Assembly (NCBI GenBank): GCA_964531675.1
Contig: CAZHFW010000007.1
Location: 6,754-70,753 of the forward strand
Source of the DNA: an uncultured Phycisphaeraceae bacterium
GTDB taxonomy: Bacteria > Planctomycetota > Phycisphaerae > Phycisphaerales > UBA1924
Length of the DNA: 64,000 bases
Direction: 5' to 3'
Both the position numbers and the translations under genes were made by a program. The notes under the pieces were generated by a model, which saw nothing but the letters and a program-made list of their open reading frames with translations, had not been told where the DNA came from and searched no databases. This document shows positions 1 to 64,000 of the stretch, piece after piece; positions within the stretch are counted from its first letter, which is position 1, and each line of letters opens with the position of its first letter.

Positions 1-705
1 CGTCCGGTGCGCACGCCTCACCACACAGCATCGTCGGCGGCGATCGTGGGGGGCGGGATGATCCCAAGGCCCGGTGAGATCTCGCTGGCGCATCGGGGCG
101 TGCTCTTCCTGGACGAGCTGCCGGAGTTCCCGCGCGACGTGCTGGAGACGCTGCGCCAGCCGATGGAGGATCATGTGGTGACGATCGCGCGGGCCCACGC
201 GAGCGTGCGGTTCCCCGCGAGCTTCATGCTGGTGGCGGCGATGAACCCCACGCCCAAGGGCGACATCGCGCCGGGGGAGGTGGGGCGTCGGGAGATGGAG
301 CGCTATCTGTCGAGGCTCTCGGGGCCTTTGCTGGATCGCATCGACATCCACGTGGAGGCGCCCGCGGTGCCTTGGGCGGAGCTCTCGCGGGCGCCGACAG
401 GCACGAGTTCGGCGCAGATGCGCGATCAGGCCCTGCAGGCGCGCGAGCGGCAGCTCAAGCGGCAGGGCCAATCGACCCCGAACTCGAGGCTCAGCGGGAA
501 GCAGCTCGATGAGCTGGCGCCGTTCGAAGAGCGGGCGCGGAGCCTGCTTGGTCAGGCGATGCAGAGCCTGGGGCTCTCGGCGCGGGCGTATGACAAGATT
601 CGGCGCGTCTCACGCTCGATCGCGGATCTGGCGGGGAAGGACGTGATCGAGGCGGCCCATGTGAGCGAAGCGATCCAGTACCGGCTTCTGGACCGGAAAG
701 TCTGA
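1..705 (+). CDS. comM: YifB/ComM-family Mg-chelatase-like AAA+ ATPase, C-terminal part (5' end lies outside the window)
   Basis: The frame is open from base 1, and the tracked ORF 7..705 merely starts at an internal GTG. Family-typical motifs are GEISLAHRGVLFLDELPEF, LRQPMED, FMLVAAMNP and LLDRIDIHVE, followed by a helical C-terminal tail. Confidence 0.85.
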   Translation, partial: RPVRTPHHTASSAAIVGGGMIPRPGEISLAHRGVLFLDELPEFPRDVLETLRQPMEDHVVTIARAHASVRFPASFMLVAAMNPTPKGDIAPGEVGRREMERYLSRLSGPLLDRIDIHVEAPAVPWAELSRAPTGTSSAQMRDQALQARERQLKRQGQSTPNSRLSGKQLDELAPFEERARSLLGQAMQSLGLSARAYDKIRRVSRSIADLAGKDVIEAAHVSEAIQYRLLDRKV

Positions 706-731
706 GCCGGTTGACGGCCCGATGGGATCGG

Positions 732-2354
732 TCAATCGCAGCTCTGATCGAACGCGTTGAAGAACATGAAGAAGTCGATCAGGTCGAGCTGGGAGTTCTT
801 GTCGAGGTCGGCGCAGGGAAGGTTGAGGTCCCAGCAGTTGAAGAACTCGAAGAAGTCGCTCAGGTCGACTCCGGGCACGCCGTCGAGATCGGCGGGGCAG
901 CTCACGCTCAGGTTGATCGGGCTGGAGGTCGCGGAGGCGCAGCCGACGTTTGAGGATGCGACGGCGGTGTAGGCGCCGGCGTTGCTGGCGCCGACGCCGG
1001 TGATGGTGAGGTTGGGGGTGTGGGTGCCCGTAAAGAGCGCGCCGTGCTCGTCGACGCCATCGTCGAGGGCGACGCCCTCGTGGTACCAGCGGACCGAGAC
1101 GCTGGCGCCGGGGGAGACGCTGACGCTCAGGGAGACGTTGGAGTCCCAGACCGCTTCGGTGCTTGAGCTCTGGGAGTTGATGCGTGCGCCGGTGTCGGGC
1201 GGGATGAGGAACTTGAGGATGGAGGGGAAGCGCTGGGACCAGTAGAACTCGTTGTGGACGTTTCCAGCGGCTTCGACGGACTTCATGTCGAGGTTGTCGG
1301 TGAAGCCGACGCCTTCGAGCACCGCCTTCATGTCGCGGAGGGTCTCGATGTAGTCGTCGATCCCGTTGCTGTTGGCGTCGGTGGTGGAGCCGGCCTCGAT
1401 GGTGCCCATGTCCTGGTAGAAGTGGGTGAGGCAGCTCGGACGGCCCGTGGTCGCGATGAAGTTGTAGAGCGGGGCCTGGGCCCAGTACGAGGGCGAGATC
1501 GCAGCAACGCGGCTGAAGGTTTGTCCGTAGGCGAAGCCCGCGTACGCGGAGAGGACGCCGCCGAGTGAGGAGCCGGCCATGTAGGTGTACTCGGGGCCGG
1601 TGCGGGTGCGGTAGCGCTGGTTGACCTCGGGGATGAGGACGTCGCGGATGGCGGTGAGCAAGGCGTCAGCGCCGCCGCCGCAGGAGAGGTTGGTGGTGGA
1701 GTAGGGGGTGTAGTCGAAGCAGCGGGTGGAGCCGTTGTTCTCGATGCCGACGACGATGATGGGCGGGATCTGGCCCGAGGCGATGAGCGACTCGCAAGTC
1801 TCGTCGACCTTCCACTCCCCCGCGAAGCTGGTCGCGGGGTCGAAGAGGTTCTGGCCGTCGTGCATGTAGAGGACCGGGTAGCGGTTGTTCGACGTGAAGT
1901 AGTCGGGCGGGAGGTAGACCCAGCACTTGCGTCCGTTCATGAAGGGCGCGAAGGTGAAGGACTCGACGTGGCCCGCGATGGCGGCGTTGCGATCGGCCCA
2001 GTTGGCGACGCTGAGGTTGAGCGTCGCGGTGTTCTGGGGCGTGTAGACGCGGTTGGCGATCTCTTCGCCATTGGCGCCCTTCTCGACGCTGGCCCAGGAC
2101 CCGCGGGTGAACTTGTACTGGATCTGGGTTCCGGCGGGCAGGTTGAGCGTGATCTGGTGGGTGCCATCGGACTGCTTCGCCAGCGCGTAGGCGGGGTCGC
2201 CGGGGAGCCAGCCCTGGAAGTTCCCGGCGATGTAGATCGTGTCGGCCGAAGGCGTGGAGGTGGGGACCTGAACGCGGAAGGTGATGTTGACGGCGCGCGC
2301 CTGGAGCGCAAGCAACACCGCCAGCAGGGCGATGAATGGAGTCTTCCGGTTCAT
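732..2354 (-). CDS. Secreted multidomain esterase: signal peptide, CBM20-like starch-binding module, esterase-D/enterochelin-esterase-like alpha/beta hydrolase, Ig-like domain, twin dockerin/EF-hand-like C-terminal repeats
   Basis: N-terminal signal (FIALLAVLLALQARA). CBM20-like IYIAGNFQGW...YKFTRGSWASVE. Esterase motifs YPVLYMHDGQNLFD and the nucleophile elbow GSSLGG. The tail carries two copies of D-x-D...DL-x-DFF-x-FFN-x-[WF]D. Confidence 0.8.
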   Translation of the reverse strand: MNRKTPFIALLAVLLALQARAVNITFRVQVPTSTPSADTIYIAGNFQGWLPGDPAYALAKQSDGTHQITLNLPAGTQIQYKFTRGSWASVEKGANGEEIANRVYTPQNTATLNLSVANWADRNAAIAGHVESFTFAPFMNGRKCWVYLPPDYFTSNNRYPVLYMHDGQNLFDPATSFAGEWKVDETCESLIASGQIPPIIVVGIENNGSTRCFDYTPYSTTNLSCGGGADALLTAIRDVLIPEVNQRYRTRTGPEYTYMAGSSLGGVLSAYAGFAYGQTFSRVAAISPSYWAQAPLYNFIATTGRPSCLTHFYQDMGTIEAGSTTDANSNGIDDYIETLRDMKAVLEGVGFTDNLDMKSVEAAGNVHNEFYWSQRFPSILKFLIPPDTGARINSQSSSTEAVWDSNVSLSVSVSPGASVSVRWYHEGVALDDGVDEHGALFTGTHTPNLTITGVGASNAGAYTAVASSNVGCASATSSPINLSVSCPADLDGVPGVDLSDFFEFFNCWDLNLPCADLDKNSQLDLIDFFMFFNAFDQSCD

Positions 2355-2515
2355 GGTGATTCTCTATTCTATGTTGAGGGTCCGTTCGGTTCGAGGGAAA
2401 TCGCATCCGGGGCTCAGAACGCCGCGGTTCTGGCGCGGTCGCTCCGGATGTGGGGATGCGGCAACCTGGGCGACCCCCGGGGTGGAGCGGGCCGGGAATC
2501 CCTACCATCGGCCCT

Positions 2516-4546
2516 ATGAGTCAGCCGGGTTGCACGCGTTTCTCGTTGTTCGGACTTTGCTTGCTCTTGGGGGTGGTCGCGGGGCTTCTGGCGCCGGCCG
2601 GGTGCGCCAGCACGCGATCGGGGGCCAAGCCCGCGCAGGTTCCCGGGCCCGAGGGGGCCTATGGGGCGGCCGGGGGAACCTACTTCCGTGACCCCGCAAC
2701 GAGCATCTTCAGGCCTCTGGACCTCCCGACGCCGAACGAACAGCGGACGGGTTCGGGGGCTCCGGGCGTGCACTACTGGCAGCAGCGCTGCGACTATCGG
2801 ATCGAGGCGACGCTGGATGAGGCGGCCCGCACCGTCACGGGATCGGGCACCATCACGTACACGAACAACTCGCCCGACGCCTTGGACTACATCTGGATCC
2901 ACCTCGAGCAGAACGTCTACAAGAAGGACAGCCTGGGAAGGCTCGCGCAGGGGCCTGACGCCGGGCTCGGCGGGACAGGCGACCTGACCGACGGCATCAC
3001 GCTCACGTCGTTGACGATGGGCGGGCAGCCTCTGAAGTTCACGGTCTACGACACGCTGGCGCGCATCGATCTGCCCAGGCCGCTGCCGCCGCGGAGCTCG
3101 ATGAGCTTTGACGCGAGCTGGAGCTTCGCGATTCCTCCCAACGGCTCGGACCGCATGGGGCGTGAGGACGTCGAGCAGGGCACGCTCTTCTTGGTGGCGC
3201 AGTGGTACCCCGCGGTCGCGGTGTACGACGACGTGTACGGGTGGAACACGCTTCCCTACATCAGCGTGGGCGAGTTCTACTTCGACTTCGGGTCGTTTGA
3301 CGTGAAGCTCACCGTGCCCCGCGCGCACGTGGTCTCCGCGACGGGTCTGTTGCAGAATCCGGCGGATGTGCTCACGTCCGAGCAGATCGCAAGGCTGGCG
3401 GAGGCGGCCAAGGGTCCCGGGACGACGATGATCATCGGGCGGGATGAGGTCGGCAAGCCCGAGACGCGGCCGCAAGTCGCATCGGAAACGCTCACGTGGC
3501 ACTTCAAGGCCGATCGGGTCCGCTCGTTCGCGTGGGCGTCGAGCAAGGCGTTCATCTGGGACGCTGCGGCGGTGCAGGGACTTTCGCATCCGGTGCTGGC
3601 CCAGTCGTTCTACCCCAAGGAAGCGATCAAGACCTGGGAGAAGTCGACGGAGTATCTGCGCTTCAGCATCGAGCACTACAGCCAGAAGTGGTACGAGTAT
3701 CCGTACCCGATCGCGAGCAACATCAACGGGCCCGTGCCTGGCATGGAGTACCCGATGATCATCTTCTGTGCTGCTCGTCAGGACCCGAAGGATCTCTACG
3801 GTGTCACGACGCACGAGATCGGGCACAACTGGTTCCCGATGACGGTCAACACGGATGAGCGCCGGCACGCCTGGATGGACGAGGGCTTCAACACGTTCGT
3901 CAACTACTACTCGCACAAGGCCTACTTCAGCGAGGAGCCCGCGGAGGACTCCAGCATGCGCGAGGCGGCCGAGCAGAGCCTGCGCTCTGAGATGCAGCCC
4001 ATCGAGACCGGGCCCGACGCGATCTGGCATGGAAGACTGGGGTATCTGGCCTACGGCCGGCCCGCGACGTCGTTGCGGCTGCTGCGCGAGGTCGTGCTCG
4101 GGCCCGAGCGGTTTGACGTCGCGTTCCGGAGCTACATCCGTCGGTGGGCGTTCAAGAGCCCGAGGCCCGCGGACTTCTTCCGATCGATGGAGGACGCGTC
4201 GGGCGCGGACCTGGCGTGGTTCTGGCGCGGCTTCTTCCTGGAGGCGGGCACCCTCGATCAGGCGGTGGTCGCGGTCCGGCAGCCCACGGGCGCCACGACC
4301 GAGGCCCAGGGGACGGTCACGCTGCGGAACCTGGGAACCCAGGTGATGCCGGTGCGTCTGCGCCTGTCGCTGGACGACGGGAAGGCGATCGATGTCGCAC
4401 TCCCGGTGGAAATCTGGGCAACCACCAATCAGTGGACCGCTCGTGTCGACACGGGTGGGAAGCGGATCGTGAAGGCGGAGGTTGATCCGGAGCATCTCCT
4501 GCCGGACGTCGAGCTGGCGAACAATGTGTGGTCGGTCAATCCGTAA
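2516..4546 (+). CDS. M1-family zinc metallopeptidase (aminopeptidase N-like), probable lipoprotein
   Basis: HEIGH followed 18 residues later by E (HEIGHNWFPMTVNTDERRHAWMDEGF), which is the gluzincin signature. I chose the ATG at 2516 because it opens a lipobox-like signal (LLLGVVAGLLAPAGC); the tracked ORF starts earlier, at 2450. Confidence 0.85.
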   Translation: MSQPGCTRFSLFGLCLLLGVVAGLLAPAGCASTRSGAKPAQVPGPEGAYGAAGGTYFRDPATSIFRPLDLPTPNEQRTGSGAPGVHYWQQRCDYRIEATLDEAARTVTGSGTITYTNNSPDALDYIWIHLEQNVYKKDSLGRLAQGPDAGLGGTGDLTDGITLTSLTMGGQPLKFTVYDTLARIDLPRPLPPRSSMSFDASWSFAIPPNGSDRMGREDVEQGTLFLVAQWYPAVAVYDDVYGWNTLPYISVGEFYFDFGSFDVKLTVPRAHVVSATGLLQNPADVLTSEQIARLAEAAKGPGTTMIIGRDEVGKPETRPQVASETLTWHFKADRVRSFAWASSKAFIWDAAAVQGLSHPVLAQSFYPKEAIKTWEKSTEYLRFSIEHYSQKWYEYPYPIASNINGPVPGMEYPMIIFCAARQDPKDLYGVTTHEIGHNWFPMTVNTDERRHAWMDEGFNTFVNYYSHKAYFSEEPAEDSSMREAAEQSLRSEMQPIETGPDAIWHGRLGYLAYGRPATSLRLLREVVLGPERFDVAFRSYIRRWAFKSPRPADFFRSMEDASGADLAWFWRGFFLEAGTLDQAVVAVRQPTGATTEAQGTVTLRNLGTQVMPVRLRLSLDDGKAIDVALPVEIWATTNQWTARVDTGGKRIVKAEVDPEHLLPDVELANNVWSVNP

Positions 4547-4634
4547 GAGCAGCATCTTGCCGAGCCGCAGCGGGCCGCTGCGGGCCGGCCTTGAGAGAAA
4601 CAGCAGATTTTGGCTTTTTCATCAGGAGCTTGTG

Positions 4635-6548
4635 ATGAACCGTTCGTTGATCGTGGCGTTGGCAGCGGGTCTTGCGATGTGGGCCGGTCCGGCGATGGCG
4701 CAGGAGCACGCAGCCGCGGCGGCGGCGACGCAGCCGGCGGGTCGCAAGCCTGTGAAGACGCTCGATGATCTTCCGCGGCACACCTACAAGATCGAGGGAA
4801 AGGCCTCCGAGTTCCTGCTCTCCGATGCGCCCTTCAAGGCGTTCGTGGAGAAGGTGAAGGCCGACACGCTCGACGATCTCTCGAAGTACGACATCCAGGA
4901 TCCGACCACGCTCCAGGGGTACTACACGCTCCTCCAGCAGATCGCGATCTTCGAGGGACGCGATGCCGACGCCTTGGCGCTGGTCGCGAAGGTGCGCGAG
5001 CTCGAGGGGAAAGAGTCCAAGAAGCTCATGACGGGCCAGGTGCTGGGCGCGTACATCGCGGCCAAGAAGGCGGGCGATGCGGCGGCGGTGGAGAAGGCGT
5101 TCGCGGCCGATCTCGATAAGCGCGTCCGGGCCCTGCCTTTCGAGACCATCTCCGACGATCTCAAGCAGGCCAAGGGCCGCGCCGAGATCATCCGCAAGGA
5201 GCTCGTGCTTGGCTCGCTCCAGGGCCAGCTCGATCCGGTCGTGGCGGCTCAGAACGGCGAGCTGAGCGGCGAACTGGTCCGCGGCCTGATCAGCGCCCGC
5301 GTGTCGATTGACGTCATCCTCCCCCTCCAGCCCGCGGTCGCGAAGGTCTACGGCAAGATCATCGCCGACAACGAGGCGTCCAAGCTCGCCGCCAAGGACA
5401 TCTGGACCCCCAACCAGGTCACGCTCACCGAAGCCGACCACGGCACGCCGGTGGTCATCGGCATCTGGGACTCGGGCACCGACGTCAAGCTCTTCCCCAA
5501 CCAGCTCTACGTGAACGCCAAAGAAGTCGTCAACGGCAAGGACGACGACGGCAATGGCTTCGTTGATGACGTTAACGGCATCGCGTTCGACCTGGACTCC
5601 AACGCGGTCCCGGAGCTCCTGCACAGCACCACGGGCTTCAACGCGGGCCTCGACAACGTCAAGCAGTACACCAAGGGGTTCATGGACCTCCAGGCCAACA
5701 TCGAGAGCCCCGAAGCATCGACTCTCCGCGCCCACATCACCTCGCTCAGCCAGGATCAGATCACGCCCTTCATGGAGGATCTGGGCCTCTACGGCAACTA
5801 CTCCCACGGCACGCACGTCTCGGGCATCGCCGCGGCGGGCAACCCCTACGCCAGGCTCCTCCCGGCCCGCATCACCTTCGACTACCACACGATCCCGACC
5901 AAGACTCCCAGCGTCGCCGACGCCAAGAAGGAGGCGGAGGCGGGGATGCGCACCATCGCCTACTTCAAGCAGGCGGGCGTGCGCGTCGTGAACATGAGCT
6001 GGGGCGGCTCGCGCTCCGACATCGAGAAGGCGCTGGAAATGAAGGTCCCGGGCATGAAGCCCGCGGAGCGTGCGGCCCTCTCCCGCGAGATCTTCAAGAT
6101 CGGCGAAGACGCGCTGAAGAAGGCCATGACCGACGCTCCCGAGATCCTCTTCGTGGTCGCGGCGGGCAACAGCGACAACGACAACGAGTTCGCCGAGGTC
6201 TTCCCCTCGGGCCTGAACCTCCCCAACATGATCACGGTCGGCGCCATCGACTCCAGCGGCAAGCCCACGGGCTTCACCACCTTCGGCAAGAACGTGAAGC
6301 TCTACGCCAATGGCTTTGAAGTCGACAGCTACGTCCCGGGCGGCGAGCGCATGAAGCTCTCCGGCACCTCGATGGCGGCTCCCAACGCCGCCAACCTGGC
6401 GGGCAAGATCCTCGCGGTCAACCCCAAGCTCACGACCCAGCAGGTCATCGAGCTCATCAACAATGGCGCTGATCCGATGGAAGGCCAGCCCGGTCGCTTC
6501 ATCATCAACCCCAAGAAGACCATCGAGATGGCCCGCAAGATGAACTGA
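4635..6548 (+). CDS. Secreted S8 (subtilisin-like) serine peptidase with a long helical N-terminal region
   Basis: Catalytic motifs GIWDSGTD (Asp), HGTHVSGIAAAG (His), AAGNSDND (oxyanion Asn) and SGTSMAAPNAANLAG (Ser). The ATG at 4635 is preceded by AGGAG (4624-4628) and opens the signal peptide MNRSLIVALAAGLAMWAGPAMA. Confidence 0.85.
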   Translation: MNRSLIVALAAGLAMWAGPAMAQEHAAAAAATQPAGRKPVKTLDDLPRHTYKIEGKASEFLLSDAPFKAFVEKVKADTLDDLSKYDIQDPTTLQGYYTLLQQIAIFEGRDADALALVAKVRELEGKESKKLMTGQVLGAYIAAKKAGDAAAVEKAFAADLDKRVRALPFETISDDLKQAKGRAEIIRKELVLGSLQGQLDPVVAAQNGELSGELVRGLISARVSIDVILPLQPAVAKVYGKIIADNEASKLAAKDIWTPNQVTLTEADHGTPVVIGIWDSGTDVKLFPNQLYVNAKEVVNGKDDDGNGFVDDVNGIAFDLDSNAVPELLHSTTGFNAGLDNVKQYTKGFMDLQANIESPEASTLRAHITSLSQDQITPFMEDLGLYGNYSHGTHVSGIAAAGNPYARLLPARITFDYHTIPTKTPSVADAKKEAEAGMRTIAYFKQAGVRVVNMSWGGSRSDIEKALEMKVPGMKPAERAALSREIFKIGEDALKKAMTDAPEILFVVAAGNSDNDNEFAEVFPSGLNLPNMITVGAIDSSGKPTGFTTFGKNVKLYANGFEVDSYVPGGERMKLSGTSMAAPNAANLAGKILAVNPKLTTQQVIELINNGADPMEGQPGRFIINPKKTIEMARKMN

Positions 6549-6569
6549 CCCGAGTGCTCAATCAAGAAA

Positions 6570-6602
6570 GGGCCTCCGCCAGCGCGGGGGCCCTTTTTCT
6601 TT
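6570..6602 (+). terminator. Rho-independent terminator between convergent genes (possibly bidirectional)
   Basis: A 10-bp stem, GGGCCTCCGC (6570-6579) paired with GCGGGGGCCC (6584-6593) with one G-U pair, has a CAGC loop and is followed by TTTTTCTTT. An A-rich run (AAGAAAG) lies upstream. Confidence 0.65.
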
Positions 6603-6674
6603 GCGGCCTGTTTGTCTGGCGGCACGTCGCTGGAGCGCAGCGTGGCTGCGCGGATGGTCGTTCTGGCGCGCGGG

Positions 6675-6965
6675 TCATTGCTGCCGGCGGCGGCGGGCCT
6701 TGCGGCCTTCATCGCCCCAGATGCTGATGAGGCCCAGGTCCAGGAGCACCGCGACGATCACCGCGACCATGCCAAGGCCTGTGATCTGGCCGTAGGTATT
6801 CATGGACCACGCGTAGGCGAGCGTGGTGACGGGCATGAAGAAGAACCCCAGGACGGGCCAGAGCTTGGTCTGGAAACCATTGTGGAGGTACTGGCTGAAG
6901 ATCGCCAGCAGCAGCAGGACGAAACGCGGGAACGCGAGCGACAGGAGCGCGAGGATGCATCCCAT
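6675..6965 (-). CDS. Small integral membrane protein (about 3 TM helices, basic C-terminal tail), function unknown
   Basis: The 96-aa translation is hydrophobic and ends in RKARRRRQQ. The codon bias looks like coding sequence. I recognise no family. Confidence 0.5.
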   Translation of the reverse strand: MGCILALLSLAFPRFVLLLLAIFSQYLHNGFQTKLWPVLGFFFMPVTTLAYAWSMNTYGQITGLGMVAVIVAVLLDLGLISIWGDEGRKARRRRQQ

Positions 6966-7030
6966 ACCGATCCCCTTTCAGGAGATTGTTGGAGATGAGC
7001 GCGTTCGGGTTTCAGTCCGTCGGGGGCGGG

Positions 7031-8152
7031 TTACTGCCCGAACAGGTTCTTCTCGGTGACATACCCGTTCTGCTCGAAGTAGGCCAGGGCCTCGGGAACC
7101 GTCTTGAACACCTTTGTGGCGGTCTCGGTGATGAAGGGCGAGGGGTTCTTCTTGGGCTTCCAGACGACGAAGACTTCCTTGGTGTGCTCGAAGGCGTGCT
7201 GGAGCTCGCGCTCGACGCCGCTGGAGAGACCCGGGACGCCGCCCGGGAGTTCGGGGACCAGGCTCACGATCATGTCGGACTGATCGATGAGCTTGAAGTC
7301 GCGCATGTAGATCTGGCCGTCGATGTCTCCGGCGATGTCGAGAACCTCGCGGACGCGGACGCGGATGGGCGGGTTGGAGCGCGAGCCTCCGAAGGAATGG
7401 GCCTCGACGTCGAGGAACTCCTTGCCTTCCTTGGCAGCGGCGATGGCGCGGTCGAGCAGGAGCTTCTCGTCGACGTCGCCCGGATCGAAGCAGATGAAGT
7501 GGCGGGCGAGCTCGGCGCGGAACGCGTCGATCTCCGCGAGCACGTCGGGCATGTCCACCACGTGGCTCATCGGGAAGCTCGGGTACACCTTCTTCATCTC
7601 AGGACGGCACACCAGGCGGAAGAGCGTCTGGATCGTCGGGTTGTGACGCCCGCGCGAGAGGATGTAGAACTTGGAGTTCGGGATCGCCTGCGACAAGAGC
7701 TCGGTCGCGAGGATTTCCTCTTCGCGCCAGACCATGCAGTCCTTCAGGGTCGCGTCGATCTCGTGGTCGCGGTGGAGGCGGTGGTGCACGACCTCGATGT
7801 TGTCGACCAGGCAGACGAAGGTGTCGGGGGAGAGCAGACGCACCTGGTCGTAGTCAAAGGCGCTGAACAGGCCGTGACGCCAGCGGAAGGTGGCGTGCGT
7901 GTTCACGATCAGATTCTTGATGTCGCGCGAATCGGCGATGATGTCCTTGAACGCGGCGCGGCGGAGGGAGTTCAGGCGCGAGATGGGAAGGTCCAGGATC
8001 TTCCCGGGGCGCACGTCCCGGCCCTCGGCGTACATCATGTCGCCGACGTTGTACACGCTGACCGACTCACCCTGAGAGCCCGCAAAGCGGGCGGTGCCCT
8101 CGAGGTAGGCCTTCTTGTCCATGCCGATCTGACCGGTGACGATCGCGCGCAT
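7031..8152 (-). CDS. Two-domain cytoplasmic protein: N-terminal adenylate-kinase/P-loop-like fold with a degenerate loop, plus a C-terminal nucleoside 2-deoxyribosyltransferase-like Rossmann domain
   Basis: I chose the ATG at 8152 (MRAIVTGQIGMDKK...). The C-terminal half (VYPSFPMS...DMIVSLVPE...SSGVERELQHA...VFVVW) resembles NDT-like folds. The assignment rests on eye-level similarity only. Confidence 0.55.
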   Translation of the reverse strand: MRAIVTGQIGMDKKAYLEGTARFAGSQGESVSVYNVGDMMYAEGRDVRPGKILDLPISRLNSLRRAAFKDIIADSRDIKNLIVNTHATFRWRHGLFSAFDYDQVRLLSPDTFVCLVDNIEVVHHRLHRDHEIDATLKDCMVWREEEILATELLSQAIPNSKFYILSRGRHNPTIQTLFRLVCRPEMKKVYPSFPMSHVVDMPDVLAEIDAFRAELARHFICFDPGDVDEKLLLDRAIAAAKEGKEFLDVEAHSFGGSRSNPPIRVRVREVLDIAGDIDGQIYMRDFKLIDQSDMIVSLVPELPGGVPGLSSGVERELQHAFEHTKEVFVVWKPKKNPSPFITETATKVFKTVPEALAYFEQNGYVTEKNLFGQ

Positions 8153-8215
8153 ACGCACTCCTGTTGAAGGAGAGGAGTATAGGAACGCGGCCATCCGGAA
8201 GGGATTTGTGCGGGA

Positions 8216-9307
8216 TCAGCTGCCGCGGAGCCTGATGTCCTGGCGGAAGATCCACACGCCGTCACGCTTGCGGGGTGTGACGATGACCGTTTCGGCGTCC
8301 AGCTTGGTCCGCTTCTCAGGGGTCAGGCGCGGATCGTCGTCGAACCAGACCGTGACGTAGCGCTGGGCGTGCACCGCAGCGTCGGCGTGCATGTGGATGT
8401 GCTGGGGATCGTCGGTGTTCGGATAGCCCGCGGGCCTGATCGTGCGGAAGCGGTACCAGCCGTTGTCGTCGGTGACCGCAACGCCCCGGATGCGCGGCGT
8501 GCGGGTGGAGCTTCCCGTGGGAACGTAAAGCCCGGTCGCGTCGGTGTTGTACGCGATCACCGCGGCCTTGGGCAGAGGCAGGCCCTGCTCATCAAGCACG
8601 CGTCCGAAGAACTCCATGGGCTCGCCCGGCTCCTGATCGGCGCACATGCGGACCGCGGTTTCCGCGAAAGGCTCTTCTTCGGAGGCGAGCTGGCGCAATC
8701 GGGTCGCGAGATTGCGCACATCGGGTGTGCCGGCCTTGGGATTGGCGACCACGCGTACGACCTTGCGGTTGACGAACTCGACCAGAGCGCAGGTCGCGCC
8801 GTCGTCAGTGGAGAGCTTGGAGGCCTTGACCGCGTCTTCGTTTGGATCCGCGATCGTCAGGAGCACGCGGCGCGGCAGCATGGGGCCGAAGGCGGCCTTG
8901 AGCGTGGACTCGGCCTGTTCGGCGGACATCCTGGGATCCGGGACAAGGACCACAAAGCCTGTTGCGGACCCGCTTCCGATCGCGGCCAGCGCATCGTCGA
9001 GCGCCCGGGTGATCGCCGGGACATCCGAGAGCCCCGCGGGGCGCGTCCAGATCGCGACACCCGGCCTGGCGCCCGCGAGCGCCAAGGGGGAGATCATGTT
9101 TCCCGCGCCGGGGCCCGTGATCTGCTTCGGATGGATCTCGGGGAGCTTTGCTCCGGGATCGAGGCCGATCAGCGGTGCTGCGGCTGGTTCATGCTGGTCG
9201 CGCGTGGGGAGTGGGGCGATCCCGGAGGCGGTGCTCGGCCGGCCGGTCGCCAAAGCGCCGAAAGCCAGCGCGATCAGAACGGGACGAGCGGCAACGGGGA
9301 TCCTCAT
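8216..9307 (-). CDS. Secreted protein with a C-terminal intradiol-dioxygenase-like (carboxypeptidase-regulatory-like beta-sandwich) domain
   Basis: The ATG at 9307 opens the signal MRIPVAARPVLIALAFGALA. The C-terminus (GRVLDEQGLPLPKAAVIAYNTDATGLY...DDNGWYRFRTIRPAGYP...PQHIHMH) matches the intradiol ring-cleavage dioxygenase core. The longer tracked ORF (to 10072) overlaps the neighbouring gene and is Arg/Pro-rich. Confidence 0.65.
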   Translation of the reverse strand: MRIPVAARPVLIALAFGALATGRPSTASGIAPLPTRDQHEPAAAPLIGLDPGAKLPEIHPKQITGPGAGNMISPLALAGARPGVAIWTRPAGLSDVPAITRALDDALAAIGSGSATGFVVLVPDPRMSAEQAESTLKAAFGPMLPRRVLLTIADPNEDAVKASKLSTDDGATCALVEFVNRKVVRVVANPKAGTPDVRNLATRLRQLASEEEPFAETAVRMCADQEPGEPMEFFGRVLDEQGLPLPKAAVIAYNTDATGLYVPTGSSTRTPRIRGVAVTDDNGWYRFRTIRPAGYPNTDDPQHIHMHADAAVHAQRYVTVWFDDDPRLTPEKRTKLDAETVIVTPRKRDGVWIFRQDIRLRGS

Positions 9308-9384
9308 CGGCGAACTCCAAGCGTGTGCGCAGAGTCTACCGAGCCGTTCCGCGTGGCGGAGAAAATGCGGCCTGTGTGGATCGA

Positions 9385-11709
9385 TCAGGCGCGGCGGCGC
9401 CGGCTTGCGAGCCCGACCAGGGCGAGCAGCGTGAAGCTGCCTGCTGGGGCGGGGACGGTGAACGCCAGACCGAAGTCGAAGTCGCGCTTGAAGAAGAGTG
9501 CATCGAGGATGAACTCGCTGCGGACCTGGAGGTAGTAGCGTCCCGGGTTGTCGAGCATGAGGTTCATGAGGCGCACCGTGCCGCCGGCGTCGGCGGTGAA
9601 CGCGATGAGCTGGTCCGCGTTGGGGTTGGCGGGCTCCCAGCCCGGGAGGTTGCCATCGTCGGTGCCTTCTTCGTAGAGATAGAGGTTGAGCACCGGGGTC
9701 TGCTCGAGGTAGGAGGCGTTGACGACGCGGAGCTGGGTGTGCCAGCAGAGGGTGGATGTGAAGGCGATGCCGCCCGGGAGTTCGCCGAGCAGGTAGTCGA
9801 CGGTGGCCCACCCGTTCTCCTGGGCGACGGGCGCGTTGATGTGCTGGAGATCCCAGTAGCGATCGCGGGCGAGCTTGCCGTCGTTGGTGGCCAGGTCGAT
9901 GGTCATGTTGCGACCGGTCGCGTCGTCGGCGGCGCGGGCTTCGGGGGTCGCGAAGGTGTACATGGTGCGTTCGAGGTCCAGAGCCCCCGCGCCGAGCTCG
10001 GTGTTCAGGGAGCGCCAGACGCGGGTGGTTTCCTTGCCGTCGACTTCCACCTTGTCGGTGTACTGGGTCCACGCGGAGCCGTCGGACTGCTTCACGCTGC
10101 GGTTTGCGGAGTTGAGCAGGACCGCCTTGAGGACGCGGCTGTCGCTGGCGCGGGCGTCGTGGGTCTGGTTGGCGCGGGCGGCGTATTCCTGCATGAGCGC
10201 GACGGAGCCAGCGACCATCGGAGCGGCGAAGGAGGTCCCGTTGACCGCGCCGGAGGACGGGTTGCCCCCGACGCTGTCGAAGTCGCTGCCGAGGAAGTGG
10301 CGGCGGTACTCGTTCACGCCGCCGACGCCGTCGGTGTCGCGGGCGCTCATCGAGAGGATTTCTTCACCCGGCGCCACGATGTCGGGCTTCTGGGTTTCGG
10401 CGAGGCTGAACGACGAGAACGAAGCGCGGGCGGTTCCGGTGCGGTTGAGTGCGCCGACGGAGATGCCGTTGAGCGAACCGCCTTCGTTGCTGACGGTGGA
10501 CGCGCCTTGGGCGTCGGGTACGCCGTCGTTGCCGGCGGCCACGACGAAGCTGACCCGCGGATTGTCGGAGAGCTTCTCGTCGATGCGTCTGCGGTTGAAC
10601 CAGGGATCGGGCGCAGCTCCGAGCTCCGTTCCCGCGGACATGTTGATGACAGTGGCGCCCGCGTTGATCACGTCCGAGAGCATGTCCCGCAGCGAGGCGT
10701 AGCTCGAGGTCGCAGCGGAGACGACGGTGGACTTGGGCGCAAAGCCCTGCTTTTCGAGGTCGGCGTTGGCGCCGGCGAGGATTCCCGCAACAGCGGTCGC
10801 GTGCTCATCGGCCATCTGTCCCGCGACGTTGCCGTTGACGGTTCCCACGCGGCCTTCCAGATCCTTGTGGATCAGGTCGCCGGTGTATGGGTTGCCCGGC
10901 TCGATCATGCCGATGCGGATGCCGCTGCCCGTGAGGCCGTAGCGCCGTGCTGCGTCGAGCTTGGTCGCGGCGCGGGGGTTGAAGTTGTTGTCGGGCGTGG
11001 TGAAGGATGCCGAGGCGGTCATGCCCGCGCGGGAGCCTCCGAACGTGCGCGAGTCGGAGACCGCGGTGGTGTCCAGGCCCGAGCCCGCGACCGAGTCGGC
11101 GGTGGAGTAAACCTCGGCGCGGAGGAAGTACCGGCGGTCGCTGGCAGCGAGCGTCTTGGTGGCGACGTTGAACTTGTCGGAGACGGACTTGTTCGTGCCA
11201 TCGCCGAAGATCTCGACGTTGGCGTCAAAGTTCGCCAGTTCCCAGTCGCCTGCGCCGGCGGTCTTCTCCTGGTAGAGGACCATCGCGGCGGATGCGCTGG
11301 CCTTGTTGGTGTTGCCCGCGCCGCCGAAGCGGAGTTCGGCGGTGAAGATGTTGGAGAGGTTCAGGTTGGCGTTGTCGAGCAGTTTGAAGACGCGGTCGTA
11401 GCGGACCGAGTACACCGCCTTGTCGGCGGGCGCCTGGTTGTCCTGGCGGATGCCTCCCGAGATCCCGGCGCGGGCGACGCCGTATTTACTCGGGAGCAGC
11501 GACTTGAAGTTCGTGGGCGCGGTGGCCGCAGCGGTGCCCGCCTGGGTATAGAGGTAGTAGGGGGCGGGCGCTCCCGGGCCGGCGACTTCGACCCAGCCAG
11601 TATCGCCCACAACGCGCGGGGACTGGGCGTGTGCTGCAGCAGCGGAAGCAATGACCAGGCCGAGGCAGGCCATGGGACGTCCAGCCCGAACGCGCGTGCT
11701 CTTTGACAT
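9385..11709 (-). CDS. S8-family peptidase homologue with a PEP-CTERM sorting tail
   Basis: Signal peptide present. Motifs HATAVAGILAG (His), VVAAGNDG (Asn) and NGTSFAAPMVAGSVALMQ (Ser). The Asp motif reads IGMIEPG, with Glu (codon 10900-10902) in place of Asp. The C-terminus VPAPAGSFTLLALVGLASRRRRA is a PEP-CTERM-type anchor. Confidence 0.85.
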   Translation of the reverse strand: MSKSTRVRAGRPMACLGLVIASAAAAHAQSPRVVGDTGWVEVAGPGAPAPYYLYTQAGTAAATAPTNFKSLLPSKYGVARAGISGGIRQDNQAPADKAVYSVRYDRVFKLLDNANLNLSNIFTAELRFGGAGNTNKASASAAMVLYQEKTAGAGDWELANFDANVEIFGDGTNKSVSDKFNVATKTLAASDRRYFLRAEVYSTADSVAGSGLDTTAVSDSRTFGGSRAGMTASASFTTPDNNFNPRAATKLDAARRYGLTGSGIRIGMIEPGNPYTGDLIHKDLEGRVGTVNGNVAGQMADEHATAVAGILAGANADLEKQGFAPKSTVVSAATSSYASLRDMLSDVINAGATVINMSAGTELGAAPDPWFNRRRIDEKLSDNPRVSFVVAAGNDGVPDAQGASTVSNEGGSLNGISVGALNRTGTARASFSSFSLAETQKPDIVAPGEEILSMSARDTDGVGGVNEYRRHFLGSDFDSVGGNPSSGAVNGTSFAAPMVAGSVALMQEYAARANQTHDARASDSRVLKAVLLNSANRSVKQSDGSAWTQYTDKVEVDGKETTRVWRSLNTELGAGALDLERTMYTFATPEARAADDATGRNMTIDLATNDGKLARDRYWDLQHINAPVAQENGWATVDYLLGELPGGIAFTSTLCWHTQLRVVNASYLEQTPVLNLYLYEEGTDDGNLPGWEPANPNADQLIAFTADAGGTVRLMNLMLDNPGRYYLQVRSEFILDALFFKRDFDFGLAFTVPAPAGSFTLLALVGLASRRRRA

Positions 11710-11860
11710 TGCTCCCCCTGACGGGCCTTGAGCCCAGTGTTGTCTCCTCGGACCCGGCGGAAAGGGTCCCAGAAGCAGAGGCTACCAGGGGTTTCTTCTG
11801 GGCGTCAAGCCTTTTGCGGGCCAAGGTTTACAGAAGGGCTCAGAAATACCCATCAACAAC

Positions 11861-11899
11861 GTCAATCATCTTGACGAACTCTGTGTCAACGGCTATCGT
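11861..11899 (+). promoter_or_regulatory. Putative MarR operator overlapping a sigma70-like promoter
   Basis: Two interlocked palindromes: GTCAA-N5-TTGAC (11861-11875) and TTGAC-N9-GTCAA (11871-11889). A TTGACG -35 (11871-11876) is followed after 17 nt by TATCGT (11894-11899), only about 10 nt before the marR ATG at 11910. Confidence 0.4.
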
Positions 11900-11909
11900 A
11901 ATCACGATC

Positions 11910-12662
11910 ATGTCTTCCACGCCCCGCAAACCTCGCTGGTATCCCGCCCTAGGCGGTTCCCAGCCCGCACCGGAAGCTCCGGCAGCCGGGGAGAGTCAGG
12001 GCGAGACCCTGGCCGCACCGGTCTCGGCCCCGTCCGCAGCGGGGGCAACTCCCGCAGCTTTGGCGGCCTCGGCCGATTCCGGTTGGACGGGCGCCCCGGC
12101 TTCGGGCCCCGACGCCGATCTGCCGGCGGATGATCGCAGCGGGCTGGCCCGGGAGATTGGCAAGCTCCGTCCGTTCGATCTCCCGGAGCAGGAGACCTAT
12201 CTGAACATCCTGCGCACGGCGGCGATCTTCGGCGCGGACTTCAACCACCTCTTCAAGCAGCACGGCCTGACCGAGGCCACGTACAACGCGCTCCGCATTC
12301 TCCGCGGCGGGATGGATGACCCGGCTGCGCCGTACGGACGGACCTGCTCGCAGGTGGGCGAACACATGATCGCGCAGGTGCCGGACGTCACGCGGCTGGT
12401 GGATCGGCTCGAGCAGCAGGGACTCGCGGAGCGGCGTCGTTGTGCGCGGGATCGCCGCGTCGTGTATGTCGCGATCACGCCCAAGGGTCTGGACGTGCTG
12501 GCGGGGCTCGACGAGCCTGTCCTGGCGCTGCACCGGGCGCATCTCGGGCACATGTCCGCGGATGAGCTGGAGACACTGAGCCGTCTGCTCACCAAGTCCA
12601 GACTTTCCAAGCGTTCTGACAAGCCTGGCGACGACACAGCAGAGACCGGGCTGTCGATCTGA
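11910..12662 (+). CDS. MarR-family transcriptional regulator with a long Ala/Pro-rich N-terminal extension
   Basis: Winged-helix region: LTEATYNALRILRGG...CSQVGEHMIAQVPDVTRLVDRLEQQGLAERRRCARDRRVVYVAITPKG. The ATG at 11910 was chosen over the tracked start at 11703. Confidence 0.8.
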   Translation: MSSTPRKPRWYPALGGSQPAPEAPAAGESQGETLAAPVSAPSAAGATPAALAASADSGWTGAPASGPDADLPADDRSGLAREIGKLRPFDLPEQETYLNILRTAAIFGADFNHLFKQHGLTEATYNALRILRGGMDDPAAPYGRTCSQVGEHMIAQVPDVTRLVDRLEQQGLAERRRCARDRRVVYVAITPKGLDVLAGLDEPVLALHRAHLGHMSADELETLSRLLTKSRLSKRSDKPGDDTAETGLSI

Positions 12663-12711
12663 AGCGAACTTTCGGGCGCTCCTTTTCGGGGGCGCTGATG
12701 AGGAGCATGTC

Positions 12712-13305
12712 ATGGCCTCGATCACGGTCGTGTATCACAGCGGATTCGGTCACACCAAGGTGCTCGCGGAAGCGGTGGCGCGTGGAGCGCAGTCGGTCGC
12801 GGGCGCGAGCGTGAACATCGTGCGGGTGGAAGACCTTCCCCCTCCGGGCGCGGACCGCAAGCTCGGGCCGGCGTGGGATGTGCTGCACAAGTCCGACGCG
12901 ATCGTCTTCGGCACGCCGACCTACATGGGAACCGTGAGCGCCGAGTTCAAGAAGTTCATGGAGAGCTCGTCGGTCGCGTGGTTCGGTCAGCTCTGGAAGG
13001 ACAAGATCGCGGGCGGCTTCACCAACTCGGGGAGTCCGTCGGGCGACAAGCTCAACGCGCTCCAGACGCTGAGCGTGTTTGCGGCCCAGCAGTCGATGGT
13101 GTGGGTCTCGACGGGCATGATGCCGACGTACACCGGCCCTGATGATCCCGCGTCGACGAATCGGCTTGGTTCGTACCTGGGGCCCACCGCGCAGTCGTCC
13201 AACGCCAGCCCTGACGTGACGCCTCCGATCGCGGATCGCCTGACCGCCGAGGCGTACGGCAAGCGCATCGCGGAGGCGGCGCTCCGCTGGACGCGCGGCA
13301 AGTAG
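12712..13305 (+). CDS. Flavodoxin-like NAD(P)H:quinone oxidoreductase (WrbA-type)
   Basis: The N-terminus ITVVYHSGFGHTKVLAEAV and the segment AIVFGTPTYMGTVSAEFKKFMESS are typical of the flavodoxin-like FMN reductase fold. Confidence 0.8.
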   Translation: MASITVVYHSGFGHTKVLAEAVARGAQSVAGASVNIVRVEDLPPPGADRKLGPAWDVLHKSDAIVFGTPTYMGTVSAEFKKFMESSSVAWFGQLWKDKIAGGFTNSGSPSGDKLNALQTLSVFAAQQSMVWVSTGMMPTYTGPDDPASTNRLGSYLGPTAQSSNASPDVTPPIADRLTAEAYGKRIAEAALRWTRGK

Positions 13306-13582
13306 TTCATTCCCGGTCCGGGGCCGGGCGGTGTTCGCCCGGCTCCGATTTCCGCGTCGGCGCGGGGCCCGAAAGGGTCCGGCCCGACGCCAAGGTTCTC
13401 TCCTCGAGAACCCGCCCGCTGTGTCTTGAATGACGCGCAGCGGGCGGGATTCGGATGCGGGCGAGCGTCGCCCCTGTCCGGCGCTCCGGTTCAAGATTGA
13501 ACCGTGCGGCGTTGAAGGCGTATGTCCTGCACCGGCGATCCAGACACCACACGCCGGGGCCATTTGCATCAGGAGTCCAGGA

Positions 13583-14203
13583 ATGAAAGCTTCGCGTTTT
13601 GCTGGTCTGATTCTTCTCTCGGGCGTCGCGGGCATCAGCGCGATCGCGGCCGGTCGTCCCGAAGCGGCGGTCATCGCCTCCCCGGCGCGGGCCGAGGGCG
13701 CGTACGCCGTTGACGCGGTCCACTCGTCCGTCATCTACCGCATCAAGCACCTGAACGTGTCCTACAGCTACGGGCGCTTCAACGACGTTGCGGGCTCGTT
13801 CCACTTCGACGCGGCCAAGCCCGAGGCCAGCACGCTTGACATCACCGTCAAGACCGAGTCCATCGACAGCGCCAACGAGAAGCGCGATGGCCACCTCAAG
13901 AGCCAGGACTTCTTCTCCGCCAAGGAGTTCCCCACGATCACCTTCAAGGGCAAGACCTTCAAGAAGGTCAGCGACACGTCCTTCGAGGTCACCGGTGATC
14001 TGACGCTGCACGGCCAGACCAAGCCTGTGACCGCCAAGGTCGATCTCACCGGCACGGGCCCGGGCATGCGCGGCGGCGAGGTCGCGGGCATCGAGTCCAA
14101 GTTCACGATCAAGCGCTCCGACTTCGGCATCAACTACATGGTCGGCAAGGGCCTGGGTGATGAGGTCGATCTCATCGTCGCCCTCGAAGGCGGCCGTCAG
14201 TAA
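13583..14203 (+). CDS. YceI-family periplasmic polyisoprenoid/quinone-binding protein
   Basis: YAVDAVHSSVIYRIKHLNVSYSYGRFNDVAGSF...KRDGHLKSQDFFSAKEFPTITFK...TGDLTLHGQTKPV is the YceI signature. The ATG at 13583 is preceded by AGGAG (13571-13575) and followed by a signal peptide. Confidence 0.85.
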   Translation: MKASRFAGLILLSGVAGISAIAAGRPEAAVIASPARAEGAYAVDAVHSSVIYRIKHLNVSYSYGRFNDVAGSFHFDAAKPEASTLDITVKTESIDSANEKRDGHLKSQDFFSAKEFPTITFKGKTFKKVSDTSFEVTGDLTLHGQTKPVTAKVDLTGTGPGMRGGEVAGIESKFTIKRSDFGINYMVGKGLGDEVDLIVALEGGRQ

Positions 14204-14285
14204 TGCACTCCTGGTCTGCTGCCTGACGGCGGCGGACCGGATTCGCCGGCCCGCGTCGCGTGCGTGAGGCCCGGAGCCTTTCCTC

Positions 14286-15188
14286 ATGGACATCGAACTG
14301 GTCAAACAGCTGGCGCTGGGTGTTGTGCCGCCGGGCATTTTCGCGCTGGTGCTCTTTGGTGTGCTCTGGCGTCGGGGCGGCTCCGATGAGTCGGGTCGTA
14401 TCGGACGCGCCGGCTCGCTTGCGATCGGCTTCGGGTTCGTGGCGCTCTCGGCGCTGATCTTCAGTGGTGTGCAGCTTCCCCCCGCGTCGGCGGACCGGTG
14501 GATCGCGCCGATGGCGGCGGTCTTCGGCATCATCGGCGCGGTGGTGTCTGGTGCGGGCGGCCGGGCTGCGGCGCGGGCGATGCTTGTGCCGACTCTGGCG
14601 CTGGTCGCGATCGTCTCGGCGCCTTGGCTTGGCGATGCAAGGCTTGCGGAGGCGAAGTCGGGCCAGAGCGCTCTGCACAGTCTGCTGGCGATCGGCGGAT
14701 TCGTGATGCTGGCGATGCTCACGCTCCGAGCGGTGCGCACCCTTCACGAGAAGCACTCGGGGAGCATGCCCATCGCGATCACCGCGGCCTGGCTTGGCGC
14801 CGCCAGCCAGATCATGGTCATGGCGTTTGATGCGCTGAAGATGGGGCAAGCGATCGGCGTGTTCGCAGCAATCCTGGGCGGAGCGATGCTGATCGCCTTC
14901 AAGCGCAGCCGCGCAAGTCTGCGCTGGATGCTTGAGGCGCCGGTCTTGACCAGTGCTGCCGCGTTCTTCCAGGGTTACGTGCGTGGCGATTCGGTCGAGA
15001 GGCCGTGGGTCTACCTGGTCGCGGTTCTGGCGGCTCCCTGGCTCGTGCTGCTGGCCGATCTGGGACCGATGGGCAGGCTCAAGGGCTGGAAGGCCTGGGC
15101 GATCCGGCTGGCGCTGATCGGGGTGCCGCTCGGAGGGGCCCTGGCGATGGCCAAGGCGGCCAACGACGCGGCGATGCACGGGTACTAG
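14286..15188 (+). CDS. Polytopic inner-membrane protein, function unknown
   Basis: The 300-aa translation has about 8 hydrophobic segments. I recognise no family. Confidence 0.5.
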   Translation: MDIELVKQLALGVVPPGIFALVLFGVLWRRGGSDESGRIGRAGSLAIGFGFVALSALIFSGVQLPPASADRWIAPMAAVFGIIGAVVSGAGGRAAARAMLVPTLALVAIVSAPWLGDARLAEAKSGQSALHSLLAIGGFVMLAMLTLRAVRTLHEKHSGSMPIAITAAWLGAASQIMVMAFDALKMGQAIGVFAAILGGAMLIAFKRSRASLRWMLEAPVLTSAAAFFQGYVRGDSVERPWVYLVAVLAAPWLVLLADLGPMGRLKGWKAWAIRLALIGVPLGGALAMAKAANDAAMHGY

Positions 15189-15225
15189 GCAGCACGCGGG
15201 TCGATCTGCGGGGTAACAATGCGCT

Positions 15226-16167
15226 GTGAAGAAGCGGCCGACGCTCTCGAGGCTGGCGCGGATGACCCGTTCGGGGATCATCCGTTATCCGCGCGAGTTG
15301 CGGGCGTCGCTGCGCCGGGGCGAGGGGCTGGCGCACGCGCTCACGCTTGAGCAATCCGAAGCGGTGGTTGACGAAGCGTCGCGCGCCGATCTGGCCGCGG
15401 TCTGGATCGGGCACGCGACGGTGCTCCTCAGGCTTGGGCAACGCTGGATCCTGACGGATCCGGTCTTCTCCGAGCGGGTGGGTGTGCAGCTTGCGGGTTA
15501 TACGTTTGGGCTCGGCAGGCTGATGCCTCCCGCGATCGCGCCGGAGGTGCTTCCGGCGCTGGATCTGGTGCTGGTTTCGCACGCACACTTTGATCATCTG
15601 GATGCTCCGACGCTCCGGAAGCTGGCGCGGAGGTCGACCGCGGTGGTGACCGCGGCGCGGACCAGGCGACTGGTGCCGCACGGCTTTGGCGAGGTGCATG
15701 AGCTTGATTGGGACCGCGACCTGGAGGTGGCGGGCCTGCGCGTCCGTGCGATGAGGCCCGAGCACTGGGGTGCGCGGGCCGCGTTCGATCGGGCCCGCGG
15801 GTACAACAGCTATGTCGTGGAGGGTGCGCAGCGGCGTGTCTTGTTCGCGGGCGACACCGCGGACACGCGCGCGTTCGGCGCGGTCGGGCCGCTTGATCTG
15901 GCGATCTTCGGGATTGGCGGATACGAGCCTTGGGAGCACGCGCACGCGACGCCCGAGCAGGTCTGGCGCATGGCTTCCGAGGCGGGCGCGGAGCATCTGC
16001 TCCCGGTGCACCATTCGACGTTTCCACAGAGCGATGAGCCCGCGGGCGAGCCGATGCAGAGGCTGCTGCGGGCCGCGGGAGCGCCCGAGTCGCGCGAAGG
16101 CGGGCTGCGCGTGATCCCTGCGGGGCCCGGCGAGTTGTGGATTGCGCCGAAGCGTCAGCCCGGGTGA
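15226..16167 (+). CDS. MBL-fold metallo-hydrolase (NAPE-PLD/beta-lactamase-like)
   Basis: The motif LVLVSHAHFDHLD (HxHxDH) and downstream His/Asp ligands are present. GTG start at 15226; an ATG at 15262 is an alternative. Confidence 0.8.
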   Translation: MKKRPTLSRLARMTRSGIIRYPRELRASLRRGEGLAHALTLEQSEAVVDEASRADLAAVWIGHATVLLRLGQRWILTDPVFSERVGVQLAGYTFGLGRLMPPAIAPEVLPALDLVLVSHAHFDHLDAPTLRKLARRSTAVVTAARTRRLVPHGFGEVHELDWDRDLEVAGLRVRAMRPEHWGARAAFDRARGYNSYVVEGAQRRVLFAGDTADTRAFGAVGPLDLAIFGIGGYEPWEHAHATPEQVWRMASEAGAEHLLPVHHSTFPQSDEPAGEPMQRLLRAAGAPESREGGLRVIPAGPGELWIAPKRQPG

Positions 16168-17795
16168 TTGAACTGGACGCAGGCAACGGTGGCGTCGTCT
16201 TCGAGCGTGCCATCGCCGCTGTGCTTGACGACCGCTTCGAGGATGTGGTGGGCCTGCTCGGAAGGTGAGCGGTGGTACGCGAGCAGGGGATGGAGTCCGG
16301 AGAGGCCGAACATCTCGCCGCGCAGGCTCTTCTGCTCGATGACGCCGTCGGTGTAGAGGATGATGCGATCGCCCGGATTCAGGCGGACCTTGGTCGCCTC
16401 GAAGGTGGCGTCGGCGCTGATGCCGAGCGGGATCGAGCCCGGGCCGGTGTGGCTGATGGGCGTGCGGCCGTCGGAGGGAAGATGGATCCAGTGTCCGTGG
16501 CCCGCGTCGGTGAACTCGAGCGTGCCATCGGCGCTGAAGACGCCGAGCCAGAGGGAGACGAACTTGCCCGCCAGAGGCTTCCCAGCGAGATACGCGTTGG
16601 ATGCGGCCAGCGCCAGGGCGGGATCGCGGAGCGTGCGTAGTTGGGCGTTCAGATATGACTGGGTGGAGGCCATGAGCATGGCCGAGCCCGCGCCATGGCC
16701 CGCGACATCGCCGATGACGATGGCGGTGCGGCGGTCGTCGAGGGGGACGACATCGAAGAGATCGCCGGCGACGTACGCGCCGGCGTGCATGCGCATGCCG
16801 TAGGTCAGGAACTCGCGGGTCGCGTCGGGCTCGGGAAGGATGAAGAGCTGGGCCTCGCGCGCGGCGGAGAGTTCGGCGGTGAGGGCGTCCTGGCGGCGTT
16901 CAAGCTCGGCCCGCGAGATATTGGCCAGTGCCAGACCGATCGCGACCGCCATGGCGTCGCAGAACCCGGCGCCCTCGGGGTCCACCGCGGACTCGGAGTC
17001 GCGGGCGTCGAGGTAGAGGTAGGCCGCGACCGCGTCACCGACGCGGATGGGCGCACAGAGCGCCGAGTGGATGTTCAGGCCCGCGAGCGACTGACTCGTG
17101 ACGCGCTTGTGCGACGGAGAGAGCACCGCGGTCTGTCCGGTGGCCGCGGCGAGGATGAGCGAGCGGCTGAAGGAGAACGCGCTCTGGTCCGACGCGTCGG
17201 CGCGGGCGGAGGCGAGGATCTCCACCTCCATGTCCTGCGTCCGGCGGAGGATCGCGGCGCGGGCGTAGCCGCTTCCCGCCAGCGCGGTGCGCAGCGAGAT
17301 CTGCGCCGCTTCTTCAACCGTCCGGGCGGCATCGAGTCTGGCGATCGCCTCGGTGAGTGCGCGGAGCCGGCGTCCCGCGTGGGGAGAAACAGCGCTGAGG
17401 GCCTGGACCTCAAAGCTCGTGGGCTCGTCCTGCAGCTGCGCGGTGCTCGGATGTGCGGGCGAGCGGTCGGTTGTCACGATCACGCGGAGCGTGAAGGGTC
17501 CGATCTGGATGAGGTCGCCGGGTTCGACCGGGGTGAGCTTGGAGGGGGGCAGGCGGAGGCTGTTGAGGAACGTGCCGTGGGTCGAGCCCAGGTCGGAGAG
17601 CATGGCCCGTCCGCCGCGAACCGTGACGGTTGCGTGCTTGCGGGAGACGGTCTCGGCCAGGAGCACGATGTCGGAGTCGGCTGCACGCCCGAGCGAGAGA
17701 GGCTTGTCGGCGCGCAGCGCGAAGGGGCCCTTGGTGAGGTCCCCGACCAGTTCCAGCGCAAGCTCGGCAGCGGCTCCCCCGCTCGTCGTTGACAC
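16155..17795 (-). CDS. FHA - GAF - PP2C/SpoIIE-type serine/threonine phosphatase fusion
   Basis: N-terminal FHA (LSLGRAADSDIVLLAETVSRKHATV...LSDLGSTHGTFLN). Central GAF-like region. C-terminal SpoIIE/PP2C motifs (GDLFDVV...IVIGDVAGHGAGSAML...ILYTDGVIE). GTG start. The 3' end overlaps the convergent MBL gene by 13 nt. Confidence 0.85.
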   Translation of the reverse strand: MSTTSGGAAAELALELVGDLTKGPFALRADKPLSLGRAADSDIVLLAETVSRKHATVTVRGGRAMLSDLGSTHGTFLNSLRLPPSKLTPVEPGDLIQIGPFTLRVIVTTDRSPAHPSTAQLQDEPTSFEVQALSAVSPHAGRRLRALTEAIARLDAARTVEEAAQISLRTALAGSGYARAAILRRTQDMEVEILASARADASDQSAFSFSRSLILAAATGQTAVLSPSHKRVTSQSLAGLNIHSALCAPIRVGDAVAAYLYLDARDSESAVDPEGAGFCDAMAVAIGLALANISRAELERRQDALTAELSAAREAQLFILPEPDATREFLTYGMRMHAGAYVAGDLFDVVPLDDRRTAIVIGDVAGHGAGSAMLMASTQSYLNAQLRTLRDPALALAASNAYLAGKPLAGKFVSLWLGVFSADGTLEFTDAGHGHWIHLPSDGRTPISHTGPGSIPLGISADATFEATKVRLNPGDRIILYTDGVIEQKSLRGEMFGLSGLHPLLAYHRSPSEQAHHILEAVVKHSGDGTLEDDATVACVQFNHPG

Positions 17796-17810
17796 GCTCG
17801 GATCGTAGAA

Positions 17811-17840
17811 GAACCGGCGCGGGAATGCACGCGCCGGTTC
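17811..17840 (-). terminator. Perfect 11-bp hairpin downstream of the efflux operon (candidate terminator or attenuator)
   Basis: GAACCGGCGCG (17811-17821) and CGCGCCGGTTC (17830-17840) flank an 8-nt loop. On the minus strand it is followed only by a weak UUCU tract. It sits 16 nt upstream of the next gene's GTG start. Confidence 0.4.
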
Positions 17841-17869
17841 TGGTCGGACTCCGAATTGTCGAGCCCAGA

Positions 17870-19420
17870 TCAGCCTTGTCCGGGCTGGGCCTTGGCCTCC
17901 GCCTCGGGAGCAGCGTTGGCCTTGGACTCTGGCTTGGCGCTGGCCTTGGCCTGTGCGGGCTGGGTCTCCGGGTAGACCTCTTCCCAGCCTCCCCCCAGCG
18001 CCTTGTACAGGGCGATGAGGTTGGTGGTCTGGGTCGAACGGCTCTGGGCGAGCTGGTCTTCAAGGAGGTAGAGCTGACGCTGGGCGTCGATGACCGCGGA
18101 GAAGTCGGAGAGCCCCTTGCTGTAGAGCTCGTTGGCCAAGGAGACCGCGTCGCGCTCGGCGCGGACGGACTGGTCCAGATCGCTCGTGCGAGTCTGTTCG
18201 CGCTCGTAGGAGACCAGCGAGTTCTCGGTTTCCTCCAGCGCGCCCAGAACGGTCTGCTCGTAGCGGATCAGCGCCTGCTGCTCACGGGCGTTCTGAACTT
18301 CGATGTTCGACTGGATGCGTCCTCCCTGGAAGATGGGCCACTTGAAGCCCGGGACGAACGACCAGTAGCGGCTCGACGCGTCACCCCACGAGTTGAACTC
18401 GCCCGATTCCAGTCCGAGTGCTGCGGAGATGCTGAAGCGAGGGTACAGGTCCGCGGTCGCGACGCCGATGCGGGCGGTCGCGCCGGCCAGGTTGCGCTCG
18501 GCCTGGCGCACGTCGGGGCGACGGCGGAGCAGTTCCGACGGCAGACCAACGGGCAGCTCGGGCGGCAGCGGGGGGATGGGCTTGGAGTCGGTCAGCTCCT
18601 GCGTGAGGGTGCCGGGCTGTTGACCGAGCAGGACCGCGAGGCGGTTGGCGGTCTGGCGGATGTCCTGTTCGAACTTGGGAATCTGCGAGCGGATGGAGGC
18701 GAGCTGGGACTCGGCGCGGCGGGCGTCGAGCTCGCTCGAGAGCCCCGCCTTGGCGCGGGCGGTGGCCAGGTCGAGCGAGGCCTGCTGGATGTCCACGTTC
18801 TTCTGCGCGATCTCCAGACGGAGCTGGAGCGTGCGCAGGTCCACGTAGTTGCGCGCGACCTCGGCCAGGAGCGAGATCAGAACGTCCCGGCGTGCTTCGG
18901 CAGCAGCCGCGACGTCCGCATCGGCCGCCTCGATGTTCCGCCGGACGCGACCGAAGACGTCGATCTCCCAGGAGGCATCGAAGCCCGCGGAGTAGAGGTC
19001 GGACGAGCGGTCGAAGTCCGAGTCGTCGACCAGGCGGCCGTTGTTGGAGTTCTTGCTGGCGCGATCACGCCCCGCACGGCCGACAGCATCCACCTGCGGA
19101 TACTGATCGGCAGCAACGATCCCGCGCTGGGCGCGGGCCTCGCGGAGCCTGGCCTCGGCCTCGCGGAGGCTGAGATTGCCCGCGATCGCGCGCTCGACGA
19201 GGCTGTCGAGCATGGGATCGTTGAGCTTGCTCCACCACTTACTGAGGTCCGCTGGGCCGTTCTTGAGTCCGCCGGCGAGGGGTTCGCGGAAGGCGTCGGG
19301 CGCCTTGGAATCGGGCTTGGTGTAGTTGGGGCCAACAGTGCAGGCGGTCAACGACAGCGCGAGTCCGGCTGTTGCGGTAAGCCTGATGATCCCCTTGAGA
19401 GCGTCGGATGCGACCTTCAT
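17870..19420 (-). CDS. Efflux outer-membrane factor lipoprotein (NodT/OprM/TolC family)
   Basis: Lipobox LSLTAC followed by TVGPNYTKPD, the classic NodT N-terminus. Paired coiled-coil and beta-barrel repeats follow. The C-terminal tail is Ala/Lys/Pro-rich. Confidence 0.85.
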   Translation of the reverse strand: MKVASDALKGIIRLTATAGLALSLTACTVGPNYTKPDSKAPDAFREPLAGGLKNGPADLSKWWSKLNDPMLDSLVERAIAGNLSLREAEARLREARAQRGIVAADQYPQVDAVGRAGRDRASKNSNNGRLVDDSDFDRSSDLYSAGFDASWEIDVFGRVRRNIEAADADVAAAAEARRDVLISLLAEVARNYVDLRTLQLRLEIAQKNVDIQQASLDLATARAKAGLSSELDARRAESQLASIRSQIPKFEQDIRQTANRLAVLLGQQPGTLTQELTDSKPIPPLPPELPVGLPSELLRRRPDVRQAERNLAGATARIGVATADLYPRFSISAALGLESGEFNSWGDASSRYWSFVPGFKWPIFQGGRIQSNIEVQNAREQQALIRYEQTVLGALEETENSLVSYEREQTRTSDLDQSVRAERDAVSLANELYSKGLSDFSAVIDAQRQLYLLEDQLAQSRSTQTTNLIALYKALGGGWEEVYPETQPAQAKASAKPESKANAAPEAEAKAQPGQG

Positions 19421-19481
19421 GTCCTGGTCCTTGGAAAGGGGCTTGCGATCGGCGCGAGCCCCGGAATGAGCGGGAATCGGA

Positions 19482-20576
19482 TTACTTGGTGGGGGCAGGA
19501 GCCGGATTGGCGGGCTTGGCTTCCTCGCGGGGCGTGGCCTCGATGAACACGTCGACCTGCTGACCGACGTACGCGGAGAGTTGCGAGCGGTCGAAGGCGT
19601 AGAGCACCTGCAGCACGCGGGTATCGACGCGCTCGGCGCTGTCTCCCGTGAGCGACTTCTTGGGAACGACGTAGGGCTCGACGCGCACGAAGCGGATGTC
19701 GGTGCGCAGGGCTGCGTTCCCGCGGAGCGAGCAGTGCGCCTTGGCGCCGGGCTTGAAGCGCCACGCGTCGTTCTCGTCGATGTCGACGCGGACGTGCATG
19801 ACGTCGGTGTTGCCCATGAGCATCAACGGGGTCGTGAGGGCGCCCGCCTGGGCAAACTCGCCCTGGCGGATGTTCACCTGCAGGATCTCGCCATCGACCT
19901 GGGCCCGGACCGTGAGACGTTCCAGGTCGGTCTCCGCAGCCTGCACCTGAGCGCGGGCCGAATCCACCGCGGCCTTGGCGATCTCGATGTCGGGCTTCCA
20001 GGCGCCGGCCTTGAGCAAGGCAAGGTCCGTCTTGGCGCGCTCGAGCCTGGCCTCGGCGGAGGTCACCGCGAAGCGGCGGCGGTTGAGCTCATCCTGGCTC
20101 ACCGCACGCTTGTCGGTCACCGAGTCCATGAGGTTCCACTGTGCCTTGGCGTCTTCGAGCTGGGCCGTTGCCTCGCGCGCCAGGGCCTCGTACGGCGGAA
20201 TCTCTTCGATGCGGGGCTGGGCTTGCAGCTTGGCCAGGGTCTGCTCGGCGGACGACAGGGCGGCCTTGCGGATGACCAGCTCGGCCTTCACCTGGCGATC
20301 GTCGATCGTGAAGAGCGGATCTCCCGCCTTCACGTGATCCCCGACCTTGACGTGCACCTTGGTCGCGATGCCCGGCACGTGGGTGCCGACCGCGATGTTC
20401 TGGGTGCTGGCTTCGATGATTCCCGCGCCGGCGATGAAGGCGCCGAAGTCGGCCTTGGCGGGCTCGGCGACGGGCTTGGCCGGGATGATCGGCTTGTTCT
20501 CGGTGCGGACGGTGTACACCGCGAAGGCAAAGCCCGCGGCGGCCAGGAGCGGAATCGCGTACTTGCGGACGATCAT
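19482..20576 (-). CDS. HlyD/MacA/DevB-type periplasmic adaptor (membrane fusion protein)
   Basis: The ATG at 20576 gives MIVRKYAIPLLAAAGFAFAV (a TM anchor). This is followed by a biotinyl/lipoyl-like motif (VHVKVGDHVKAGDPLFTIDD), a coiled-coil hairpin and a beta-barrel. The longer tracked ORF runs through the ABC gene in another frame. Confidence 0.85.
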   Translation of the reverse strand: MIVRKYAIPLLAAAGFAFAVYTVRTENKPIIPAKPVAEPAKADFGAFIAGAGIIEASTQNIAVGTHVPGIATKVHVKVGDHVKAGDPLFTIDDRQVKAELVIRKAALSSAEQTLAKLQAQPRIEEIPPYEALAREATAQLEDAKAQWNLMDSVTDKRAVSQDELNRRRFAVTSAEARLERAKTDLALLKAGAWKPDIEIAKAAVDSARAQVQAAETDLERLTVRAQVDGEILQVNIRQGEFAQAGALTTPLMLMGNTDVMHVRVDIDENDAWRFKPGAKAHCSLRGNAALRTDIRFVRVEPYVVPKKSLTGDSAERVDTRVLQVLYAFDRSQLSAYVGQQVDVFIEATPREEAKPANPAPAPTK

Positions 20577-20620
20577 GACATTCTCCCAGGGCCAAGGGCC
20601 CGGTGGTGGGTGACGTGTGT

Positions 20621-21388
20621 TCAGTGGCCGTTGGTGGTTCCGAAGATGTCCGAGGCGCGGGTCGAGACCTTTTCGATGTGCCCGTCGTCCATCCTCGCGA
20701 TGCGGTCGGCGAAGGAGAAAATGCGGTTGTCGTGGGTCACGATGACGAGGGTGCGTCCCTCGGCCAGCGCGACCTTTTTGAGCAGTTCCATGACCTTGCC
20801 GCCGGTCTCGTGGTCGAGCGCGGAGGTCGGTTCGTCGCAGACGATGAGCTTGGGCTCGTGGACCAGCGCGCGGGCGATGGCGACGCGCTGCTGCTGGCCG
20901 CCCGAAAGCTGAGAGGGAAGCGAGCGTCCACGCTCGCCGAGCCCGACCAGCGCGAGCATGTCGGTCGCCTTGCGGATCGCCTTGGAGCGGGCCTCTCCCA
21001 GGATCATGAGCGGGACCGCGACGTTCTCGGCTGCGGTGAGCGTGGGCAGCAGGTTGAACTGCTGGAACACGAAACCGATGTTCTGTCCGCGGAGTCTGGT
21101 CTTCTCGCTGGCGCGGAGGCTGGAGAAGTCGATCCCGAAGACCGAGCACTCGCCCTCGTCGCGGTCGAGGATGCCCGCGATCACGCTGATGAGCGTGGTC
21201 TTGCCGCAGCCCGAGGGGCCGACGAGCATGAAGAGCTCGCCGGCGCGGATGTCCATGTCCACGCCGCGGAGGGCGGTGACCTTGGTGGCGCCGGTCCCGT
21301 AAGACTTGGTGACGCCCTTGCAATGCACCGCGACCGTGCCGTTGCGGGCGGCTCCGGGCGAGGGCGGGGTTGAGATGGCGGTCGTCAT
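20621..21388 (-). CDS. ABC transporter ATP-binding subunit (MacB/LolD/DevA type)
   Basis: Walker A GPSGCGKTT, Q-loop, signature LSGGQQQRVAIARAL, Walker B LIVCDEPTSALD and H-loop VIVTHD. Confidence 0.9.
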   Translation of the reverse strand: MTTAISTPPSPGAARNGTVAVHCKGVTKSYGTGATKVTALRGVDMDIRAGELFMLVGPSGCGKTTLISVIAGILDRDEGECSVFGIDFSSLRASEKTRLRGQNIGFVFQQFNLLPTLTAAENVAVPLMILGEARSKAIRKATDMLALVGLGERGRSLPSQLSGGQQQRVAIARALVHEPKLIVCDEPTSALDHETGGKVMELLKKVALAEGRTLVIVTHDNRIFSFADRIARMDDGHIEKVSTRASDIFGTTNGH

Positions 21389-21422
21389 GACGGTCCTTTG
21401 TGAGCCGGGAAAGTCCCGGCGG

Positions 21423-22586
21423 TCAGTTCTTGAAGACGATGGCGGGTTCGAGCCTCATGACCCTGGCGATGCTGAGCAGGGCGGAGATGACGCAGATGAC
21501 CAGAAGCGCCCCCGCGCCGATCGCGGGGATCTGCCAGGGCATCTTGAACGCAAGATCGGTGGACTTGAGCGCGTGGCCCATGAGCGAGGTGATGCCCACA
21601 CCGATCCCGTATCCCACGCCTCCGACCGTGAGCGTCTGGAGGATGACCATGCGGATCAGCGTGAGGTTCGAGGTGCCCATGGCCTTGAGGGCGCCGAAGA
21701 ACTTGAGGTTGTCGAGCGTGAAGTTGTAGAGCGTCTGGGCGGAGATGAGCACGCCCACCACGAATCCCAGCCCCACCGCGATCCCGAAGTTGATGAGGAT
21801 CCCGGTCTTGTCCATGATGTAACCCGCGGTGACGCGCTGGAACTCGGCGTTGGTGCGGGCGACATATCCCGTCGCGTCGGTGATCCGGGCCGCGACTTCC
21901 GCGACGTCGATGCCGGGCTTGCACTTGACCATCACGAAGTTCATGAGCTTGCGCTCGCGCGGCGCGAACTTCAGCGCCCTGGAGTAAGTGGTGTAGAAGA
22001 GCGGATCCCAGAAGAAGCTCGGAGAGGCCTTGGCGCTGCCCACGACGATGGCGTCCTGATCGTTGATCGCGATGCGATCGCCGATCTGGATCTCGCGGGG
22101 CGCCTCGCCCGGCTTGAGATCGCGCTTCATGACGAGCTTGGTCTTGCGGTCGTGCTCATTGACGATCACTGCTGCGTCGCGACGGAGGTCTTCCAGGGTG
22201 CCGTGGACCATCTCGGGCGGTCCCCCGATGAGGGTCGCGTCGTCGATGCCGATGAGGATCGCGGTGGTGCGCGTCCCATCGGGGAGGCGGCACTTGAGCC
22301 AGCCCTTGTAGAGGGGGACCGCCCATTCCACGCCTTCGACGCCGCGGACGCGCGCCAGAGCGGTGTCGGGCAGGGGCTTCTGGTCCTCGCTGAACTCCAT
22401 CTGGGGGTCCATGACCCACAGATCGCCCGAGCCTGTGTCGCGGATGAACGCGCCGGTCTGGTGGATCATGCCCGCGAAGATCGAGGCCTGCTGGGTGATG
22501 AGCAGCGCCGCGAATGACAAGCCCGCCACCAGCCCAAGGTACTTGAGCTTGTCGCCGAGGAGCATTTTGAGCGCGACGAAGTTCAT
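21423..22586 (-). CDS. DevC/FtsX-like ABC exporter permease, paralogue 1
   Basis: [20 protein letters not shown]..., a large periplasmic loop, and the C-terminal FtsX 3-TM bundle (FGALKAMGTSN...ARVMRLEPAIVFKN). Confidence 0.85.
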   Translation of the reverse strand: MNFVALKMLLGDKLKYLGLVAGLSFAALLITQQASIFAGMIHQTGAFIRDTGSGDLWVMDPQMEFSEDQKPLPDTALARVRGVEGVEWAVPLYKGWLKCRLPDGTRTTAILIGIDDATLIGGPPEMVHGTLEDLRRDAAVIVNEHDRKTKLVMKRDLKPGEAPREIQIGDRIAINDQDAIVVGSAKASPSFFWDPLFYTTYSRALKFAPRERKLMNFVMVKCKPGIDVAEVAARITDATGYVARTNAEFQRVTAGYIMDKTGILINFGIAVGLGFVVGVLISAQTLYNFTLDNLKFFGALKAMGTSNLTLIRMVILQTLTVGGVGYGIGVGITSLMGHALKSTDLAFKMPWQIPAIGAGALLVICVISALLSIARVMRLEPAIVFKN

Positions 22587-22593
22587 CGTGTGA

Positions 22594-23745
22594 TCAACCC
22601 TTGAACACCACCGCGGGCTCGATGCGGAGCACGCGCGCCAGGCTGAGCAGGCCCGCGCCGAGGCAGCAGATCAGGATCGCAATCCCTCCCAGAATCGGGA
22701 TCTGCCAGACCATGCGGAAGGCCAGGTCGCCTCCCGCCAGAACCTTCCCGCTGATCGAGGCGGCGCCCAGCCCGAGCCCGAGGCCGAGCACGCCGACGGT
22801 GCCGACCTGGAGCCCGACCATGCGCACGATGCGCCAGTTGCTGGCGCCCATCGCCTTCAGGGCTGCAAAGTGGCGGGCGTGCTCGAGCATGAACGTGTAG
22901 AGGAGCAGCGCCGAGACCAGGACGCCGATGACGAAGCCCAGCGCGATGGTGATCCCGAAGTTCACCAGGATGCCCGTCTGGATCATGATGTACCACATCG
23001 TGACCTTGGCGAACTGGTCGCTCGTGTAGGCTGCCAGACCCGTGTCCTTGCGGATCTGCTCGGCGACCTTGTGCACGTCGGCGCCCGGCGCGAGCTTGGT
23101 GAGGACGAACTGAAGCTGCTTGCGTTGCGGCGGCGCGATGCGGAGCGCCCGCGTGTACGTCGTGTAGATCACGGGCTCCCAGAAGAACTCCGGGGACTTG
23201 CTGTAGACGCCCGCGACGACCATGTCGTGGTCATTGACGTCGATGCGGTCGCCCGCACGCAGGTCGCGGGTCTGTCCATCGATGGTGATCTGGAACTTCT
23301 TGCCGACGTCGGCCTGGTTGACCAGGATCGCGCGGTCGCGGCGGAGGTCCGCGAGCTGGCCTTCCTTCATCTCAGGGGGGCCGCCGACCAGGCTCGCGTC
23401 GTCGATTCCCACCACGCGGATCTGCTGGACCCGACCATCGGGCAAGCGCGCCGGCATGTAGCCCTTGAACATGGGCACCGCCCAGGCGACGCCTTCGATG
23501 GAGCGAACGCGCTGCAGCGCGGTGTCGACGATCTTCTTGGCGTCGTCGGTGTGATCGCTCTGGGGGTCCATGACCCACAGGTCGGCGCTGCCGGTGTCGC
23601 GGATCCACGCCGACATGCGCAGGACGTATCCGGTGAAGATCGAGGCCTGCTGGGTGACCAAGAGCGCGGCGAAGGCGAGCCCGGTCACCAGACCCAGGTA
23701 CTTCAGGCGATCACCGACGAGCATCTTGAGGGCGACGAAGTTCAT
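22594..23745 (-). CDS. DevC/FtsX-like ABC exporter permease, paralogue 2
   Basis: The ATG at 23745 gives [20 protein letters not shown]..., colinear with paralogue 1 and ending ...[13 protein letters not shown]. The start overlaps the upstream TetR stop (ATGA). Confidence 0.85.
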
Positions 23746-24398
23746 GGGTTGAACTCCTTGGACGCAGCGGTCGTGAGCATGCCGCGGAGCAGGGCCTCGC
23801 AGATCGTGCGGGCGCGGCGTTCCAGGGAGCGCCAGGTGATCCAGGGGTCGTTGCCGTGGGTGATCTGGAGCGACGCGACGCCGTGCACGCCGGCCCAGAG
23901 GATCTGGGTGATCAGTTCCGCGTCGCGATACTCGGGCCTGAAGGCGCCGGAGGCGATGGCCTCCTTCACCGCGTGCTGGAGGAAGGCGTAGGCGTCCTGG
24001 CTCGGGTCGCCCATCTTGGCCAGGTCCTCGGGCGCGGGCTCGATCTCTTCGGGGTGCGGCGTGAGGAACATCAGGCGGTAGTGGTTGGGGTAGTCCACCG
24101 CGAAGCGGATGTACTGCATCCCGACGCGATAGATCCGCTGCACCGGATCGGAGACCTTGGCCAAGCGGTTGAAGTGCTCGGCCAGCGCCGAGAAGTCCCG
24201 GCTGCACAGCTCGTGCATCAGGTCGGCCTTGTCCTTGAAGTGGGTGTAGAGGGCCGCGGGGGTGTACTCGACCGCCTCGGCGATCTTGCGCATCGAGACC
24301 GCCTCGTACCCTTCGCGCACGAACAGGTCACGGGCCGCCGCGAGGATCTTCTCGCGGACCGCCTGCTGCTCGCGTGCTCGTCTGTCGCCTGAGGTCAT
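23742..24398 (-). CDS. TetR/AcrR-family transcriptional repressor (first gene of the main efflux operon)
   Basis: N-terminal HTH: [43 protein letters not shown]. Confidence 0.85.
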
Positions 24399-24439
24399 AA
24401 CGGTGTTCCGGGAGTAAACGGTGTTCAGTGAACACTGTT
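24399..24439 (-). promoter_or_regulatory. Putative TetR operator immediately upstream of the TetR start
   Basis: The half-site AACGGTGTTC occurs as a direct repeat (24399-24408 and 24418-24427). The second copy forms a perfect 15-bp palindrome, GTGTTCAGTGAACAC (24421-24435), with the inverted half GAACACTGTT. Confidence 0.5.
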
Positions 24440-24533
24440 CGCTGAGTTTTCGCCGTTCGCCACTCCGGGGATGCGTCTTTCTGCCGATCTTCTTGTTTGG
24501 TTTGGATTTCGTTGTGGGTGTGTCTGCCGGTCG

Positions 24534-25715
24534 TCAGCCCTTGAAGACGATCGCGGGCTCGAGCCTCATGACCTTGATGATGCTCAGGCAGGCCGACAGG
24601 AGGCAGATCACCGTGACCGCGGTGCCGGTGACCGCGAGGGTCTGCCAGAGGAGCCTGAAGGCCAGTTCGGAGCGTCCGGAGAGCTGGCCGAAGAGGGAGG
24701 CCAGGCCGACGCCCAGGCCGTAGCCGATCAGGCCGACCATGACGGACTGGAGCAGGATCATGCGGAGCAGGCGCCAGTTGCTGGCGCCCATCGCCTTGAG
24801 GGCGCCGAACTGCTTGATGTTGTCGTGGGTGAAGTTGTAGAAGGTCTGGCCCGCGATCGCGGTGCCCACCAGGAATCCGAGCACGACCGCGATCCCGAAG
24901 TTGATGGGGATGCCGGTGTACTTCATGAAGTACGTGACGGTCTTCCAGGAGAACTCCGAGTTGGTGAACGCCGCCAGGCCCGTCTCACGCTTGATGCGGG
25001 CCGCCAGCTCCTTGGGGTCCACACCCGGCGCAGCCTTGGCCACGATGAAGGAGAGCAGCTTGCGTTCGCGGGGGGCGAACTGCACCGCGCGGGAATAGGT
25101 CGTGTAGATCACGGGCTGGGACTGGAACGTGCGCGACACCCGGCAGATGCCCACGACCACCGCACGCTTGTCGTTGAGCTCCAGGGTTTCGCCGACTTTC
25201 AGCGGGATGGGCTTGGCCTTGGGATCGATCTTGCCGTCGGGCCCGGGCAGCGGCGGGCGGGCGAGCTTGCCGGTCGCGCCCGCTTCATCGACGATCACGC
25301 TCTCGGCGCGGCGCAGATCGGAGAGTTTTCCCTCCACCATGTAGGGCGGTCCGCCCACGAGCGTGGCGTCGTCCAGGCCGATCACGTTGCAGTTCTGGAA
25401 CAGGCCGTTGGGAAGGCGGGCCCTGAGGATGCCCTTGTAGAGGGGCACCGCCCATTGCACGCCTTCCACGCCGCGGGCCCGCAGGAGCATGGTGTCCTGC
25501 ATGGGCTTGATGTCGTCGATGAACTGCACCTTCTCGTCCATGATCCAGACGTCAGGCAGTCCGGTGTCGGAGACGAAGCCGAAGGTGCGGGTCATCAGGC
25601 CGACGAAGATCGAGGCCTGCTGGGTGATCAGGAGCGACGCGAACGTCAGGCCCATGATGATGCCAAGGTACTTGGCCCGGTCGCCCATGAGCATCTTGAG
25701 TGCGACGAAGTTCAA
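24534..25715 (-). CDS. DevC/FtsX-like ABC exporter permease, paralogue 3 (probable TTG start)
   Basis: The translation from the TTG at 25715 reads (M)[19 protein letters not shown]..., colinear with paralogues 1 and 2. The TTG overlaps the upstream TetR stop (TTGA), mirroring the ATGA junction at 23742-23745. Confidence 0.8.
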   Translation of the reverse strand: MNFVALKMLMGDRAKYLGIIMGLTFASLLITQQASIFVGLMTRTFGFVSDTGLPDVWIMDEKVQFIDDIKPMQDTMLLRARGVEGVQWAVPLYKGILRARLPNGLFQNCNVIGLDDATLVGGPPYMVEGKLSDLRRAESVIVDEAGATGKLARPPLPGPDGKIDPKAKPIPLKVGETLELNDKRAVVVGICRVSRTFQSQPVIYTTYSRAVQFAPRERKLLSFIVAKAAPGVDPKELAARIKRETGLAAFTNSEFSWKTVTYFMKYTGIPINFGIAVVLGFLVGTAIAGQTFYNFTHDNIKQFGALKAMGASNWRLLRMILLQSVMVGLIGYGLGVGLASLFGQLSGRSELAFRLLWQTLAVTGTAVTVICLLSACLSIIKVMRLEPAIVFKG

Positions 25716-26434
25716 GCTTCGGTCCTTTCGGCTTGGGAACGCAGGGAGGCGATCCCCCCCAGCGAGAACCGGGTGATGTGATTCGCCAGCGCGTCGATGT
25801 CCGATGCCCCGAATCCCTGTTCGGGGATGATGTGACTGGCCGCCGCCCGGCAGTGCTTGTAGAACACGCACTGGCCGAGCACCGAACTGGCGCTCATGCG
25901 CACGCGCTCGTCGGTGGCCGCCGGTCCGAGCAGCTCGCGAATCACCTGCGAGAGCGCGTGGTACACCGGCCTGAAGAAGGTCTGGCAGATCATCTCGAGC
26001 GAGGGCGTGGGGTCGACCATCTCACGCATGACGAGTCGGGAGTGCCACGCGGGGACTTTGTCGTCCAGCATGCGGGCCAGATGGCCTCGGATGAACTGGC
26101 CGAGGCGCTCCTCGGGGGGCAGGGACGTGTCCCGCAGGCGGGCGGGGGCCGATGCCTGGCTTTCCAGCGCGATGCCCGCGGCATAGGTCATGACCTCGCG
26201 ATAGAGCCCCTCTTTGTCGCGGAAGTGGTAGTTGATCGCCGCGATGTTCGCCCCGGCCTTGGCACAGATCTCCCGGACCGTGGCGGCCCGGAAGCCTTGC
26301 TCGGCGAAGACCTGACCGGCCGCTTCCAGCACCCGCTGGCGGGTGTCCGCGGCGGGCTCCGTGCTGCCGAACTGTGCTGCGCCCGTCTCGGTCACGCCAA
26401 AGGCTCCCAACGCCCGGACAAGCCCGGGTGTCAA
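25712..26434 (-). CDS. TetR/AcrR-family transcriptional regulator (second copy)
   Basis: HTH: RQRVLEAAGQVFAEQGFRAATVREICAKAGANIAAINYHFRDKEGLY. The tracked start at 26434 is a TTG. An in-frame GTG a few codons downstream is an alternative, so the 5' end is uncertain. Confidence 0.8.
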   Translation of the reverse strand: MTPGLVRALGAFGVTETGAAQFGSTEPAADTRQRVLEAAGQVFAEQGFRAATVREICAKAGANIAAINYHFRDKEGLYREVMTYAAGIALESQASAPARLRDTSLPPEERLGQFIRGHLARMLDDKVPAWHSRLVMREMVDPTPSLEMICQTFFRPVYHALSQVIRELLGPAATDERVRMSASSVLGQCVFYKHCRAAASHIIPEQGFGASDIDALANHITRFSLGGIASLRSQAERTEA

Positions 26435-26764
26435 TCAACAGTATCAAACACACGTTTGAAGTCAAGGCTTCGGCATCCGACCGAGGGTCTGAAACGCCAT
26501 AGGTGTCTATTGGAAAAGCAGTTAGGCGATCGTACGCCGCGCGAAAGGACCAGAGAGAGCTGGGAGTGCGGGCGACAGCCTCAAACGGGTGGGGGCTCGT
26601 CGCGATCGGGCGCGGGGCTCGGGCTATCGGGCCCGGATGGGCGTGAAGTCATTCCGCCTGTGACGGCTCTTCCGATCAGGGCCGACCGGTCCGGCGCGGT
26701 TCTCCACTTATCGAACGGCGACGACGTGACGCGCCCGGCGCGAGCGCCGATCCACTCCTCACGG

Positions 26765-27013
26765 ATGCTCGCTGAAGACCTCCATCACCCCACCGCCTCG
26801 ACCGAGCACTGGCTCGTGGACGCCCGCGGGCGTCTTCTGGTCGCGGGTGCTGCGGAGAAGCTTGATGAGTCTTCGCTCGCCCACGGGCGCACGCACGTCG
26901 AGCTGGGCTACGGCTACATCGAGCACGCGCCCATGACGCCCGACGCGCTGGACCGCGTCCTCAACGCGCTCGACGCGCGTTATCCGAACCTTCGCTGGTT
27001 CATGGACCGCTGA
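26765..27013 (+). CDS. Small hypothetical protein (82 aa)
   Basis: ATG at 26765. The frame is GC3-rich with a balanced amino-acid composition (MLAEDLHHPTASTEHWLVDARGRLLV...). I recognise no family. Confidence 0.35.
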   Translation: MLAEDLHHPTASTEHWLVDARGRLLVAGAAEKLDESSLAHGRTHVELGYGYIEHAPMTPDALDRVLNALDARYPNLRWFMDR

Positions 27014-27017
27014 AGCT

Positions 27018-28100
27018 TCAGCCTCGGGCAGCCAGCGCCCTCGATAACACACGCTCCACCGCTTCCCAGACCGAGTCTTCCTCGATGCGGTCGATGCTGC
27101 AACGCTCGGGGTGGTCGTCGCTGACCTCGTCGATCGGCAGGGTCGGATCCGCGCTGAGCTCGACCTCGGGGCCGGTGGGATGATGCGGGATCTTGGTCCA
27201 GCGGGCGTCGGTCGGTCCGAAGAGGCTGACCACCGGGACGCCCATCGCGGCAGCGATGTGGCGAGGCCCCGTGTCGTTGGTCACCATCAGCGAAGCGTGC
27301 TTCACGACGCCCTTGAGCGCCCCGAGGGTCATGCCCAGCGTGTGGAGTCCGACCACGCCGGCGCCCGCGCTGCTGGTGATCTTCTCCACAACCTCGCGCT
27401 CTGCCGGAGAGCCATTGACCAGGACCAGGAAGCCCTTGCGGTCGCGGAGTTTCTGCGCGAGCCTCGCGAAGCGCTCGGCGGGCCAGCGCTTGTCCTCACG
27501 ATTGCCGCCCGGATTCAGCACGGCAAACGGCTTTCCGATGCAGCCCGCCTTGCTCAGAATGGCCTCCGCTTCGGCGGCCTGCTCGGGCGTGAGCCCGAGC
27601 GTCATGGGGAGCGTCTGTGTTGCGGCGCGGTCGGCAAGCAGGAGCTGGCGGGCGAGCCTGAGGTAGTAGTCGACCGCGGGGACGGGCGCGTGTCGGCCGT
27701 CGGGACGGCGCGGCGGGTCGATCATGTCGGTCAGGAGCAGCCCGCGGGCGTCGCGGTTGTACCCGATGCGGCGCGGAATCCCCGCGATGCGCGTGATCAG
27801 CGCGGTCGAGAAGGAGTTGGTCAGGAGCAGGGCGGTGTCGTAGCGCCGGGGGCGGAGCCTGGCCGCGACGAACTTGGGGCCGAGCACGCCGGTGGGTCGT
27901 TCGACGTGAAACTCATCGAGCAGGCCGGAGCCCGCGAGGATCTGATCGATCCCGGGACGCACCAGGCCTCCGATGAAGATTCCCGGGAATGCCGCACGGA
28001 TCTCGCGGAGGGTCGGCGTGGCCATGACCGCGTCGCCAACCCAGCTCGGGAGGACGATCAGCAGGCGCAGCGGGCGGGGCTGGTTGGAATCCTTGGCCAT
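27018..28100 (-). CDS. ADP-heptose:LPS heptosyltransferase (glycosyltransferase family 9, WaaF/WaaC-like)
   Basis: LRLLIVLPSWVGDAVMATPTLREIR at the N-terminus. Later FAVLNPGGNREDKRWP and the MVTNDTGPRHIAAAMGVPVVSLFGPT motif typical of GT9. Confidence 0.85.
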   Translation of the reverse strand: MAKDSNQPRPLRLLIVLPSWVGDAVMATPTLREIRAAFPGIFIGGLVRPGIDQILAGSGLLDEFHVERPTGVLGPKFVAARLRPRRYDTALLLTNSFSTALITRIAGIPRRIGYNRDARGLLLTDMIDPPRRPDGRHAPVPAVDYYLRLARQLLLADRAATQTLPMTLGLTPEQAAEAEAILSKAGCIGKPFAVLNPGGNREDKRWPAERFARLAQKLRDRKGFLVLVNGSPAEREVVEKITSSAGAGVVGLHTLGMTLGALKGVVKHASLMVTNDTGPRHIAAAMGVPVVSLFGPTDARWTKIPHHPTGPEVELSADPTLPIDEVSDDHPERCSIDRIEEDSVWEAVERVLSRALAARG

Positions 28101-28103
28101 GCG

Positions 28104-28400
28104 TCAGAGCAGCTCGTCGGAGTTTTCGGGAGGGCGGCCCCAGAGGTTTTCGCCCGGATGTTTGCCGGCGAACCAGTGATCGGTGACGCGGCGGAGTTCG
28201 GCAGCAAACCCGAGCGCCGCGATGCGGTCGGCGGCCAGCGTGACCGTCACGCTTTGGTCGTCCGCGGTGATGGAATCAAGCCTGACACCCGTGCGTTCGG
28301 CGATCGACTCGGCTGCGGCGATGACCGTGCTGCGGACCTTCTGGTCGTGCAGGGGCTGGCCTTCCAGGGCGCGGAGTCGGACCGTCGAATGCTCCATCAT
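28104..28400 (-). CDS. Small hypothetical protein (98 aa) between the gmhB and GT9 genes
   Basis: ATG-ATG at 28400-28395 and coding-like composition. The longer tracked ORF (to 28598) overlaps gmhB in another frame. Confidence 0.35.
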   Translation of the reverse strand: MMEHSTVRLRALEGQPLHDQKVRSTVIAAAESIAERTGVRLDSITADDQSVTVTLAADRIAALGFAAELRRVTDHWFAGKHPGENLWGRPPENSDELL

Positions 28401-28419
28401 CGGAGTGTAGGGGATCGCC

Positions 28420-29001
28420 TCAGGTCTTCGCGTGTTCGAGGATGGTGCGCACCGCCCACGCAAAGTCGGGCTCGGGCCAGACGCGGAGGCACCGCTCGGG
28501 CGCGAGACCCGCAGCGTGTCCGGCCTCGATGTCGCGGGGCGCGTCGCCGACCATCCAGGATGCCGAGAGATCCAGACCAAGCTCGCTCGCCGCCGCATGG
28601 ATCATGCCTGGACCGGGCTTGCGCCAAGCGTGTTCCTTCGTGAGCCATCCGCCCGGGGCGCCCTTTGGATGCAATGGGCAGAAATAGAAGGACTCGATCC
28701 AGGGCGCGAGCAGTTCGCGAACGCGGCGGTTGACGCGCTCGACGCCCTGGATGTCGGTCGCGCCGCGGGCGACCGAGCCCTGGTTGCTCACGACGACGAG
28801 CGTGAAGCCGGCCTGATGAAGTGCCGCGCAGCCATCGCGGACGCCCGGGAGCAGCTCGACCAGCGCGGGATCGATCAGGTCTCCCTTGGCAGCGGGGGGC
28901 GGCGCAGCCGGCAGCTCGTTGCACCGGATCAGGGTGTCGTCGCGATCGAGAAACACCGCTGGCTTCGCGGAGAGCGCTGGCTTGGGGAAGTGGGCTGGCA
29001 T
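28420..29001 (-). CDS. gmhB: D-glycero-D-manno-heptose 1,7-bisphosphate phosphatase (HAD-IIIA)
   Basis: HAD motifs VFLDRDDTLI (motif I), VVVSNQGSVARG (motif II), WRKPGPGMI and MVGDAPRDIEAGHAAG (motifs III/IV). Confidence 0.8.
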   Translation of the reverse strand: MPAHFPKPALSAKPAVFLDRDDTLIRCNELPAAPPPAAKGDLIDPALVELLPGVRDGCAALHQAGFTLVVVSNQGSVARGATDIQGVERVNRRVRELLAPWIESFYFCPLHPKGAPGGWLTKEHAWRKPGPGMIHAAASELGLDLSASWMVGDAPRDIEAGHAAGLAPERCLRVWPEPDFAWAVRTILEHAKT

Positions 29002-29193
29002 CGGACGGCGGCGGAATCGAGGGTGCTCTGGACCGAGAACAGCCCGGGTGGAAGCACACGCAGGAGCTTAGGTGAATCGTGCGGGTTCTGCGGTCCGAGA
29101 ACGGGCGCATGGAGCGCAACGCGATCCGCCGCGTGGCGTACGCCGGGGGTTTTGCCGATGACAACCCGGGGACTTCTCCACTGGAGGGGGCGG

Positions 29194-29598
29194 ATGCCGC
29201 GCACGATTCTGATCGCTGATGACGAGTCACACATCCGGCTGGTGGTCGGGCAGAGGCTGCGCACCATGGGCTTCAACGTGGTTGAGGCCTGCGATGGTGA
29301 GGAGGCCTTCGAGCTCGCCAAGGAGATCCATCCGGATCTGGTCCTCACCGACCTGCAGATGCCCGGCATGAGCGGGATTGAGCTCTGCACGAAGATGAAG
29401 CAGTGCGAGCAGACCCGCGAGATCCCCGCGATCCTGCTGACCGCGCGAGGCTACCTGCTCTCGGAGGCCGAGGTCGCGGCCACGAACATCCGCGAGATGC
29501 TGGCCAAGCCTTTCAGCGTCCGTGACGTCTCCGAGCGCATCCAGCGCCATCTGGGCAACAACGGCCAGACGGGACAGGTGACCAGGAACGCGGCCTGA
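29194..29598 (+). CDS. Stand-alone response-regulator receiver (CheY-like)
   Basis: The ATG at 29194 follows GGAGGGGG. ILIADDE...DLVLTDLQMPGMSGIEL...ILLTARG...KPF gives the conserved Asp pocket, phospho-acceptor Asp, Thr and Lys. Confidence 0.85.
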   Translation: MPRTILIADDESHIRLVVGQRLRTMGFNVVEACDGEEAFELAKEIHPDLVLTDLQMPGMSGIELCTKMKQCEQTREIPAILLTARGYLLSEAEVAATNIREMLAKPFSVRDVSERIQRHLGNNGQTGQVTRNAA

Positions 29599-29617
29599 AG
29601 GCCGCCCGCGGGGGAGC

Positions 29618-31249
29618 ATGATGAGTCGGGATCAGGACGTTTCCGCAGCACTGTTGACGGTCCGCGAGCGTTGCAAGTCGCTCGGACTTCCCACCTGGCG
29701 TCTGGACGCTCTGGGCACCATCCTTGACGGTCCCACGGAGAACGGTCTGGCCGGCCTCTGGCTGAACTGTGGCGAAGTGTCGCAGACTGTCAGCGCCAGC
29801 GCTCAAGCCTGGGCCGAGTCGCCCGAGCCGACGCAGCTCTTTCACGGGTGCTGGCTCATCCCGCTTCCCGAGCGCCGTCGTCGCAAGGTCGTGGGCCACA
29901 TGGTCGCGATGCTGCTGACGCGCGAAGGGCTCCTGGACGCGCGATTCCGTCAGATCTGCCAGAACACGTCGCTTGACGTGGCCGCGACCCGCAAGGCGAT
30001 GCTGCCCTTGGCGCGATTCGAGGAAGACGCGGTCAAGGCCACCGCTTCGACGCTCGCGTGGATGACCGAGGACCTGGCCCGCGCCCGCGAGCAGCAGGAG
30101 TCCATCAGCGGGTTCACGAACCAGCTCACCGAGAGCTTCGAGACGATCGACCTGCTCTACTCGCTCGGGCGCAGCATGAGCGACATGGCGCGCCCCGAGC
30201 AGTTCGTGGAATCAGCCTGCGAGATGCTCACGCGCACCATGCGCTTCGGCTTCGTGGGTGTGATCATGGCCGACGACCAGGGCCTGCCCGCGGGCCTGCG
30301 CGGCGCGACCCGCGTCAGCGGCGTGGTCGAGCAGGAAGCGCTCCGCCATGTCCTCGAGCAGAACCGCGATGCAGCCTCCAAGGCGCCCAAGGGGCTCATC
30401 ATCAGCGAGTGCGACGTGCTCCCGGGCGGAGCGCAGACCCAGGTCTGCCTCCAGAGGCTCATGCGCGACGGCCAGTTCGCGGGCTTCCTGGTCGCGGGCG
30501 ACAAGCAAGGCACCGATCCGCAGGTCTCGAGCTACGACACCCAGCTCTTTGAGGCGGCCGGCGGGTACATTGGCGCGTTCCTCGACAACGCCTCGCTCTA
30601 TGCGCAGCAGCGGGCCCTGTTCATGGGGACCGTGGAAGCGCTCGCGGCAGCCATCGAAGCCAAGGACCGATACACCTGCGGTCACGCCAAGCGCGTCGCG
30701 CATCTCTCCGAGAAGCTCGCCCGCGCCATCGGCCTCCCCGAGGAACAGTGCGAGACGATCCGCATCAGCGGTCTGCTTCACGACGTGGGCAAGATCGGCG
30801 TGCCCGAGGCGGTCCTGTGCAAGCACGGCAGGCTCACCGACGAGGAGTTCGCCGCGATCAAGCTCCACCCGGAGATGGGTCATCGCATCCTCCGCGACAT
30901 CGAGATGCTCGCCGACGAGCTGCCGGGCGTGCTCTACCACCACGAACGCTGGGACGGCCGGGGCTATCCCCACGGCGTCGCGGGCGAGCAGATCCCCCTC
31001 ATCGCGCGCATCATGGCCCTCGCCGATACGTTCGACGCCATGAGCTCCACGCGCTCGTACCGCTCCGCGATGCCCCGCGAGAAGGTGCTCGCGGAGATCC
31101 TCAAGTGCGGCGGGACGCAGTTCGACCCGAACCTCGCGCCCGAGTTCGTCAAGCTCGACTTCGCCGAGTACGACCGCATGGTCGCCGAGCACCAGGCGGC
31201 CGCGGGCTGGGAAAAGCCCGCGCCGGCGCCCCTCAAGTCGGCGGCGTAA
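29618..31249 (+). CDS. GAF-domain HD-GYP phosphohydrolase (probable c-di-GMP phosphodiesterase)
   Basis: KDRYTCGHAKRVAHLS...LLHDVGKIGVPEAVL...HPEMGHRIL...YHHERWDGRGYPHG is the HD-GYP signature. It starts 19 nt after the receiver gene. Confidence 0.85.
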   Translation: MMSRDQDVSAALLTVRERCKSLGLPTWRLDALGTILDGPTENGLAGLWLNCGEVSQTVSASAQAWAESPEPTQLFHGCWLIPLPERRRRKVVGHMVAMLLTREGLLDARFRQICQNTSLDVAATRKAMLPLARFEEDAVKATASTLAWMTEDLARAREQQESISGFTNQLTESFETIDLLYSLGRSMSDMARPEQFVESACEMLTRTMRFGFVGVIMADDQGLPAGLRGATRVSGVVEQEALRHVLEQNRDAASKAPKGLIISECDVLPGGAQTQVCLQRLMRDGQFAGFLVAGDKQGTDPQVSSYDTQLFEAAGGYIGAFLDNASLYAQQRALFMGTVEALAAAIEAKDRYTCGHAKRVAHLSEKLARAIGLPEEQCETIRISGLLHDVGKIGVPEAVLCKHGRLTDEEFAAIKLHPEMGHRILRDIEMLADELPGVLYHHERWDGRGYPHGVAGEQIPLIARIMALADTFDAMSSTRSYRSAMPREKVLAEILKCGGTQFDPNLAPEFVKLDFAEYDRMVAEHQAAAGWEKPAPAPLKSAA

Positions 31250-31252
31250 CGC

Positions 31253-32407
31253 TCAGTACGTGTTCCGCTTGCGGAGCAGACCAGAGGCGTCGGTGCGCGC
31301 CAGCACATCCGCGATCCGCGGACCAGTGTGTCCGTCGCCGTAGGGATGCACGCTCCGGCTCAGGTCCAGCGCCATCGCGTCATCCAGCGCACGCCTGATC
31401 GCAGCCTCGTCTTCGCTCGCATGCACGACGTTCGCGCAGCGCTGACGCCCAGCCTGGCGATCCCCGATGTCCACGCAGGCCACGCGGAGCGCCGCGGCCT
31501 CGATGAGCGCCGCGGACGAGTTGCCCACCAGCACGCCCTTGGTGCGGGCCATCGCCTTGAGCACGCCGACGAACTGATCGCGGGGGAGGTGCGCCAGCGT
31601 CCGGATCCCGGTGCGTTCGATCGCCTTGAGCACGCCTTCGCGCCCGGGATCCGCATTCGGATGCAGCGCGACCACACGCTCCGCGCCCACCGATGCGACG
31701 CACGCCCGCAAGGCCAGGCCCGCGCCGAGCTCCTCGTCCGCAGCATCGCGGCCGATCGGGTGCATCGAGAACAGGACGCGGGGCACGCCGCCCAGGTGCT
31801 CGATCAGCTCGGCGGAGGCTTCGGACACATCCGCGAGTCCGTCGATCGCGGGCGAGCCGACCGCGTGGATGTTCGCGGGCGTTTCGCCCATCTTCACGAT
31901 GCGAGCCGCGGACTCTTCGGTCGCGGGAAAGTGGAGATGTGCGAGCTTGGTGATCGCGTGGCGCATCGCCTCGTCGGCGACGCCTTCGGCGCGGTCCCCG
32001 CCGTGGATATGCGCCAGACCCCAGCCTCCGATGGAAGCGGCGCTGGCCGCGGCAAAGGCTTCGATGCGATCGCCGAGCACGACGACCCACGAGGGTTGCA
32101 GGTTCAGGAAGGCCCGGGCGAAGCGGCCCACGCCCCGGCCGACGGACTCGGCGTCCTCGTATCTGCCGGTCTTCCCCGCGATCTGCATGGGCACGGAGTC
32201 GGCGATGTTGAACTCCGCCTTCACGTCGCGGAGCGTGAGCGCGGGCTGGATCAGGTGCGAGCCTGCTGCGACGACCGCCAGCTCGAGCGAAGGATGGCGA
32301 TGCACCGCGTGCATGACGGGCCTGAGCAGCCCGAACTCCGCACGGCTCCCGGTCACGATCAGGATGCGACGCTTCTGGCTCATCGGTCGCTCCCGGTCAT
32401 GGGGCAA
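31253..32407 (-). CDS. neuC: UDP-N-acetylglucosamine 2-epimerase (hydrolysing), NeuC-type
   Basis: RILIVTGSRAEFGLLRPVMHAV... and AHIHGGDRAEG... match hydrolysing 2-epimerases. An alternative ATG at 32383 (MSQKRR) would avoid the overlap with neuB. Confidence 0.8.
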   Translation of the reverse strand: MPHDRERPMSQKRRILIVTGSRAEFGLLRPVMHAVHRHPSLELAVVAAGSHLIQPALTLRDVKAEFNIADSVPMQIAGKTGRYEDAESVGRGVGRFARAFLNLQPSWVVVLGDRIEAFAAASAASIGGWGLAHIHGGDRAEGVADEAMRHAITKLAHLHFPATEESAARIVKMGETPANIHAVGSPAIDGLADVSEASAELIEHLGGVPRVLFSMHPIGRDAADEELGAGLALRACVASVGAERVVALHPNADPGREGVLKAIERTGIRTLAHLPRDQFVGVLKAMARTKGVLVGNSSAALIEAAALRVACVDIGDRQAGRQRCANVVHASEDEAAIRRALDDAMALDLSRSVHPYGDGHTGPRIADVLARTDASGLLRKRNTY

Positions 32408-33431
32408 GGTCCGTCGCCTTCAGAGGCGAGTCCGCCTCGACGTCGTGGGCCAGTGTCCGGCCGATTACCGCGCCGAGCTTCTCGGGTTCCAGGCCCGTGC
32501 CGGGGCGCTTCACGGTCAGATCGCTCGGAGCGAGCTTGTGGCCCTTGGCGAGCGCGGCTCTGGTCGTGATGGACTGGCGCGAGACGTGCCGCACGTCTTG
32601 CTCGATTTCCAGAACTCTCTTGTCTTCCACGCCGAGCATCTGCCATGCCTGGCGCGCCAGGCGGACGTAGACCGCCATGTTGACGCCGGTGAGCGATGCT
32701 GCGTGGTCGGGCCCTTTGGCGTGGTTGTCGTAGGTCAGGTGCTTCTCGAGGATCATCGCGCCCGCCGCCACCGCCAGCCCGCCGCTCTCGAGCAAGGTCG
32801 TGTGGTCGGAGTAGCCCACCGGTCCCGGGAAGGCACGCTTCAGGGCGCGGATGCCTCCCAGTGCAGCGTTGTTCAAGCCCGTCGGATACGAGCTCACGCA
32901 CTGGAGCATCGCAAGCCTCGGATGCGCGGGCGCAAGCCAGCTCACCGCGCGGAGGACTTCCTCCATGTTCGCGGCGCCCGTTGAAACGATCAGGGGCTTG
33001 CCCGTGCGCATCAGCCCTTCGAGCAATGGGCGGTGGATCAGGTCGGGGGACGCGGTTTTGTACGCGTCCCAGGGCAAGGTCTGCGCTTCGCCGATGAGCT
33101 CGGTGGAGAAGACCGTGACGATCGCGTGCAGCCCGAGGCTGTGGGCTTTGGCGACGATCGCTTCCATCTGACCGATGCCCAGCTCGAGGCGGCGGAGCAT
33201 CGCGATCGGATCGGACTCGCCGGCAGCGGACTGGTACACCGCGAGCTTGGCAGCCTTGCTCATCAGCAGGTCGGTGCGGAAGAACTGGAGCTTGATCGCG
33301 TCAACCTTGGCCTGATGGGCCGCGTCGACGAGCTCCAGCGCCCGTTCCACCGATCCGTCGTGGTTGACGCCGAGTTCGGCGATGACATACGGCGGGAGCT
33401 CGTGCGAGATGGGTCGGTTGGCGATACGCAT
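32397..33431 (-). CDS. neuB: N-acetylneuraminate (nonulosonate) synthase
   Basis: YVIAELGVNHDGSVERALELVDAAHQAKVDAIKLQFF, GYSDHT, and a C-terminal SAF domain. Confidence 0.9.
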   Translation of the reverse strand: MRIANRPISHELPPYVIAELGVNHDGSVERALELVDAAHQAKVDAIKLQFFRTDLLMSKAAKLAVYQSAAGESDPIAMLRRLELGIGQMEAIVAKAHSLGLHAIVTVFSTELIGEAQTLPWDAYKTASPDLIHRPLLEGLMRTGKPLIVSTGAANMEEVLRAVSWLAPAHPRLAMLQCVSSYPTGLNNAALGGIRALKRAFPGPVGYSDHTTLLESGGLAVAAGAMILEKHLTYDNHAKGPDHAASLTGVNMAVYVRLARQAWQMLGVEDKRVLEIEQDVRHVSRQSITTRAALAKGHKLAPSDLTVKRPGTGLEPEKLGAVIGRTLAHDVEADSPLKATDLAP

Positions 33432-33443
33432 GCGTTGGAAAGA

Positions 33444-34199
33444 CTAGCGGGCCTGTCCCCTCAGAATCGCGTCGGCGACCAGCAGATCCGTGGGCGCGTC
33501 GATGTCCACGACGTCGCCTTCGCGGTTGGTGATGCCGCGACGGTCCTTTCCCAGGAACGCGTGCGGCCCATCGGTAACGTCCGGAACTTCGCGGAACAGC
33601 GCCCGACGCGTCAGGGCCACGACGCCTCCATCAGGCACGAACGCGGGGGGAAGGTCCTGGCGGCGGAAGACGTTGTGGTAGAGCACGTCTCCCTCCCAGG
33701 GACCGATCTTGCCCGCCTCGTCGAGCCTGACCATCCACCACGGGTGATACTTGCCCACGCTCGCGTAGCTCTGCACGCTGTCGCATCCTGAGGAGGCGAG
33801 CAACGCCAGCGCGCGATCGATCAGATCCGCGGGTCGCACCGGGACGTTCGCGTAGAGGATGACGATGGGACGTTCCGGGGCGGCATGGCCTTCGAGCCTC
33901 TCGATCTCTTCCACAGCGTGCCGGGCCGCGTCGTCCACGCGGGCGGTGTCGGTCGCCAGTTCCTTCGGACGGCTCACGACGTCCACGCCCCGAGCCTTGG
34001 CGAGCGTGATCAGCGACGCGTCGTCGGTGGAGAGCACGACCTTGCCCACGCGCGACGACTGGGCGGCCTGATCGAGCGTCCAGACGGCGCAGGGCTTGCC
34101 CGCGACCATCGCGGCGTTCTTGCCCGGCACGCCTTTGCTGCCGGCGCGGGCCAGCACGATCGCCAGAGCTCCGCCTGAGTTGGGACGCGCGTGTGTCAT
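33444..34199 (-). CDS. neuA: Acylneuraminate cytidylyltransferase (CMP-nonulosonate synthetase)
   Basis: ALAIVLARAGSKGVPGKN is the CTP_transf_3 P-loop. The length is about 250 aa. Confidence 0.85.
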   Translation of the reverse strand: MTHARPNSGGALAIVLARAGSKGVPGKNAAMVAGKPCAVWTLDQAAQSSRVGKVVLSTDDASLITLAKARGVDVVSRPKELATDTARVDDAARHAVEEIERLEGHAAPERPIVILYANVPVRPADLIDRALALLASSGCDSVQSYASVGKYHPWWMVRLDEAGKIGPWEGDVLYHNVFRRQDLPPAFVPDGGVVALTRRALFREVPDVTDGPHAFLGKDRRGITNREGDVVDIDAPTDLLVADAILRGQAR

Positions 34200-34202
34200 G
34201 GA

Positions 34203-37200
34203 TCAGGCGGGCTGGAGTGCTCCCCGGGCTTCGACCGCGGCGCTGGCAAGGGGCGCTGCGATCGACTGAATCATGCGTTCGTCCAGCACCCGCGTGACCT
34301 GTCCATCGGCGCGGAAGCCCATGCTCATGGCGGCCAGCGCGTCGCGTGCGGCGCTCGGGATCGGCAGGGCGCGGAAGTGGTCCTCGGGGATCGGCGCGGG
34401 CAAGGCGTCGATCGCCGCTGCACCGCAATGCATGATCCAGTAGTCGTAGAAGAGTTCGACCTCGGGGAGCGTGAGATCGCACTTGGTGATCCGCGGCACC
34501 ACGAGCAGGCCCGGGATGCCGTCGACCATCCCGCGATCGCGCACCAGCGCGTCGAGATTCTGCCTGGACTGCGCCCACGTGTCGACGCCGGCCAGCGTGC
34601 GGAACGTTTCGCCCGCGATGCTGAGCAGATCGACGCTGACCAGCTCGATGCCCGCGCTCAGGAGCTGCTGAACCTGCTCGGGAGGGCCCGCCAGCTGCGT
34701 GCGGACGTGGATTCCCGAGGCCCCGGCTTCGCGGAGCTGATCCACGACCGACCGCCAGCAGGCGTACTCGAGCGGATCGCCCCGACCGGCGAGGCTGACC
34801 ACGATCGGGCGATAGGCCGACAGGGCGCGAACCTGTTCGATGGCGCGCTCCAGGGCGGCGGGCGCGATGTCCAGTTCGGGTTTGCCTTGCTCCCAGGCAA
34901 GCCTGGCGCCTTGCGGACGGCGTGTCGTGAGCTCGATGACGATCCGCTCGGTCGAGTCAAAGGCGCGGGCCGAGCGCGACAAGGCGGCGATGCTGCGCTC
35001 GCCCGCGACGCCCGGTCCGAACTCGGCGAGCACATCCGCGACGGCGCGGGCCAGTGCCGGGCTGTCGGGGATGCAGCGGAGCGTGGCGTCGCGCACGACC
35101 GGCGTGGGGATGACGCAGTTGCTGCGCGCGATCGGATCAAACTGCGGCGCGACCGGGATGTAGCCCACCATGCCCGCGGGGGTCGCAAAGAGCCCGATCT
35201 TCGAGCGTGCCTGCGCCGTTTCGCGGGCGGTGCTGGCCGCGATGAGCATGGCGCCCAGCCCCGGCGCCGCGTGCGCGAAGGTGATCCTGTGGTGTTCGGG
35301 ATTCTCCAGGAAGCGGTCCACCAGAGCGTCGGCCAGCGCGGGATCGAGCAAGGCCCAATCCGCACCCACGCCCACGGCAGCGTCGAGCTCGCAGGCTTTG
35401 CACATCTCCGATGTGATGGCCAGGTCGATCGCCTCGTCGTAGACCGAGAGCCCGCCCGGCCCGCCGCGCCAGTTCCGTCTGGACCAGGCGCGCCCGCCGA
35501 GCCGGAAGCGACGCTGGGCGCGCCACTGTCCCAGGTCGGTTGGGCGGATGTCGATCTCGAGCCCGTCGGGGGCCTTCCCGATGAGCTGGCGGATGCGCTC
35601 GGGCTGATCGGTCGCGAGGACGACGCGCCTGAGCTTCTTGGTCTTGGCCAGCGCCCGCAGCGTCCACACCAGGGGGTTGGCCCCCGCGATCAGCGTGGAG
35701 AGGTCGCGCGAGGCGCCCATCCCGGACCAGTCCGGGTCGGCGATGATGACCGCGGCGATGCGAGCGTTCGTGTGTGCCGCGGTCTGGGCGGCCGCGTTGT
35801 CCACCTTGGCGGCACGCTCGAAGCGCGGGCGATAGACCTTGGGCCCGCCCGCGAAGGCTGTCAGCGCGTCGTCCAGAATCGTGCCGACCAGCTCCGAGGC
35901 CTCGCGGAGCGCCTTCATGTTCTCCAGATCGCGCTCGATCTGGAGCCTCTGACGGCCCAGATCGTCGATCGAGCCCGCGATGTCGATGGCGCGGTCGGCC
36001 TTGAAGCGGCGCAGCGCGCCCGCCTGGTTCATGTACTGGGTCAGCCAGAATGCCTCACGCATCGCCAGGGCTCGGTCGCGGTTGGACTCGACCTGCGCGA
36101 TGAGCTGATGCGCCTTGTTCTGGTCGCGCTGGTGCTCCAGCAGCTTCTCGAGTGTTTTCTGGGTCTGCTGCGTCAGCTTCTCCATCGCCAGGACGTCGCG
36201 CCGGATCTCGCGGAGCCGGTCGATGATCTGGCGCTGGCGTTCCGCGTCGCGCGACCGACGCTGCCAGTCATCCACCAGGCCGGGCTTCCAGCCGATGGGC
36301 GTCTTGGCGAACTGTTCGAGCCCGCGGGCGAGCGTGATCGGAACGGTGTGCGCCTTGGCGACGCCTCCTTCGGTGGCGTCAAAGGTCTTGAGGCCTCGCT
36401 CCTTGTCCGCGAGGAAGTCGCGCTCGAACTGGACCAGATAGGTCGCCATCTGCTCGTCGGTGTAGATGTCGCGTCCGGCGCTGTCCTTGGCCTTGCGGAG
36501 CGCCCCGCCCATGCGCTTGACACGCTCCCACTCCATCATCTCGAGCGAGCGGAAGGGGTTGAGCTCGGAGGCCCAGATGTTGTGGATCTGAGCGCCTCCC
36601 GCGTAGTACTGGCCATCGGTGAAGCCCAGGTCCTGGCCGACCAGGAGCACCGGATCGCAGCCGAGATAGCGCGCCAGGTAGTACGCCAGATGCGCCACGG
36701 TCGCGCCCTTGGGGAGCTTTCCCATCGGGCGGAAGAGCTTCTCGCCCAGCACCACGTCGAGCACTTCTTCCGAGAGGCAGCGGATGCGTCCGGGATAGGC
36801 GTCCAGGATCGCCGCGTTGGCCTGGGGTTCGACCACGAGCGTCACGCCTTCAACGTCCGACGCGGTTAGGCCTTCGTAGAAGCGCTTGCTGACCTCGTGG
36901 TAGTCGAGGGCGGTGACGAAGTGGGGCTTGATCCCGCGGGCCAGGAGAGGCCTGAGAGTCGTCTGGGTCGCGATGATCACGCACGCGTCGCGCACGCCGG
37001 GCTTGCTGAGCTCGGCGATGTTGCGCTCCAGGCTTGGCCCGGCCGCGACGATGACCGCGGGCCTTCCCGCCGCGGCGTTTTGCAGGTCCTGAATGCCTTC
37101 GCCGAGCCCGTAGTGCGCCAGATTCATGCACATGTTGTGCATGGAGGTCTGCATCTGGACCATCGTCGTGATGACGTTGGTGCGCACCGCTTTGATCACG

Positions 37201-37832
37201 TCCACGAAGTTGCGCCCGAAGACCTCGGTCGCGGCGCCGATGCGACCCTTGGAGATCGGGTGCTCGATGATCTTGGTGCCCGAGGCCAGGTAGCCCTCAA
37301 AGCCCGCGACCGCGCCGGAGATGATCGCCGGCTCGTCTTCGCGATGGATGAGGACGAAGTTGGTCTGGCCGAGCCAGGGCGTGTGGTCGATGCGCTCCAG
37401 CACGCCCCGAAGCAGTCCCAGATCAGGCTCGAAGCAGATGATGACGCCCGAACGGCCCAGCCGCTCCGCCAGTGCGGCCAGGTGATATCCAAGCCCGAAG
37501 CCCGGCACGATGAGCGCCGCGTTCTCCTCAATCGGAGCGCCCTGGGCCCAACGGCCGGCCTCTTCCATCGGTCGCCGACGGCTCGCCAGCTGACGCGGGG
37601 CTTGCAGCAGTTCCTGAATCGTGGCGCTGGGAAGGCCCTCGTCGGTCCCGGTGAAGCTCAGGTCGTACCGGGGCGAGGCTTCCAGGATGGCGCGCACAGC
37701 CGCGGGGCTCGTGGCGAACAGGGCGCGCAGGTTGCGCTCCAGGATCGCCTGATCCGGAGGTGCCGCGTCGTCCCCGAGCGAGGAACAGACCGGACGCCAA
37801 TGCGATAACCCTTGACCTTGCGGGCCTTGCAT
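34203..37832 (-). CDS. Giant Maf-like (DUF115/MptE-like motility-accessory-factor) putative nonulosonic-acid glycosyltransferase, fused to a cytidylyltransferase-like domain and a Cys-less radical-SAM-like domain
   Basis: Maf N-domain (LIVPGFGLGYHL...ICFEPD). DUF115 core (GRPAVIVAAGPSLERNI...CVIIATQTTLRPLLARGIKPHFVTALDYHE...GCDPVLLVGQDLGF). A coiled-coil linker. A SpsF/CTP-transferase-like segment (AAVIIADPDWSGMG...LVWTLRAL...RVVLATDQPE). A C-terminal TIM-like segment (IVIELTTRRPQGARL...VSLAGRGDPLEY) lacks CxxxCxxC. The exact start is uncertain. Confidence 0.75.
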   Translation of the reverse strand: MQGPQGQGLSHWRPVCSSLGDDAAPPDQAILERNLRALFATSPAAVRAILEASPRYDLSFTGTDEGLPSATIQELLQAPRQLASRRRPMEEAGRWAQGAPIEENAALIVPGFGLGYHLAALAERLGRSGVIICFEPDLGLLRGVLERIDHTPWLGQTNFVLIHREDEPAIISGAVAGFEGYLASGTKIIEHPISKGRIGAATEVFGRNFVDVIKAVRTNVITTMVQMQTSMHNMCMNLAHYGLGEGIQDLQNAAAGRPAVIVAAGPSLERNIAELSKPGVRDACVIIATQTTLRPLLARGIKPHFVTALDYHEVSKRFYEGLTASDVEGVTLVVEPQANAAILDAYPGRIRCLSEEVLDVVLGEKLFRPMGKLPKGATVAHLAYYLARYLGCDPVLLVGQDLGFTDGQYYAGGAQIHNIWASELNPFRSLEMMEWERVKRMGGALRKAKDSAGRDIYTDEQMATYLVQFERDFLADKERGLKTFDATEGGVAKAHTVPITLARGLEQFAKTPIGWKPGLVDDWQRRSRDAERQRQIIDRLREIRRDVLAMEKLTQQTQKTLEKLLEHQRDQNKAHQLIAQVESNRDRALAMREAFWLTQYMNQAGALRRFKADRAIDIAGSIDDLGRQRLQIERDLENMKALREASELVGTILDDALTAFAGGPKVYRPRFERAAKVDNAAAQTAAHTNARIAAVIIADPDWSGMGASRDLSTLIAGANPLVWTLRALAKTKKLRRVVLATDQPERIRQLIGKAPDGLEIDIRPTDLGQWRAQRRFRLGGRAWSRRNWRGGPGGLSVYDEAIDLAITSEMCKACELDAAVGVGADWALLDPALADALVDRFLENPEHHRITFAHAAPGLGAMLIAASTARETAQARSKIGLFATPAGMVGYIPVAPQFDPIARSNCVIPTPVVRDATLRCIPDSPALARAVADVLAEFGPGVAGERSIAALSRSARAFDSTERIVIELTTRRPQGARLAWEQGKPELDIAPAALERAIEQVRALSAYRPIVVSLAGRGDPLEYACWRSVVDQLREAGASGIHVRTQLAGPPEQVQQLLSAGIELVSVDLLSIAGETFRTLAGVDTWAQSRQNLDALVRDRGMVDGIPGLLVVPRITKCDLTLPEVELFYDYWIMHCGAAAIDALPAPIPEDHFRALPIPSAARDALAAMSMGFRADGQVTRVLDERMIQSIAAPLASAAVEARGALQPA

Positions 37833-37947
37833 GGCCTTTGGATCGGCTCTGGAAGGCTTCCCGGGCGAGTTTTCCGGTCGCGTGGGAACTAAAGAAAGGA
37901 TCGGCGTGTATCACCCTCCCGGGGGAAGGCTCGTCGGGTCAGTTGCC

Positions 37948-38595
37948 ATGCCAATGCTCGCCCAGATCATGATCGCGCCGGGGCTCTCCGAGCCGCCAGC
38001 TTTTCCGCCCCCGCCTTTGGTTGATCGGCTGATCTTCGAGAGCCCCTACCCGCTGGCGGCGGGGTTCATGATCGTGGCGCTGGTCGTGTTTCTGGCGGCC
38101 CGCGAGCGCCTGAACACCAAGCACTTGCTGCTGGCGATGGCGTTGCCCGCCTTGCTCGCCTTCGGGGTCGTGCTCACCGGGACGCTGGTGGTGACTGACC
38201 GGGAAGCCATTGCGGTCAAGGCTCGGGAACTGGTTGATGCGGTCGCATCGGCCAATCCCGAGCAGACCAACCTTCTTCTGGCGGAGGACGCCAGTCTCTA
38301 CGCGTTCTTCACCAGCGCCAAGGGCATCGCCAAACCCGACATCCTGTCGATGGTCCAGAGCGAGATGTCGACGCGTTACCGCCTGCACGATCACCGGGTT
38401 CGGGAGGTCCGCGTGAACATGGAAGGACCCCGGGTGGCCCGGAGCCATGTCCTGGTCATGGTCGATCCCGAGCAGACGCGGATGCAGACCTGGTCGTGGT
38501 GGAGGCTTGATTGGGTTCGCGAGGACGGCAAGTGGCTGGTCCGAGGCATCGAACCTCTTTCCATCCAAGGGCTTGAGAACGCCGGCCCGCGCTGA
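37948..38595 (+). CDS. Membrane-anchored hypothetical protein with an NTF2/SnoaL-like C-terminal domain
   Basis: ATG at 37948. Two TM segments are followed by ...ASANPEQTNLLLAEDASLYAF...WSWWRLDWVREDGKWLVRGIEPL, typical of NTF2-like folds (eye-level only). Confidence 0.45.
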   Translation: MPMLAQIMIAPGLSEPPAFPPPPLVDRLIFESPYPLAAGFMIVALVVFLAARERLNTKHLLLAMALPALLAFGVVLTGTLVVTDREAIAVKARELVDAVASANPEQTNLLLAEDASLYAFFTSAKGIAKPDILSMVQSEMSTRYRLHDHRVREVRVNMEGPRVARSHVLVMVDPEQTRMQTWSWWRLDWVREDGKWLVRGIEPLSIQGLENAGPR

Positions 38596-38597
38596 CG

Positions 38598-39524
38598 TCA
38601 GTTCTTGGGGATGGCCACCAGGAAGCTGGGCTGGAGGCTGGTGATGCCGCGGCCGTCGGCGCCCTTGCGGGTTTCTTTGATGCCTCTGCCGTTGAGCAGG
38701 TTGTACTTGTAGCGATCCCGGACCTCGCGGAGGGCCATGGATTCCATCCCGGGCTTGAGCGGGTCGGTGTCGGAGGGGCCGAAGAGCCCGACGGTCACCA
38801 TGCTGCGGTTGGGGCCGTGGTAGTAGAAGGCTTGCTCACCCTCGCGGCGGAGCTGGGACGCGGCGTCTTCGGCGGTCTTGCGGAACTCGGCCAGCTCCTT
38901 GGGGCTGGGGGCTTTGTCGTCATCGCGGGTGTAAACCGCGACCTGGAGGGTGTAGAGCGGCTTTTCTTTGCCTCGGAAGTTCTTGAGCGCGTTGCGGAGA
39001 TCGAACTCGGGGATGGAGCCCTCGGTCTGTTCGGGCGGGGCGAGGAAGGCGTTGGCGAGCTGCTTTTCGCCATTGATGGAGATGTCGCGGATGCGGGCGA
39101 GGTCTTCCTGGGCCTTGGGATCGTCGGGGGTGGGGTAGCTGCCGTATTCGAGAACGGTGGCCTTGCCGCGCTTGTTGATGGAGACGCCGGTGAGGGCGCC
39201 CTCGACCGCGAGGCGTTTGGAGGCGCGCTCGGCTTCGTCGGCCTGATCGTCGGCGGTGAAGGCTCCGACGATGATGACCCAGCCGGTGTTGCCGGCGGTC
39301 TTGCCCTTGGAGCTTGGCTGGGAGGCGGGCTTGGAGAGCTCCTTGCCTTCCTTCTTGAAGCGGTCGAGGTTCTTGTCCGACCCTGACTGAGCCCAAACAT
39401 TTGTTCCAAACAGACTTAGAACACAAATGAGGCAAAGGGAGCGGGTCAGGGCCCGGAAGCAGGAGTTGCGCACCACAGACAGGGGGAAGAAAGTTGGCGG
39501 GTCCTGCAGGATGTTATTGCTCAT
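38598..39524 (-). CDS. Secreted protein with two SPOR-like (peptidoglycan-binding) repeats
   Basis: ATG at 39524 followed by a signal/TM segment. GWVIIVGAFTADDQADEAERASKRL...VLEYGSY and LYTLQVAVYTRDD...AFYYHGPNRSMVTVGLFG resemble SPOR beta-alpha-beta-beta modules. The 673-aa tracked ORF is an out-of-gene extension. Confidence 0.5.
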   Translation of the reverse strand: MSNNILQDPPTFFPLSVVRNSCFRALTRSLCLICVLSLFGTNVWAQSGSDKNLDRFKKEGKELSKPASQPSSKGKTAGNTGWVIIVGAFTADDQADEAERASKRLAVEGALTGVSINKRGKATVLEYGSYPTPDDPKAQEDLARIRDISINGEKQLANAFLAPPEQTEGSIPEFDLRNALKNFRGKEKPLYTLQVAVYTRDDDKAPSPKELAEFRKTAEDAASQLRREGEQAFYYHGPNRSMVTVGLFGPSDTDPLKPGMESMALREVRDRYKYNLLNGRGIKETRKGADGRGITSLQPSFLVAIPKN

Positions 39525-39762
39525 AAACTTGTTCCCGACAAAGGCTTGGGCGACTTGAGTGGGAGTTGGCCGATTTTGAAGGGTCGCGCGCGGAGCCGTC
39601 GATAGCTTTGTCCGTACAGGAAATGAGACGGGACGGGTGAGCATACCCGGGCCCAACGACGCGGAGCCGATCAGCCCAGGTCGGCATCGGAGGAGAGAGA
39701 ACCGCCGCCCGCGTCGATGAGGTGGAGTCCTGAGCGGCCAACCGGGGCAGGAGTTTGCTGCG

Positions 39763-40053
39763 ATGTCGAGTCTTTCGCCGATCGGGTCGAGCCAGGCTGA
39801 ACGCATCCGCGCCGCGCAGGAAGCGGCCAAGCGGACGTCGACCCCCGCGGGCCGGGCTGCGGAGGCGGCCAGTCGTGGATCGGACCAGGTTGAACTTTCC
39901 CCGATGGCGGGGTTCATGTCCAAGCTTCGCGACCTGCCGGTGAGGCAGGAGCTGGTGGACCGCGTCCGCGACGAGATCGATCGCGGCGTGTACGAGTCGG
40001 CCGAGAAGCTCAATGCTGCGGTCGACGAGATGATCGGGGATGCGCAAGGCTGA
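39763..40053 (+). CDS. flgM: Anti-sigma-28 factor FlgM
   Basis: 96 aa. The N-terminus is disordered and Ala/Ser-rich, and the C-terminus reads VELSPMAGFM..LPVRQELVDRVRDEIDRGVYESAEKLNAAVDEMI, the FlgM signature. Confidence 0.7.
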   Translation: MSSLSPIGSSQAERIRAAQEAAKRTSTPAGRAAEAASRGSDQVELSPMAGFMSKLRDLPVRQELVDRVRDEIDRGVYESAEKLNAAVDEMIGDAQG

Positions 40054-40196
40054 TCCCCGGGGCGGATTGCCCCCCATGTTCCGGGCCTGGAGCCCGGGCT
40101 TGACGACGCCGGAACCGGTACGCTGAAGACGTTGTTGGCCCGGGGCTTGCTGGATTCTCTGGCGGCTCTTGGTGGTCCTGTCTTCACGGAGCGGTG

Positions 40197-43100
40197 ATGG
40201 CGGTGTACGGCGGCTATGAGACGGTGCGAGAGCTGAATCGCACCGGACTTGGATCGGTCTGGCTGGCCAGGCCGGCCTCGTCGTCGGCTGCGCCGGGCGA
40301 GCCATCGCACGTCATCAAGGTTCGCGGCGATCTGGGGGAGCTGATCGGGAGCGACCGATCCGCGCGGGCCCAGGCGCAGTTCCTGGAGTCGGCCCAGATC
40401 CTGAGGGAGGCCAAGCCCGCACCGGGCGGCGCGCGGGCGCTGCTGATGGTCCAGGCGCTGGGACGCGCGGGCGCCGAGGCGTACGTCGTTTCCGAATACC
40501 ACCCGCGCACGCTCGCGAGTATCGCGGGTCGGGTGCGGGCGGATGGTCATGTCATGCGGCACGTGGCGCAGGCGTGCGCCACAGCGCTGCGCCAGCTGCT
40601 GGCGGCTGGCCGCGTGCACGGAAACCTGAAGGCCTCCAACGTGCTCTTCACGGGGACGGGCGAGCTTGCCGAAGCGATCGTGCGGCTGGACGATCCCGCG
40701 CCGATCGCGGGCGGCGGACCTCAGGAGGTCCAGGCCGAGCTGATGCAGATCGCCAGGTTGCTGGTGCTGCTGGCGACCGGGAAGCCTTACGACGATCTGC
40801 GCGGCTGGCCGATCCAGACTTCACCCGAATGGCAGAAGCTTGGCGAGGATGAGACGGTCTGGCGCAGGCTCTGCCATGACATTCTGAATCCCACGCCCGA
40901 GGCGCGGCCGAGCCTGGAGCAGTTCGAGGCACGCATCGCCGAGGGCGAAGCGGGTGTGCTGGCCAATCAGGAGGCGATGCAGGCGGCCGGGGGCATGGCG
41001 GGCGTCGGCTTCGAGGTCGCGCCGGAAGCTCCCAAGAAATCCAAGAAGCCCTGGTACATCGGCGGCGCGGTGGCGGCGGCGCTGGTGGGCTACGGCGTGT
41101 ACAGCACGGTGTTTGCGCCCAAGGTCGACACCGGGCCTCGCCAGGGCATCACGGTCACGCGCGAGGACAACACGCCCACCCTGGCGCCGGAACTCATGCC
41201 CGCGGCGGGCGACGATCCGCGCCTGGCTTGGACCGCGGAAGCGGCGCTGGGACAGCTCAAGACAGATCTGGAGTCGCTGGCCAATCCGGGCTCGGCGGAG
41301 CGTGCGCCCGAACTGGCGGATCAACGAGAGAAACTCCTCGCGGACGTGGCTGCGATGCTTGCTTCGCGGGGCGAGATCGAGGGCGAGCTCACCAAGCTCA
41401 AGGACGTCAAGTGGATCGTGCGCGACGCTGATGAAGTGCGCACGCGGAAAGACGGGATCGATCAGCGCCTGGCAGAGATCACGCAGAAGCTCGCGGACGT
41501 GCGGACCAGGTCCAAGGACTACGAGGATGCGCTCCGGCTGGAGGTCCGCAAGACCGACAGCCTCGACGGGTTCCAGGAGTACGTGCGTTCGCGCAAGAAC
41601 GCGGGCGGCGGCTTTGGCCCGAGCGTGAAGCCCTACTTCGGCGAGGCGTGCGACGAGCTGATCGCCATGCAAGGCGACCTCAACCAGCTCAACGACCTCT
41701 TCAAGAAGGTCACCAAGGGGCTCCAGGGTCTGGAGGACCAGATCACCGCCCAGCGGCCCAAGGGCACCAGGCCTCTGGACAAGGCGCTGGCGGCCAAGCT
41801 CGAACTCATCGCGCGAGATGCGCTGCACGAACTCAAGCCTCTCCGCGACGGCAAGTGGCTCGGCGAGGACGAGGCGTTCCGCAAGGACTGGGACCAGAGG
41901 CTCGGTGCGTTCGCGGCGGCCAGCACGGAACTCATCGCGGTCGCGGAGCAGTCCGCGGTCCTGTTGAAGAGGCTCAACGAAGGCTGGATGCTCGCGGAGG
42001 ACGCGGGTGACGGCGCGATCGGGACAGCGTGGGAGCGCATCGAGAAGTCTCCTGCGGCGGTGGAGTTCACCGAAGGCGAGCTCAAGCCTCATGGGGGCGA
42101 CGTCCTGGCGGTGAAGAAGCGTGTCGACGCGCTGCGCCAGCTTGCGGCAGCGACCGATGCGGATGTGCTGGACACCGCGATGACCGGGGCGGAGATCTCC
42201 GTGGGCGAGATCCGCACAGCGTGGGCGAGGCTCGGCGAGATTGCCTCTCCCGCGGGAGCAGCGGGTGTGGAGCGGCACATCAGGCTCGCGGAGCGCACGA
42301 CGCAGCTGATCGCCAGCAACGCCACGCCTTCGAAGCGTGAGCCCTGGAGCGGCGCGGTCGCGACGGAGCTTCGGGCCAGGTGGGCGCTGGCGATGACGCG
42401 GGTGTCGGAGCGCGAGCCGGTGGCGGCGGTGCTGGCGCTCAAGGACGCGGCGGGCGCGGATGACACGACGATCGCGGGGCTTCCTGGGTTTGTGCGGTAC
42501 AACATCGCGCTCTCGAGCCTCGACTCGGCGCGGGCCAAGCTCGTCAAGGGCGGGCAGTCGCGACAGCTGAAGAAGGCGACGCAGAAGTTCGCGGACGCAG
42601 CGGCGGGATTGGGCGCGGACATCGCGGGCCGTCCGGAGGTCGCCAAGGTGCTCTCGGGCATCGGATCGGCGATGGCGCAGAAGTCGAGCATCACCGAGGA
42701 TGACCTGAAGGACATGGGCCCGGGGGTGCGCGGCTGGACCGTGACGATCGCGGGCGAAGAGGCCGAGAAGGTGCTGTATACGCAGCCCATCGGACGCAAC
42801 GCCCAGGTGCTCGAGTTCCGCCAGCTCAAGAACGAGGATGCGGGCTGGGTCGCGTACGTGCAAGTGAACGAGCTCACGGTGGCGCAGTACAACGCGATCA
42901 CGCAGGGCGACAAGTGGCCCGAGGTGCGGGCGCTGCTTCCGGAGAATCCGCTCAGGCTTGGCGGCGGGCCGGCGACGTGGACGACGCGGCGCGGGCCGCG
43001 TGGCGGCGTTTCGCCTTCGCAGCAATATCTGGCGGCCAACCCGCAGATGCAGCCCGCGGAGCCTTATCCGAAGGATCTGCAGGTCGGGACGCCTGGGAAT

Positions 43101-43763
43101 GACTCCCCGATTCAGCAGCTCTCGCCCGATTCGGCGTTGATCGCGGCGCGGCTGGTGGCGTGCCGGTTCCCGACCGAGGACGAGTGGCTCGCGGCTCTGG
43201 CGTTCGAGGGCGGTGTTGACGAAGCACGGAAGGACGCGAACCTGCGCGATCTGACGTGGAAGAAGCAGTGGGCGTACATCGCGTCCGACCAGGTGCCTCA
43301 GTCGGGCAAGGCTGCGGCGTGGCCTGATCGCGGCGCGTTCTTCTCGCCCGACGGCGGGACCAGGCTCCGGGATCAGGACGCCAAGCCCGCGGTGGAAACC
43401 GACGACGGCGTGCTTTGGTTCCGGTCGTCGAAGGTGGGAGCGGGGCGTGAGTTCCGCAACCTGATCGGCAACGTGGCGGAGTTCGTGACGACGGGCGCGG
43501 AGCCCTTTGACTCGCTCAAGGCCGAGCGGACGGTCGTGTATCAGGCGCTGGGGAACTACGAGCAGGTGCGCGTGATGGGCGGATCGGCGCTCTCGGATGC
43601 GGCGATGACGTTGAACAAGGCCTGGACAGTGGATCCCGAGGAAGCCAAGCGTGGGTACTCGGATGTCGGTGTGCGGCTGGCGTTTACCGCCGGGCCGGTG
43701 GGGCCTCCCTTTGCGTTGATTCTGGGTGAGGCGATCGGTGAGCCGGTGTATTTGAAGCGGTGA
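40197..43763 (+). CDS. Bitopic sensor: cytoplasmic Ser/Thr-kinase-like pseudokinase, single TM, long coiled-coil ectodomain and C-terminal FGE-sulfatase (TagR-like) domain
   Basis: Kinase fold: GLGSVWLA, VIKV, E in helix C. The catalytic loop is HGNLKASN (40617-40640) instead of HRDLKxxN, and LDDP replaces DFG. TM: WYIGGAVAAALVGYGVYSTVF (about aa 287-307). C-terminus: ARLVACRFPTEDEWLAA...GNVAEFV...RVMGGSALS...YSDVGVRLAF, the FGE-sulfatase signature. The ATG at 40197 is preferred to the GTG at 40194. Confidence 0.75.
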   Translation: MAVYGGYETVRELNRTGLGSVWLARPASSSAAPGEPSHVIKVRGDLGELIGSDRSARAQAQFLESAQILREAKPAPGGARALLMVQALGRAGAEAYVVSEYHPRTLASIAGRVRADGHVMRHVAQACATALRQLLAAGRVHGNLKASNVLFTGTGELAEAIVRLDDPAPIAGGGPQEVQAELMQIARLLVLLATGKPYDDLRGWPIQTSPEWQKLGEDETVWRRLCHDILNPTPEARPSLEQFEARIAEGEAGVLANQEAMQAAGGMAGVGFEVAPEAPKKSKKPWYIGGAVAAALVGYGVYSTVFAPKVDTGPRQGITVTREDNTPTLAPELMPAAGDDPRLAWTAEAALGQLKTDLESLANPGSAERAPELADQREKLLADVAAMLASRGEIEGELTKLKDVKWIVRDADEVRTRKDGIDQRLAEITQKLADVRTRSKDYEDALRLEVRKTDSLDGFQEYVRSRKNAGGGFGPSVKPYFGEACDELIAMQGDLNQLNDLFKKVTKGLQGLEDQITAQRPKGTRPLDKALAAKLELIARDALHELKPLRDGKWLGEDEAFRKDWDQRLGAFAAASTELIAVAEQSAVLLKRLNEGWMLAEDAGDGAIGTAWERIEKSPAAVEFTEGELKPHGGDVLAVKKRVDALRQLAAATDADVLDTAMTGAEISVGEIRTAWARLGEIASPAGAAGVERHIRLAERTTQLIASNATPSKREPWSGAVATELRARWALAMTRVSEREPVAAVLALKDAAGADDTTIAGLPGFVRYNIALSSLDSARAKLVKGGQSRQLKKATQKFADAAAGLGADIAGRPEVAKVLSGIGSAMAQKSSITEDDLKDMGPGVRGWTVTIAGEEAEKVLYTQPIGRNAQVLEFRQLKNEDAGWVAYVQVNELTVAQYNAITQGDKWPEVRALLPENPLRLGGGPATWTTRRGPRGGVSPSQQYLAANPQMQPAEPYPKDLQVGTPGNDSPIQQLSPDSALIAARLVACRFPTEDEWLAALAFEGGVDEARKDANLRDLTWKKQWAYIASDQVPQSGKAAAWPDRGAFFSPDGGTRLRDQDAKPAVETDDGVLWFRSSKVGAGREFRNLIGNVAEFVTTGAEPFDSLKAERTVVYQALGNYEQVRVMGGSALSDAAMTLNKAWTVDPEEAKRGYSDVGVRLAFTAGPVGPPFALILGEAIGEPVYLKR

Positions 43764-43845
43764 GGCGTTCCCCGGGGCGTACCCGGGGGCCGCGGGCGGC
43801 GGGGCAGATATGCTGGTGGTTTGAGGCGGAGAGCAGGAGCGGGAC

Positions 43846-44409
43846 ATGAGCCAGACCGGACAGAGCGGGCCCTTGCCGGAGAGCGTGGCGCAGGCTCTGC
43901 GCGCCAGGCTGCAGATCCCCGAAGGCCAGTCGATCGATCCGGCGCGGGCGGCGGAGCTTTTGGTGCCGCTGCTCGAGCTTGCGATCAGCATGGATCAGCT
44001 GGTGTGGAGGACGTGGTCGCAGCGGGTGGCGCCCGACTCGCAGGTCAAGCGTCGCGAGCTCTTGCAGAAGGCGGCGGCGGCTCACGTGACGGGTCAGGAG
44101 CTGGACCAGGAGAAGAGCCTGGCGCAGTTCACGCAGGACGCGGAAAGGCTCAGGCAGCTCACGCTGTGCCTGCTTTCGGCGATCGGCCAGACCGGAACGC
44201 TCTTTGCGCAGCGCTGGATGGACAAGTACAGCACCGAGTCGATCGAGCGGGCGGCGCAGTCGGAGAAGAAGCTGATCGAGGCGTTCGGCGCGACGTGCTG
44301 GCGCAAGTTCGGGGAGCTGACCGCGGGGATGGAGAAGTCGACGATCGACGCCGAGGTGAACCAGGGGATCGCGGAGTTTGTGGAACAGGTGATGAAGGCG
44401 GGGCGGTAG
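43846..44409 (+). CDS. Small all-helical cytoplasmic protein of unknown function, embedded in the TssLM-TPS operon
   Basis: AGGAG (43835-43839) lies 6 nt before the ATG. The 187-aa translation has no TM or signal. I recognise no family. Confidence 0.55.
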   Translation: MSQTGQSGPLPESVAQALRARLQIPEGQSIDPARAAELLVPLLELAISMDQLVWRTWSQRVAPDSQVKRRELLQKAAAAHVTGQELDQEKSLAQFTQDAERLRQLTLCLLSAIGQTGTLFAQRWMDKYSTESIERAAQSEKKLIEAFGATCWRKFGELTAGMEKSTIDAEVNQGIAEFVEQVMKAGR

Positions 44410-44466
44410 CGCCGGACGGGTATCGGGTGTGAAGACCGTGGAGCGAGGGACAAGGAAGCCGAGAGC

Positions 44467-45240
44467 ATGACGCTGATCGAACTTTGCGAACCGCTGATGC
44501 AGTTCATGTGCCGGGTGAACCGGTCGGCCCACAAGGGGCTGCCGATGGATCCTGCGCAGGTGCGGGCGGACGTGCGCCAGATGCTGCAGGAGATCGCGAC
44601 CAAGGCGCAGCGGGCGGGGATGAGCGAGAACTTCGAGAAGTCTCGCAAGGCGATCCACACGTTCATCGATGCGACGGTGATCGGTGTGGGGGGGCTGCTT
44701 GGCCAGCAGTGGAAGGCGATGAGGCTCGAGCCCGAGGGGGCGCTTCAGGACTTCTTCGCGCAGGTCGAGGCGGCCCTGGGCGATCCGACCGACGAGGCGA
44801 CGGACAGGCTGGCGGTGTATTACCACTGCATCGGCCTGGGCATGGCGGGCGCGACGACGGAGGACACCGAGTCGCTCCGGCGGATGATGGCCAAGATGCA
44901 GGCCAGGCTGCGCGGGCGGATGGATGTTGATCCGTCGGCGCGGATCTGTCCCGAGGCGTACGAGTGTCTGAACACCGCGAACCTGATCGAGCCGCCGGCG
45001 CGTTCGCTGGCCCCGATGGCGATCGCGCTGGTGGGGACGGTGGTGGTGCTCGCGGTGGCCAATGTGCTGTTCTTCCGCCATTCGTCGGCGGATCTGTCGA
45101 CGGCGCTGAAGGACATCGCGGGGACGACCTCGGTGCAGACGACCGGGCAGTCCGGGGCGGCCAAGGCCGAGCCGAACGCGGGGAAGCCCGCGGAACAGAA
45201 GAACGCGGAAGCGAACAAGCAGGCCGAGCAGGGCAAGTAA
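44467..45240 (+). CDS. tssL: DotU/TssL-family inner-membrane protein
   Basis: The layout is typical of DotU: a cytoplasmic helical domain (LIELCEPLMQFMCRV...KAIHTFIDATV...FFAQVEAALGDP...RLAVYYHCIGLGMAG...LRRMMAKMQARL) and then one TM (MAIALVGTVVVLAVANVLFF). There is no OmpA/peptidoglycan-binding extension. Confidence 0.75.
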   Translation: MTLIELCEPLMQFMCRVNRSAHKGLPMDPAQVRADVRQMLQEIATKAQRAGMSENFEKSRKAIHTFIDATVIGVGGLLGQQWKAMRLEPEGALQDFFAQVEAALGDPTDEATDRLAVYYHCIGLGMAGATTEDTESLRRMMAKMQARLRGRMDVDPSARICPEAYECLNTANLIEPPARSLAPMAIALVGTVVVLAVANVLFFRHSSADLSTALKDIAGTTSVQTTGQSGAAKAEPNAGKPAEQKNAEANKQAEQGK

Positions 45241-45247
45241 CCGGAGC

Positions 45248-48200
45248 ATGATGCCGATGGGCGACACGATGTCGAATATGAAGGGTCCGATCCGCTCGGC
45301 GCTGGTGGTGCTGGCGGTGATCGGTCTGCTGGCGGCGCTGACGCTCGCGGGGCTCCCCAAGGGCCTGATGATCGCGATCGCGGCGGGGATGCTGGTCGTT
45401 GGGCTCCTGATCCTGGGATGGCAGCTGGTGATCCAGATGGCCGACCGCGGGAAGTCGGGGCCCTTTGCCAAGCTGATCGCGGGGAGCGCCTCGGGCGGCC
45501 AGATCGCCGATCCGGCGATGAAGGCGCGCCTGGACGATCTGCGCAAGAAGTTCGAAGAGGGCATCGAGAAGTTCCGCGCCGCGGGGAAGAACCTGTACGC
45601 GATTCCGTGGTATCTGCTGGTGGGCGAGCCCGGTTCGGGGAAGAGCTTCCTGGTCCGCAAGGCGGGCAAGACGGGCAACTGGTTCCCCCCGGGGCTTCAG
45701 GACGAGCTTCAGGGCACCGGCGGCACGATCAACATGCACTGGTGGTTCACCAACTACGCGGTGGTGGTGGACACCGCGGGCAAGATGCTCATGCAGGAGG
45801 TCAAGCCCGGAGAGAACAGCGAGTGGCGCGAGTTCCTCAAGCTCCTCAAGCTCGCCAGGCCGAGCTGCCCGATCAACGGGCTTTTGCTCGTCATTCCCGC
45901 GGACACGCTGATCAAGGACCGGCCCGAGCAGATCGAGAAGAAGGCCGGAACGATCGCGCGGCAGCTTGACCTGATCCAGCGCACCCTCGACGTGCGCTTC
46001 CCGGTGTTCGTGATCATCACCAAGTGCGATCTGATCACGGGCTTCCGCGACTTCTTCGACGCGATCGACGATGCGACGGCGCAGCATCAGATCCTGGGGT
46101 GGAGCAATCCCGCGGAGCTGGACGCGACGTTCAATCCGGACGAAGTCGATCAGCACATGGCCGAGGTGCGCGACCGCCTGATGCGCCGCCGTGCGGGCAT
46201 GCTGCTGGACCCGGTGCACACCGAGAATCCCAAGGCGCGGCGTCTTGATCAGCTCGATTCGCTCTTTGCGCTCCCCGAGTCGCTGATGAAGCTCTCGCCG
46301 AGGCTGCGCCGGTATCTGGAGATGGTGTTCGTGGCGGGCGAGTGGTCGCCCAAGCCTCTGTTCCTGCGCGGGATCTATTTCACGTCGAGCGTGCAGGAAG
46401 GCAGCGAGCTCGACGAGATGCTGGCCGATGCGCTGGGCATCCCGATCGACGCGATCACGCCTCTGACGCCTGACGAGAAGGAAAAGGCGTTGTTCCTGCG
46501 GGACGTGTTCTCGCAGAAGATCTTCCGCGAGAAGGGGCTCGTGACCAGCGCCAGCAACGTCAAGCGGCAGCAGCGCCGCCGTCGGCTTGCGGTGCTCGCG
46601 GGCGCCGCGGTGACGACCGCGGTGTTCGTCGGTCTGACGTTCCTGGGCGCGACGCAGCTCTCCGGACGCATCGATGGCCCGCGCAAGTTCTGGCAGGACA
46701 TCGCGCGGCGGGCTTCGGGCGCCGAATCGGGGTCCAGGCTCGGACTGCTCGAGGGCTCTCCCAAGGGGCTGCTCTATCGCGGCGACAAGCAGGTCGAGCT
46801 GGTGGACTCCGGCAAGACCGTCAGGCTCGGCGAGCTTCCCAAGCAGACCCAGGAGGAGGCGGGCAAGAGCATCGCGATTCCCGCGGCGTTCAGGCCTCTC
46901 TCGGCGGTGCTCGGGGATGTGACGGGGAATCTGCGCTCCAGCGAACGTGCGGCGGCGCACGCGGCGCTGACGGTGAACAACGCGCTGATGCCCGCGGTGG
47001 ACGCGGCCCGCGCCAAGATGGCCGACCCGAATCTGGAGTGGGACGCCTTCGCCTCCGCGGCGCTGGCGGAACTGCTCAGGCTCGAGCGTGACGCGGCCCT
47101 GGCCAACGCCAAGGGCCTCCCGCTTCCCGAGCGGGCCAACGTCGTGGATCTCGACAGGCTCTACCGCTTCGTTCTCAGCGACGAGGAGTACGGCAAGTTC
47201 CTGCTCGACAAGGACTCGCTCCAGAAGGCTCTGGACTACGCGTTCGTCGCGGCGGACGGGCCTCGCCTGGCGTGGCCTCCCAGCGCTGTCGGCGCGGGGA
47301 CCGAGCCTGCGCGTCTGGCGATCGCGGCGGGTCTCAAGAGGCTCAATGACACCAACGGCGCGATGCGCACCGCGGTGAAGTATCCGCTTCTGGTCGAGCT
47401 GCGCGCGTCCCTTGAGGAGATGCGCGACGCCGAGTCGGCGCTGCTCAAGCTCGATGACAGCTACAAGGGCGAGGCGAGCGAACCCCGCACCAAGGCGACG
47501 TACCAAGAGACCGCGGCGGCGTGGTCGGCGGCGGTGGGCAAGGTCGCGCAGACGCGTGATCGCGTGCTCAAGGTCGTCGAGACGCTCGGCGGCGGGAACA
47601 TGGGCGGGATGAAGGACCTGTGCGCTCAGGCCCGCGATGAGCTCGCCAAGGCGGGCGAGTCGACCTATGAGACGATTCTGGCGCCCCTCAAGGAGGGCCA
47701 GGCGGCGTTGAACTCGTCGGGCGCGGGCGGGGCGATCATGGCCACGTTCAAGGTGCTCTCCAACGCGCAGGTCGAGCTTCCCAAGATGATCGCGTCGCGG
47801 ATCGACGAACTCGATCGCGCACTGGGCACGCTCGAGCCCGACTTCCTCGCCAAGCTTCAGGGTGATCAGACCAGGCTCTTTGACGCGCGGTACCGCATGT
47901 ACGCGCTGGCCAGCGAGCAGCTCAAGGAGATCGAGCAGGCCCAAGCGGATCCGCTGGCGGGCATTGATGCGGCCTCCGCGTCCATCGATCAGGCGGCCAA
48001 GGCCTCGGGACGCAACGCGCGGACCGATGAGGCGGCGGAGCTGGCGCGGTTTGCGCTGCGTCTGGCCCGCCGTGACCGGCTATATACGGCGATCAACGGT
48101 GCGCTGGCTTCGCTCCCGACGGGGGAGGATCAGACCACCAAGGCGATCGCGGAGCGTGCGAGCAAGCTCCGCAAGCTCGACCGGCCCACGATCGAGCTCA

Positions 48201-49624
48201 CGGCGCAGCCTGCGCAGTTTGCGGCGGAGTTCCATCCCGAGGCGGCCAAGGGCATCCTGGCGAACGTCGCGACGGCGCGGCAGCAGCTTGCGGGCTCGGG
48301 CGGCGCCAAGGTGCTGGAGGCGGAAGCGCTGAGCGCCAAGATGGGGGCGATCGTCCCCGGCGTGGAGGCCTACGCGAAGAAGTACGTCGCGTACTGGTCG
48401 GCCCAGGTCTTTGCCGAAGCCAGGCCGGTCGCGTTTGCGGATTGGGACAAGGCCCGTCGCGGCGTGAGCGGCGTGGGCGTTTTCCCGGTGAACGACGCGC
48501 TGTCCAGGCTTGGTGAGACCGCGGCCGAGGCGCTCAAGGCTCTGCCGGCGGGCTATCAGGCGTGCGCCGAGCGCGACGCCAGACTTCCGGAGATCGAGGC
48601 GGCGCGGAAGGCGCTGACCGCGGATCTCACGGGCGCGGTCCAGGATGCGATCGACAACGGCTGGAACAAGCTCCCCGCGGACGTGCGCGGCGCACGCGAC
48701 GCGATCGTCACGCTGACCGCGGAAGAGTTCGAGCGGCGCTATCTGCCGTCGTACGTGGAAGTCGCGCCCGGCGCTGCTTCCTACGGCACGGGGTACTGGG
48801 GCGCGGTGTTCCTGGAGGCCTTCAAGTCGCTCGCGGCGGGCGCCAACGCGTCGGCCAAAGACGCTCTGGAGCGTCTGAAGACCGCGACCAACAAGTTCCC
48901 GATCGTGCGCGACGCCAAGGACGTGTGCACGACCGAGGAGATCACCACCGCTTCGGACGATCTGGCGCTGCTCATCGGGCCCACGCCTCTGGCGGCCAGC
49001 GGCGAGCGCTCGATCCGTGCGGGCGACCGCTCCAAGCGATTCAGGCTCATCGACGAGCAGCTCGATCTGCTCACGGGCGAGAATGTTCTTGGTCCCGAGG
49101 TTCGCACGTGGGTGAAGAAGCTCACCCCGATGTTCGCGTACTTCACGGGCGATCAGCGCCTGCGGGTCGTGGAGGTTTCCATGCCCGACGCTTCGCAGAA
49201 GCGTGAAGCGCCGGCGCGGATGCCCGAACTTCTTCCGGGCGAGCAGCGGTTCAAGTTCGTGGAGCTCGCGCCGGGCCAGGGACGCGATGCCAAGGGACGC
49301 AAGCAGGCCGGGTTCACCGGGGCGGCGCTGGGGACCGCGGAGCTTGGCAGCTCCGGGCCTCTGTCGTTCCGCGTGTATCAGGGCGAGCGTGACAAGGCCG
49401 CTGCGGCGGAGGTCACGATCGGCGATGCGGGCGCCGCGGGCTGGGCGCCGTTGACGGTGACGTTCATGGAGGACGCGGTTCCGGGCGCTGACGCGAGGAC
49501 GTGGCTCGTGCCTCTGAAGATCGAGCAGAACAAGAAGCAGTACTACATGTGGGTGCAGCTGCGGTTCTCCCGCGAGCTTCCCCGCGTGGACGAGTGGCTG
49601 ACGGGATCCGCCTGGCCGAAGTGA
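45248..49624 (+). CDS. tssM: IcmF/TssM-family envelope-spanning NTPase (1458 aa)
   Basis: Two N-terminal TMs. LYAIPWYLLVGEPGSGKSFLVRKAG (Walker A), GTINMHWWFTNYAVVVDTAG (Walker B), W..FLKLLKLARPSCPINGLLLVIPAD and RFPVFVIITKCDLITGFRDFF are all hallmark IcmF N-domain motifs. A third TM (LAVLAGAAVTTAVFVGLTFLG) precedes an ectodomain of about 1000 aa. The start could be the ATG at 45257, which has better SD spacing. Confidence 0.8.
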   Translation: MMPMGDTMSNMKGPIRSALVVLAVIGLLAALTLAGLPKGLMIAIAAGMLVVGLLILGWQLVIQMADRGKSGPFAKLIAGSASGGQIADPAMKARLDDLRKKFEEGIEKFRAAGKNLYAIPWYLLVGEPGSGKSFLVRKAGKTGNWFPPGLQDELQGTGGTINMHWWFTNYAVVVDTAGKMLMQEVKPGENSEWREFLKLLKLARPSCPINGLLLVIPADTLIKDRPEQIEKKAGTIARQLDLIQRTLDVRFPVFVIITKCDLITGFRDFFDAIDDATAQHQILGWSNPAELDATFNPDEVDQHMAEVRDRLMRRRAGMLLDPVHTENPKARRLDQLDSLFALPESLMKLSPRLRRYLEMVFVAGEWSPKPLFLRGIYFTSSVQEGSELDEMLADALGIPIDAITPLTPDEKEKALFLRDVFSQKIFREKGLVTSASNVKRQQRRRRLAVLAGAAVTTAVFVGLTFLGATQLSGRIDGPRKFWQDIARRASGAESGSRLGLLEGSPKGLLYRGDKQVELVDSGKTVRLGELPKQTQEEAGKSIAIPAAFRPLSAVLGDVTGNLRSSERAAAHAALTVNNALMPAVDAARAKMADPNLEWDAFASAALAELLRLERDAALANAKGLPLPERANVVDLDRLYRFVLSDEEYGKFLLDKDSLQKALDYAFVAADGPRLAWPPSAVGAGTEPARLAIAAGLKRLNDTNGAMRTAVKYPLLVELRASLEEMRDAESALLKLDDSYKGEASEPRTKATYQETAAAWSAAVGKVAQTRDRVLKVVETLGGGNMGGMKDLCAQARDELAKAGESTYETILAPLKEGQAALNSSGAGGAIMATFKVLSNAQVELPKMIASRIDELDRALGTLEPDFLAKLQGDQTRLFDARYRMYALASEQLKEIEQAQADPLAGIDAASASIDQAAKASGRNARTDEAAELARFALRLARRDRLYTAINGALASLPTGEDQTTKAIAERASKLRKLDRPTIELTAQPAQFAAEFHPEAAKGILANVATARQQLAGSGGAKVLEAEALSAKMGAIVPGVEAYAKKYVAYWSAQVFAEARPVAFADWDKARRGVSGVGVFPVNDALSRLGETAAEALKALPAGYQACAERDARLPEIEAARKALTADLTGAVQDAIDNGWNKLPADVRGARDAIVTLTAEEFERRYLPSYVEVAPGAASYGTGYWGAVFLEAFKSLAAGANASAKDALERLKTATNKFPIVRDAKDVCTTEEITTASDDLALLIGPTPLAASGERSIRAGDRSKRFRLIDEQLDLLTGENVLGPEVRTWVKKLTPMFAYFTGDQRLRVVEVSMPDASQKREAPARMPELLPGEQRFKFVELAPGQGRDAKGRKQAGFTGAALGTAELGSSGPLSFRVYQGERDKAAAAEVTIGDAGAAGWAPLTVTFMEDAVPGADARTWLVPLKIEQNKKQYYMWVQLRFSRELPRVDEWLTGSAWPK

Positions 49625-49667
49625 GGCGCGACGAGGACCTGACACGCGAGCGGAAACAGCAGGACGC

Positions 49668-50879
49668 ATGGCACGCAAGTCCGACAAACCCCTGAGCCTC
49701 AACTTCGGCGCCTTCGGGAAGCACCCGGCGTGGGACGATCACATCGACGATCTGGGTCTGGAGACGGACCGGCTCGTGGAGGTGAGGCGTCGCCTGTACG
49801 CGGAGGGCATCTCCGCAAACGTGGACTCGGGCGCGTGGGACAAGCTTGAGGACGGCGCCAGGCTGCCGGTGTTCGAGCACTCGATCCTCTGGCTTTGGGG
49901 GGAAGAGGTCTGCTTCGGCAGGATCTGGTCGAGCCGGGACGCCAAGGGGCGCACGCAGTATCCGATGGCGCTGGTCGCGGAGGGTGTGGGCGTGGACCCC
50001 GCGTGGCTCGTGCGGACCGCGGGACCTCGGCTCGAGCGCGGGCGTTCGAGCTGTGCTGAGATTGGCGAGCAGGACAAGGTGCGCGAGGCGATCGATCAGA
50101 TCCGCGCGGACCTGCGTTCGGAGCTGGCAGCAGCGGGGGATCAGGCGGCGGATCGCTGGGAGCCCGATCCGTACCTGCTTGCGGCGATTGCGGATCGCTC
50201 TGAACTCGCGACGGATGGGCAGAAGGCCCTGGGCCTGGTCCGCCTGATGTACGAGATCGAGAAGGAGATGGACGAGTTCCGTCGTCCTGATTCCAAGAGC
50301 TGGCGGCGTTCCAGGCTCCTGACGGGTCGCCCGCGGCATATGCGTGTGCCGGGCTGGGGCGAGGCGGGCGCGTGCATGCTGACGTGGGGCGCGTTCCTGC
50401 GGACGCAGCTCGCGGAAGAAGCGCCGATCGTGCTGATCGCGCCGGTCAGGCCGGGCGGGCGATCCCTGGGCTGGGTCGATGTCCTGGTCGGAGAGCCCGG
50501 TCCCACGGAGTGGTTCTGCCTCCGCGCGGGCGTGCGGGCGCTGGCGCTGCACACCGAGATTCCGTACAAGATCGAGGGCGACTTCCAGGACCGGTGCAGG
50601 CTGCTCATGGAGGGCTGGAAGCGCGGCGAGCTTGGGTTTGAAGCGGCGACCGGCTCGACCACCCTGGAGAAGATCGCGGAGAAGGCTGCGTCGATCGCGC
50701 AGGAGACGGTGCTGCCCGGGCCTGAGAGCAAGGGCAAGCCTCGTTCCAACTCGATGCTGATCGTGGGTGTCGCGCTGGTCGTCGGCGCGGCGGCATTGAT
50801 CGTGCTTGCGCTGGTGGGATGTGCTGCGAGCAACAGATCGCAGTCGCCGGTGTCGCCAAGCGGGATGGTGACGCCATGA
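49668..50879 (+). CDS. tagF: TagF (DUF2094)-like protein with a C-terminal transmembrane anchor
   Basis: The N-terminus LNFGAFGKHPAWDDHIDDLG matches the TagF GxFGKxPxxxDF motif. The C-terminal MLIVGVALVVGAAALIVLALVG (about 50751-50831) is a predicted TM. The stop overlaps the tpsB ATG. Confidence 0.7.
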   Translation: MARKSDKPLSLNFGAFGKHPAWDDHIDDLGLETDRLVEVRRRLYAEGISANVDSGAWDKLEDGARLPVFEHSILWLWGEEVCFGRIWSSRDAKGRTQYPMALVAEGVGVDPAWLVRTAGPRLERGRSSCAEIGEQDKVREAIDQIRADLRSELAAAGDQAADRWEPDPYLLAAIADRSELATDGQKALGLVRLMYEIEKEMDEFRRPDSKSWRRSRLLTGRPRHMRVPGWGEAGACMLTWGAFLRTQLAEEAPIVLIAPVRPGGRSLGWVDVLVGEPGPTEWFCLRAGVRALALHTEIPYKIEGDFQDRCRLLMEGWKRGELGFEAATGSTTLEKIAEKAASIAQETVLPGPESKGKPRSNSMLIVGVALVVGAAALIVLALVGCAASNRSQSPVSPSGMVTP

Positions 50880-53248
50880 CGCACGCCTCGGTCGCGCGAC
50901 TGCTCCTGGCGGCGGCGCTCTTTGCGTCCGGCCGCTGTGCTCATGCGCAGGAGCAAGAGCAGCAGGAACAGCAGAAGCACGAGGAACAGGCGCAGCAGAA
51001 AGCCCAGGAACAGGCCCAAGAGCAGGCCCAAGAGCAGGCCAAACCACAGGCCCGGCCGGCGGATGCTGCGAAGGACAAGACGCCTCCGAAGAAGGATGAC
51101 GCCGAGCCTTCGCCCGATGACGAGCCCGAGCGGCCTGTGCCCAAGCTCGTGCGTGCGCCGGAGCCTCCGCCGCCGCCCGAGCCCTCGCGGCAGGCGGGAC
51201 CCGATGAAGTCGCGCCGGGCGATGAGGACGGCAATCCGTATCTGGTGTCGAAGCTCGTGCTCGAGTACGCGCAGGAGCATCCGGAGAATCCGCCGGTCGC
51301 GGAGCTTCTGAAGCTCCGGGTCGCGCTGACGGAGGTCCCCGAGGGGTACGTCGCTCCGCGGCGCGGCTGTCCGGTGGTGATCCGCACGATCGGCGAGCTC
51401 GGCAGCGCCGGCGCGGCGGGCAAGGCAGAGTTTCTCTACGGCAGCGCGCTCCGCGCCATCGGTCAGACCGTGGTGCGCGAGATGTCGCGGCGCGGGCTGA
51501 TCGTGGTGTTCGTCGAGCCTCACCCGGACGACATCGACGCGCTGAGCGAGACGCAGGACGATCTCAGGCTTCACCCGGACAAGGATCCGATGAGGCTGGT
51601 GGTGCGCCTGGGCGCTGTGAAGCAGATCCGCACGGTTGCGGCGGGTGATCGCAAGCTCAAGGGCGATCGCGTGAACAACCCGGCCCACGCGTTCATTCGT
51701 GAGCGTTCGCCGCTGCGCGAGCCGGCGGGCACCAAGCCCGAGCCCAGCAGGCCGATCCGCACGCCCGAGGAGATCCGCGAGGCGATCAAGGCGGCGGACC
51801 AGAAGCGCGCGGAGCCCAAGACCGACGATTCTCCACCTGCTGCGGAGAAGCCCCAGCCCACGCCCACCGAGGCCAAGCCCGCGGAGCCCAGCACGCCCAA
51901 GCCTGAAGCGGATTCAAGTCCGAACGCGGGACCGGCTGCGGAGGCGATCCCGGCGCGGGGCTCGCTGATCCGGCGTGACAAGCTCGACGACTTCGTCGCC
52001 AGGCTCAACCGGCACCCGGGGCGGCGTGTCGACGTGGCGGTTGCGCCCGCGGATGCGGACTCGCCCGGCGACGTGCTCGTGGACTATCTGGTCAACGAGA
52101 ACAACCCGTGGACGTTCTACAGCCAGCTCTCGAACACGGGCACCGAGAACACCGATCCCTGGCGCGAGCGGCTCGGTTTCTCGAACACGCAGCTCACGGG
52201 CCATGACGACATCCTCAGGCTCGACTTCATCACCGCGGGCTTCGAGGACACGATGGCGTTGATCGGCTCGTACGAGTTCCCGATCTTCTCCGACACGCTG
52301 CGTGGGCGGATGTATGGATCGGCGAGCAAGTACAAGGCCTCGGACGTGGGCCTGGGCGGCGAGAACTTCAAGGGCAAGGGCTGGACCGCGGGCTTCGAGG
52401 GCATCTGGAACTTCTACCAGCGTCGAGACTTCTTCCTCGATGCGGTGGTGGGCTTCCGGGCCCAGCGTGTGAACGTGCGGAACGAGGTGCTGTACACGTC
52501 GGGCGATGCGGTTTTCTTCCTGCCTTACTTCGGCGTGCGGGCCAATCGCGACACGGAGGCGTCGAGCTTCTGGGGTGCTGCGACGCTCGAGACGACCGTG
52601 GGCAATCCGAGTCCGGAAGAGGTTGCGAACCTTGGGCGTGCGGATGCGGATTCGAACTGGACGGTGCTCCAGTACGACACGGGCACGTCGTTCTATCTGG
52701 AGCCTCTGTTTGCGCCCAACGCGCGGACGACCGAAAGCGGCGCGACCTTGGCGCACGAGCTCGCGTTCAGCGCGCACGGCCAGTGGGCGTTCGGCAATCG
52801 TCTGATCCCCAACGCGGAGGACATCGCGGGCGGCATGTCCACGGTGCGCGGGTATCCCGAGTCGCTGGTGGCGGGCGACTCGACGCTGATCGGGACCGCC
52901 GAGTACCGGTTCCACCTGCCAAGGGCGATGGGTGTCGAGCCCGATCCGACCAAGACGCCATTGTTCGGTGCGCCGTTCCGGGCCAGGCCTCAGCAGGCGT
53001 ATGGGCAGGCCGACTGGGACCTGATCCTCAAGGGCTTCCTGGACGCGGCGCGGGTGGTGAACTCGGACCGCAAGGCCTTTGAATCGAACGAAACCCTGGT
53101 GGGCACGGGCGTGGGCGCGGAGCTCCAGCTCTGGCGCAACTTCAGCATGCGGGTGGACTGGGGTATCGCCCTGACGGAGGTCGAAGGAGGAGAGACCGTG
53201 ACCTCCGGCTCCAACCGCGTCCACTTCTCGATGACCCTGATGTTCTGA
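50876..53248 (+). CDS. ShlB/FhaC/HecB-family TpsB outer-membrane transporter (POTRA plus 16-strand barrel) with low-complexity insertions
   Basis: The ATG at 50876 opens the signal MTHASVARLLLAAALFASGRCAHA. POTRA-like segments are present. The barrel carries the conserved ...GGMSTVRGYPESLVAGDSTLIGTAEYRF... motif and ends in F. The start forms an ATGA overlap with the tagF stop. Confidence 0.8.
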   Translation: MTHASVARLLLAAALFASGRCAHAQEQEQQEQQKHEEQAQQKAQEQAQEQAQEQAKPQARPADAAKDKTPPKKDDAEPSPDDEPERPVPKLVRAPEPPPPPEPSRQAGPDEVAPGDEDGNPYLVSKLVLEYAQEHPENPPVAELLKLRVALTEVPEGYVAPRRGCPVVIRTIGELGSAGAAGKAEFLYGSALRAIGQTVVREMSRRGLIVVFVEPHPDDIDALSETQDDLRLHPDKDPMRLVVRLGAVKQIRTVAAGDRKLKGDRVNNPAHAFIRERSPLREPAGTKPEPSRPIRTPEEIREAIKAADQKRAEPKTDDSPPAAEKPQPTPTEAKPAEPSTPKPEADSSPNAGPAAEAIPARGSLIRRDKLDDFVARLNRHPGRRVDVAVAPADADSPGDVLVDYLVNENNPWTFYSQLSNTGTENTDPWRERLGFSNTQLTGHDDILRLDFITAGFEDTMALIGSYEFPIFSDTLRGRMYGSASKYKASDVGLGGENFKGKGWTAGFEGIWNFYQRRDFFLDAVVGFRAQRVNVRNEVLYTSGDAVFFLPYFGVRANRDTEASSFWGAATLETTVGNPSPEEVANLGRADADSNWTVLQYDTGTSFYLEPLFAPNARTTESGATLAHELAFSAHGQWAFGNRLIPNAEDIAGGMSTVRGYPESLVAGDSTLIGTAEYRFHLPRAMGVEPDPTKTPLFGAPFRARPQQAYGQADWDLILKGFLDAARVVNSDRKAFESNETLVGTGVGAELQLWRNFSMRVDWGIALTEVEGGETVTSGSNRVHFSMTLMF

Positions 53249-53396
53249 TGATGCACGATCCGGACAACTCCCGCGGGTTTGAGGCGGCTCTTCCGAGCGG
53301 CCTGAACGCATTTTCCGTGACTTTCGTGCGGTTGTATGGCACACTGCTGGGGACGGTCCTCGCGGGTGAACCCCTCACGCCCGGAGGAGCAGGCAC

Positions 53397-56300
53397 GTGA
53401 AGCCAGCGTCTTCCAAGTTGTTCCGCAAGAAGCCACACGGGTCCGAGCGCGCGTCCGATCGGGCGCCGGTGCGGGTCCGCCGCGCATCCGAACTGGTCGC
53501 CGCGGCGGGGCTGTTGGCCGCGATCGGTCGCCCCGCGCTGGCGGGTCCCGAGGGCGCGCAGGTGTCCCACGGCTCCGCGAGCTTTGCACGCAGCGGCTCG
53601 CTCACGACCATCACCGCGTCCGACAACGCGATCATCAACTACAAGTCGTTCGACATTCGTTCCGGCGAAGCGGTGCGCTTCGTGCAGCCTTCGAGCCGGT
53701 CACGCGTGCTGAATCGCATCGAGTCCCCGGTCCCCACGCGGATCGACGGGAGTCTGTCTTCCAACGGCATCGTGTACCTGCTCAATCCGTCGGGCGTTCT
53801 GTTCGGCAACGGCGCCAAGATCGATGTCGCGGGCATCACCGCGGCGGCGGCCCGGATGAGCGATTCGGACTTCATCAAGGGATTCGATCGCTTCACGGAT
53901 GTCTCCGGCGCGGTCATCAACCAGGGCTCGATCAAGTCGGGCAGCACGGTCAATCTGATCGGCAACTACGTCGCCAACAGCGGCACGATCGAAGCCAAGG
54001 ACGCGGTCGTGATGGCGGTGGGGGACGAGGTCCTCGTCGCTGAAAATCCGTTGTCGGGGACTTACGTGCGCGTGAGCGCCAAGCCTCCCGCGGAAGAAGC
54101 GGGGCCCCGGACCGACAAGCCTGCGGGAAAGCCCAGGCCTTCGCTGGCTGCGGGCGATCTGTTCTCGCTGGCGATCTCGCAGACCGGGACGGTGAAGTCG
54201 GCGCATGTTCGCGCCGAGTCGGCGCGGGCGGGAAGGGTCCAGATCGCGGGCAAGATCGACGCGTCCAGCGCGACGGGCAAGGGCGGGAAGGTCGAGGTCC
54301 TGGGCTCGACGGTGAAGCTCGAGGGCGCGAACATCGACGTGTCGGGCCGTGATGGCGGCGGATCGGTTCGTGTGGGCGGCGACCTGCAGGGCAAAGGCGA
54401 GCTGCGCCATGCGGGCGTGACGACCGCGGACGCGGCGACGAGCATCAAGGCCGACGCGACCGCGCGCGGCGATGGCGGCTCGGTGGTCCTCTGGTCCGAT
54501 CAGCTCACCAGCTCGCGGGCCACGATCTCGGCGCAAGGCGGCAGCCAGGGAGGCGATGGCGGCTTTGCGGAGATTTCGTCCAAGAGCACACTGGATTTCT
54601 CGGTGGGACCCGCGGACCTGCGGGCGGCGCGCGGCCGTCAGGGCACGCTGCTGCTGGACCCCACCAACGTTCAGATCATCGATGGCGTCGCGGGTTCGGG
54701 CGATCAGGACAATGTGCTGTTTGTGAACTCCGGGTTCCTGAGCGCGGGAGCTGCGGACACCGCGTTCAACACCGTCTCCTGGGGGCAGATCGCGTCGCTC
54801 TCGGGCCCGACGTCGAACATCATCATCCAGGCGACCAACCAGATCACCTTCGGGAACATCACCGGCGCGACGCCTGGCGTGACGTCCGCCGATGGCACCG
54901 CGGCGGTGGGAAGGCTCACAGGCCAGACGCTCCGCTTCGAAGCCCAGGGCGGCTCGATCAGCTTCGCGGATTCGTCGGATCGCGTGCTCGTCACCGGCGG
55001 CGGCACGCTTGAGTTGATCGCGGGGACGAGCATCAGTGCTGCCCGCCTGGAGTCCACCACGGGGACCATCAAGCTCACGTCGGGCACGACGATGAGCCTG
55101 CGCTCAATGGTCGCCGACAGCATCGTGCTGTCCGCGGGGAACTCAACGCCCGGGAGCGCGGTTTCGCAAGCGGCGCCGTTCTCGACGACGAATCTCACGC
55201 TGCTCGGATCGGCGGACTATCAGTTCGGCGCGCAGGCCAACAACCTGGTCACGCTGGCGGGCTCGTTCACCGGCACCGGCGCGCAGGTGTCCATCCAGGA
55301 CCTGTCAGGCTTCTCGGTGGGCACGGTGGGCGCGGTCTCGGGATTGAGCATCGGCACCGCGGCGACCAATCGCTTCCTGCTGCAGACCGACGGCGCGGTG
55401 ACGCAGACGGATCCCATCGTTGCGGGTCAGTTCCGCGTGCTCGGCAACGGCTCGGTGTCGTTCACTTCGGCGGGGAACGACTTCGGGACCATCGCGGGCC
55501 TGCTCACGGGGGCCTCGAGCTCGATCTTCATCCGCGACGACAACGGGCTGGTGGTCGGCAACGCGGGCGGCATCCCGGGCGTCGGCATCGGCACGCTTGC
55601 TGCGAACATTCTGTCCATCCAGTCCGACGGGCCGATCACGCAGACCCACGCGCTGGTCTGCGGCAGCCTGCGGTTCACGGGCGCGGGCAGCGCGACGTTC
55701 GGCACGCTCAACAACGAGACGGTGACGCTCGCGGCCAAGCTCACCGGGCCGAGCAGCTCGCTCACGTTCCGTGATGACAACGGGTTTGCGGTCGGCACCA
55801 TCTCGGGCACCGCGGGCGTGGACGTCGGGACCGGCGCTTCCAACACGCTGAGCATCCAGTCCAACAGCGGCGTCACCCAGTCGCAGCCCATCATCGCGGG
55901 CAATCTCCGCCTGCTCGGCTCCGGCGCGTTCTCGCTGCTGGGTCAGAGCAACAACACGGATGTGCTGGCGGCGAGTCTCACCGGGACCAGCACGGTCCTG
56001 GAGTTCCGCGACGACACCGGATTCTCGATCGGTTCGGTGCTGGGCACCAACGGCGTCTCGGTCGCGTCGGATCCGAGCAATCGCATTTCGTTCCAGTCGG
56101 GTAGTTTGGTCTCGCAGACGCAGCCCCTGAGCGCCAGTTCGCTGCGCATGCTCGGGACGGGAAGCTATGACTTCTCCAACGCGGGCAACGCGCTGAGCGT
56201 GATCGCGGGGTCGCTGAGCTCTCCCACGAGCTTCATCACGGTGCGCAGCACCGGCGGGATCACGGTCGGGACGGTGTCGACGACCTCGGGCGTGAACATC

Positions 56301-59300
56301 GGCTCGACGGCGGCGAACCAGCTCCGGCTGATCTCCGACGTGTCGATGCTGCAGACCACGCCGATCGTCGCCGGCGTGCTCGAACTCACCGGCGCGGGCA
56401 GCGCGACGCTCATCAATCCCGCCAATGACGTCGCGACCTTCGCGGCCAATCTGTCGGGCGGTTCCAGCACGCTGGCGTACGCCGACACGAACAACTTCTC
56501 GATCGGCGTGGGGCCCACGGTGTCGGGCATCACGCTCCCGACCGGATCGGGCAACATCCTGCTCATCGGCTCGGCGGGCACCACCACGCAGACGGCGCCC
56601 ATCGTCAGCGGCCCGTTCGTCATGGTGGGCGGCGGCTCGCTCGTCCTCGACACGCAGAACAACTCGGTCAGCTCGCTCGCAATCGGCATGACAGGCGCCA
56701 ACAGCTCCGTGTCGTTCCGTCAGGACTCGGGCATCTCGATCGACTCGGCGCTGGGCATCTTCGGCGCTTCGACCTTCACCGGTGCGAACAACACGCTCAC
56801 GTTCCGCTCCGACGGCGTGATCACCCAGTCACAGCCCGTGGTTACGACGGGGCTGAGGCTTCTCGGTGCTGGTCTTGCGAACCTGACGAGCGGCGGCAAT
56901 CGCATCACGACCCTGGCGGCGTCCATGACCGGCGCGACCTCCGCGCTGGCCTACTCGCAGGTCAATCCGATCGTCATTGGAGCCGTGGGCGGCACGTCGG
57001 GCGTCAACATCGGGACGGGCGCCGGAAACCTGTTCCTCTTGACGTCGAGCGGCGCGATCACGCAGACCCAGCCCGTCGTCGCGGGGGCGATCACGCTCAG
57101 CGGCTCGGGCTCGGCGACGCTCACGAATGCCGGGAACACCTTCTCGGGTCTGACGTTCGCTTCGCTGGGCGGGCCCTCGACGATCTTCACGAATCCCGCG
57201 TCCGGCCAGCTGCTCGTGAACACGAGCTCGGTGGGCGGCACCGCGTCGATTACTTCGGCGGGCGATCTGCGCGTCGGCGGAGTCTTCACGACCGGCACGA
57301 GCCTCTCGCTTCAGGCGGGAAGCGATGGTTCGGGAAATCTGACCTTTGCGGCGGGCTCGGGCTTGCGGGCCGACACGATCGCCCTCCGCGCGGGTGATGG
57401 GCCGGGCGGCGCATCGGCTGCGACGATTGACGCTGGTACCAACGCGCCCACGATCGCCAATGGCGCGGGTACCGCCAATCCGACTTCGCTTTCGCTGCGG
57501 GCCGATGGCGCGATCGACAGCGCCCAGATCCCGGCGGCGGCCCAGTTCAACGCTGGGAACACGACCGGGCTGACCTACACGATCCTCTCGGATCAGGGCG
57601 CGGTGACCGTCGCGGACGGGACCAAGCTGGCGGCGGCGGTGCTCTCGATCAACGGCAGCGCGGTCAACATCTCCGACAATGTCAGCGTCCGGTCCTTCAC
57701 GACCTCGTCGCCTGTCGTGCTCTCGGGGAACACCGAGCTGGCTTCGACGCAGGCGAACCTCACGCTCGGCTCGACGCTCGCGATCGGCTCGGGGAACGTC
57801 ACGCTCACGTCGGATGAAGTCGACCTGGGTGGGAACGTCTCGGGCGCCGGAAGCCTCACGATCAGGCCCTTCACGTCCAGCGTGGGCGTGGCCCTGGGCG
57901 GGACCGAGACGCCGGGAAGGCTGGACCTGACCGCGGCCGAGCTCGCGAGGCTCCAGGCGGGTCTGGCGGCGCTCACGCTCGGCAACTCTAGCGGCACCGG
58001 CACGCTCTTGACGCTCTCCGACACGAGCTTCAAGGCGCCGACCACGTTCCGCGGGCCGGGCGGCATCACGCTCTCGGCCAATGTCCGGAGCCAGGGGTTC
58101 AAGCTCACCTTCGCCAATCCCGTCAGGCTGACGATCGACACGCAGGTCGCCAGCAACGACAACGGCGTGCTGACCGGCGCGGACATCGAGTTCCTGGACA
58201 CCATCGACGCGCAGGCTGCGGGCGTGCAGGCCCTGGCGATCTTCCCGGGCAGCACGGGCGTGGCCAGACTCGGCGGTCCGGCGTTCGACAAGCCCGTGGG
58301 CGGGCTCGCGGCGATCAAGTCGATGAGCATCTCGGGCGGCGGCCTGGCGATCGGCGCGGTCAGCTCGACGGGCTTCCAGGATTACATCGGCCCCGCGGAT
58401 GTCCGCGGCAATCTGACGTCGCAGTTCTCGTCCATTCGTCTGGCTTCCCCGGTGACGACGACCGGCAGCCGGATTTTCTCGGCGGCGACCACGTACGCCC
58501 ATCAGAGCGGGCTCACCGCGGGTGGAAATCTCTCGATCAGCGCGGGTTCTGACGCGACCTTCGGTGGCACCACCGCGGTGACTGGCTCGCTCTCGGCGAT
58601 CGTGACGGGAAACCTGACCGCGACCGGCGCGACCACGTCTACCGGCACGATGAGCCTGACCTCGGGAGGCAACATCGCGGTCACGAGCCTGGGCGCGGGT
58701 TCTTCGCTCGGCGTCACGAGCGTCGGGAGCACGACCGCGACAGGCAACGCGACCTCGACCGGAACGATCAACATCAATGCGGGGACGACCCTCGCGATGG
58801 CGGGCGTCAACGCGGGCACCGGGTTGACGGCCCAGGCGACGGGGAGCGCGACGTTCTCGGGGCCGGTGGCTGCGGGAACGTTCGGAAACATCGATGCTGC
58901 GTCGATCCTGGCTTCGGGCACGGTTTCCTCGGGCACGACGCTCTCGCTCTCGGGCGACACGACGGTTCAGGTCAACCAAGGCGTGACCACCGGCGGCACG
59001 ACGAGCATCACCGCTCCGACGTCGGCGACCTTCGCGGCGATCAACTCGGGCGGTAGCCTGACGTTCAACTCGGGCGTGACGAGTGTGTCCGGCGCGATCC
59101 AGTCGACCGGGCCGATCCAGTTCACCGTCAGCTCCCTCTCGACCGCGGGAATCACCGGACAGTCCTCGCTGGTTGCGAATGCAACCGGACCGATCACCAT
59201 CGGCGGCAACACGACGCTCACCGGCACCGGCGCGTTGACCGCGGGCAGCACGATCACGCTCGCGGGATTCGCGGCTGGGCCTGGCCTCACGATGGCGGCG

Positions 59301-62300
59301 CCGGGTCTGGTGCGCTTCAACGGCGCGGTCAGCTCCACCGGGGCGCTGGGGGCCAATGTCGGGAGCCTGGTGGCCAACTCGACGATCGGCTCGGGCACGA
59401 CCCTCGGCATCACCTCCGCTGGTGCGGTCGATCTGAACGGCGCGGTCAACGCGGGGTCGACGTTGAACATCTCCGGGACGTCGATCGACGCTGCGGGGAC
59501 GCTGAGCTCGGTGGGGTCCACGACGCTCGATTCTTCGGGTCGGATGTCGCTGGCGGCCATCAACGCCGGGGCGGCCACGAGTTTGACGGCGGTCGGGCCG
59601 ATTTCCTATACGTCGCTGACCTCGGGAGGAAATCTCGCGGCGTCCGGGGCGGGCATCATCGGGACGCTCACGACCAACGTCACGGGCGCCGCGACGATGA
59701 ACTCCACCGCGGCCCTGTCGCTTGGTGGGGCGTTCTCTTCGACCGGCCTCGCGAGCCTCACGTCGGGCACGAATATGTCCTTGGCTTCGGTGACCTCCGG
59801 AGGCACCACGGGGCTCAGCGCTGGCGGCACGCTCTCGTACGCCTCCGTTCAGTCCGCGGGGAATCTGAACGCGACGGGCGTCGGAATCACCGGGACCTCG
59901 ACGACCAATGTCACGGGCGGCTCCGCGACGATCCACTCGACCGCGGGTCTGACCCTCGGCGGCGGACTCTCGGCCTCCACCGGCGCAACCCTGACCTCCA
60001 CCGGCGCGATGACGCTGACCTCGGTGAACTCGGGCGGAGCAACAGGCCTCACCGCGGGCGGCACGCTGTCGTATACCTCGCTGATCTCGGGAGGCAATCT
60101 CAACGCCTCCGGCGCGGGGATCACGGGGACGTCCACGACCAACGTCACCGCCGGTTCGGCGACGATGAACTCGTCCGCTGGGCTCACGCTGGGCGGCGCG
60201 CTCACGACCACGGGCACGACGAGCCTGACTTCCGCCGGTCCGATGTCGCTGGCCTCGGTGAACTCGGGCGGCGCAACGGGGCTTGCCGCGGGCGGAGCGT
60301 TGTCGTACACGTCGCTCACCTCGGGCGGCAATCTCAACGCGTCGGGCGCGGGGATCACGGGAACGGGCGCAACCAACCTCACCGGGAGCGCGACGTACAA
60401 CTCGGGCGCAGCCCTGTCGCTTGCGGGAGATCTCGCGGCCTCGGGCCCGGTGTCTCTCACGAGCACGCTCGGCGCCACGCTCGCGGGCGTCTCCGCTGGG
60501 TCCGGCTTCAACGCCACGACCGGCGGCTTCTCGGCGGGCGCGATCACGACGACAGGCCCTGCGACGATCGACTCGGGAGCGGGCGTGACGTTGACCGGCA
60601 CGCTCTCTGCGGGAGGGGCCGTCACGATTGCAAGTGATGGATCGTCCTCGCTGCGTGCGATCACCACGCCCTCGTCGATCGCGCTCAACTCGGGGAACGA
60701 TCTGACGCTGCTGGGCGCGCTCAACTCGGGCTCGACGATCAGCGCGCTGGCCAATGGCGCGGTCGCGATCGGCGCATCGGCCAAGGCGCCGACCTCGATC
60801 AGCTTCCGATCCGGGGAAGACGGCACCGGAGATCTGACCTTCACCGCGGGCGGCCTCACCATCGATACGCCCACGCTCACGCTCCGCGCGGGCGATGGCC
60901 CGGGGGGCGTGAAGACCGCGTTCGTGAACGCGCTGGCGGGCTCGCCCTCGTTCCGTGGATTCGCGGGTGCGGGGACTTCGCCCACGTCGTTCACGCACCA
61001 GCAGGACGCCTCCATCGTCGATGCGCAGACCGCAGCGGGATCGCAGTTCGCGGGCGGATTGGGCTCGGTGCAGTACCGGCTCATCTCCGATGATGGCTCG
61101 ATCACGATCGCCGACCCGTCAAAGTTCCTGGGCACGGACCTGACGGTCCGCAGCGCTGCCGGATTCTCCGCGGTGCCCTTCGCGCCCGCCAAGCTCACGA
61201 TCGAGGGCCCGCTCTCCTCGGGCAACCAGACGATCGACATCGGTGCGGGAACGCTGACGCTTTCAGACGCCCTGACGCTTGGCGCCTCGGATCTGACGAT
61301 CTACGCCGACGAGATCAACATCCTCGCGCCCATCTCGGGATCGGGAACGCTGACCCTCGGGCCCGGGACGCTGGCACGCCCGGTGCTGCTCGCGGGCGCG
61401 ACCGACTCGGGCTCGGGACGCCTGGACCTCACCGCGGGCGAACTCGACTTCCTGCTCGACGGATTCGCTGCCATCGTCGTCGGTCGTTCCAACTCGACCG
61501 GCACGCTCGGCTTTGCAGCTCCCCGTACCTTCAGCGATCCGATGGTCTTCCGAGCTGCGGGCGTGATCACCGCGGACCGGGCGCTGACCGGCATTGGCGA
61601 CGGCGCGTTCCGGTTCGAGTCGACCCAGCCCGTCCGACTCGGCACGACGATCACCACGCAAGGTCAGGACGTCGCGTTCGCGGCCCCCGTCCGGCTGACG
61701 GGTGATACGTCCCTGAGCGTCAATGGCGGCGATGTCGGGTTCGACCAGGCCCTCGATGCGGTCTCCGACGGCGTCGGCAACCTGCAGATCTCCACCGGCA
61801 GCGGCCAGACCGCGTTCCTCGCCCCCGTCGGTTCGACCTTCCGCCCGAACTCCATCAATGTGCCGGGCGAGGTCAACGCCGGCTCGATGCGGGTGGTGGA
61901 TGGTCTGACGCTCGGCGATCTCTCGCTCAACGCCAATGCGGTGTACGCGGGACGCACGCTCACGTTTGCCTCGGTGCGGGCGCCGGGTTCGTCGTCTTCC
62001 TTCCGCGCCACGCCGACGGGCGCCGGCGCGAGCGTGAACTTCCCGGGCGGCATCGGCGCGCCGGGCCAGACGCCCACGTCCATCACGGTCGACGCCGGCG
62101 GCACCGCCCAGCTCTTTGGCGCGATCCGCGCGGGCGGTCCGGTGCTCTTCTCAAGCCCCGCAAACTTCCACGATGGCACGTCCATCGACGCGAGCAACGC
62201 TGCGGTGACGTTCGCGCAGGCGCTGACCGGCGAAGGAAACCTCACGGTCAACGCGGGAACCGGCCCGACGAACTTCCAGGGCGTCACGACGACCAACCCC

Positions 62301-64000
62301 AACGGTGCGTCGCTCACGCTACTCTCGGCGGGCCTGACGACCTTCAACGCGCCCACGAGTCTGGCTTCGGGTGTCTTCGCGGCGGGTCCGGTGCGGATCG
62401 CGGGCAACATGACGATCACCGGGGCCGATGCGCCCACGACCTTCAACAACTCGGTCGAGCTGGCGGGCGTCGGGCTTGAGTCCGCTGGCGATATCACGCT
62501 CGGCTTCTCCAGCGTCCACACGCTCAATCCCTCCGGCGATTCGACGGTCCGCAGCACGGGCGGAAATGTGCGCGTCCCGGCCCTCATCGACGGGCCCGGA
62601 GCGCTCACGCTCAAGGCCAACCTCGGCGCGGTCACGCTCGAGCAGGCGCTCGGATCAAACGTCGCGCCGGCATCGCTGAACGTCTCCGCGAGCCAGATCG
62701 CGATGCAGGGTGCTCGCACCGTGGGGTTCATGCTCATCCAGGGGCCCACGACCCTCAACGGCAATCTGACCACCTCGGGCGCGCCGATCACGATCAACCA
62801 GCCCGTCATTCTGGCGACGGACGTCACCATCGATTCCACCGCGGGCGGGGCTGCCTCGGGCGCGAGCATCACGATCGCGGGCAGTGTCGATTCCGACGCG
62901 GTCGCGCCGCGTGGACTCTCGGTGGTCGCGGGATCGGGCGTTGGCGATCTGCAGCAGGGCGTGGGCCAGGGCCGGGCGCTTTCGGGTCTCACGGTGGCCG
63001 CGAGTTCCTACGACCTCCCGGCGGTACGCACGACCGGGCCGCAGTCCCACCTGGGCGTCAAGAGGCTCCACGGCGATCTGTCGGTCATCAACGCGGGTTC
63101 GATCACGCTCGGCGACACGACGACCCTGGTCTCGAACGTCGCGTTGATCACGCCTGGAGCCGCGACGGATCTGGTGCGGGTCACCGGCACGCTGGACGAT
63201 TCCGCGGTCGGCGTCCATACGTTGAGCGTGAACGCCGGGGCGAGCCAGGCGCTGTTCGAGGGCAACGTCGGCACGATCACCGCGCCGCGCAACGTGTCCG
63301 TGGTCGCGGGCGTCACGCAGTTCAATAAGCTCACGCAGACCGATTCGTTCAACATCACGGGCCCGGTGTCGATCCTGGATGACATGACGAGTCTGGCCGG
63401 GGACATGACCTTCGGCGCCCCGGTCACGATCGCCAGGGATCTGACGCTCAAGGCTCAGAACATCACCTTCAACGACATCGTGAGCGGCGATTCGGGCCCG
63501 ATTCTGCACGACGTCGTGCTGGATGCGCCGGGTCTCACGAGCCTCAACGCGGACTTCGGCGCGCTGCGCCCCTTCCAGAGTGTCCGCATGATCGGCGGCG
63601 GCTCGACCCGGATCGCGGGATCACGCGTCACCGCGGTCGGCGAGCAGACGTACGACGAGCCTGTGGTCCTGGCGGCCGACACGCACATCGCGGGGTCTTC
63701 GCTGCGGTTCAACAGCACCATCGACTCCGATGGCACGCCCCGGAGTCTGAATCTGGACACGGATCAGGCCGGAACCGCGACGCTCGGCGGCAACATCGGG
63801 AGCATTTCCAAACTCGCGTCGCTCCGGATCGGGGCCGCGCCGCTCTCGGCGCCCGGCCGCTTCACGAGCCTGGGCAATCCGCTGGAGAACAACGCGGGGA
63901 CCATCCTCGGCGGCAATGTGTCGACCACCGGGGACATCACCATCGGCGGGCCGCTCACGCTGACGAGCGACGCGGTGGTGCGTTCGGACAATGGCGATGT
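53397..64000 (+). CDS. Giant TpsA exoprotein (filamentous-haemagglutinin-like beta-helix), more than 3,534 aa, 3' end outside the window
   Basis: It is not in the ORF track because the frame has no stop inside the window. The GTG at 53397 is preceded by GGAGGAG (53383-53389), and an in-frame TGA lies at 53367. Extended signal: KPASSKLFRKK...LLAAIGRPALA. TPS domain: GSLTTITASDNAIINYKSFDIRSGEAVRFVQPSSRSRVLNRI...IDGSLSSNGIVYLLNPSGVLFG. This is followed by GGKVEVLGSTVKLEGANIDVSGRDGGGSVRVGGDLQG...GDGGSVVLWSD...GGDGGFAEISSK...GTLLLDPTNVQI. I hand-translated the frame at about 53.4-54.9, 55.5, 59.6-60.4 and 63.96 kb, and it was open each time. Confidence 0.85.
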   Translation, partial: MKPASSKLFRKKPHGSERASDRAPVRVRRASELVAAAGLLAAIGRPALAGPEGAQVSHGSASFARSGSLTTITASDNAIINYKSFDIRSGEAVRFVQPSSRSRVLNRIESPVPTRIDGSLSSNGIVYLLNPSGVLFGNGAKIDVAGITAAAARMSDSDFIKGFDRFTDVSGAVINQGSIKSGSTVNLIGNYVANSGTIEAKDAVVMAVGDEVLVAENPLSGTYVRVSAKPPAEEAGPRTDKPAGKPRPSLAAGDLFSLAISQTGTVKSAHVRAESARAGRVQIAGKIDASSATGKGGKVEVLGSTVKLEGANIDVSGRDGGGSVRVGGDLQGKGELRHAGVTTADAATSIKADATARGDGGSVVLWSDQLTSSRATISAQGGSQGGDGGFAEISSKSTLDFSVGPADLRAARGRQGTLLLDPTNVQIIDGVAGSGDQDNVLFVNSGFLSAGAADTAFNTVSWGQIASLSGPTSNIIIQATNQITFGNITGATPGVTSADGTAAVGRLTGQTLRFEAQGGSISFADSSDRVLVTGGGTLELIAGTSISAARLESTTGTIKLTSGTTMSLRSMVADSIVLSAGNSTPGSAVSQAAPFSTTNLTLLGSADYQFGAQANNLVTLAGSFTGTGAQVSIQDLSGFSVGTVGAVSGLSIGTAATNRFLLQTDGAVTQTDPIVAGQFRVLGNGSVSFTSAGNDFGTIAGLLTGASSSIFIRDDNGLVVGNAGGIPGVGIGTLAANILSIQSDGPITQTHALVCGSLRFTGAGSATFGTLNNETVTLAAKLTGPSSSLTFRDDNGFAVGTISGTAGVDVGTGASNTLSIQSNSGVTQSQPIIAGNLRLLGSGAFSLLGQSNNTDVLAASLTGTSTVLEFRDDTGFSIGSVLGTNGVSVASDPSNRISFQSGSLVSQTQPLSASSLRMLGTGSYDFSNAGNALSVIAGSLSSPTSFITVRSTGGITVGTVSTTSGVNIGSTAANQLRLISDVSMLQTTPIVAGVLELTGAGSATLINPANDVATFAANLSGGSSTLAYADTNNFSIGVGPTVSGITLPTGSGNILLIGSAGTTTQTAPIVSGPFVMVGGGSLVLDTQNNSVSSLAIGMTGANSSVSFRQDSGISIDSALGIFGASTFTGANNTLTFRSDGVITQSQPVVTTGLRLLGAGLANLTSGGNRITTLAASMTGATSALAYSQVNPIVIGAVGGTSGVNIGTGAGNLFLLTSSGAITQTQPVVAGAITLSGSGSATLTNAGNTFSGLTFASLGGPSTIFTNPASGQLLVNTSSVGGTASITSAGDLRVGGVFTTGTSLSLQAGSDGSGNLTFAAGSGLRADTIALRAGDGPGGASAATIDAGTNAPTIANGAGTANPTSLSLRADGAIDSAQIPAAAQFNAGNTTGLTYTILSDQGAVTVADGTKLAAAVLSINGSAVNISDNVSVRSFTTSSPVVLSGNTELASTQANLTLGSTLAIGSGNVTLTSDEVDLGGNVSGAGSLTIRPFTSSVGVALGGTETPGRLDLTAAELARLQAGLAALTLGNSSGTGTLLTLSDTSFKAPTTFRGPGGITLSANVRSQGFKLTFANPVRLTIDTQVASNDNGVLTGADIEFLDTIDAQAAGVQALAIFPGSTGVARLGGPAFDKPVGGLAAIKSMSISGGGLAIGAVSSTGFQDYIGPADVRGNLTSQFSSIRLASPVTTTGSRIFSAATTYAHQSGLTAGGNLSISAGSDATFGGTTAVTGSLSAIVTGNLTATGATTSTGTMSLTSGGNIAVTSLGAGSSLGVTSVGSTTATGNATSTGTININAGTTLAMAGVNAGTGLTAQATGSATFSGPVAAGTFGNIDAASILASGTVSSGTTLSLSGDTTVQVNQGVTTGGTTSITAPTSATFAAINSGGSLTFNSGVTSVSGAIQSTGPIQFTVSSLSTAGITGQSSLVANATGPITIGGNTTLTGTGALTAGSTITLAGFAAGPGLTMAAPGLVRFNGAVSSTGALGANVGSLVANSTIGSGTTLGITSAGAVDLNGAVNAGSTLNISGTSIDAAGTLSSVGSTTLDSSGRMSLAAINAGAATSLTAVGPISYTSLTSGGNLAASGAGIIGTLTTNVTGAATMNSTAALSLGGAFSSTGLASLTSGTNMSLASVTSGGTTGLSAGGTLSYASVQSAGNLNATGVGITGTSTTNVTGGSATIHSTAGLTLGGGLSASTGATLTSTGAMTLTSVNSGGATGLTAGGTLSYTSLISGGNLNASGAGITGTSTTNVTAGSATMNSSAGLTLGGALTTTGTTSLTSAGPMSLASVNSGGATGLAAGGALSYTSLTSGGNLNASGAGITGTGATNLTGSATYNSGAALSLAGDLAASGPVSLTSTLGATLAGVSAGSGFNATTGGFSAGAITTTGPATIDSGAGVTLTGTLSAGGAVTIASDGSSSLRAITTPSSIALNSGNDLTLLGALNSGSTISALANGAVAIGASAKAPTSISFRSGEDGTGDLTFTAGGLTIDTPTLTLRAGDGPGGVKTAFVNALAGSPSFRGFAGAGTSPTSFTHQQDASIVDAQTAAGSQFAGGLGSVQYRLISDDGSITIADPSKFLGTDLTVRSAAGFSAVPFAPAKLTIEGPLSSGNQTIDIGAGTLTLSDALTLGASDLTIYADEINILAPISGSGTLTLGPGTLARPVLLAGATDSGSGRLDLTAGELDFLLDGFAAIVVGRSNSTGTLGFAAPRTFSDPMVFRAAGVITADRALTGIGDGAFRFESTQPVRLGTTITTQGQDVAFAAPVRLTGDTSLSVNGGDVGFDQALDAVSDGVGNLQISTGSGQTAFLAPVGSTFRPNSINVPGEVNAGSMRVVDGLTLGDLSLNANAVYAGRTLTFASVRAPGSSSSFRATPTGAGASVNFPGGIGAPGQTPTSITVDAGGTAQLFGAIRAGGPVLFSSPANFHDGTSIDASNAAVTFAQALTGEGNLTVNAGTGPTNFQGVTTTNPNGASLTLLSAGLTTFNAPTSLASGVFAAGPVRIAGNMTITGADAPTTFNNSVELAGVGLESAGDITLGFSSVHTLNPSGDSTVRSTGGNVRVPALIDGPGALTLKANLGAVTLEQALGSNVAPASLNVSASQIAMQGARTVGFMLIQGPTTLNGNLTTSGAPITINQPVILATDVTIDSTAGGAASGASITIAGSVDSDAVAPRGLSVVAGSGVGDLQQGVGQGRALSGLTVAASSYDLPAVRTTGPQSHLGVKRLHGDLSVINAGSITLGDTTTLVSNVALITPGAATDLVRVTGTLDDSAVGVHTLSVNAGASQALFEGNVGTITAPRNVSVVAGVTQFNKLTQTDSFNITGPVSILDDMTSLAGDMTFGAPVTIARDLTLKAQNITFNDIVSGDSGPILHDVVLDAPGLTSLNADFGALRPFQSVRMIGGGSTRIAGSRVTAVGEQTYDEPVVLAADTHIAGSSLRFNSTIDSDGTPRSLNLDTDQAGTATLGGNIGSISKLASLRIGAAPLSAPGRFTSLGNPLENNAGTILGGNVSTTGDITIGGPLTLTSDAVVRSDNGD
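55200..57200 (+). repeat. About 8 degenerate tandem 79-aa (237-bp) beta-helix units inside tpsA
   Basis: The motif [FL]-x-[FI]-R-D-D-x-G-[FL]-x-[VI]-G recurs in frame at 55530, 55767 and 56004 (spacing 237 bp). It continues in degenerate form (FRQDSG, AYADTNN, AYSQVNP). Boundaries are approximate. Confidence 0.6.
59604..60440 (+). repeat. About 3.6 tandem, closely similar 77-78-aa (231-234-bp) repeats inside tpsA
   Basis: Units start with S-Y-[TA]-S-[LV]-x-S-[GA]-G-N-L-[AN]-A-[ST]-G-x-G-I at 59604, 59835, 60069 and 60303, all in frame. The DNA similarity is obvious by eye. Confidence 0.7.

What the first reader, a model, noticed from the sequence alone, without database searches (positions are those of the whole stretch)
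40197..64000. Orphan TssL-TssM-TagF membrane module, headed by a PpkA/TagR-like sensor, in one gene block with a two-partner secretion system
SEEN: seven co-directional genes with short junctions. The gaps are 82, 57, 7 and 43 nt, then a 4-nt ATGA overlap, then 148 nt. In order the genes are:
1. pseudokinase-TM-FGE domain protein
2. a 187-aa helical protein
3. DotU/TssL
4. IcmF/TssM with intact Walker A and B
5. a TagF-like protein
6. TpsB
7. a TpsA of more than 3,534 aa.
No sheath (TssB/C), Hcp, VgrG, baseplate (TssE/F/G/K), TssA, ClpV or TssJ-like translation is recognisable anywhere in the 64 kb. The left flank is flgM, a SPOR-like gene and the Maf-like gene.
ESTABLISHED: IcmF/DotU pairs are known as the inner-membrane core of T6SS and as accessory stabilisers of Legionella-type T4BSS. 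TagF, PpkA and TagR (a periplasmic FGE-sulfatase-fold protein) are post-translational T6SS regulators. Type Vb (TPS) secretion is regarded as needing only Sec plus TpsB, with no inner-membrane or nucleotide-dependent partner.
INFERENCE: this may be a third use of the IcmF/DotU module. It could act as an envelope-spanning, possibly NTP-dependent scaffold or gate coupled to TpsB for exporting an unusually large beta-helical exoprotein, with TagF as a brake and the pseudokinase-TagR fusion as a periplasmic sensor. I am not aware of a described system with this architecture.
Basis: partly seen in the sequence, partly recalled or inferred. Interest (0 to 1): 0.9.

Follow-up and report, generated by a model that had tools for sequence, protein, structure and literature searches.

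The report
Reduced T6SS membrane module fused to TPS
The seven genes are real and form a gene block conserved across Phycisphaerae bacteria, but the block is a trimmed version of the membrane half of a type VI secretion system joined to a giant-adhesin export system, not a stand-alone invention, and whether the two work together is still untested.

Summary
Seven co-directional genes sit at the stated coordinates and junctions:
- a pseudokinase-TM-FGE protein
- a 187-aa helical protein
- DotU/TssL
- a TssM-like NTPase
- a TagF-like protein
- TpsB
- a TpsA of more than 3,534 aa (4,068 aa on an identical contig).

No T6SS tail gene lies in the 64 kb.

The block is conserved across the class Phycisphaerae. 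DotU-TssM-TagF is universal, and TpsB directly follows TagF in 32 of 45 loci with enough flank.

The "orphan" reading is weakened:
- Most relatives carry TssK (48 of 69). They also carry a small lipoprotein and a 620-660-aa unknown gene, in the canonical order tssJ-tssK-tssL-tssM-tagF.
- One Phycisphaerae genome has this same module next to a complete tssA-B-C-hcp-tagJ-E-F-G-clpV set.

The module therefore descends from a real T6SS membrane complex. The window lineage is a reduced form. TssK, the lipoprotein, the unknown gene and the N-domain of the helical protein were lost together. This loss happened repeatedly, under continued purifying selection, and TpsBA was kept in 11 of 12 TssK-less loci.

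Coupling to TPS is plausible (about 0.3-0.4) but unproven. A split T6SS with tail genes elsewhere is the main rival. I found no published description.

The parts
40194..43763 (+). Gene A: membrane sensor of 1,189 aa. Kinase-like N-domain with dead catalytic motifs (HGN instead of HRD, no DFG), one hydrophobic segment near residues 295-317, a long helical periplasmic region, and a C-terminal FGE-sulfatase-like domain (residues 968-1163).
   Evidence: Pfam FGE-sulfatase 24.6 bits. The orthologue profile hits StkP at 2.3e-7 and FGE at 1.5e-6. Sequence and family consensus. An A homologue lies upstream of the module in 45 of 57 relatives.
43846..44409 (+). Gene B: 187-aa helical cytoplasmic protein. 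It equals the C-terminal domain of the roughly 310-aa protein X of relatives. The N-domain of X is missing here.
   Evidence: Alignment A6. No Pfam or PDB match. The X N-domain is present in 48 of 49 TssK+ loci and in only 2 of 23 TssK-less loci. X lies beside TssK in the complete T6SS of L089.
44467..45240 (+). Gene C: DotU/TssL. Cytoplasmic domain, one TM (residues 185-203), and a short low-complexity tail with no OmpA/peptidoglycan-binding domain.
   Evidence: PF09850 58.3 bits. TIGR03349 38 bits, below cut-off. TM prediction. Present in 69 of 69 relatives.
45248..49624 (+). Gene D: TssM-like protein of 1,458 aa. TM hairpin (18-36, 48-66), cytoplasmic GTPase-like P-loop domain (G1 GEPGSGKS, G3 DTAG, G4 TKCD), TM3 (447-465), and a roughly 990-aa family-specific periplasmic region (long helical part plus a C-terminal beta-sandwich).
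   Evidence: PF14331 200.7 bits and TIGR03348 over residues 48-490 only. 31-35% identity to annotated TssM over the cytoplasmic domain. Topology. Motifs intact in 81 of 81. AF2 models with pLDDT 89.8 and 90.1 have no PDB match with E below 0.001. hhalign to a canonical TssM covers the cytoplasmic part only.
49668..50879 (+). Gene E: TagF-like protein of 403 aa, with an N-terminal FGKHPxWDDH motif and a C-terminal TM anchor (365-383). In many relatives it is fused to a roughly 1,100-aa periplasmic region ending in an FGE-like domain.
   Evidence: TIGR03373 E=0.006. TagF family hit by 14 of 25 orthologues (NCBIfam) and 15 of 25 (Pfam), all sub-threshold. TM. Fused forms. Present in 65 of 65 relatives.
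50876..53248 (+). Gene F: TpsB (Omp85/ShlB-family outer-membrane transporter) of 790 aa. Signal peptide and long low-complexity Q/E/P-rich linkers. Its start overlaps the TagF stop (ATGA).
   Evidence: PF03865 29.9 bits. Sequence. Orthologues lie directly after TagF in relatives. dN/dS 0.07-0.16.
53397..64000 (+). Gene G: TpsA giant exoprotein. TPS secretion domain at residues 73-272, then beta-helical repeats. Cut by the window end; 4,068 aa on an identical contig.
   Evidence: PF05860 86 bits and TIGR01901 65.8 bits. Full length. Relatives are 3,807-5,605 aa.

Best explanation
The block is a lineage-reduced copy of a class-wide Phycisphaerae operon. That operon descends from the membrane-complex and regulatory half of a type VI secretion system (the tssJ-tssK-tssL-tssM-tagF part) and has become fused, in the order Phycisphaerales, to a two-partner secretion pair.

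Shown:
- Orthology of TssL, of the TssM N-terminal part, and (weakly) of TagF to T6SS proteins.
- The full ancestral block: Y, lipoprotein Z, A, X, TssK, TssL, TssM, TagF(-FGE), TpsB, TpsA.
- Physical linkage of this same module to a complete T6SS tail set in one genome.
- Loss in the window lineage of TssK, Y, Z and the N-domain of X.
- Purifying selection and intact NTPase motifs in the genes that remain.

Inferred mechanism:
- The parts that dock a contractile tail have gone, while TssL, TssM, membrane-anchored TagF, the pseudokinase/FGE sensor and protein B persist immediately upstream of tpsB-tpsA, with tagF and tpsB overlapping.
- I therefore think the retained proteins form a TssK-independent complex that is anchored in the inner membrane, reaches across the periplasm and depends on NTP.
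- It is probably co-expressed with the TpsB/TpsA system and acts with it. It could be a scaffold, gate or anchor for export or display of the 4,000-aa beta-helical exoprotein.
- TagF would act as a cytoplasmic brake. The periplasmic FGE-like domain of A would be the signal input.

Confidence that the block is a T6SS-derived membrane module is about 0.85. Confidence in the TPS-coupled, tail-independent mechanism is about 0.35-0.4.
For: Identity:
- Domain hits.

Conservation:
- 482 species genomes encode a relative.
- Among the 80 best loci: DotU 69 of 69, TagF 65 of 65, X/B 65 of 69, A 45 of 57, TssK 48 of 69, TpsB 32 of 45.
- TpsB is always the next gene after TagF, with gaps up to about 500 nt and often overlapping.

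T6SS descent:
- TssK (PF05936) lies between X and DotU in relatives.
- The order matches the Rhizobium order tagH-tssJ-tssK-tssL-tssM-tagF.
- L008/L089 has TssA-B-C-Hcp-TagJ-E-F-G-ClpV divergent from lipoprotein-X-TssK-TssL-TssM-TagF. Its TssM is nested inside the family tree and its GC content is uniform.

Reduction with retention:
- The window and its 87%-identical relative lack TssK, Y and Z. The next clade, at 44% identity, has the full block.
- TssK-less loci are scattered in the tree; Fitch parsimony gives at least 7 changes on a rough NJ tree.
- X N-domain, Y and TssK are lost together.
- 11 of 12 TssK-less loci with enough flank keep TpsBA.
- dN/dS is 0.04-0.32 for TssM, DotU, TagF, TpsB, B and A in TssK-less pairs. 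NTPase motifs are intact in 81 of 81.
- No terminator-like site lies between the genes.
Against: - 13 of 45 loci, including all examined Tepidisphaerales and Sedimentisphaerales, keep the module with no tpsBA within 10 kb. The module therefore works without an adjacent TPS there.
- L013 lacks both TssK and tpsBA.
- Every characterised TPS system needs only Sec and TpsB (established knowledge), so no precedent exists for an inner-membrane partner.
- The rest of the window genome and the DNA downstream of tpsA could not be read. TssK and tail genes may simply lie elsewhere.
- P. mikurensis (L057) lacks an adjacent TssK but keeps a full-length X, which hints at relocation rather than loss.
- Adjacency and co-transcription do not prove physical coupling.
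- The NJ tree behind the count of independent losses is rough.
Confidence: 0.38

Rival explanations
1. Split but functional T6SS. The block encodes the membrane complex and post-translational regulators of a contractile T6SS. The tail, baseplate and (in this lineage) tssK genes lie at another locus. TpsB/TpsA is a co-regulated but mechanistically independent contact-dependent adhesin or toxin system in the same operon.
For: - The same module sits beside a complete tail and baseplate set in L089.
- TssK has no known role outside the T6SS baseplate, yet is well conserved (43-75% identity) in 48 of 69 relatives.
- The gene order is canonical.
- TagF plus PpkA/TagR-like regulators are typical of T6SS control (established knowledge).
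- A stand-alone tssA-B-C-hcp-tagJ-E-F-G-clpV block exists in an unidentified high-GC organism, with TssC 75% identical to the Phycisphaerae one. This shows that such split layouts occur.
- About 9% of T6SS-i are multi-locus (PMC4793230).
Against: - 79 of 80 loci have no tail gene within 10 kb.
- For the window lineage this reading needs relocation of tssK. On a rough tree it needs such relocations several times independently.
- Y, Z and the X N-domain vanish together with TssK, which looks like loss of a functional sub-module rather than a move.
- I found no report of T6SS in Phycisphaerae. A freshwater Planctomycetes survey reports T6SS only for Planctomycetacia (PMC6461901).
Confidence: 0.32
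2. A TssK-independent envelope function unrelated to TPS. The retained TssL-TssM-TagF-A-B set would act as an envelope-spanning signalling or tethering complex. tpsBA would merely share the transcription unit.
For: - The module persists without nearby tpsBA in 13 of 45 loci and in L013 without either TssK or tpsBA.
- Two paralogous periplasmic FGE-like sensor proteins (A and the TagF-FGE fusions) point to signal transduction.
- Purifying selection acts on the genes.
Against: - The strict tagF-to-tpsB adjacency, with overlapping or very short junctions, across distant Phycisphaerales.
- 11 of 12 TssK-less loci keep tpsBA.
- No positive evidence points to any specific alternative function.
Confidence: 0.18
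3. Accessory IcmF/DotU pair of a Legionella-type T4BSS, or a decaying non-functional remnant.
For: IcmF/DotU pairs also occur in T4BSS (established knowledge). There is a weak NF038226 hit (E=1.4e-7).
Against: - The IcmF_IVB score is 29.8 bits against a cut-off of 1000, while TssM scores 274.7.
- No Dot/Icm gene lies in the window.
- dN/dS of 0.04-0.32, intact reading frames and intact NTPase motifs argue against decay.
Confidence: 0.03

Closest known systems
T6SS-i membrane complex with its post-translational regulators (TssJ-TssL-TssM plus TagF, PpkA, TagR), as in Pseudomonas aeruginosa H1-T6SS, Agrobacterium and Rhizobium clusters
   Same: - DotU/TssL with one TM.
- TssM topology: TM hairpin, P-loop NTPase, third TM, then a large periplasmic part.
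- A tagF-like gene directly after tssM.
- A kinase-like transmembrane protein and an FGE-fold periplasmic domain.
- In relatives, the order lipoprotein ... tssK-tssL-tssM-tagF is identical to the Rhizobium cluster.
- One relative has the full tail set.
   Different: - The TssM periplasmic region (about 990 aa) has no detectable ImcF-related or IcmF_C domain by sequence or fold.
- There is no TssJ (PF12790). Relatives use unrelated lipoproteins.
- The kinase is catalytically dead and fused to the FGE domain.
- TagF is membrane-anchored or fused to a periplasmic FGE region.
- There are extra family-specific proteins X/B and Y.
- In the window there is no TssK and no tail gene within 64 kb.
- tpsBA sits in the operon.
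Two-partner secretion (type Vb): FhaB/FhaC, ShlA/ShlB, CdiA/CdiB
   Same: - tpsB followed by tpsA.
- TPS domain at the TpsA N-terminus.
- ShlB/Omp85-type transporter.
- A giant beta-helical passenger.
   Different: - tpsB is translationally overlapped with a tagF-like gene and lies in one block with tssL and tssM. That linkage is conserved in about 70% of related loci.
- TpsB carries long low-complexity linkers.
- TpsA is very large (3,800-5,600 aa).
- No known TPS system has an inner-membrane NTPase partner.
Legionella-type T4BSS IcmF/DotU (IcmH) accessory pair
   Same: An IcmF-family NTPase next to a DotU-family protein, used outside a contractile machine.
   Different: - The match to the T4BSS IcmF model is negligible (29.8 bits against a cut-off of 1000).
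- There are no Dot/Icm genes.
- The family groups with TssM and is linked to TssK and, in one genome, to a T6SS tail.
Non-canonical T6SS membrane complexes: Acinetobacter (title of PMC10564176, seen) and Bacteroidota T6SS-iii without TssJLM (PMC4793230)
   Same: They show that the membrane-complex half of T6SS is the evolutionarily flexible part and can lack TssJ or be replaced.
   Different: Those systems keep the tail in the same locus and have no TPS partner. Here the tail genes are not linked in 79 of 80 loci.

Membership tests
T6SS membrane complex (TssL/TssM/TssJ) | TssL: DotU cytoplasmic domain plus a single C-terminal TM | tested here: met
   PF09850 58.3 bits against a cut-off of 27. 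TM at residues 185-203. TIGR03349 is below cut-off at 38 against 89.95.
T6SS membrane complex (TssL/TssM/TssJ) | TssM N-terminal part: two TMs, IcmF-related P-loop NTPase with Walker A/B, and a third TM | tested here: met
   PF14331 200.7 bits. TMs at 18-36, 48-66 and 447-465. GEPGSGKS, DTAG and TKCD motifs present. 31-35% identity to annotated TssM.
T6SS membrane complex (TssL/TssM/TssJ) | TssM periplasmic ImcF-related (PF06761) and IcmF_C (PF06744) domains | tested here: not met
   No Pfam hit. TIGR03348 aligns only model positions 35-475 of 1168 and scores 274.7, below the 388 cut-off. hhalign to Rhizobium TssM covers the cytoplasmic part only. Foldseek on two high-confidence AF2 models finds no TssM chain and nothing with E below 0.001.
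T6SS membrane complex (TssL/TssM/TssJ) | TssJ outer-membrane lipoprotein (PF12790) | tested here: not met
   None in the window. Relatives carry a 175-aa lipoprotein Z in a comparable position, but it has no Pfam or PDB match, and hhalign to TssJ gives a probability of 0.7%.
Complete T6SS-i | Presence of TssA, B, C, Hcp, E, F, G, K, VgrG and ClpV in the same genome | not testable with these tools
   Absent from the 64-kb window. TssK is present in 48 of 69 related loci. The full set is present in one related genome. The rest of the window genome and the DNA downstream of tpsA could not be reached.
TagF (TIGR03373 / PF09867) | TagF N-terminal domain | tested here: inconclusive
   Window protein: 16.8 bits against a cut-off of 41.2, and Pfam E=0.26. 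Among 25 orthologues, 14 (NCBIfam) and 15 (Pfam) hit TagF as the only recurrent family, with best E about 1e-4, all sub-threshold. The position after tssM is as in canonical clusters. hhalign to a single Rhizobium TagF gives 1%.
PpkA-type Hanks kinase | Kinase fold with catalytic HRD and DFG motifs | tested here: not met
   The fold-level match is met: the profile hits StkP at 2.3e-7. But the motifs are HGNLK in place of HRDLK and there is no DFG, in the window protein and in the family consensus. It is a pseudokinase.
TagR-like / FGE-sulfatase fold | FGE-sulfatase (PF03781) domain on the periplasmic side | tested here: met
   24.6 bits against a cut-off of 23.3 at residues 968-1163. The profile matches FGE structures at 1.5e-6. 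The periplasmic location is inferred from the single hydrophobic segment. Orthology to TagR itself was not tested.
Two-partner secretion (type Vb) | TpsA with an N-terminal TPS domain, and an adjacent TpsB of the ShlB/Omp85 family | tested here: met
   PF05860 86 bits and TIGR01901 65.8 bits. PF03865 29.9 bits against a cut-off of 22.7. POTRA domains were not detected by Pfam at E below 0.01.
T4BSS IcmF/DotU | Match to IcmF_IVB and presence of Dot/Icm genes | tested here: not met
   NF038226 29.8 bits against a cut-off of 1000. No Dot/Icm gene among the annotated window genes.

The most novel reading that the evidence does not exclude
In Phycisphaerales, the inner-membrane NTPase core of a type VI secretion system (TssL-TssM, with TagF and a pseudokinase/FGE sensor) has been exapted. 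After repeated loss of TssK and of the other tail-docking parts, it would serve as the inner-membrane and periplasm-spanning partner of a two-partner secretion system that exports 4,000-5,600-aa beta-helical fibres. That would be a hybrid of a T6SS membrane complex and a type Vb system working without a contractile tail.
Probability: 0.3. Interest if true: 0.85.

Novelty: new variant of a known kind. Interest (0 to 1): 0.62.

Why it matters
If the retained TssL-TssM-TagF set really works with TpsB/TpsA, it would be two firsts: the first type Vb system with an energised inner-membrane partner, and the first documented reuse of the T6SS membrane complex apart from a contractile tail.

Even on the conservative reading, the analysis defines an undescribed Phycisphaerae-type T6SS membrane module:
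- a TssM with a novel periplasmic region of about 990 aa
- new accessory proteins X and Y and a non-TssJ lipoprotein
- TagF and a dead kinase fused to FGE-like periplasmic sensors.

It also documents a natural series of stepwise reductions that can be used to dissect which parts depend on which. Phycisphaera mikurensis is cultured and carries the reduced block, so the question can be tested experimentally.

Tried and rejected
1. Reaching the DNA downstream of tpsA failed.
- Two homologue searches with TpsA segments did not return the full-length self protein.
- A protein-pattern scan and an exact 42-mer scan of metagenome contigs found nothing.
- The 10-kb flank limit stops inside tpsA in every locus.

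As a workaround I ran the Phycisphaerae TssC (P0245) against 1.84 billion representatives and read the contexts of the closest hits.
- L090 is a stand-alone tail block. Its taxon could not be established, because no member of its protein clusters carries an organism name.
- L091 and L093 are canonical clusters from unknown taxa.
- L092 carries fimbrial chaperone-usher and PTS genes and was read as a proteobacterial context.

3. Assigning X/B, Y and Z to known T6SS components failed with Pfam, PDB profile searches and hhalign.

4. Fold comparison of the TssM periplasmic region gave only weak helical-repeat or C2-like matches.

5. A pairwise-identity correlation between TpsB and TssM (rho 0.16) was too noisy to say anything about co-inheritance, and I discarded it.

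6. The T4BSS reading is rejected.

7. A link to planctomycetal crateriform structures (PMC5394234) was considered. It has no evidence here.
Full report
**1. Observation**

The window is high-GC (about 67%). Closest homologues and related genome records place it in the Phycisphaerales, phylum Planctomycetota.

Seven + strand ORFs lie at 40194-43763 (A), 43846-44409 (B), 44467-45240 (C), 45248-49624 (D), 49668-50879 (E), 50876-53248 (F) and 53397 to beyond 64000 (G). The junctions are 82, 57, 7 and 43 nt, then a 4-nt overlap, then 148 nt. JGI gene calls on identical metagenome contigs agree and show that G is 4,068 aa.

Family searches give:
- C: DotU, PF09850, 58 bits.
- D: IcmF-related_N, PF14331, 200 bits. 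The TssM equivalog model aligns only to residues 48-490.
- E: a sub-threshold TagF hit.
- A: FGE-sulfatase at the C-terminus.
- F: ShlB.
- G: the TPS domain.

Further checks on these assignments:
- A profile of 16 A orthologues matches Ser/Thr kinases at its N-terminus and FGE at its C-terminus. The catalytic HRD is HGN and DFG is absent, both in the window protein and in the family consensus. A is therefore a pseudokinase.
- D has the TssM topology (TMs at 18-36, 48-66 and 447-465) and GTPase-like motifs. Those motifs are intact in all 81 family members examined.
- E carries a C-terminal TM anchor.
- TagF_N/TIGR03373 is the only family hit recurrently by E orthologues (14-15 of 25, best E about 1e-4). 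The TagF assignment is a plausible remote homology, not a proven one.
- No T6SS tail or baseplate gene, and no TssK or TssJ, is detectable in the 64 kb.

**2. The block is conserved, and larger in relatives**

The TssM-like protein has more than 1,500 homologues of about 1,450-1,500 aa. Every listed one carries PF14331 alone, and the named ones are Phycisphaerae or Planctomycetota. Of 185,579 species-representative genomes, 482 encode a relative. I fetched the 80 best loci with 10-kb flanks.

tblastn and ORF mapping give these frequencies, counted over the loci with enough flank:

| Gene | Present |
|---|---|
| DotU | 69 of 69 |
| TagF-like | 65 of 65 |
| B homologue (X) | 65 of 69 |
| A homologue upstream | 45 of 57 |
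| TpsB downstream | 32 of 45 |

In every locus that has TpsB, it is the very next gene after TagF, often overlapping it, and TpsA follows.

Gene calls with precomputed Pfam hits show that most relatives carry more:
- TssK (PF05936, about 460 aa) lies between X and DotU, in 48 of 69 loci.
- X is about 310 aa. The window's B corresponds only to its C-terminal domain.
- TagF is often fused to a periplasmic region of about 1,100 aa, paralogous to A, that ends in an FGE-like domain.
- Upstream of A lie a 175-aa lipoprotein Z with an invariant lipobox Cys and a 620-660-aa cytoplasmic protein Y.

In L088 the gene before Y is an unrelated ABC transporter. The full block is therefore Y-Z-A-X-TssK-TssL-TssM-TagF(-FGE)-TpsB-TpsA. 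X, Y and Z match nothing in Pfam, in the PDB, or among canonical T6SS proteins by hhalign.

**3. The module is T6SS-derived**

A canonical Rhizobium cluster has the order tagH-tssJ-tssK-tssL-tssM-tagF. That is the order seen in Phycisphaerae.

I searched canonical T6SS proteins against all loci. Tail genes appeared in one locus only, L008. Pfam confirmed TssA, TssB, TssC and Hcp there.

Extending that contig (L089) shows TssA-TssB-TssC-Hcp-TagJ-TssE-TssF-TssG-ClpV. This set is transcribed divergently from an LPP20-type lipoprotein, X, TssK, DotU, the 1,432-aa TssM and TagF.

The L008 TssM is nested within the family tree, and GC content is uniform along the locus. So the Phycisphaerae-type X/TssK/TssL/TssM/TagF set is the membrane-proximal half of a genuine T6SS in at least one genome. 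The 'orphan, third use' framing cannot be taken at face value.

The periplasmic 990 aa of TssM is family-specific:
- There are no ImcF-related or IcmF_C domains.
- The high-confidence AF2 models (pLDDT 90) show a long helical region plus a C-terminal beta-sandwich.
- Those models have no significant PDB neighbour.

**4. The window lineage is a reduced form**

The window and its 87%-identical relative share the same reduced architecture and the same flanks. The next clade, at 44% identity, has the full block.

- TssK-less loci (23 of 72) are scattered over a rough NJ tree. Fitch parsimony needs at least 7 changes.
- Loss of TssK goes with loss of the X N-domain, which is present in 48 of 49 TssK+ loci and in 2 of 23 TssK-less loci.
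- It also goes with loss of Y, which is found only in TssK+ loci. A Z-like lipoprotein persists in some TssK-less loci (hhalign probability 79.5%).
- Eleven of the twelve TssK-less loci with enough downstream sequence keep TpsB-TpsA. L013, a Tepidisphaeraceae locus, is the exception.
- In TssK-less pairs, dN/dS is 0.04-0.32 for TssM, DotU, TagF, TpsB, B and A.

The pattern is a tail-docking sub-module (Y, Z, X N-domain, TssK) that is dispensable, and a second sub-module (A, B, TssL, TssM, TagF, TpsB, TpsA) that is maintained.

**5. Mechanism**

Shown: homology, topology, synteny, co-loss and selection. Everything below is inferred.

My preferred reading, at about 0.38, is this. In the window lineage TssL-TssM forms a TssK-independent, NTP-dependent complex that is anchored in the inner membrane and reaches across the periplasm. 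Membrane-anchored TagF and the pseudokinase/FGE sensor A control it. It acts together with the co-operonic TpsB/TpsA as a scaffold, gate or anchor for a 4,000-aa fibre.

The main rival, at about 0.32, is a split T6SS whose tail genes and tssK lie elsewhere, with TpsBA only co-regulated. In its favour:
- TssK is strongly conserved in most relatives.
- L089 has the complete system.
- P. mikurensis keeps a full-length X without an adjacent TssK.
- A stand-alone tail block exists in an unidentified organism whose TssC is 75% identical to the Phycisphaerae one.

A third reading, at about 0.18, is a tail-independent envelope or signalling function unrelated to TPS. It is supported by the 13 of 45 loci without tpsBA. 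T4BSS or decay readings are essentially excluded.

**6. Limits**

- I could not read the rest of the window genome.
- I could not read the DNA after tpsA.
- I could not establish the taxon of L090.
- The 80 loci are the best-scoring of 482, so the frequencies are biased toward relatives of the query.
- ORF starts in the maps are approximate.
- The tree is a simple NJ on 377 columns.

**7. Literature**

Full-text searches found no description of T6SS, or of a TssM-TPS linkage, in Phycisphaerae.
- A freshwater Planctomycetes survey reports T6SS only in Planctomycetacia (PMC6461901).
- Boedeker et al. note T6SS-related genes in Rhodopirellula baltica (PMC5394234).
- Abby et al. report that about 9% of T6SS-i are multi-locus (PMC4793230).

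**8. Verdict**

This is a real, conserved and undescribed variant of a known kind. It is a Phycisphaerae-type T6SS membrane and regulatory module fused to a TPS operon, present here in a reduced TssK-less form. Its interpretation is partly supported. Interest is 0.62.

Noticed in passing
window 31253-37832 (-) and 39763-40053 (+): A flagellin-glycosylation-type cluster lies on the left flank. It contains UDP-GlcNAc 2-epimerase, NeuB, a 253-aa gene and a 1,209-aa MptE-like/Maf protein, followed by a SPOR-like gene and an flgM-like gene just before gene A. The same flank is conserved in the 87%-identical relative.
   Followed up: partly
window 16155-18059 (-): An FHA-GAF-PP2C (SpoIIE) protein sits next to a TolC-like OEP gene and MacB-type ABC transporter genes. 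Its FHA domain is the only other window hit of any canonical T6SS protein (TagH). An FHA/PP2C pair is the usual counterpart of PpkA/TagF regulation, but this gene is 22 kb away and its linkage was not examined.
   Followed up: no
L088 518-2386 and 2469-2987; also L016 78-1652 and 1725-2264: Two conserved genes of unknown function head the full block in relatives. Y is about 620-660 aa and cytoplasmic. Z is a lipoprotein of about 175 aa with an invariant lipobox Cys. Neither matches Pfam, the PDB or canonical T6SS proteins. Y is found only in TssK+ loci, whereas Z persists in at least one TssK-less locus (L045) and a Z-like lipoprotein in six others.
   Followed up: partly
L089 1-19375 (same contig as L008): A Phycisphaerae MAG (GCA_041890195.1) carries a complete single-locus T6SS whose membrane half is the Phycisphaerae-type set (LPP20-like lipoprotein, X, TssK, DotU, 1,432-aa TssM, TagF). 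I found no published report of a T6SS in this class.
   Followed up: yes
L090 8017-18919: A stand-alone tssA-B-C-hcp-tagJ-E-F-G-clpV block lies on a 327-kb ENA contig (GC 0.68). Its TssC is 75% identical to the Phycisphaerae one. The block is heavily frameshifted, from long-read errors or decay, and has no tssK/L/M within 10 kb. The taxon could not be established.
   Followed up: partly
L083 19328-20262: An IS630-family transposase (HTH_Tnp_IS630 plus DDE_3) sits directly after the TagF-FGE gene, at the place where tpsB lies in other loci. This suggests that tpsBA was lost or displaced by insertion in that genome.
   Followed up: no
L013 1193-8663 and 9683-10426: This Tepidisphaeraceae locus lacks both TssK and tpsBA but keeps X (with its N-domain), DotU, TssM and TagF. 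A Ser/Thr-kinase-like stretch lies downstream of TagF. It is the one exception to 'TssK-less loci keep tpsBA'.
   Followed up: no
window 50876-53248: TpsB has unusually long low-complexity Q/E/P/K-rich linkers after the signal peptide and again around residues 290-370. These N-terminal regions are poorly conserved among orthologues, so they are unlikely to be a specific docking domain.
   Followed up: partly

Follow-up and report, generated by a model that had tools for sequence, protein, structure and literature searches.

A predicted bitopic pseudokinase with a periplasmic FGE-like domain heads a conserved cluster of T6SS-like and two-partner secretion genes in Planctomycetota and Verrucomicrobiota

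TagR is a protein of the FGE fold. It is periplasmic and, as a sequence-only reading of the DNA analyzed here had stated, acts upstream of PpkA, a membrane kinase; TssK assembly likewise lies downstream of it (PMC6657622, PMC10482370). PpkA, known from the P. aeruginosa H1-T6SS and from A. tumefaciens, is composed of a cytoplasmic N-terminal Hanks-type kinase fold, one transmembrane (TM) helix and a periplasmic C-terminal region with a VWA domain, and its gene adjoins TssL/TssM/TagF-type genes. YukC/EssB, the product of a secretion-locus gene of the Firmicute T7SSb, is likewise bitopic, with an N-terminal cytoplasmic pseudokinase, one TM helix and an extracytoplasmic domain, and serves as a structural hub or core and not as an enzyme (10.1101/2020.05.09.085852). 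Fusions of an STK with an FGE-sulfatase domain are already present among canonical bacterial kinases, where the 'Proteo1' family of the bacterial STK atlas shows the order kinase fold, TM, FGE-sulfatase (10.1101/2025.01.12.632604). The described pseudokinase families ActPs1-3, GLW, CP1, DYD and DLHK have Hanks-type folds whose catalytic motifs are degraded, and in ActPs3 the activation loop is missing.

The gene described here resembles PpkA in layout and neighborhood, YukC/EssB in being a secretion-locus gene for a bitopic pseudokinase protein, and the Proteo1 kinases in domain order. It lies in the window, the whole stretch of 64,000 nucleotides that was analyzed. The reading frame 40197-43763 is a real gene; its GC3 is 0.86, it has full-length homologs at 31-79% identity, and the identical 1188-aa protein was found on 14 contigs. 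An alternative GTG start is located at 40194, one codon upstream of the ATG. The following features were assigned to it:

40197..43763, + strand: whole gene for a bitopic pseudokinase-TM-periplasmic stalk-FGE-like protein (1188 aa from ATG)
40197..40982, + strand: cytoplasmic Hanks-type kinase-like (pseudokinase) domain, aa 1 to ~262, from profile, hhalign and Foldseek matches
40245..40259, + strand: degenerate Gly-rich loop remnant GLGSV, aa 17-21, opposite PknB GGMSEV
40317..40319, + strand: beta3 Lys K41, equivalent to the VAIK-Lys, opposite PknB Lys40
40617..40640, + strand: catalytic loop HGNLKASN, aa 141-148, HRD Arg replaced by Gly and catalytic Asp by Asn
40689..40697, + strand: DDP in place of DFG, aa 165-167
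40698..40757, + strand: truncated activation segment, ~20 residues between DDP and helix alphaF
41049..41117, + strand: single TM helix, aa 285-307, preceded by KKSKK (hydropathy scan)
41310..41756, + strand: coiled-coil-like periplasmic segment, aa 372-520 (heptad scan)
41757..42728, + strand: conserved middle region of the periplasmic part, aa 521-844, with many helix-forming residues
42729..43691, + strand: periplasmic FGE-sulfatase-fold domain, predicted to be non-catalytic, aa ~845-1165
43578..43595, + strand: GGSALS, opposite FGE GGSYLC (HMMER alignment to 6muj)

The motif positions of the sequence-only reading were all correct (VIKV, aa 39-42; LDDP, aa 164-167; RFPTEDEWLAA, aa 990-1000; GNVAEFV, aa 1091-1097; VGVRLAF, aa 1157-1163), and its topology of a cytoplasmic kinase fold, a TM helix and a periplasmic FGE fold is upheld by fold matches and the hydropathy scan. 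The two AF2 models that were made are both of low confidence (pLDDT 53 and 32).

A PDB search with the family profile returned only protein kinases, with StkP at the top (E = 2e-6), and aligned the family sequence GrvHGNLKPaNvLl with GIVHRDLKPQNILL. Using hhalign, a 43-member profile was compared with PknB, which yielded a probability of 97.6% (E = 3.9e-12) and placed K41 opposite Lys40 and HGN opposite HRD. The catalytic loop was therefore in the register that had been claimed, HGNLKASN lying opposite the HRDLKPxN of StkP and PknB. The Pfam Pkinase model, to which an alignment had been suggested, scored the protein at 11.8 bits, far under the cutoff of 31.7, yet the family profile still finds kinases only; these were also the only Foldseek matches for the low-confidence AF2 model of the kinase domain (pLDDT 53). 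YukC/EssB was absent from the matches of both the PDB profile search and the Foldseek search of the kinase-like domain.

The state of the individual motifs was analyzed in 175 family members. The Gly-loop-like GLGSV reported as retained is at the right position, but the loop is degenerate, as two of the three canonical Gly positions, the first two, are occupied by N14 and T16 (hhalign vs PknB), and the remnant varies across the family. The VIKV lysine is retained as proposed: the residue opposite PknB Lys40 is a Lys in most of the family (154 of 175 members, 88%). No clear conservation was seen for the alphaC Glu. In the catalytic loop, His (97%), Gly (94%) and the final Asn (94%) are kept, while the catalytic Asp position (N143, the third of HGN) holds Asn in 63%, Ala in 12%, Arg in 7%, Lys in 5% and Asp in 3% of the members, Glu, Gly and Ser also being found. 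The Asp-to-Asn exchange is thus borne out and HGN is the commonest form among the family members, but the third position varies and is unconstrained in the family. HGD is kept by 6 of the 175 members, so some relatives might be active. It is literally true that no DFG is present, but the second Asp of DDP is Asp in 93% and Glu in 5% of the family and the Pro is kept in 94%; this D166 is probably a metal-binding Asp and would be the equivalent of the DFG-Asp, at a site where the alignments are unsteady. An activation loop, a P+1 loop and an APE motif are all missing by alignment and residue spacing: the distance from the DFG-like Asp to the Gly at the end of alphaF is 29 aa as compared to 56 in PknB, and hhalign against PknB opens a 22-residue gap at the activation segment. 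Because the catalytic Asp is free to vary, the Lys, Asn and Asp are conserved and the activation segment is gone, these data point to a pseudokinase that probably retains nucleotide binding. The 'catalytically dead' appearance extends to the whole family, and this family-wide loss of the catalytic base makes scaffolding or switching, as had been suggested, likelier than canonical phosphotransfer.

This combination of motif states separates the family from the described pseudokinases. The VAIK-Lys is missing in some or all members of each of the seven pseudokinase families named above and the DFG-Asp in several; all of them come from actinobacteria, cyanobacteria or proteobacteria, and CP1 lacks a TM helix. 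In contrast, and judged by their descriptions, the family studied here keeps the Lys and the Asp, appears to have lost only the HRD Arg and Asp, and is PVC-specific and membrane-anchored. YukC does not bind ATP and has none of the nucleotide-binding motifs, while K, N and D are kept in the present family; the extracellular domain of YukC is also different. The Proteo1 kinases are catalytically intact and found by Pfam Pkinase; in our degenerate family (11.8 bits), the periplasmic stalk is much longer and the gene is linked to a secretion locus. RNase L has a pseudokinase domain in which nucleotide binding serves dimerization and not phosphotransfer. This domain shares the kinase fold and a very short post-DFG segment, and the HMMER family profile matched it at E = 8e-4 with the common pattern D-x6-G-x-PQEV-x2-(D/E)L-x2-(L/I)(G/A)RL. 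RNase L, however, is soluble and eukaryotic and still has the HxD Asp, and the similarity may be convergent.

One TM helix was found within aa 245-310 in 39 of 41 family members, and the KKSKK ahead of this sole helix indicates an N-in, C-out topology. In the periplasmic part of ~880 aa, a short coiled coil and a conserved helical region come before the terminal FGE-sulfatase-fold domain. A coiled coil of about 600 aa had been proposed, which overstates its length: in a crude heptad scan (45 windows above threshold vs a mean of 1.2 in shuffles) the signal is confined to about aa 372-520, a region that weakly matches SMC, Rad50, ATG16 and Seryl_tRNA_N. The middle region (aa 521-844) had no match in Pfam or NCBIfam and is covered by homolog matches in the exhaustive search, such as stretches 338-1168.

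The assignment of the C-terminus to the FGE-sulfatase type holds. Pfam PF03781 (cutoff 23.3) scored 24.6 bits for the whole protein and 29.5 bits for the isolated C-terminus, and it was the sole match for 13 of 22 family C-termini. With the family profile, FGE-fold structures (bacterial FGE, SUMF2, SUMF1, CalU17 and EgtB) were the only PDB matches (E = 1.8e-7). The domain begins near aa 845, earlier than the Pfam match, and RFPTEDEW (43164-43187) lies opposite FGE RLPTEAEW. The position of the FGE catalytic Cys is a Ser that is invariant or near-invariant in the family, and the only invariant Cys of the domain is in the RLPTxxEW motif region, outside the active site. The missing catalytic cysteine marks the domain as probably non-catalytic.

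An exhaustive search recovered 1,836 family representatives, which by sequence similarity form a large, unnamed family of the PVC superphylum (Planctomycetes, Verrucomicrobia). The pseudokinase-TM-FGE architecture is uniform in 36 of 38 complete members; it is the family standard and does not represent a local condensation of a PpkA/TagR pair, as had been thought. The gene stands at the head of a conserved, operon-like cluster found in both Planctomycetota and Verrucomicrobiota:

43846..44409, + strand: 'p187' family protein, 187 aa, a conserved neighbor
44467..45240, + strand: diverged DotU/TssL-like protein (Pfam DotU, 58.3 bits)
45248..49624, + strand: TssM/IcmF-like protein (IcmF-related_N, 200.7 bits)
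49668..50879, + strand: TagF-like membrane-anchored protein, 403 aa (weak TagF_N / TIGR03373 match, aa 14-105)
50876..53248, + strand: TpsB-like (ShlB/FhaC/Omp85) outer-membrane transporter (Pfam ShlB, 29.9 bits, cutoff 22.7)
53397..64000, + strand: giant TpsA-like protein of at least 3,530 aa, TPS domain at its N-terminus, continuing past the window end

The genes are on one strand and tightly spaced, and no terminator-like site was found between the stop codon of the pseudokinase gene and the TssM-like gene. p187, without a match in Pfam or NCBIfam, is 47% identical to the C-terminal part of a 314-aa gene at the same position in a related locus (L001). The TssL-, TssM- and TagF-like neighbors named earlier are present, with Pfam/NCBIfam matches that are partly below cutoffs: NCBIfam TIGR03349 scored 38 bits for the TssL-like protein (cutoff 89.95), TIGR03348 scored 274.7 bits over aa 48-490 of the TssM-like protein (cutoff 388), and TIGR03373 was under its cutoff for the TagF-like protein. 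The latter is homologous to the N-terminus of P0008 (E = 2e-14), with which it has an FGKHPAWxDHI motif in common. In many loci the TagF-like protein is fused to an FGE-like periplasmic domain of its own, the second of the locus, a hint that the periplasmic modules are paired. The frame of the giant gene is open from 53370 to the window end, and Pfam TPS (86 bits) and NCBIfam adhes_NPXG (67.8 bits) are both over cutoff. Among PVC genomes, 86 syntenic loci were found, most of them with p187, and 235 loci related through the TssM-like gene. The make-up of the module is variable, since TssK (208 bits, cutoff 100) is present in most related loci and missing from the window and from close relatives of it. 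The TpsB-like gene holds a conserved position, and co-occurrence of the pseudokinase-FGE gene with TpsB/TPS gave counts of 14/6/0/9 (Fisher p = 7e-4, ignoring phylogenetic non-independence and using 10-kb flanks, beyond which TpsB genes may be missed). In this cluster, membrane and baseplate components derived from T6SS (p187, TssL, the TssM N-terminal module, the TagF-like protein and, in most relatives, TssK) are joined to a TpsB/TpsA two-partner secretion pair.

The T6SS setting implied by the PpkA/TagR comparison did not hold up, as the cluster runs on into TpsB and the giant TPS protein, and neither the scanned ORFs of the window nor the flanks of L041, a related locus without the pseudokinase gene, yielded a sheath, tube, spike or ClpV gene; the other loci were probed with the window proteins and the TssK of L001 only. 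By gene content, the locus is not a classical T6SS. No Fha, PppA, TagQ or TagST partners were found in the cluster, leaving the threonine-phosphorylation pathway without visible components. In comparison to PpkA, the protein lacks the catalytic Asp, HRD Arg, Gly-loop and activation segment, its periplasmic domain has the FGE fold in place of VWA, and its cluster is without Fha, PppA and contractile T6SS parts. Like TagR, the FGE-like module is periplasmic, presumably non-enzymatic and placed upstream of a membrane kinase-fold protein, but it is covalently fused to the kinase-fold part via a stalk of ~540 aa, in a cluster without the TagQ lipoprotein and the TagST transporter. As an analogy of function, the PpkA/TagR likeness is reasonable; it does not demonstrate that the proteins are related.

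It could be argued that the protein acts, in the manner of PpkA/TagR, as a post-translational regulator of a true contractile T6SS, whose membrane complex is encoded by the adjacent TssL/TssM/TagF-like genes, whose sheath, tube, baseplate and spike genes lie elsewhere and to which TpsBA is adjacent by accident. The directly downstream TssL-, TssM- and TagF-like genes, the bona fide TssK of most related loci and the control of TssK assembly by TagQ/TagR and PpkA in P. aeruginosa (PMC6657622) speak for it. We consider it unlikely, as the window ORFs scanned hold no further T6SS core gene, L041 is flanked by housekeeping genes, Fha and PppA are missing from the cluster, and homology of the TssM-like protein is confined to its N-terminal third (P-loop and TM), without the TssM-homologous periplasmic part. 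Moreover, linkage to TpsB/TPS is kept all the way from Phycisphaerae to Opitutaceae and goes along with the presence of the pseudokinase gene.

Slightly more doubtful still is an active but atypical kinase or nucleotide-dependent enzyme, with weak HER3-like phosphotransfer or SidJ-like ATP-dependent modification. Conservation of the beta3 Lys, catalytic-loop Asn and DFG-like Asp at 88-94% indicates selection on the nucleotide/metal site, and a few members retain HGD; however, the would-be catalytic position accepts A, R, K, G and S, the Gly-loop is degenerate, the alphaC Glu shows no clear conservation, the activation and P+1 loops, which a kinase needs to bind a protein substrate, are gone, and the cluster has no FHA-domain or phosphatase partner. 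It is highly improbable that the C-terminal domain works as a formylglycine-generating or related oxidative enzyme, with the giant TpsA or another periplasmic or secreted protein as its substrate and the kinase remnant as its anchor: despite significant similarity to FGE, SUMF and EgtB structures and a PF03781 score over threshold, it carries GGSALS where FGE has GGSYLC, its one invariant Cys is away from the active site, and the conserved nucleotide-site residues speak against a mere anchor.

From folds, motif states, conservation, topology logic, synteny and co-occurrence we infer, with reasonable though far from full confidence, that the protein is a bitopic inner-membrane pseudokinase acting as a transmembrane scaffold or switch of a hybrid T6SS-part/TPS apparatus. 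Its nucleotide binding, partners, direction of signaling and purpose are put forward as parts of this model. The TpsB/TpsA pair would export the giant filamentous-haemagglutinin-like protein. The FGE-like module would bind a periplasmic or outer-membrane partner or ligand, plausibly of the TpsB/TpsA branch, and the stalk and TM helix would carry a signal or mechanical link from it. In the pseudokinase domain, the catalytic base and the HRD arginine are gone, as are a functional Gly-loop and the whole activation/substrate-binding segment, while the beta3 Lys, the catalytic-loop Asn and the DFG-like Asp, which would hold nucleotide and metal, remain. The domain may serve as a nucleotide-dependent docking or dimerization switch for the TssK/TssL/TssM/TagF-like cytoplasmic module, in which phosphorylation would play no part.

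The pseudokinase-FGE gene is an open reading frame on the + strand that begins at 40194 (GTG) or 40197 (ATG) and ends at 43763. Its GC3 of 0.86 follows the codon-position GC pattern of genuine genes in this 67%-GC window, and 14 public contigs carry a called protein identical to its 1188 amino acids. The motifs read earlier from the sequence alone were recovered at their sites: GLGSV (aa 17-21), VIKV (aa 39-42), HGNLKASN (aa 141-148, nt 40617-40640) and LDDP (aa 164-167), followed by a hydrophobic helix at aa 285-307 and by RFPTEDEWLAA, GNVAEFV and VGVRLAF towards the C-terminus. The Pfam Pkinase model scored below threshold (11.8 bits, E = 0.16, cutoff 31.7) and a single-sequence phmmer search of the PDB sequences returned no match, so that family profiles were needed. 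A profile built from five family N-termini matched 288 PDB sequences at E <= 10, and the 60 matches listed were all protein kinases except for one weakly matching RNA-binding protein (E = 0.033). The best match was S. pneumoniae StkP (E = 2e-6), where GrvHGNLKPaNvLl of the profile aligned with GIVHRDLKPQNILL. Comparison of a 43-member profile by hhalign with M. tuberculosis PknB, which served as a yardstick only, gave a probability of 97.6% and E = 3.9e-12 over 178 columns. Against this PknB sequence, K41 was placed on the catalytic Lys40 and HGNLKASN on HRDVKPAN, and the Gly-loop proved degenerate, with Asn14 and Thr16 at two of the three canonical glycine sites. AlphaFold models of both domains were built from 5-sequence alignments and were poor (pLDDT 53 for the N-terminal and 32 for the C-terminal domain). 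The N-terminal model retrieved only kinases from the PDB with Foldseek (963 at E <= 0.001, TM-scores 0.36-0.44) and is taken as weak corroboration; the C-terminal model was discarded. These profile comparisons clearly identify a Hanks-type (eukaryote-like) protein kinase fold at the N-terminus. The alignments with StkP and PknB also establish that the HGN loop was read in the correct register and that no canonical HRD is hidden by misalignment.

The catalytic state of the family was assessed in a census of 175 members, with 41 full genes from 86 related loci and 132 from the best 150 of the 1,836 representatives of an exhaustive profile search. The histidine of the HRD motif is kept in 97%, its arginine position is glycine in 94%, and the catalytic-loop asparagine is retained in 94%. 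The VAIK (beta3) lysine, present in the target protein, is kept in 88% of the family. The aspartate of the 'xDP' motif, in an unsteady alignment register, is conserved in 93% (glutamate in 5%), and the proline that follows it in 94%. The catalytic base, absent from the target protein (HGN), is an aspartate in only 6 of the 175 members (3%); the position is otherwise filled by Asn (63%), Ala (12%), Arg (7%), Lys (5%), Glu (3%), Gly (3%) or Ser (2%). HGD is retained by the homologous protein P0006 and 5 other representatives, a small minority of the family, which hints that the ancestor was active or that a few members may still be. The position required for phosphotransfer varies freely and the residues predicted to hold nucleotide and metal are under selection; this combination predicts a nucleotide-gated switch and not a dead relic.

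From the DFG-like aspartate to the end of helix alphaF there are 29 residues in the target compared with 56 in PknB (approximately 27 fewer), and therefore no counterpart of the activation loop, the P+1 loop or the APE motif. In the HMMER alignment the region after the DFG position resembles in shape that of the RNase L pseudokinase. Because the hhalign and HMMER alignments differ by 2-4 residues in the register of DDP against DFG, D166 is taken as the probable DFG-Asp equivalent. The family is one of pseudokinases that have probably retained nucleotide binding. The proposal of a dead kinase that acts by scaffolding is thereby supported, now by comparative evidence from the 175-member census and by the missing activation segment.

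The target contains a single hydrophobic helix directly preceded by KKSKK, and 39 of 41 relatives likewise have one transmembrane segment at aa 245-310, so that the kinase fold is assigned to the cytoplasm and approximately 880 amino acids to the outside. The sequence-only reading had described some 600 amino acids of coiled coil in this outer part. In a crude heptad scan, coiled-coil-like periodicity was confined to aa 372-449 and 482-520 (45 windows above threshold against a shuffle mean of 1.2), with weak SMC, Rad50 and ATG16 matches within the aa 372-520 span. The rest of this outer part, as far as about aa 845, shows conservation among homologues but no family assignment and no such signal, so that the length of coiled coil had been overstated. 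The C-terminus scores as an FGE-sulfatase domain, as had been expected: PF03781 reached 24.6 bits when the whole protein was scored and 29.5 bits (E = 7.6e-7) for its last 299 amino acids (cutoff 23.3). Of 22 diverse family C-termini, 13 matched PF03781 and no other family. Significant PDB matches of a profile of these 22 members were all FGE-fold proteins, namely a bacterial FGE (1.8e-7), SUMF2, T. curvata FGE, CalU17, human SUMF1 and EgtB, and the canonical RLPTxxEW stretch was aligned between the family and the FGE structures. The active-site cysteine pair (GGS[YF]LC...C) is missing. GGSYLC of FGE aligns with GGSALS of the family, which puts a serine in place of the active-site cysteine, and no conserved cysteine was found in the C-terminal 200 amino acids of the family. 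A catalytic FGE was rejected on the missing active-site cysteine, and the alignments identify the C-terminus as a predicted non-catalytic FGE-fold module.

The family is large. A word-indexed search with the target returned 8 matches, and HMMER over 1.84 billion representatives recovered 1,836 with E <= 0.001, of which 637 reached E <= 1e-30; most are 1,200-1,500 aa long, and the 1,836 are clustered at 50% identity. No functional name was found among the family representatives looked up. The fusion of pseudokinase and FGE-like domain is the ancestral architecture of this large family. Active bacterial STKs already provide examples of fused kinase and FGE-sulfatase domains (10.1101/2025.01.12.632604). 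Bacterial pseudokinases have barely been studied and a recent catalogue holds only seven families (ActPs1-3, GLW, CP1, DYD and DLHK). In each of these, some or all members lack the VAIK lysine; the seven families belong to other phyla, and none combines a transmembrane segment with an FGE-sulfatase domain. By their published descriptions, the present family matches none of the seven and is a further large one.

The pseudokinase-FGE gene is the first of a tightly spaced cluster on the same strand, which continues as follows.

43846-44409 (+), conserved 187-aa protein (p187), no Pfam or NCBIfam match
44467-45240 (+), DotU/TssL-like protein, Pfam 58 bits, under the NCBIfam cutoff
45248-49624 (+), TssM/IcmF-like protein, 1458 aa, TssM match at aa 48-490 only (274.7 bits, cutoff 388)
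49668-50879 (+), membrane-anchored TagF-like protein, 403 aa, weak TagF_N match, homologous to the N-terminus of the larger TagF-like protein P0008 (E = 2e-14)
50876-53248 (+), TpsB-like transporter, ShlB 29.9 bits (cutoff 22.7)
53397-64000 (+), giant TPS-domain protein of at least 3,530 aa that runs past the window end, TPS 86 bits (cutoff 33.5) and adhes_NPXG 67.8 bits (cutoff 29.1)

The locus, as distinct from the target protein, is of the two-partner secretion (T5b) type, with an Omp85-type TpsB beside an exoprotein with an N-terminal TPS domain. The N-terminus of the giant is a TPS/filamentous-haemagglutinin domain. A tiny ORF lies at approximately 53248-53400 between the two genes, and the minus-strand ORFs at 54.7-63 kb are probably shadows of the giant. 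In the TssM-like protein, aa 48-490 comprise the P-loop and transmembrane region. The other approximately 950 amino acids, presumably periplasmic, are without a family match, which suggests that the part forming the T6SS channel and TssJ contact has been replaced by something else. Upstream, a nonulosonic-acid set at 31253-37832 (-), with UDP-GlcNAc 2-epimerase, NeuB and CMP-sugar cytidylyltransferase, adjoins a 1209-aa MptE-like (possibly Maf-type) protein, and a small FlgM-like ORF is found at 39760-40053 (+). Together these genes resemble a set for flagellin glycosylation and flagellar regulation. The FlgM-like ORF was rejected as a part of the secretion system; it is kept in close relatives only, beside nonulosonic-acid/Maf-like genes, and so probably falls outside the secretion locus.

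A scan of genome contigs with patterns from the target itself gave no confirmed relative, and related loci were found by probing named genomes with the TssM-like neighbour (235 loci, 80 fetched). All but two of these (one Sumerlaeota, one unclassified) belong to Planctomycetota (Phycisphaerae, Planctomycetaceae, Pirellulales) or Verrucomicrobiota (Opitutaceae, Lacunisphaera, Ereboglobus, Chthoniobacterales, Puniceicoccales). The conserved gene order is pseudokinase-FGE, p187-like, TssK, DotU, TssM-like, TagF-like, TpsB-like and TPS giant. In the relatives, TssK scores above the NCBIfam equivalog cutoff (208 bits, cutoff 100); tblastn with the TssK of the related locus L001 detected none in the window. 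Members of the p187 family (187-314 aa) always lie just upstream of TssK/DotU, as at 43846-44409 (+) in the window, at 13685-14629 in L001 and at 6716-7648 in L041. Many related loci encode a second FGE-like periplasmic domain, on the TagF-like protein. Such bitopic TagF-like proteins of 1,200-1,900 aa carry a C-terminal FGE-like domain of their own, a paralogue of the periplasmic head of the pseudokinase protein, as in P0008 (L002, 10001-13849) and in L011, L012, L013, L016, L019, L024, L028, L054 and L063 (approximately 14.3-19 kb). The TagF-like protein of the window is short (403 aa) and has no FGE-like domain.

Co-occurrence was counted in loci with enough flank on both sides. TpsB/TPS genes were present in 14 and absent from 6 loci with a pseudokinase-FGE gene, and present in 0 and absent from 9 loci without one (Fisher's exact p = 7e-4, uncorrected for phylogeny). 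The pseudokinase-less locus L041 (6716-15319) is a bare five-gene module among the genes for SecA, EngA and aspartate carbamoyltransferase. This minimal module of p187-like, TssK, DotU, TssM-like and TagF-like genes, lacking both pseudokinase and TpsBA, is also seen in 13 loci (L009, L026, L027, L033, L034, L045, L046, L048, L050, L053, L058, L060 and L073). The minimal module, in L041 surrounded by housekeeping genes, shows that in PVC genomes the TssKLM-like unit occurs by itself. The complete locus type is carried by the cultured Ereboglobus sp. PH5-10 (L064, NZ_JAQFIP010000002.1), with genes for a pseudokinase-FGE protein with an HGA loop, p187, TssK, DotU and TssM-like, TagF-like and TpsB-like proteins; this isolate offers an experimental entry point.

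The gene had been interpreted as a T6SS protein that condenses the kinase PpkA and the periplasmic sensor TagR into one polypeptide. TagR is taken to have an FGE fold. In P. aeruginosa the assembly of TssK is controlled by a TagQ/TagR to PpkA to Fha route (PMC6657622, PMC10482370). Among the scanned ORFs of the window (most large ORFs, both strands), no T6SS core family was detected beyond the diverged TssL and the N-terminal module of TssM. The T6SSi core set TssA-TssM (sheath TssBC, tube Hcp, spike VgrG, baseplate TssEFGK) is not complete among the scanned ORFs of the window; the relatives add TssK, and L041 is flanked by housekeeping genes. PpkA has a periplasmic VWA domain, Fha and PppA as partners and a place in a T6SS cluster, whereas no VWA match was obtained in the target at E <= 1, the cluster contains no FHA or PP2C gene, and sheath and tube genes were not found among the scanned ORFs of the window. 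TagR is a stand-alone secreted periplasmic protein encoded with tagQ, tagS, tagT and ppkA; here, in contrast, the FGE-like domain is fused to the pseudokinase, and no TagQ- or TagST-like genes were found in the cluster. Among the papers searched, none paired TagR with formylglycine. Elsewhere in the window, an FHA, GAF and SpoIIE/PP2C protein at 16155-17795 (-), beside TolC-like and MacB-type ABC transporter genes (17870-25871), superficially recalls Fha/PppA and TagST. The FHA-PP2C protein was rejected as a Fha/PppA partner, being encoded 22 kb upstream on the opposite strand among unrelated genes. The T6SS interpretation survives only as an analogy, given the missing T6SS gene set, the missing Fha/PppA and the two-partner secretion pair that follows the gene. 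As a whole, the sequence-only reading is confirmed in what it observed, with minor corrections, and partly supported in its interpretation.

The target protein is bitopic: a pseudokinase domain with a conserved nucleotide-site signature is joined by a long periplasmic stalk to a non-catalytic FGE-fold head. Its gene is genetically tied to the TssKLM/TagF-like module, specifically to the TpsBA-bearing variant. The protein is most likely a membrane pseudokinase subunit or regulator of the secretion apparatus. On the periplasmic or outer-membrane side, the FGE-like head may bind the TpsB/TpsA branch or a ligand. The protein would couple such events to the cytoplasmic TssK/L/M/TagF-like platform, and the pseudokinase domain would offer a surface for docking or dimerisation that is gated by nucleotide. 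This reading is supported by two precedents: the TagQ/TagR-PpkA-Fha route, and YukC/EssB, the bitopic pseudokinase that serves T7SSb as a structural hub (10.1101/2020.05.09.085852). A wider proposal, which we consider unlikely, concerns the TssK/TssL/TssM-N/TagF-like module in Planctomycetota and Verrucomicrobiota: instead of being left over from a contractile T6SS, it would form the inner-membrane/cytoplasmic platform of a hitherto unrecognised envelope-spanning apparatus. Together with TpsB/TpsA it would export or anchor giant surface fibres, and coupling and regulation across the membrane would fall to the pseudokinase-FGE protein as a dedicated subunit that binds nucleotide but transfers no phosphate. 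The boldest version of this proposal equates the apparatus with the fibre-bearing 'crateriform' complexes of planctomycetes, the components of which are unknown (PMC5394234).

The locus type combines T6SS-derived TssKLM/TagF parts with two-partner secretion in the PVC superphylum, and literature searches on the locus type and the family (TssM/TssL with two-partner secretion and PVC; IcmF/DotU with giant proteins) found no description of it. TssK/L/M- and TagF-type proteins, the usual markers of contractile T6SSs, are here stably coupled to two-partner secretion of giant proteins in two phyla, so that automated 'T6SS' calls in PVC genomes should be treated with caution. The first co-option of TssL/TssM homologues by another secretion pathway is that of DotU/IcmF in type IVB systems. 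Should the coupling prove functional, this would be the second, and it would provide a handle on how PVC bacteria build giant surface fibres.
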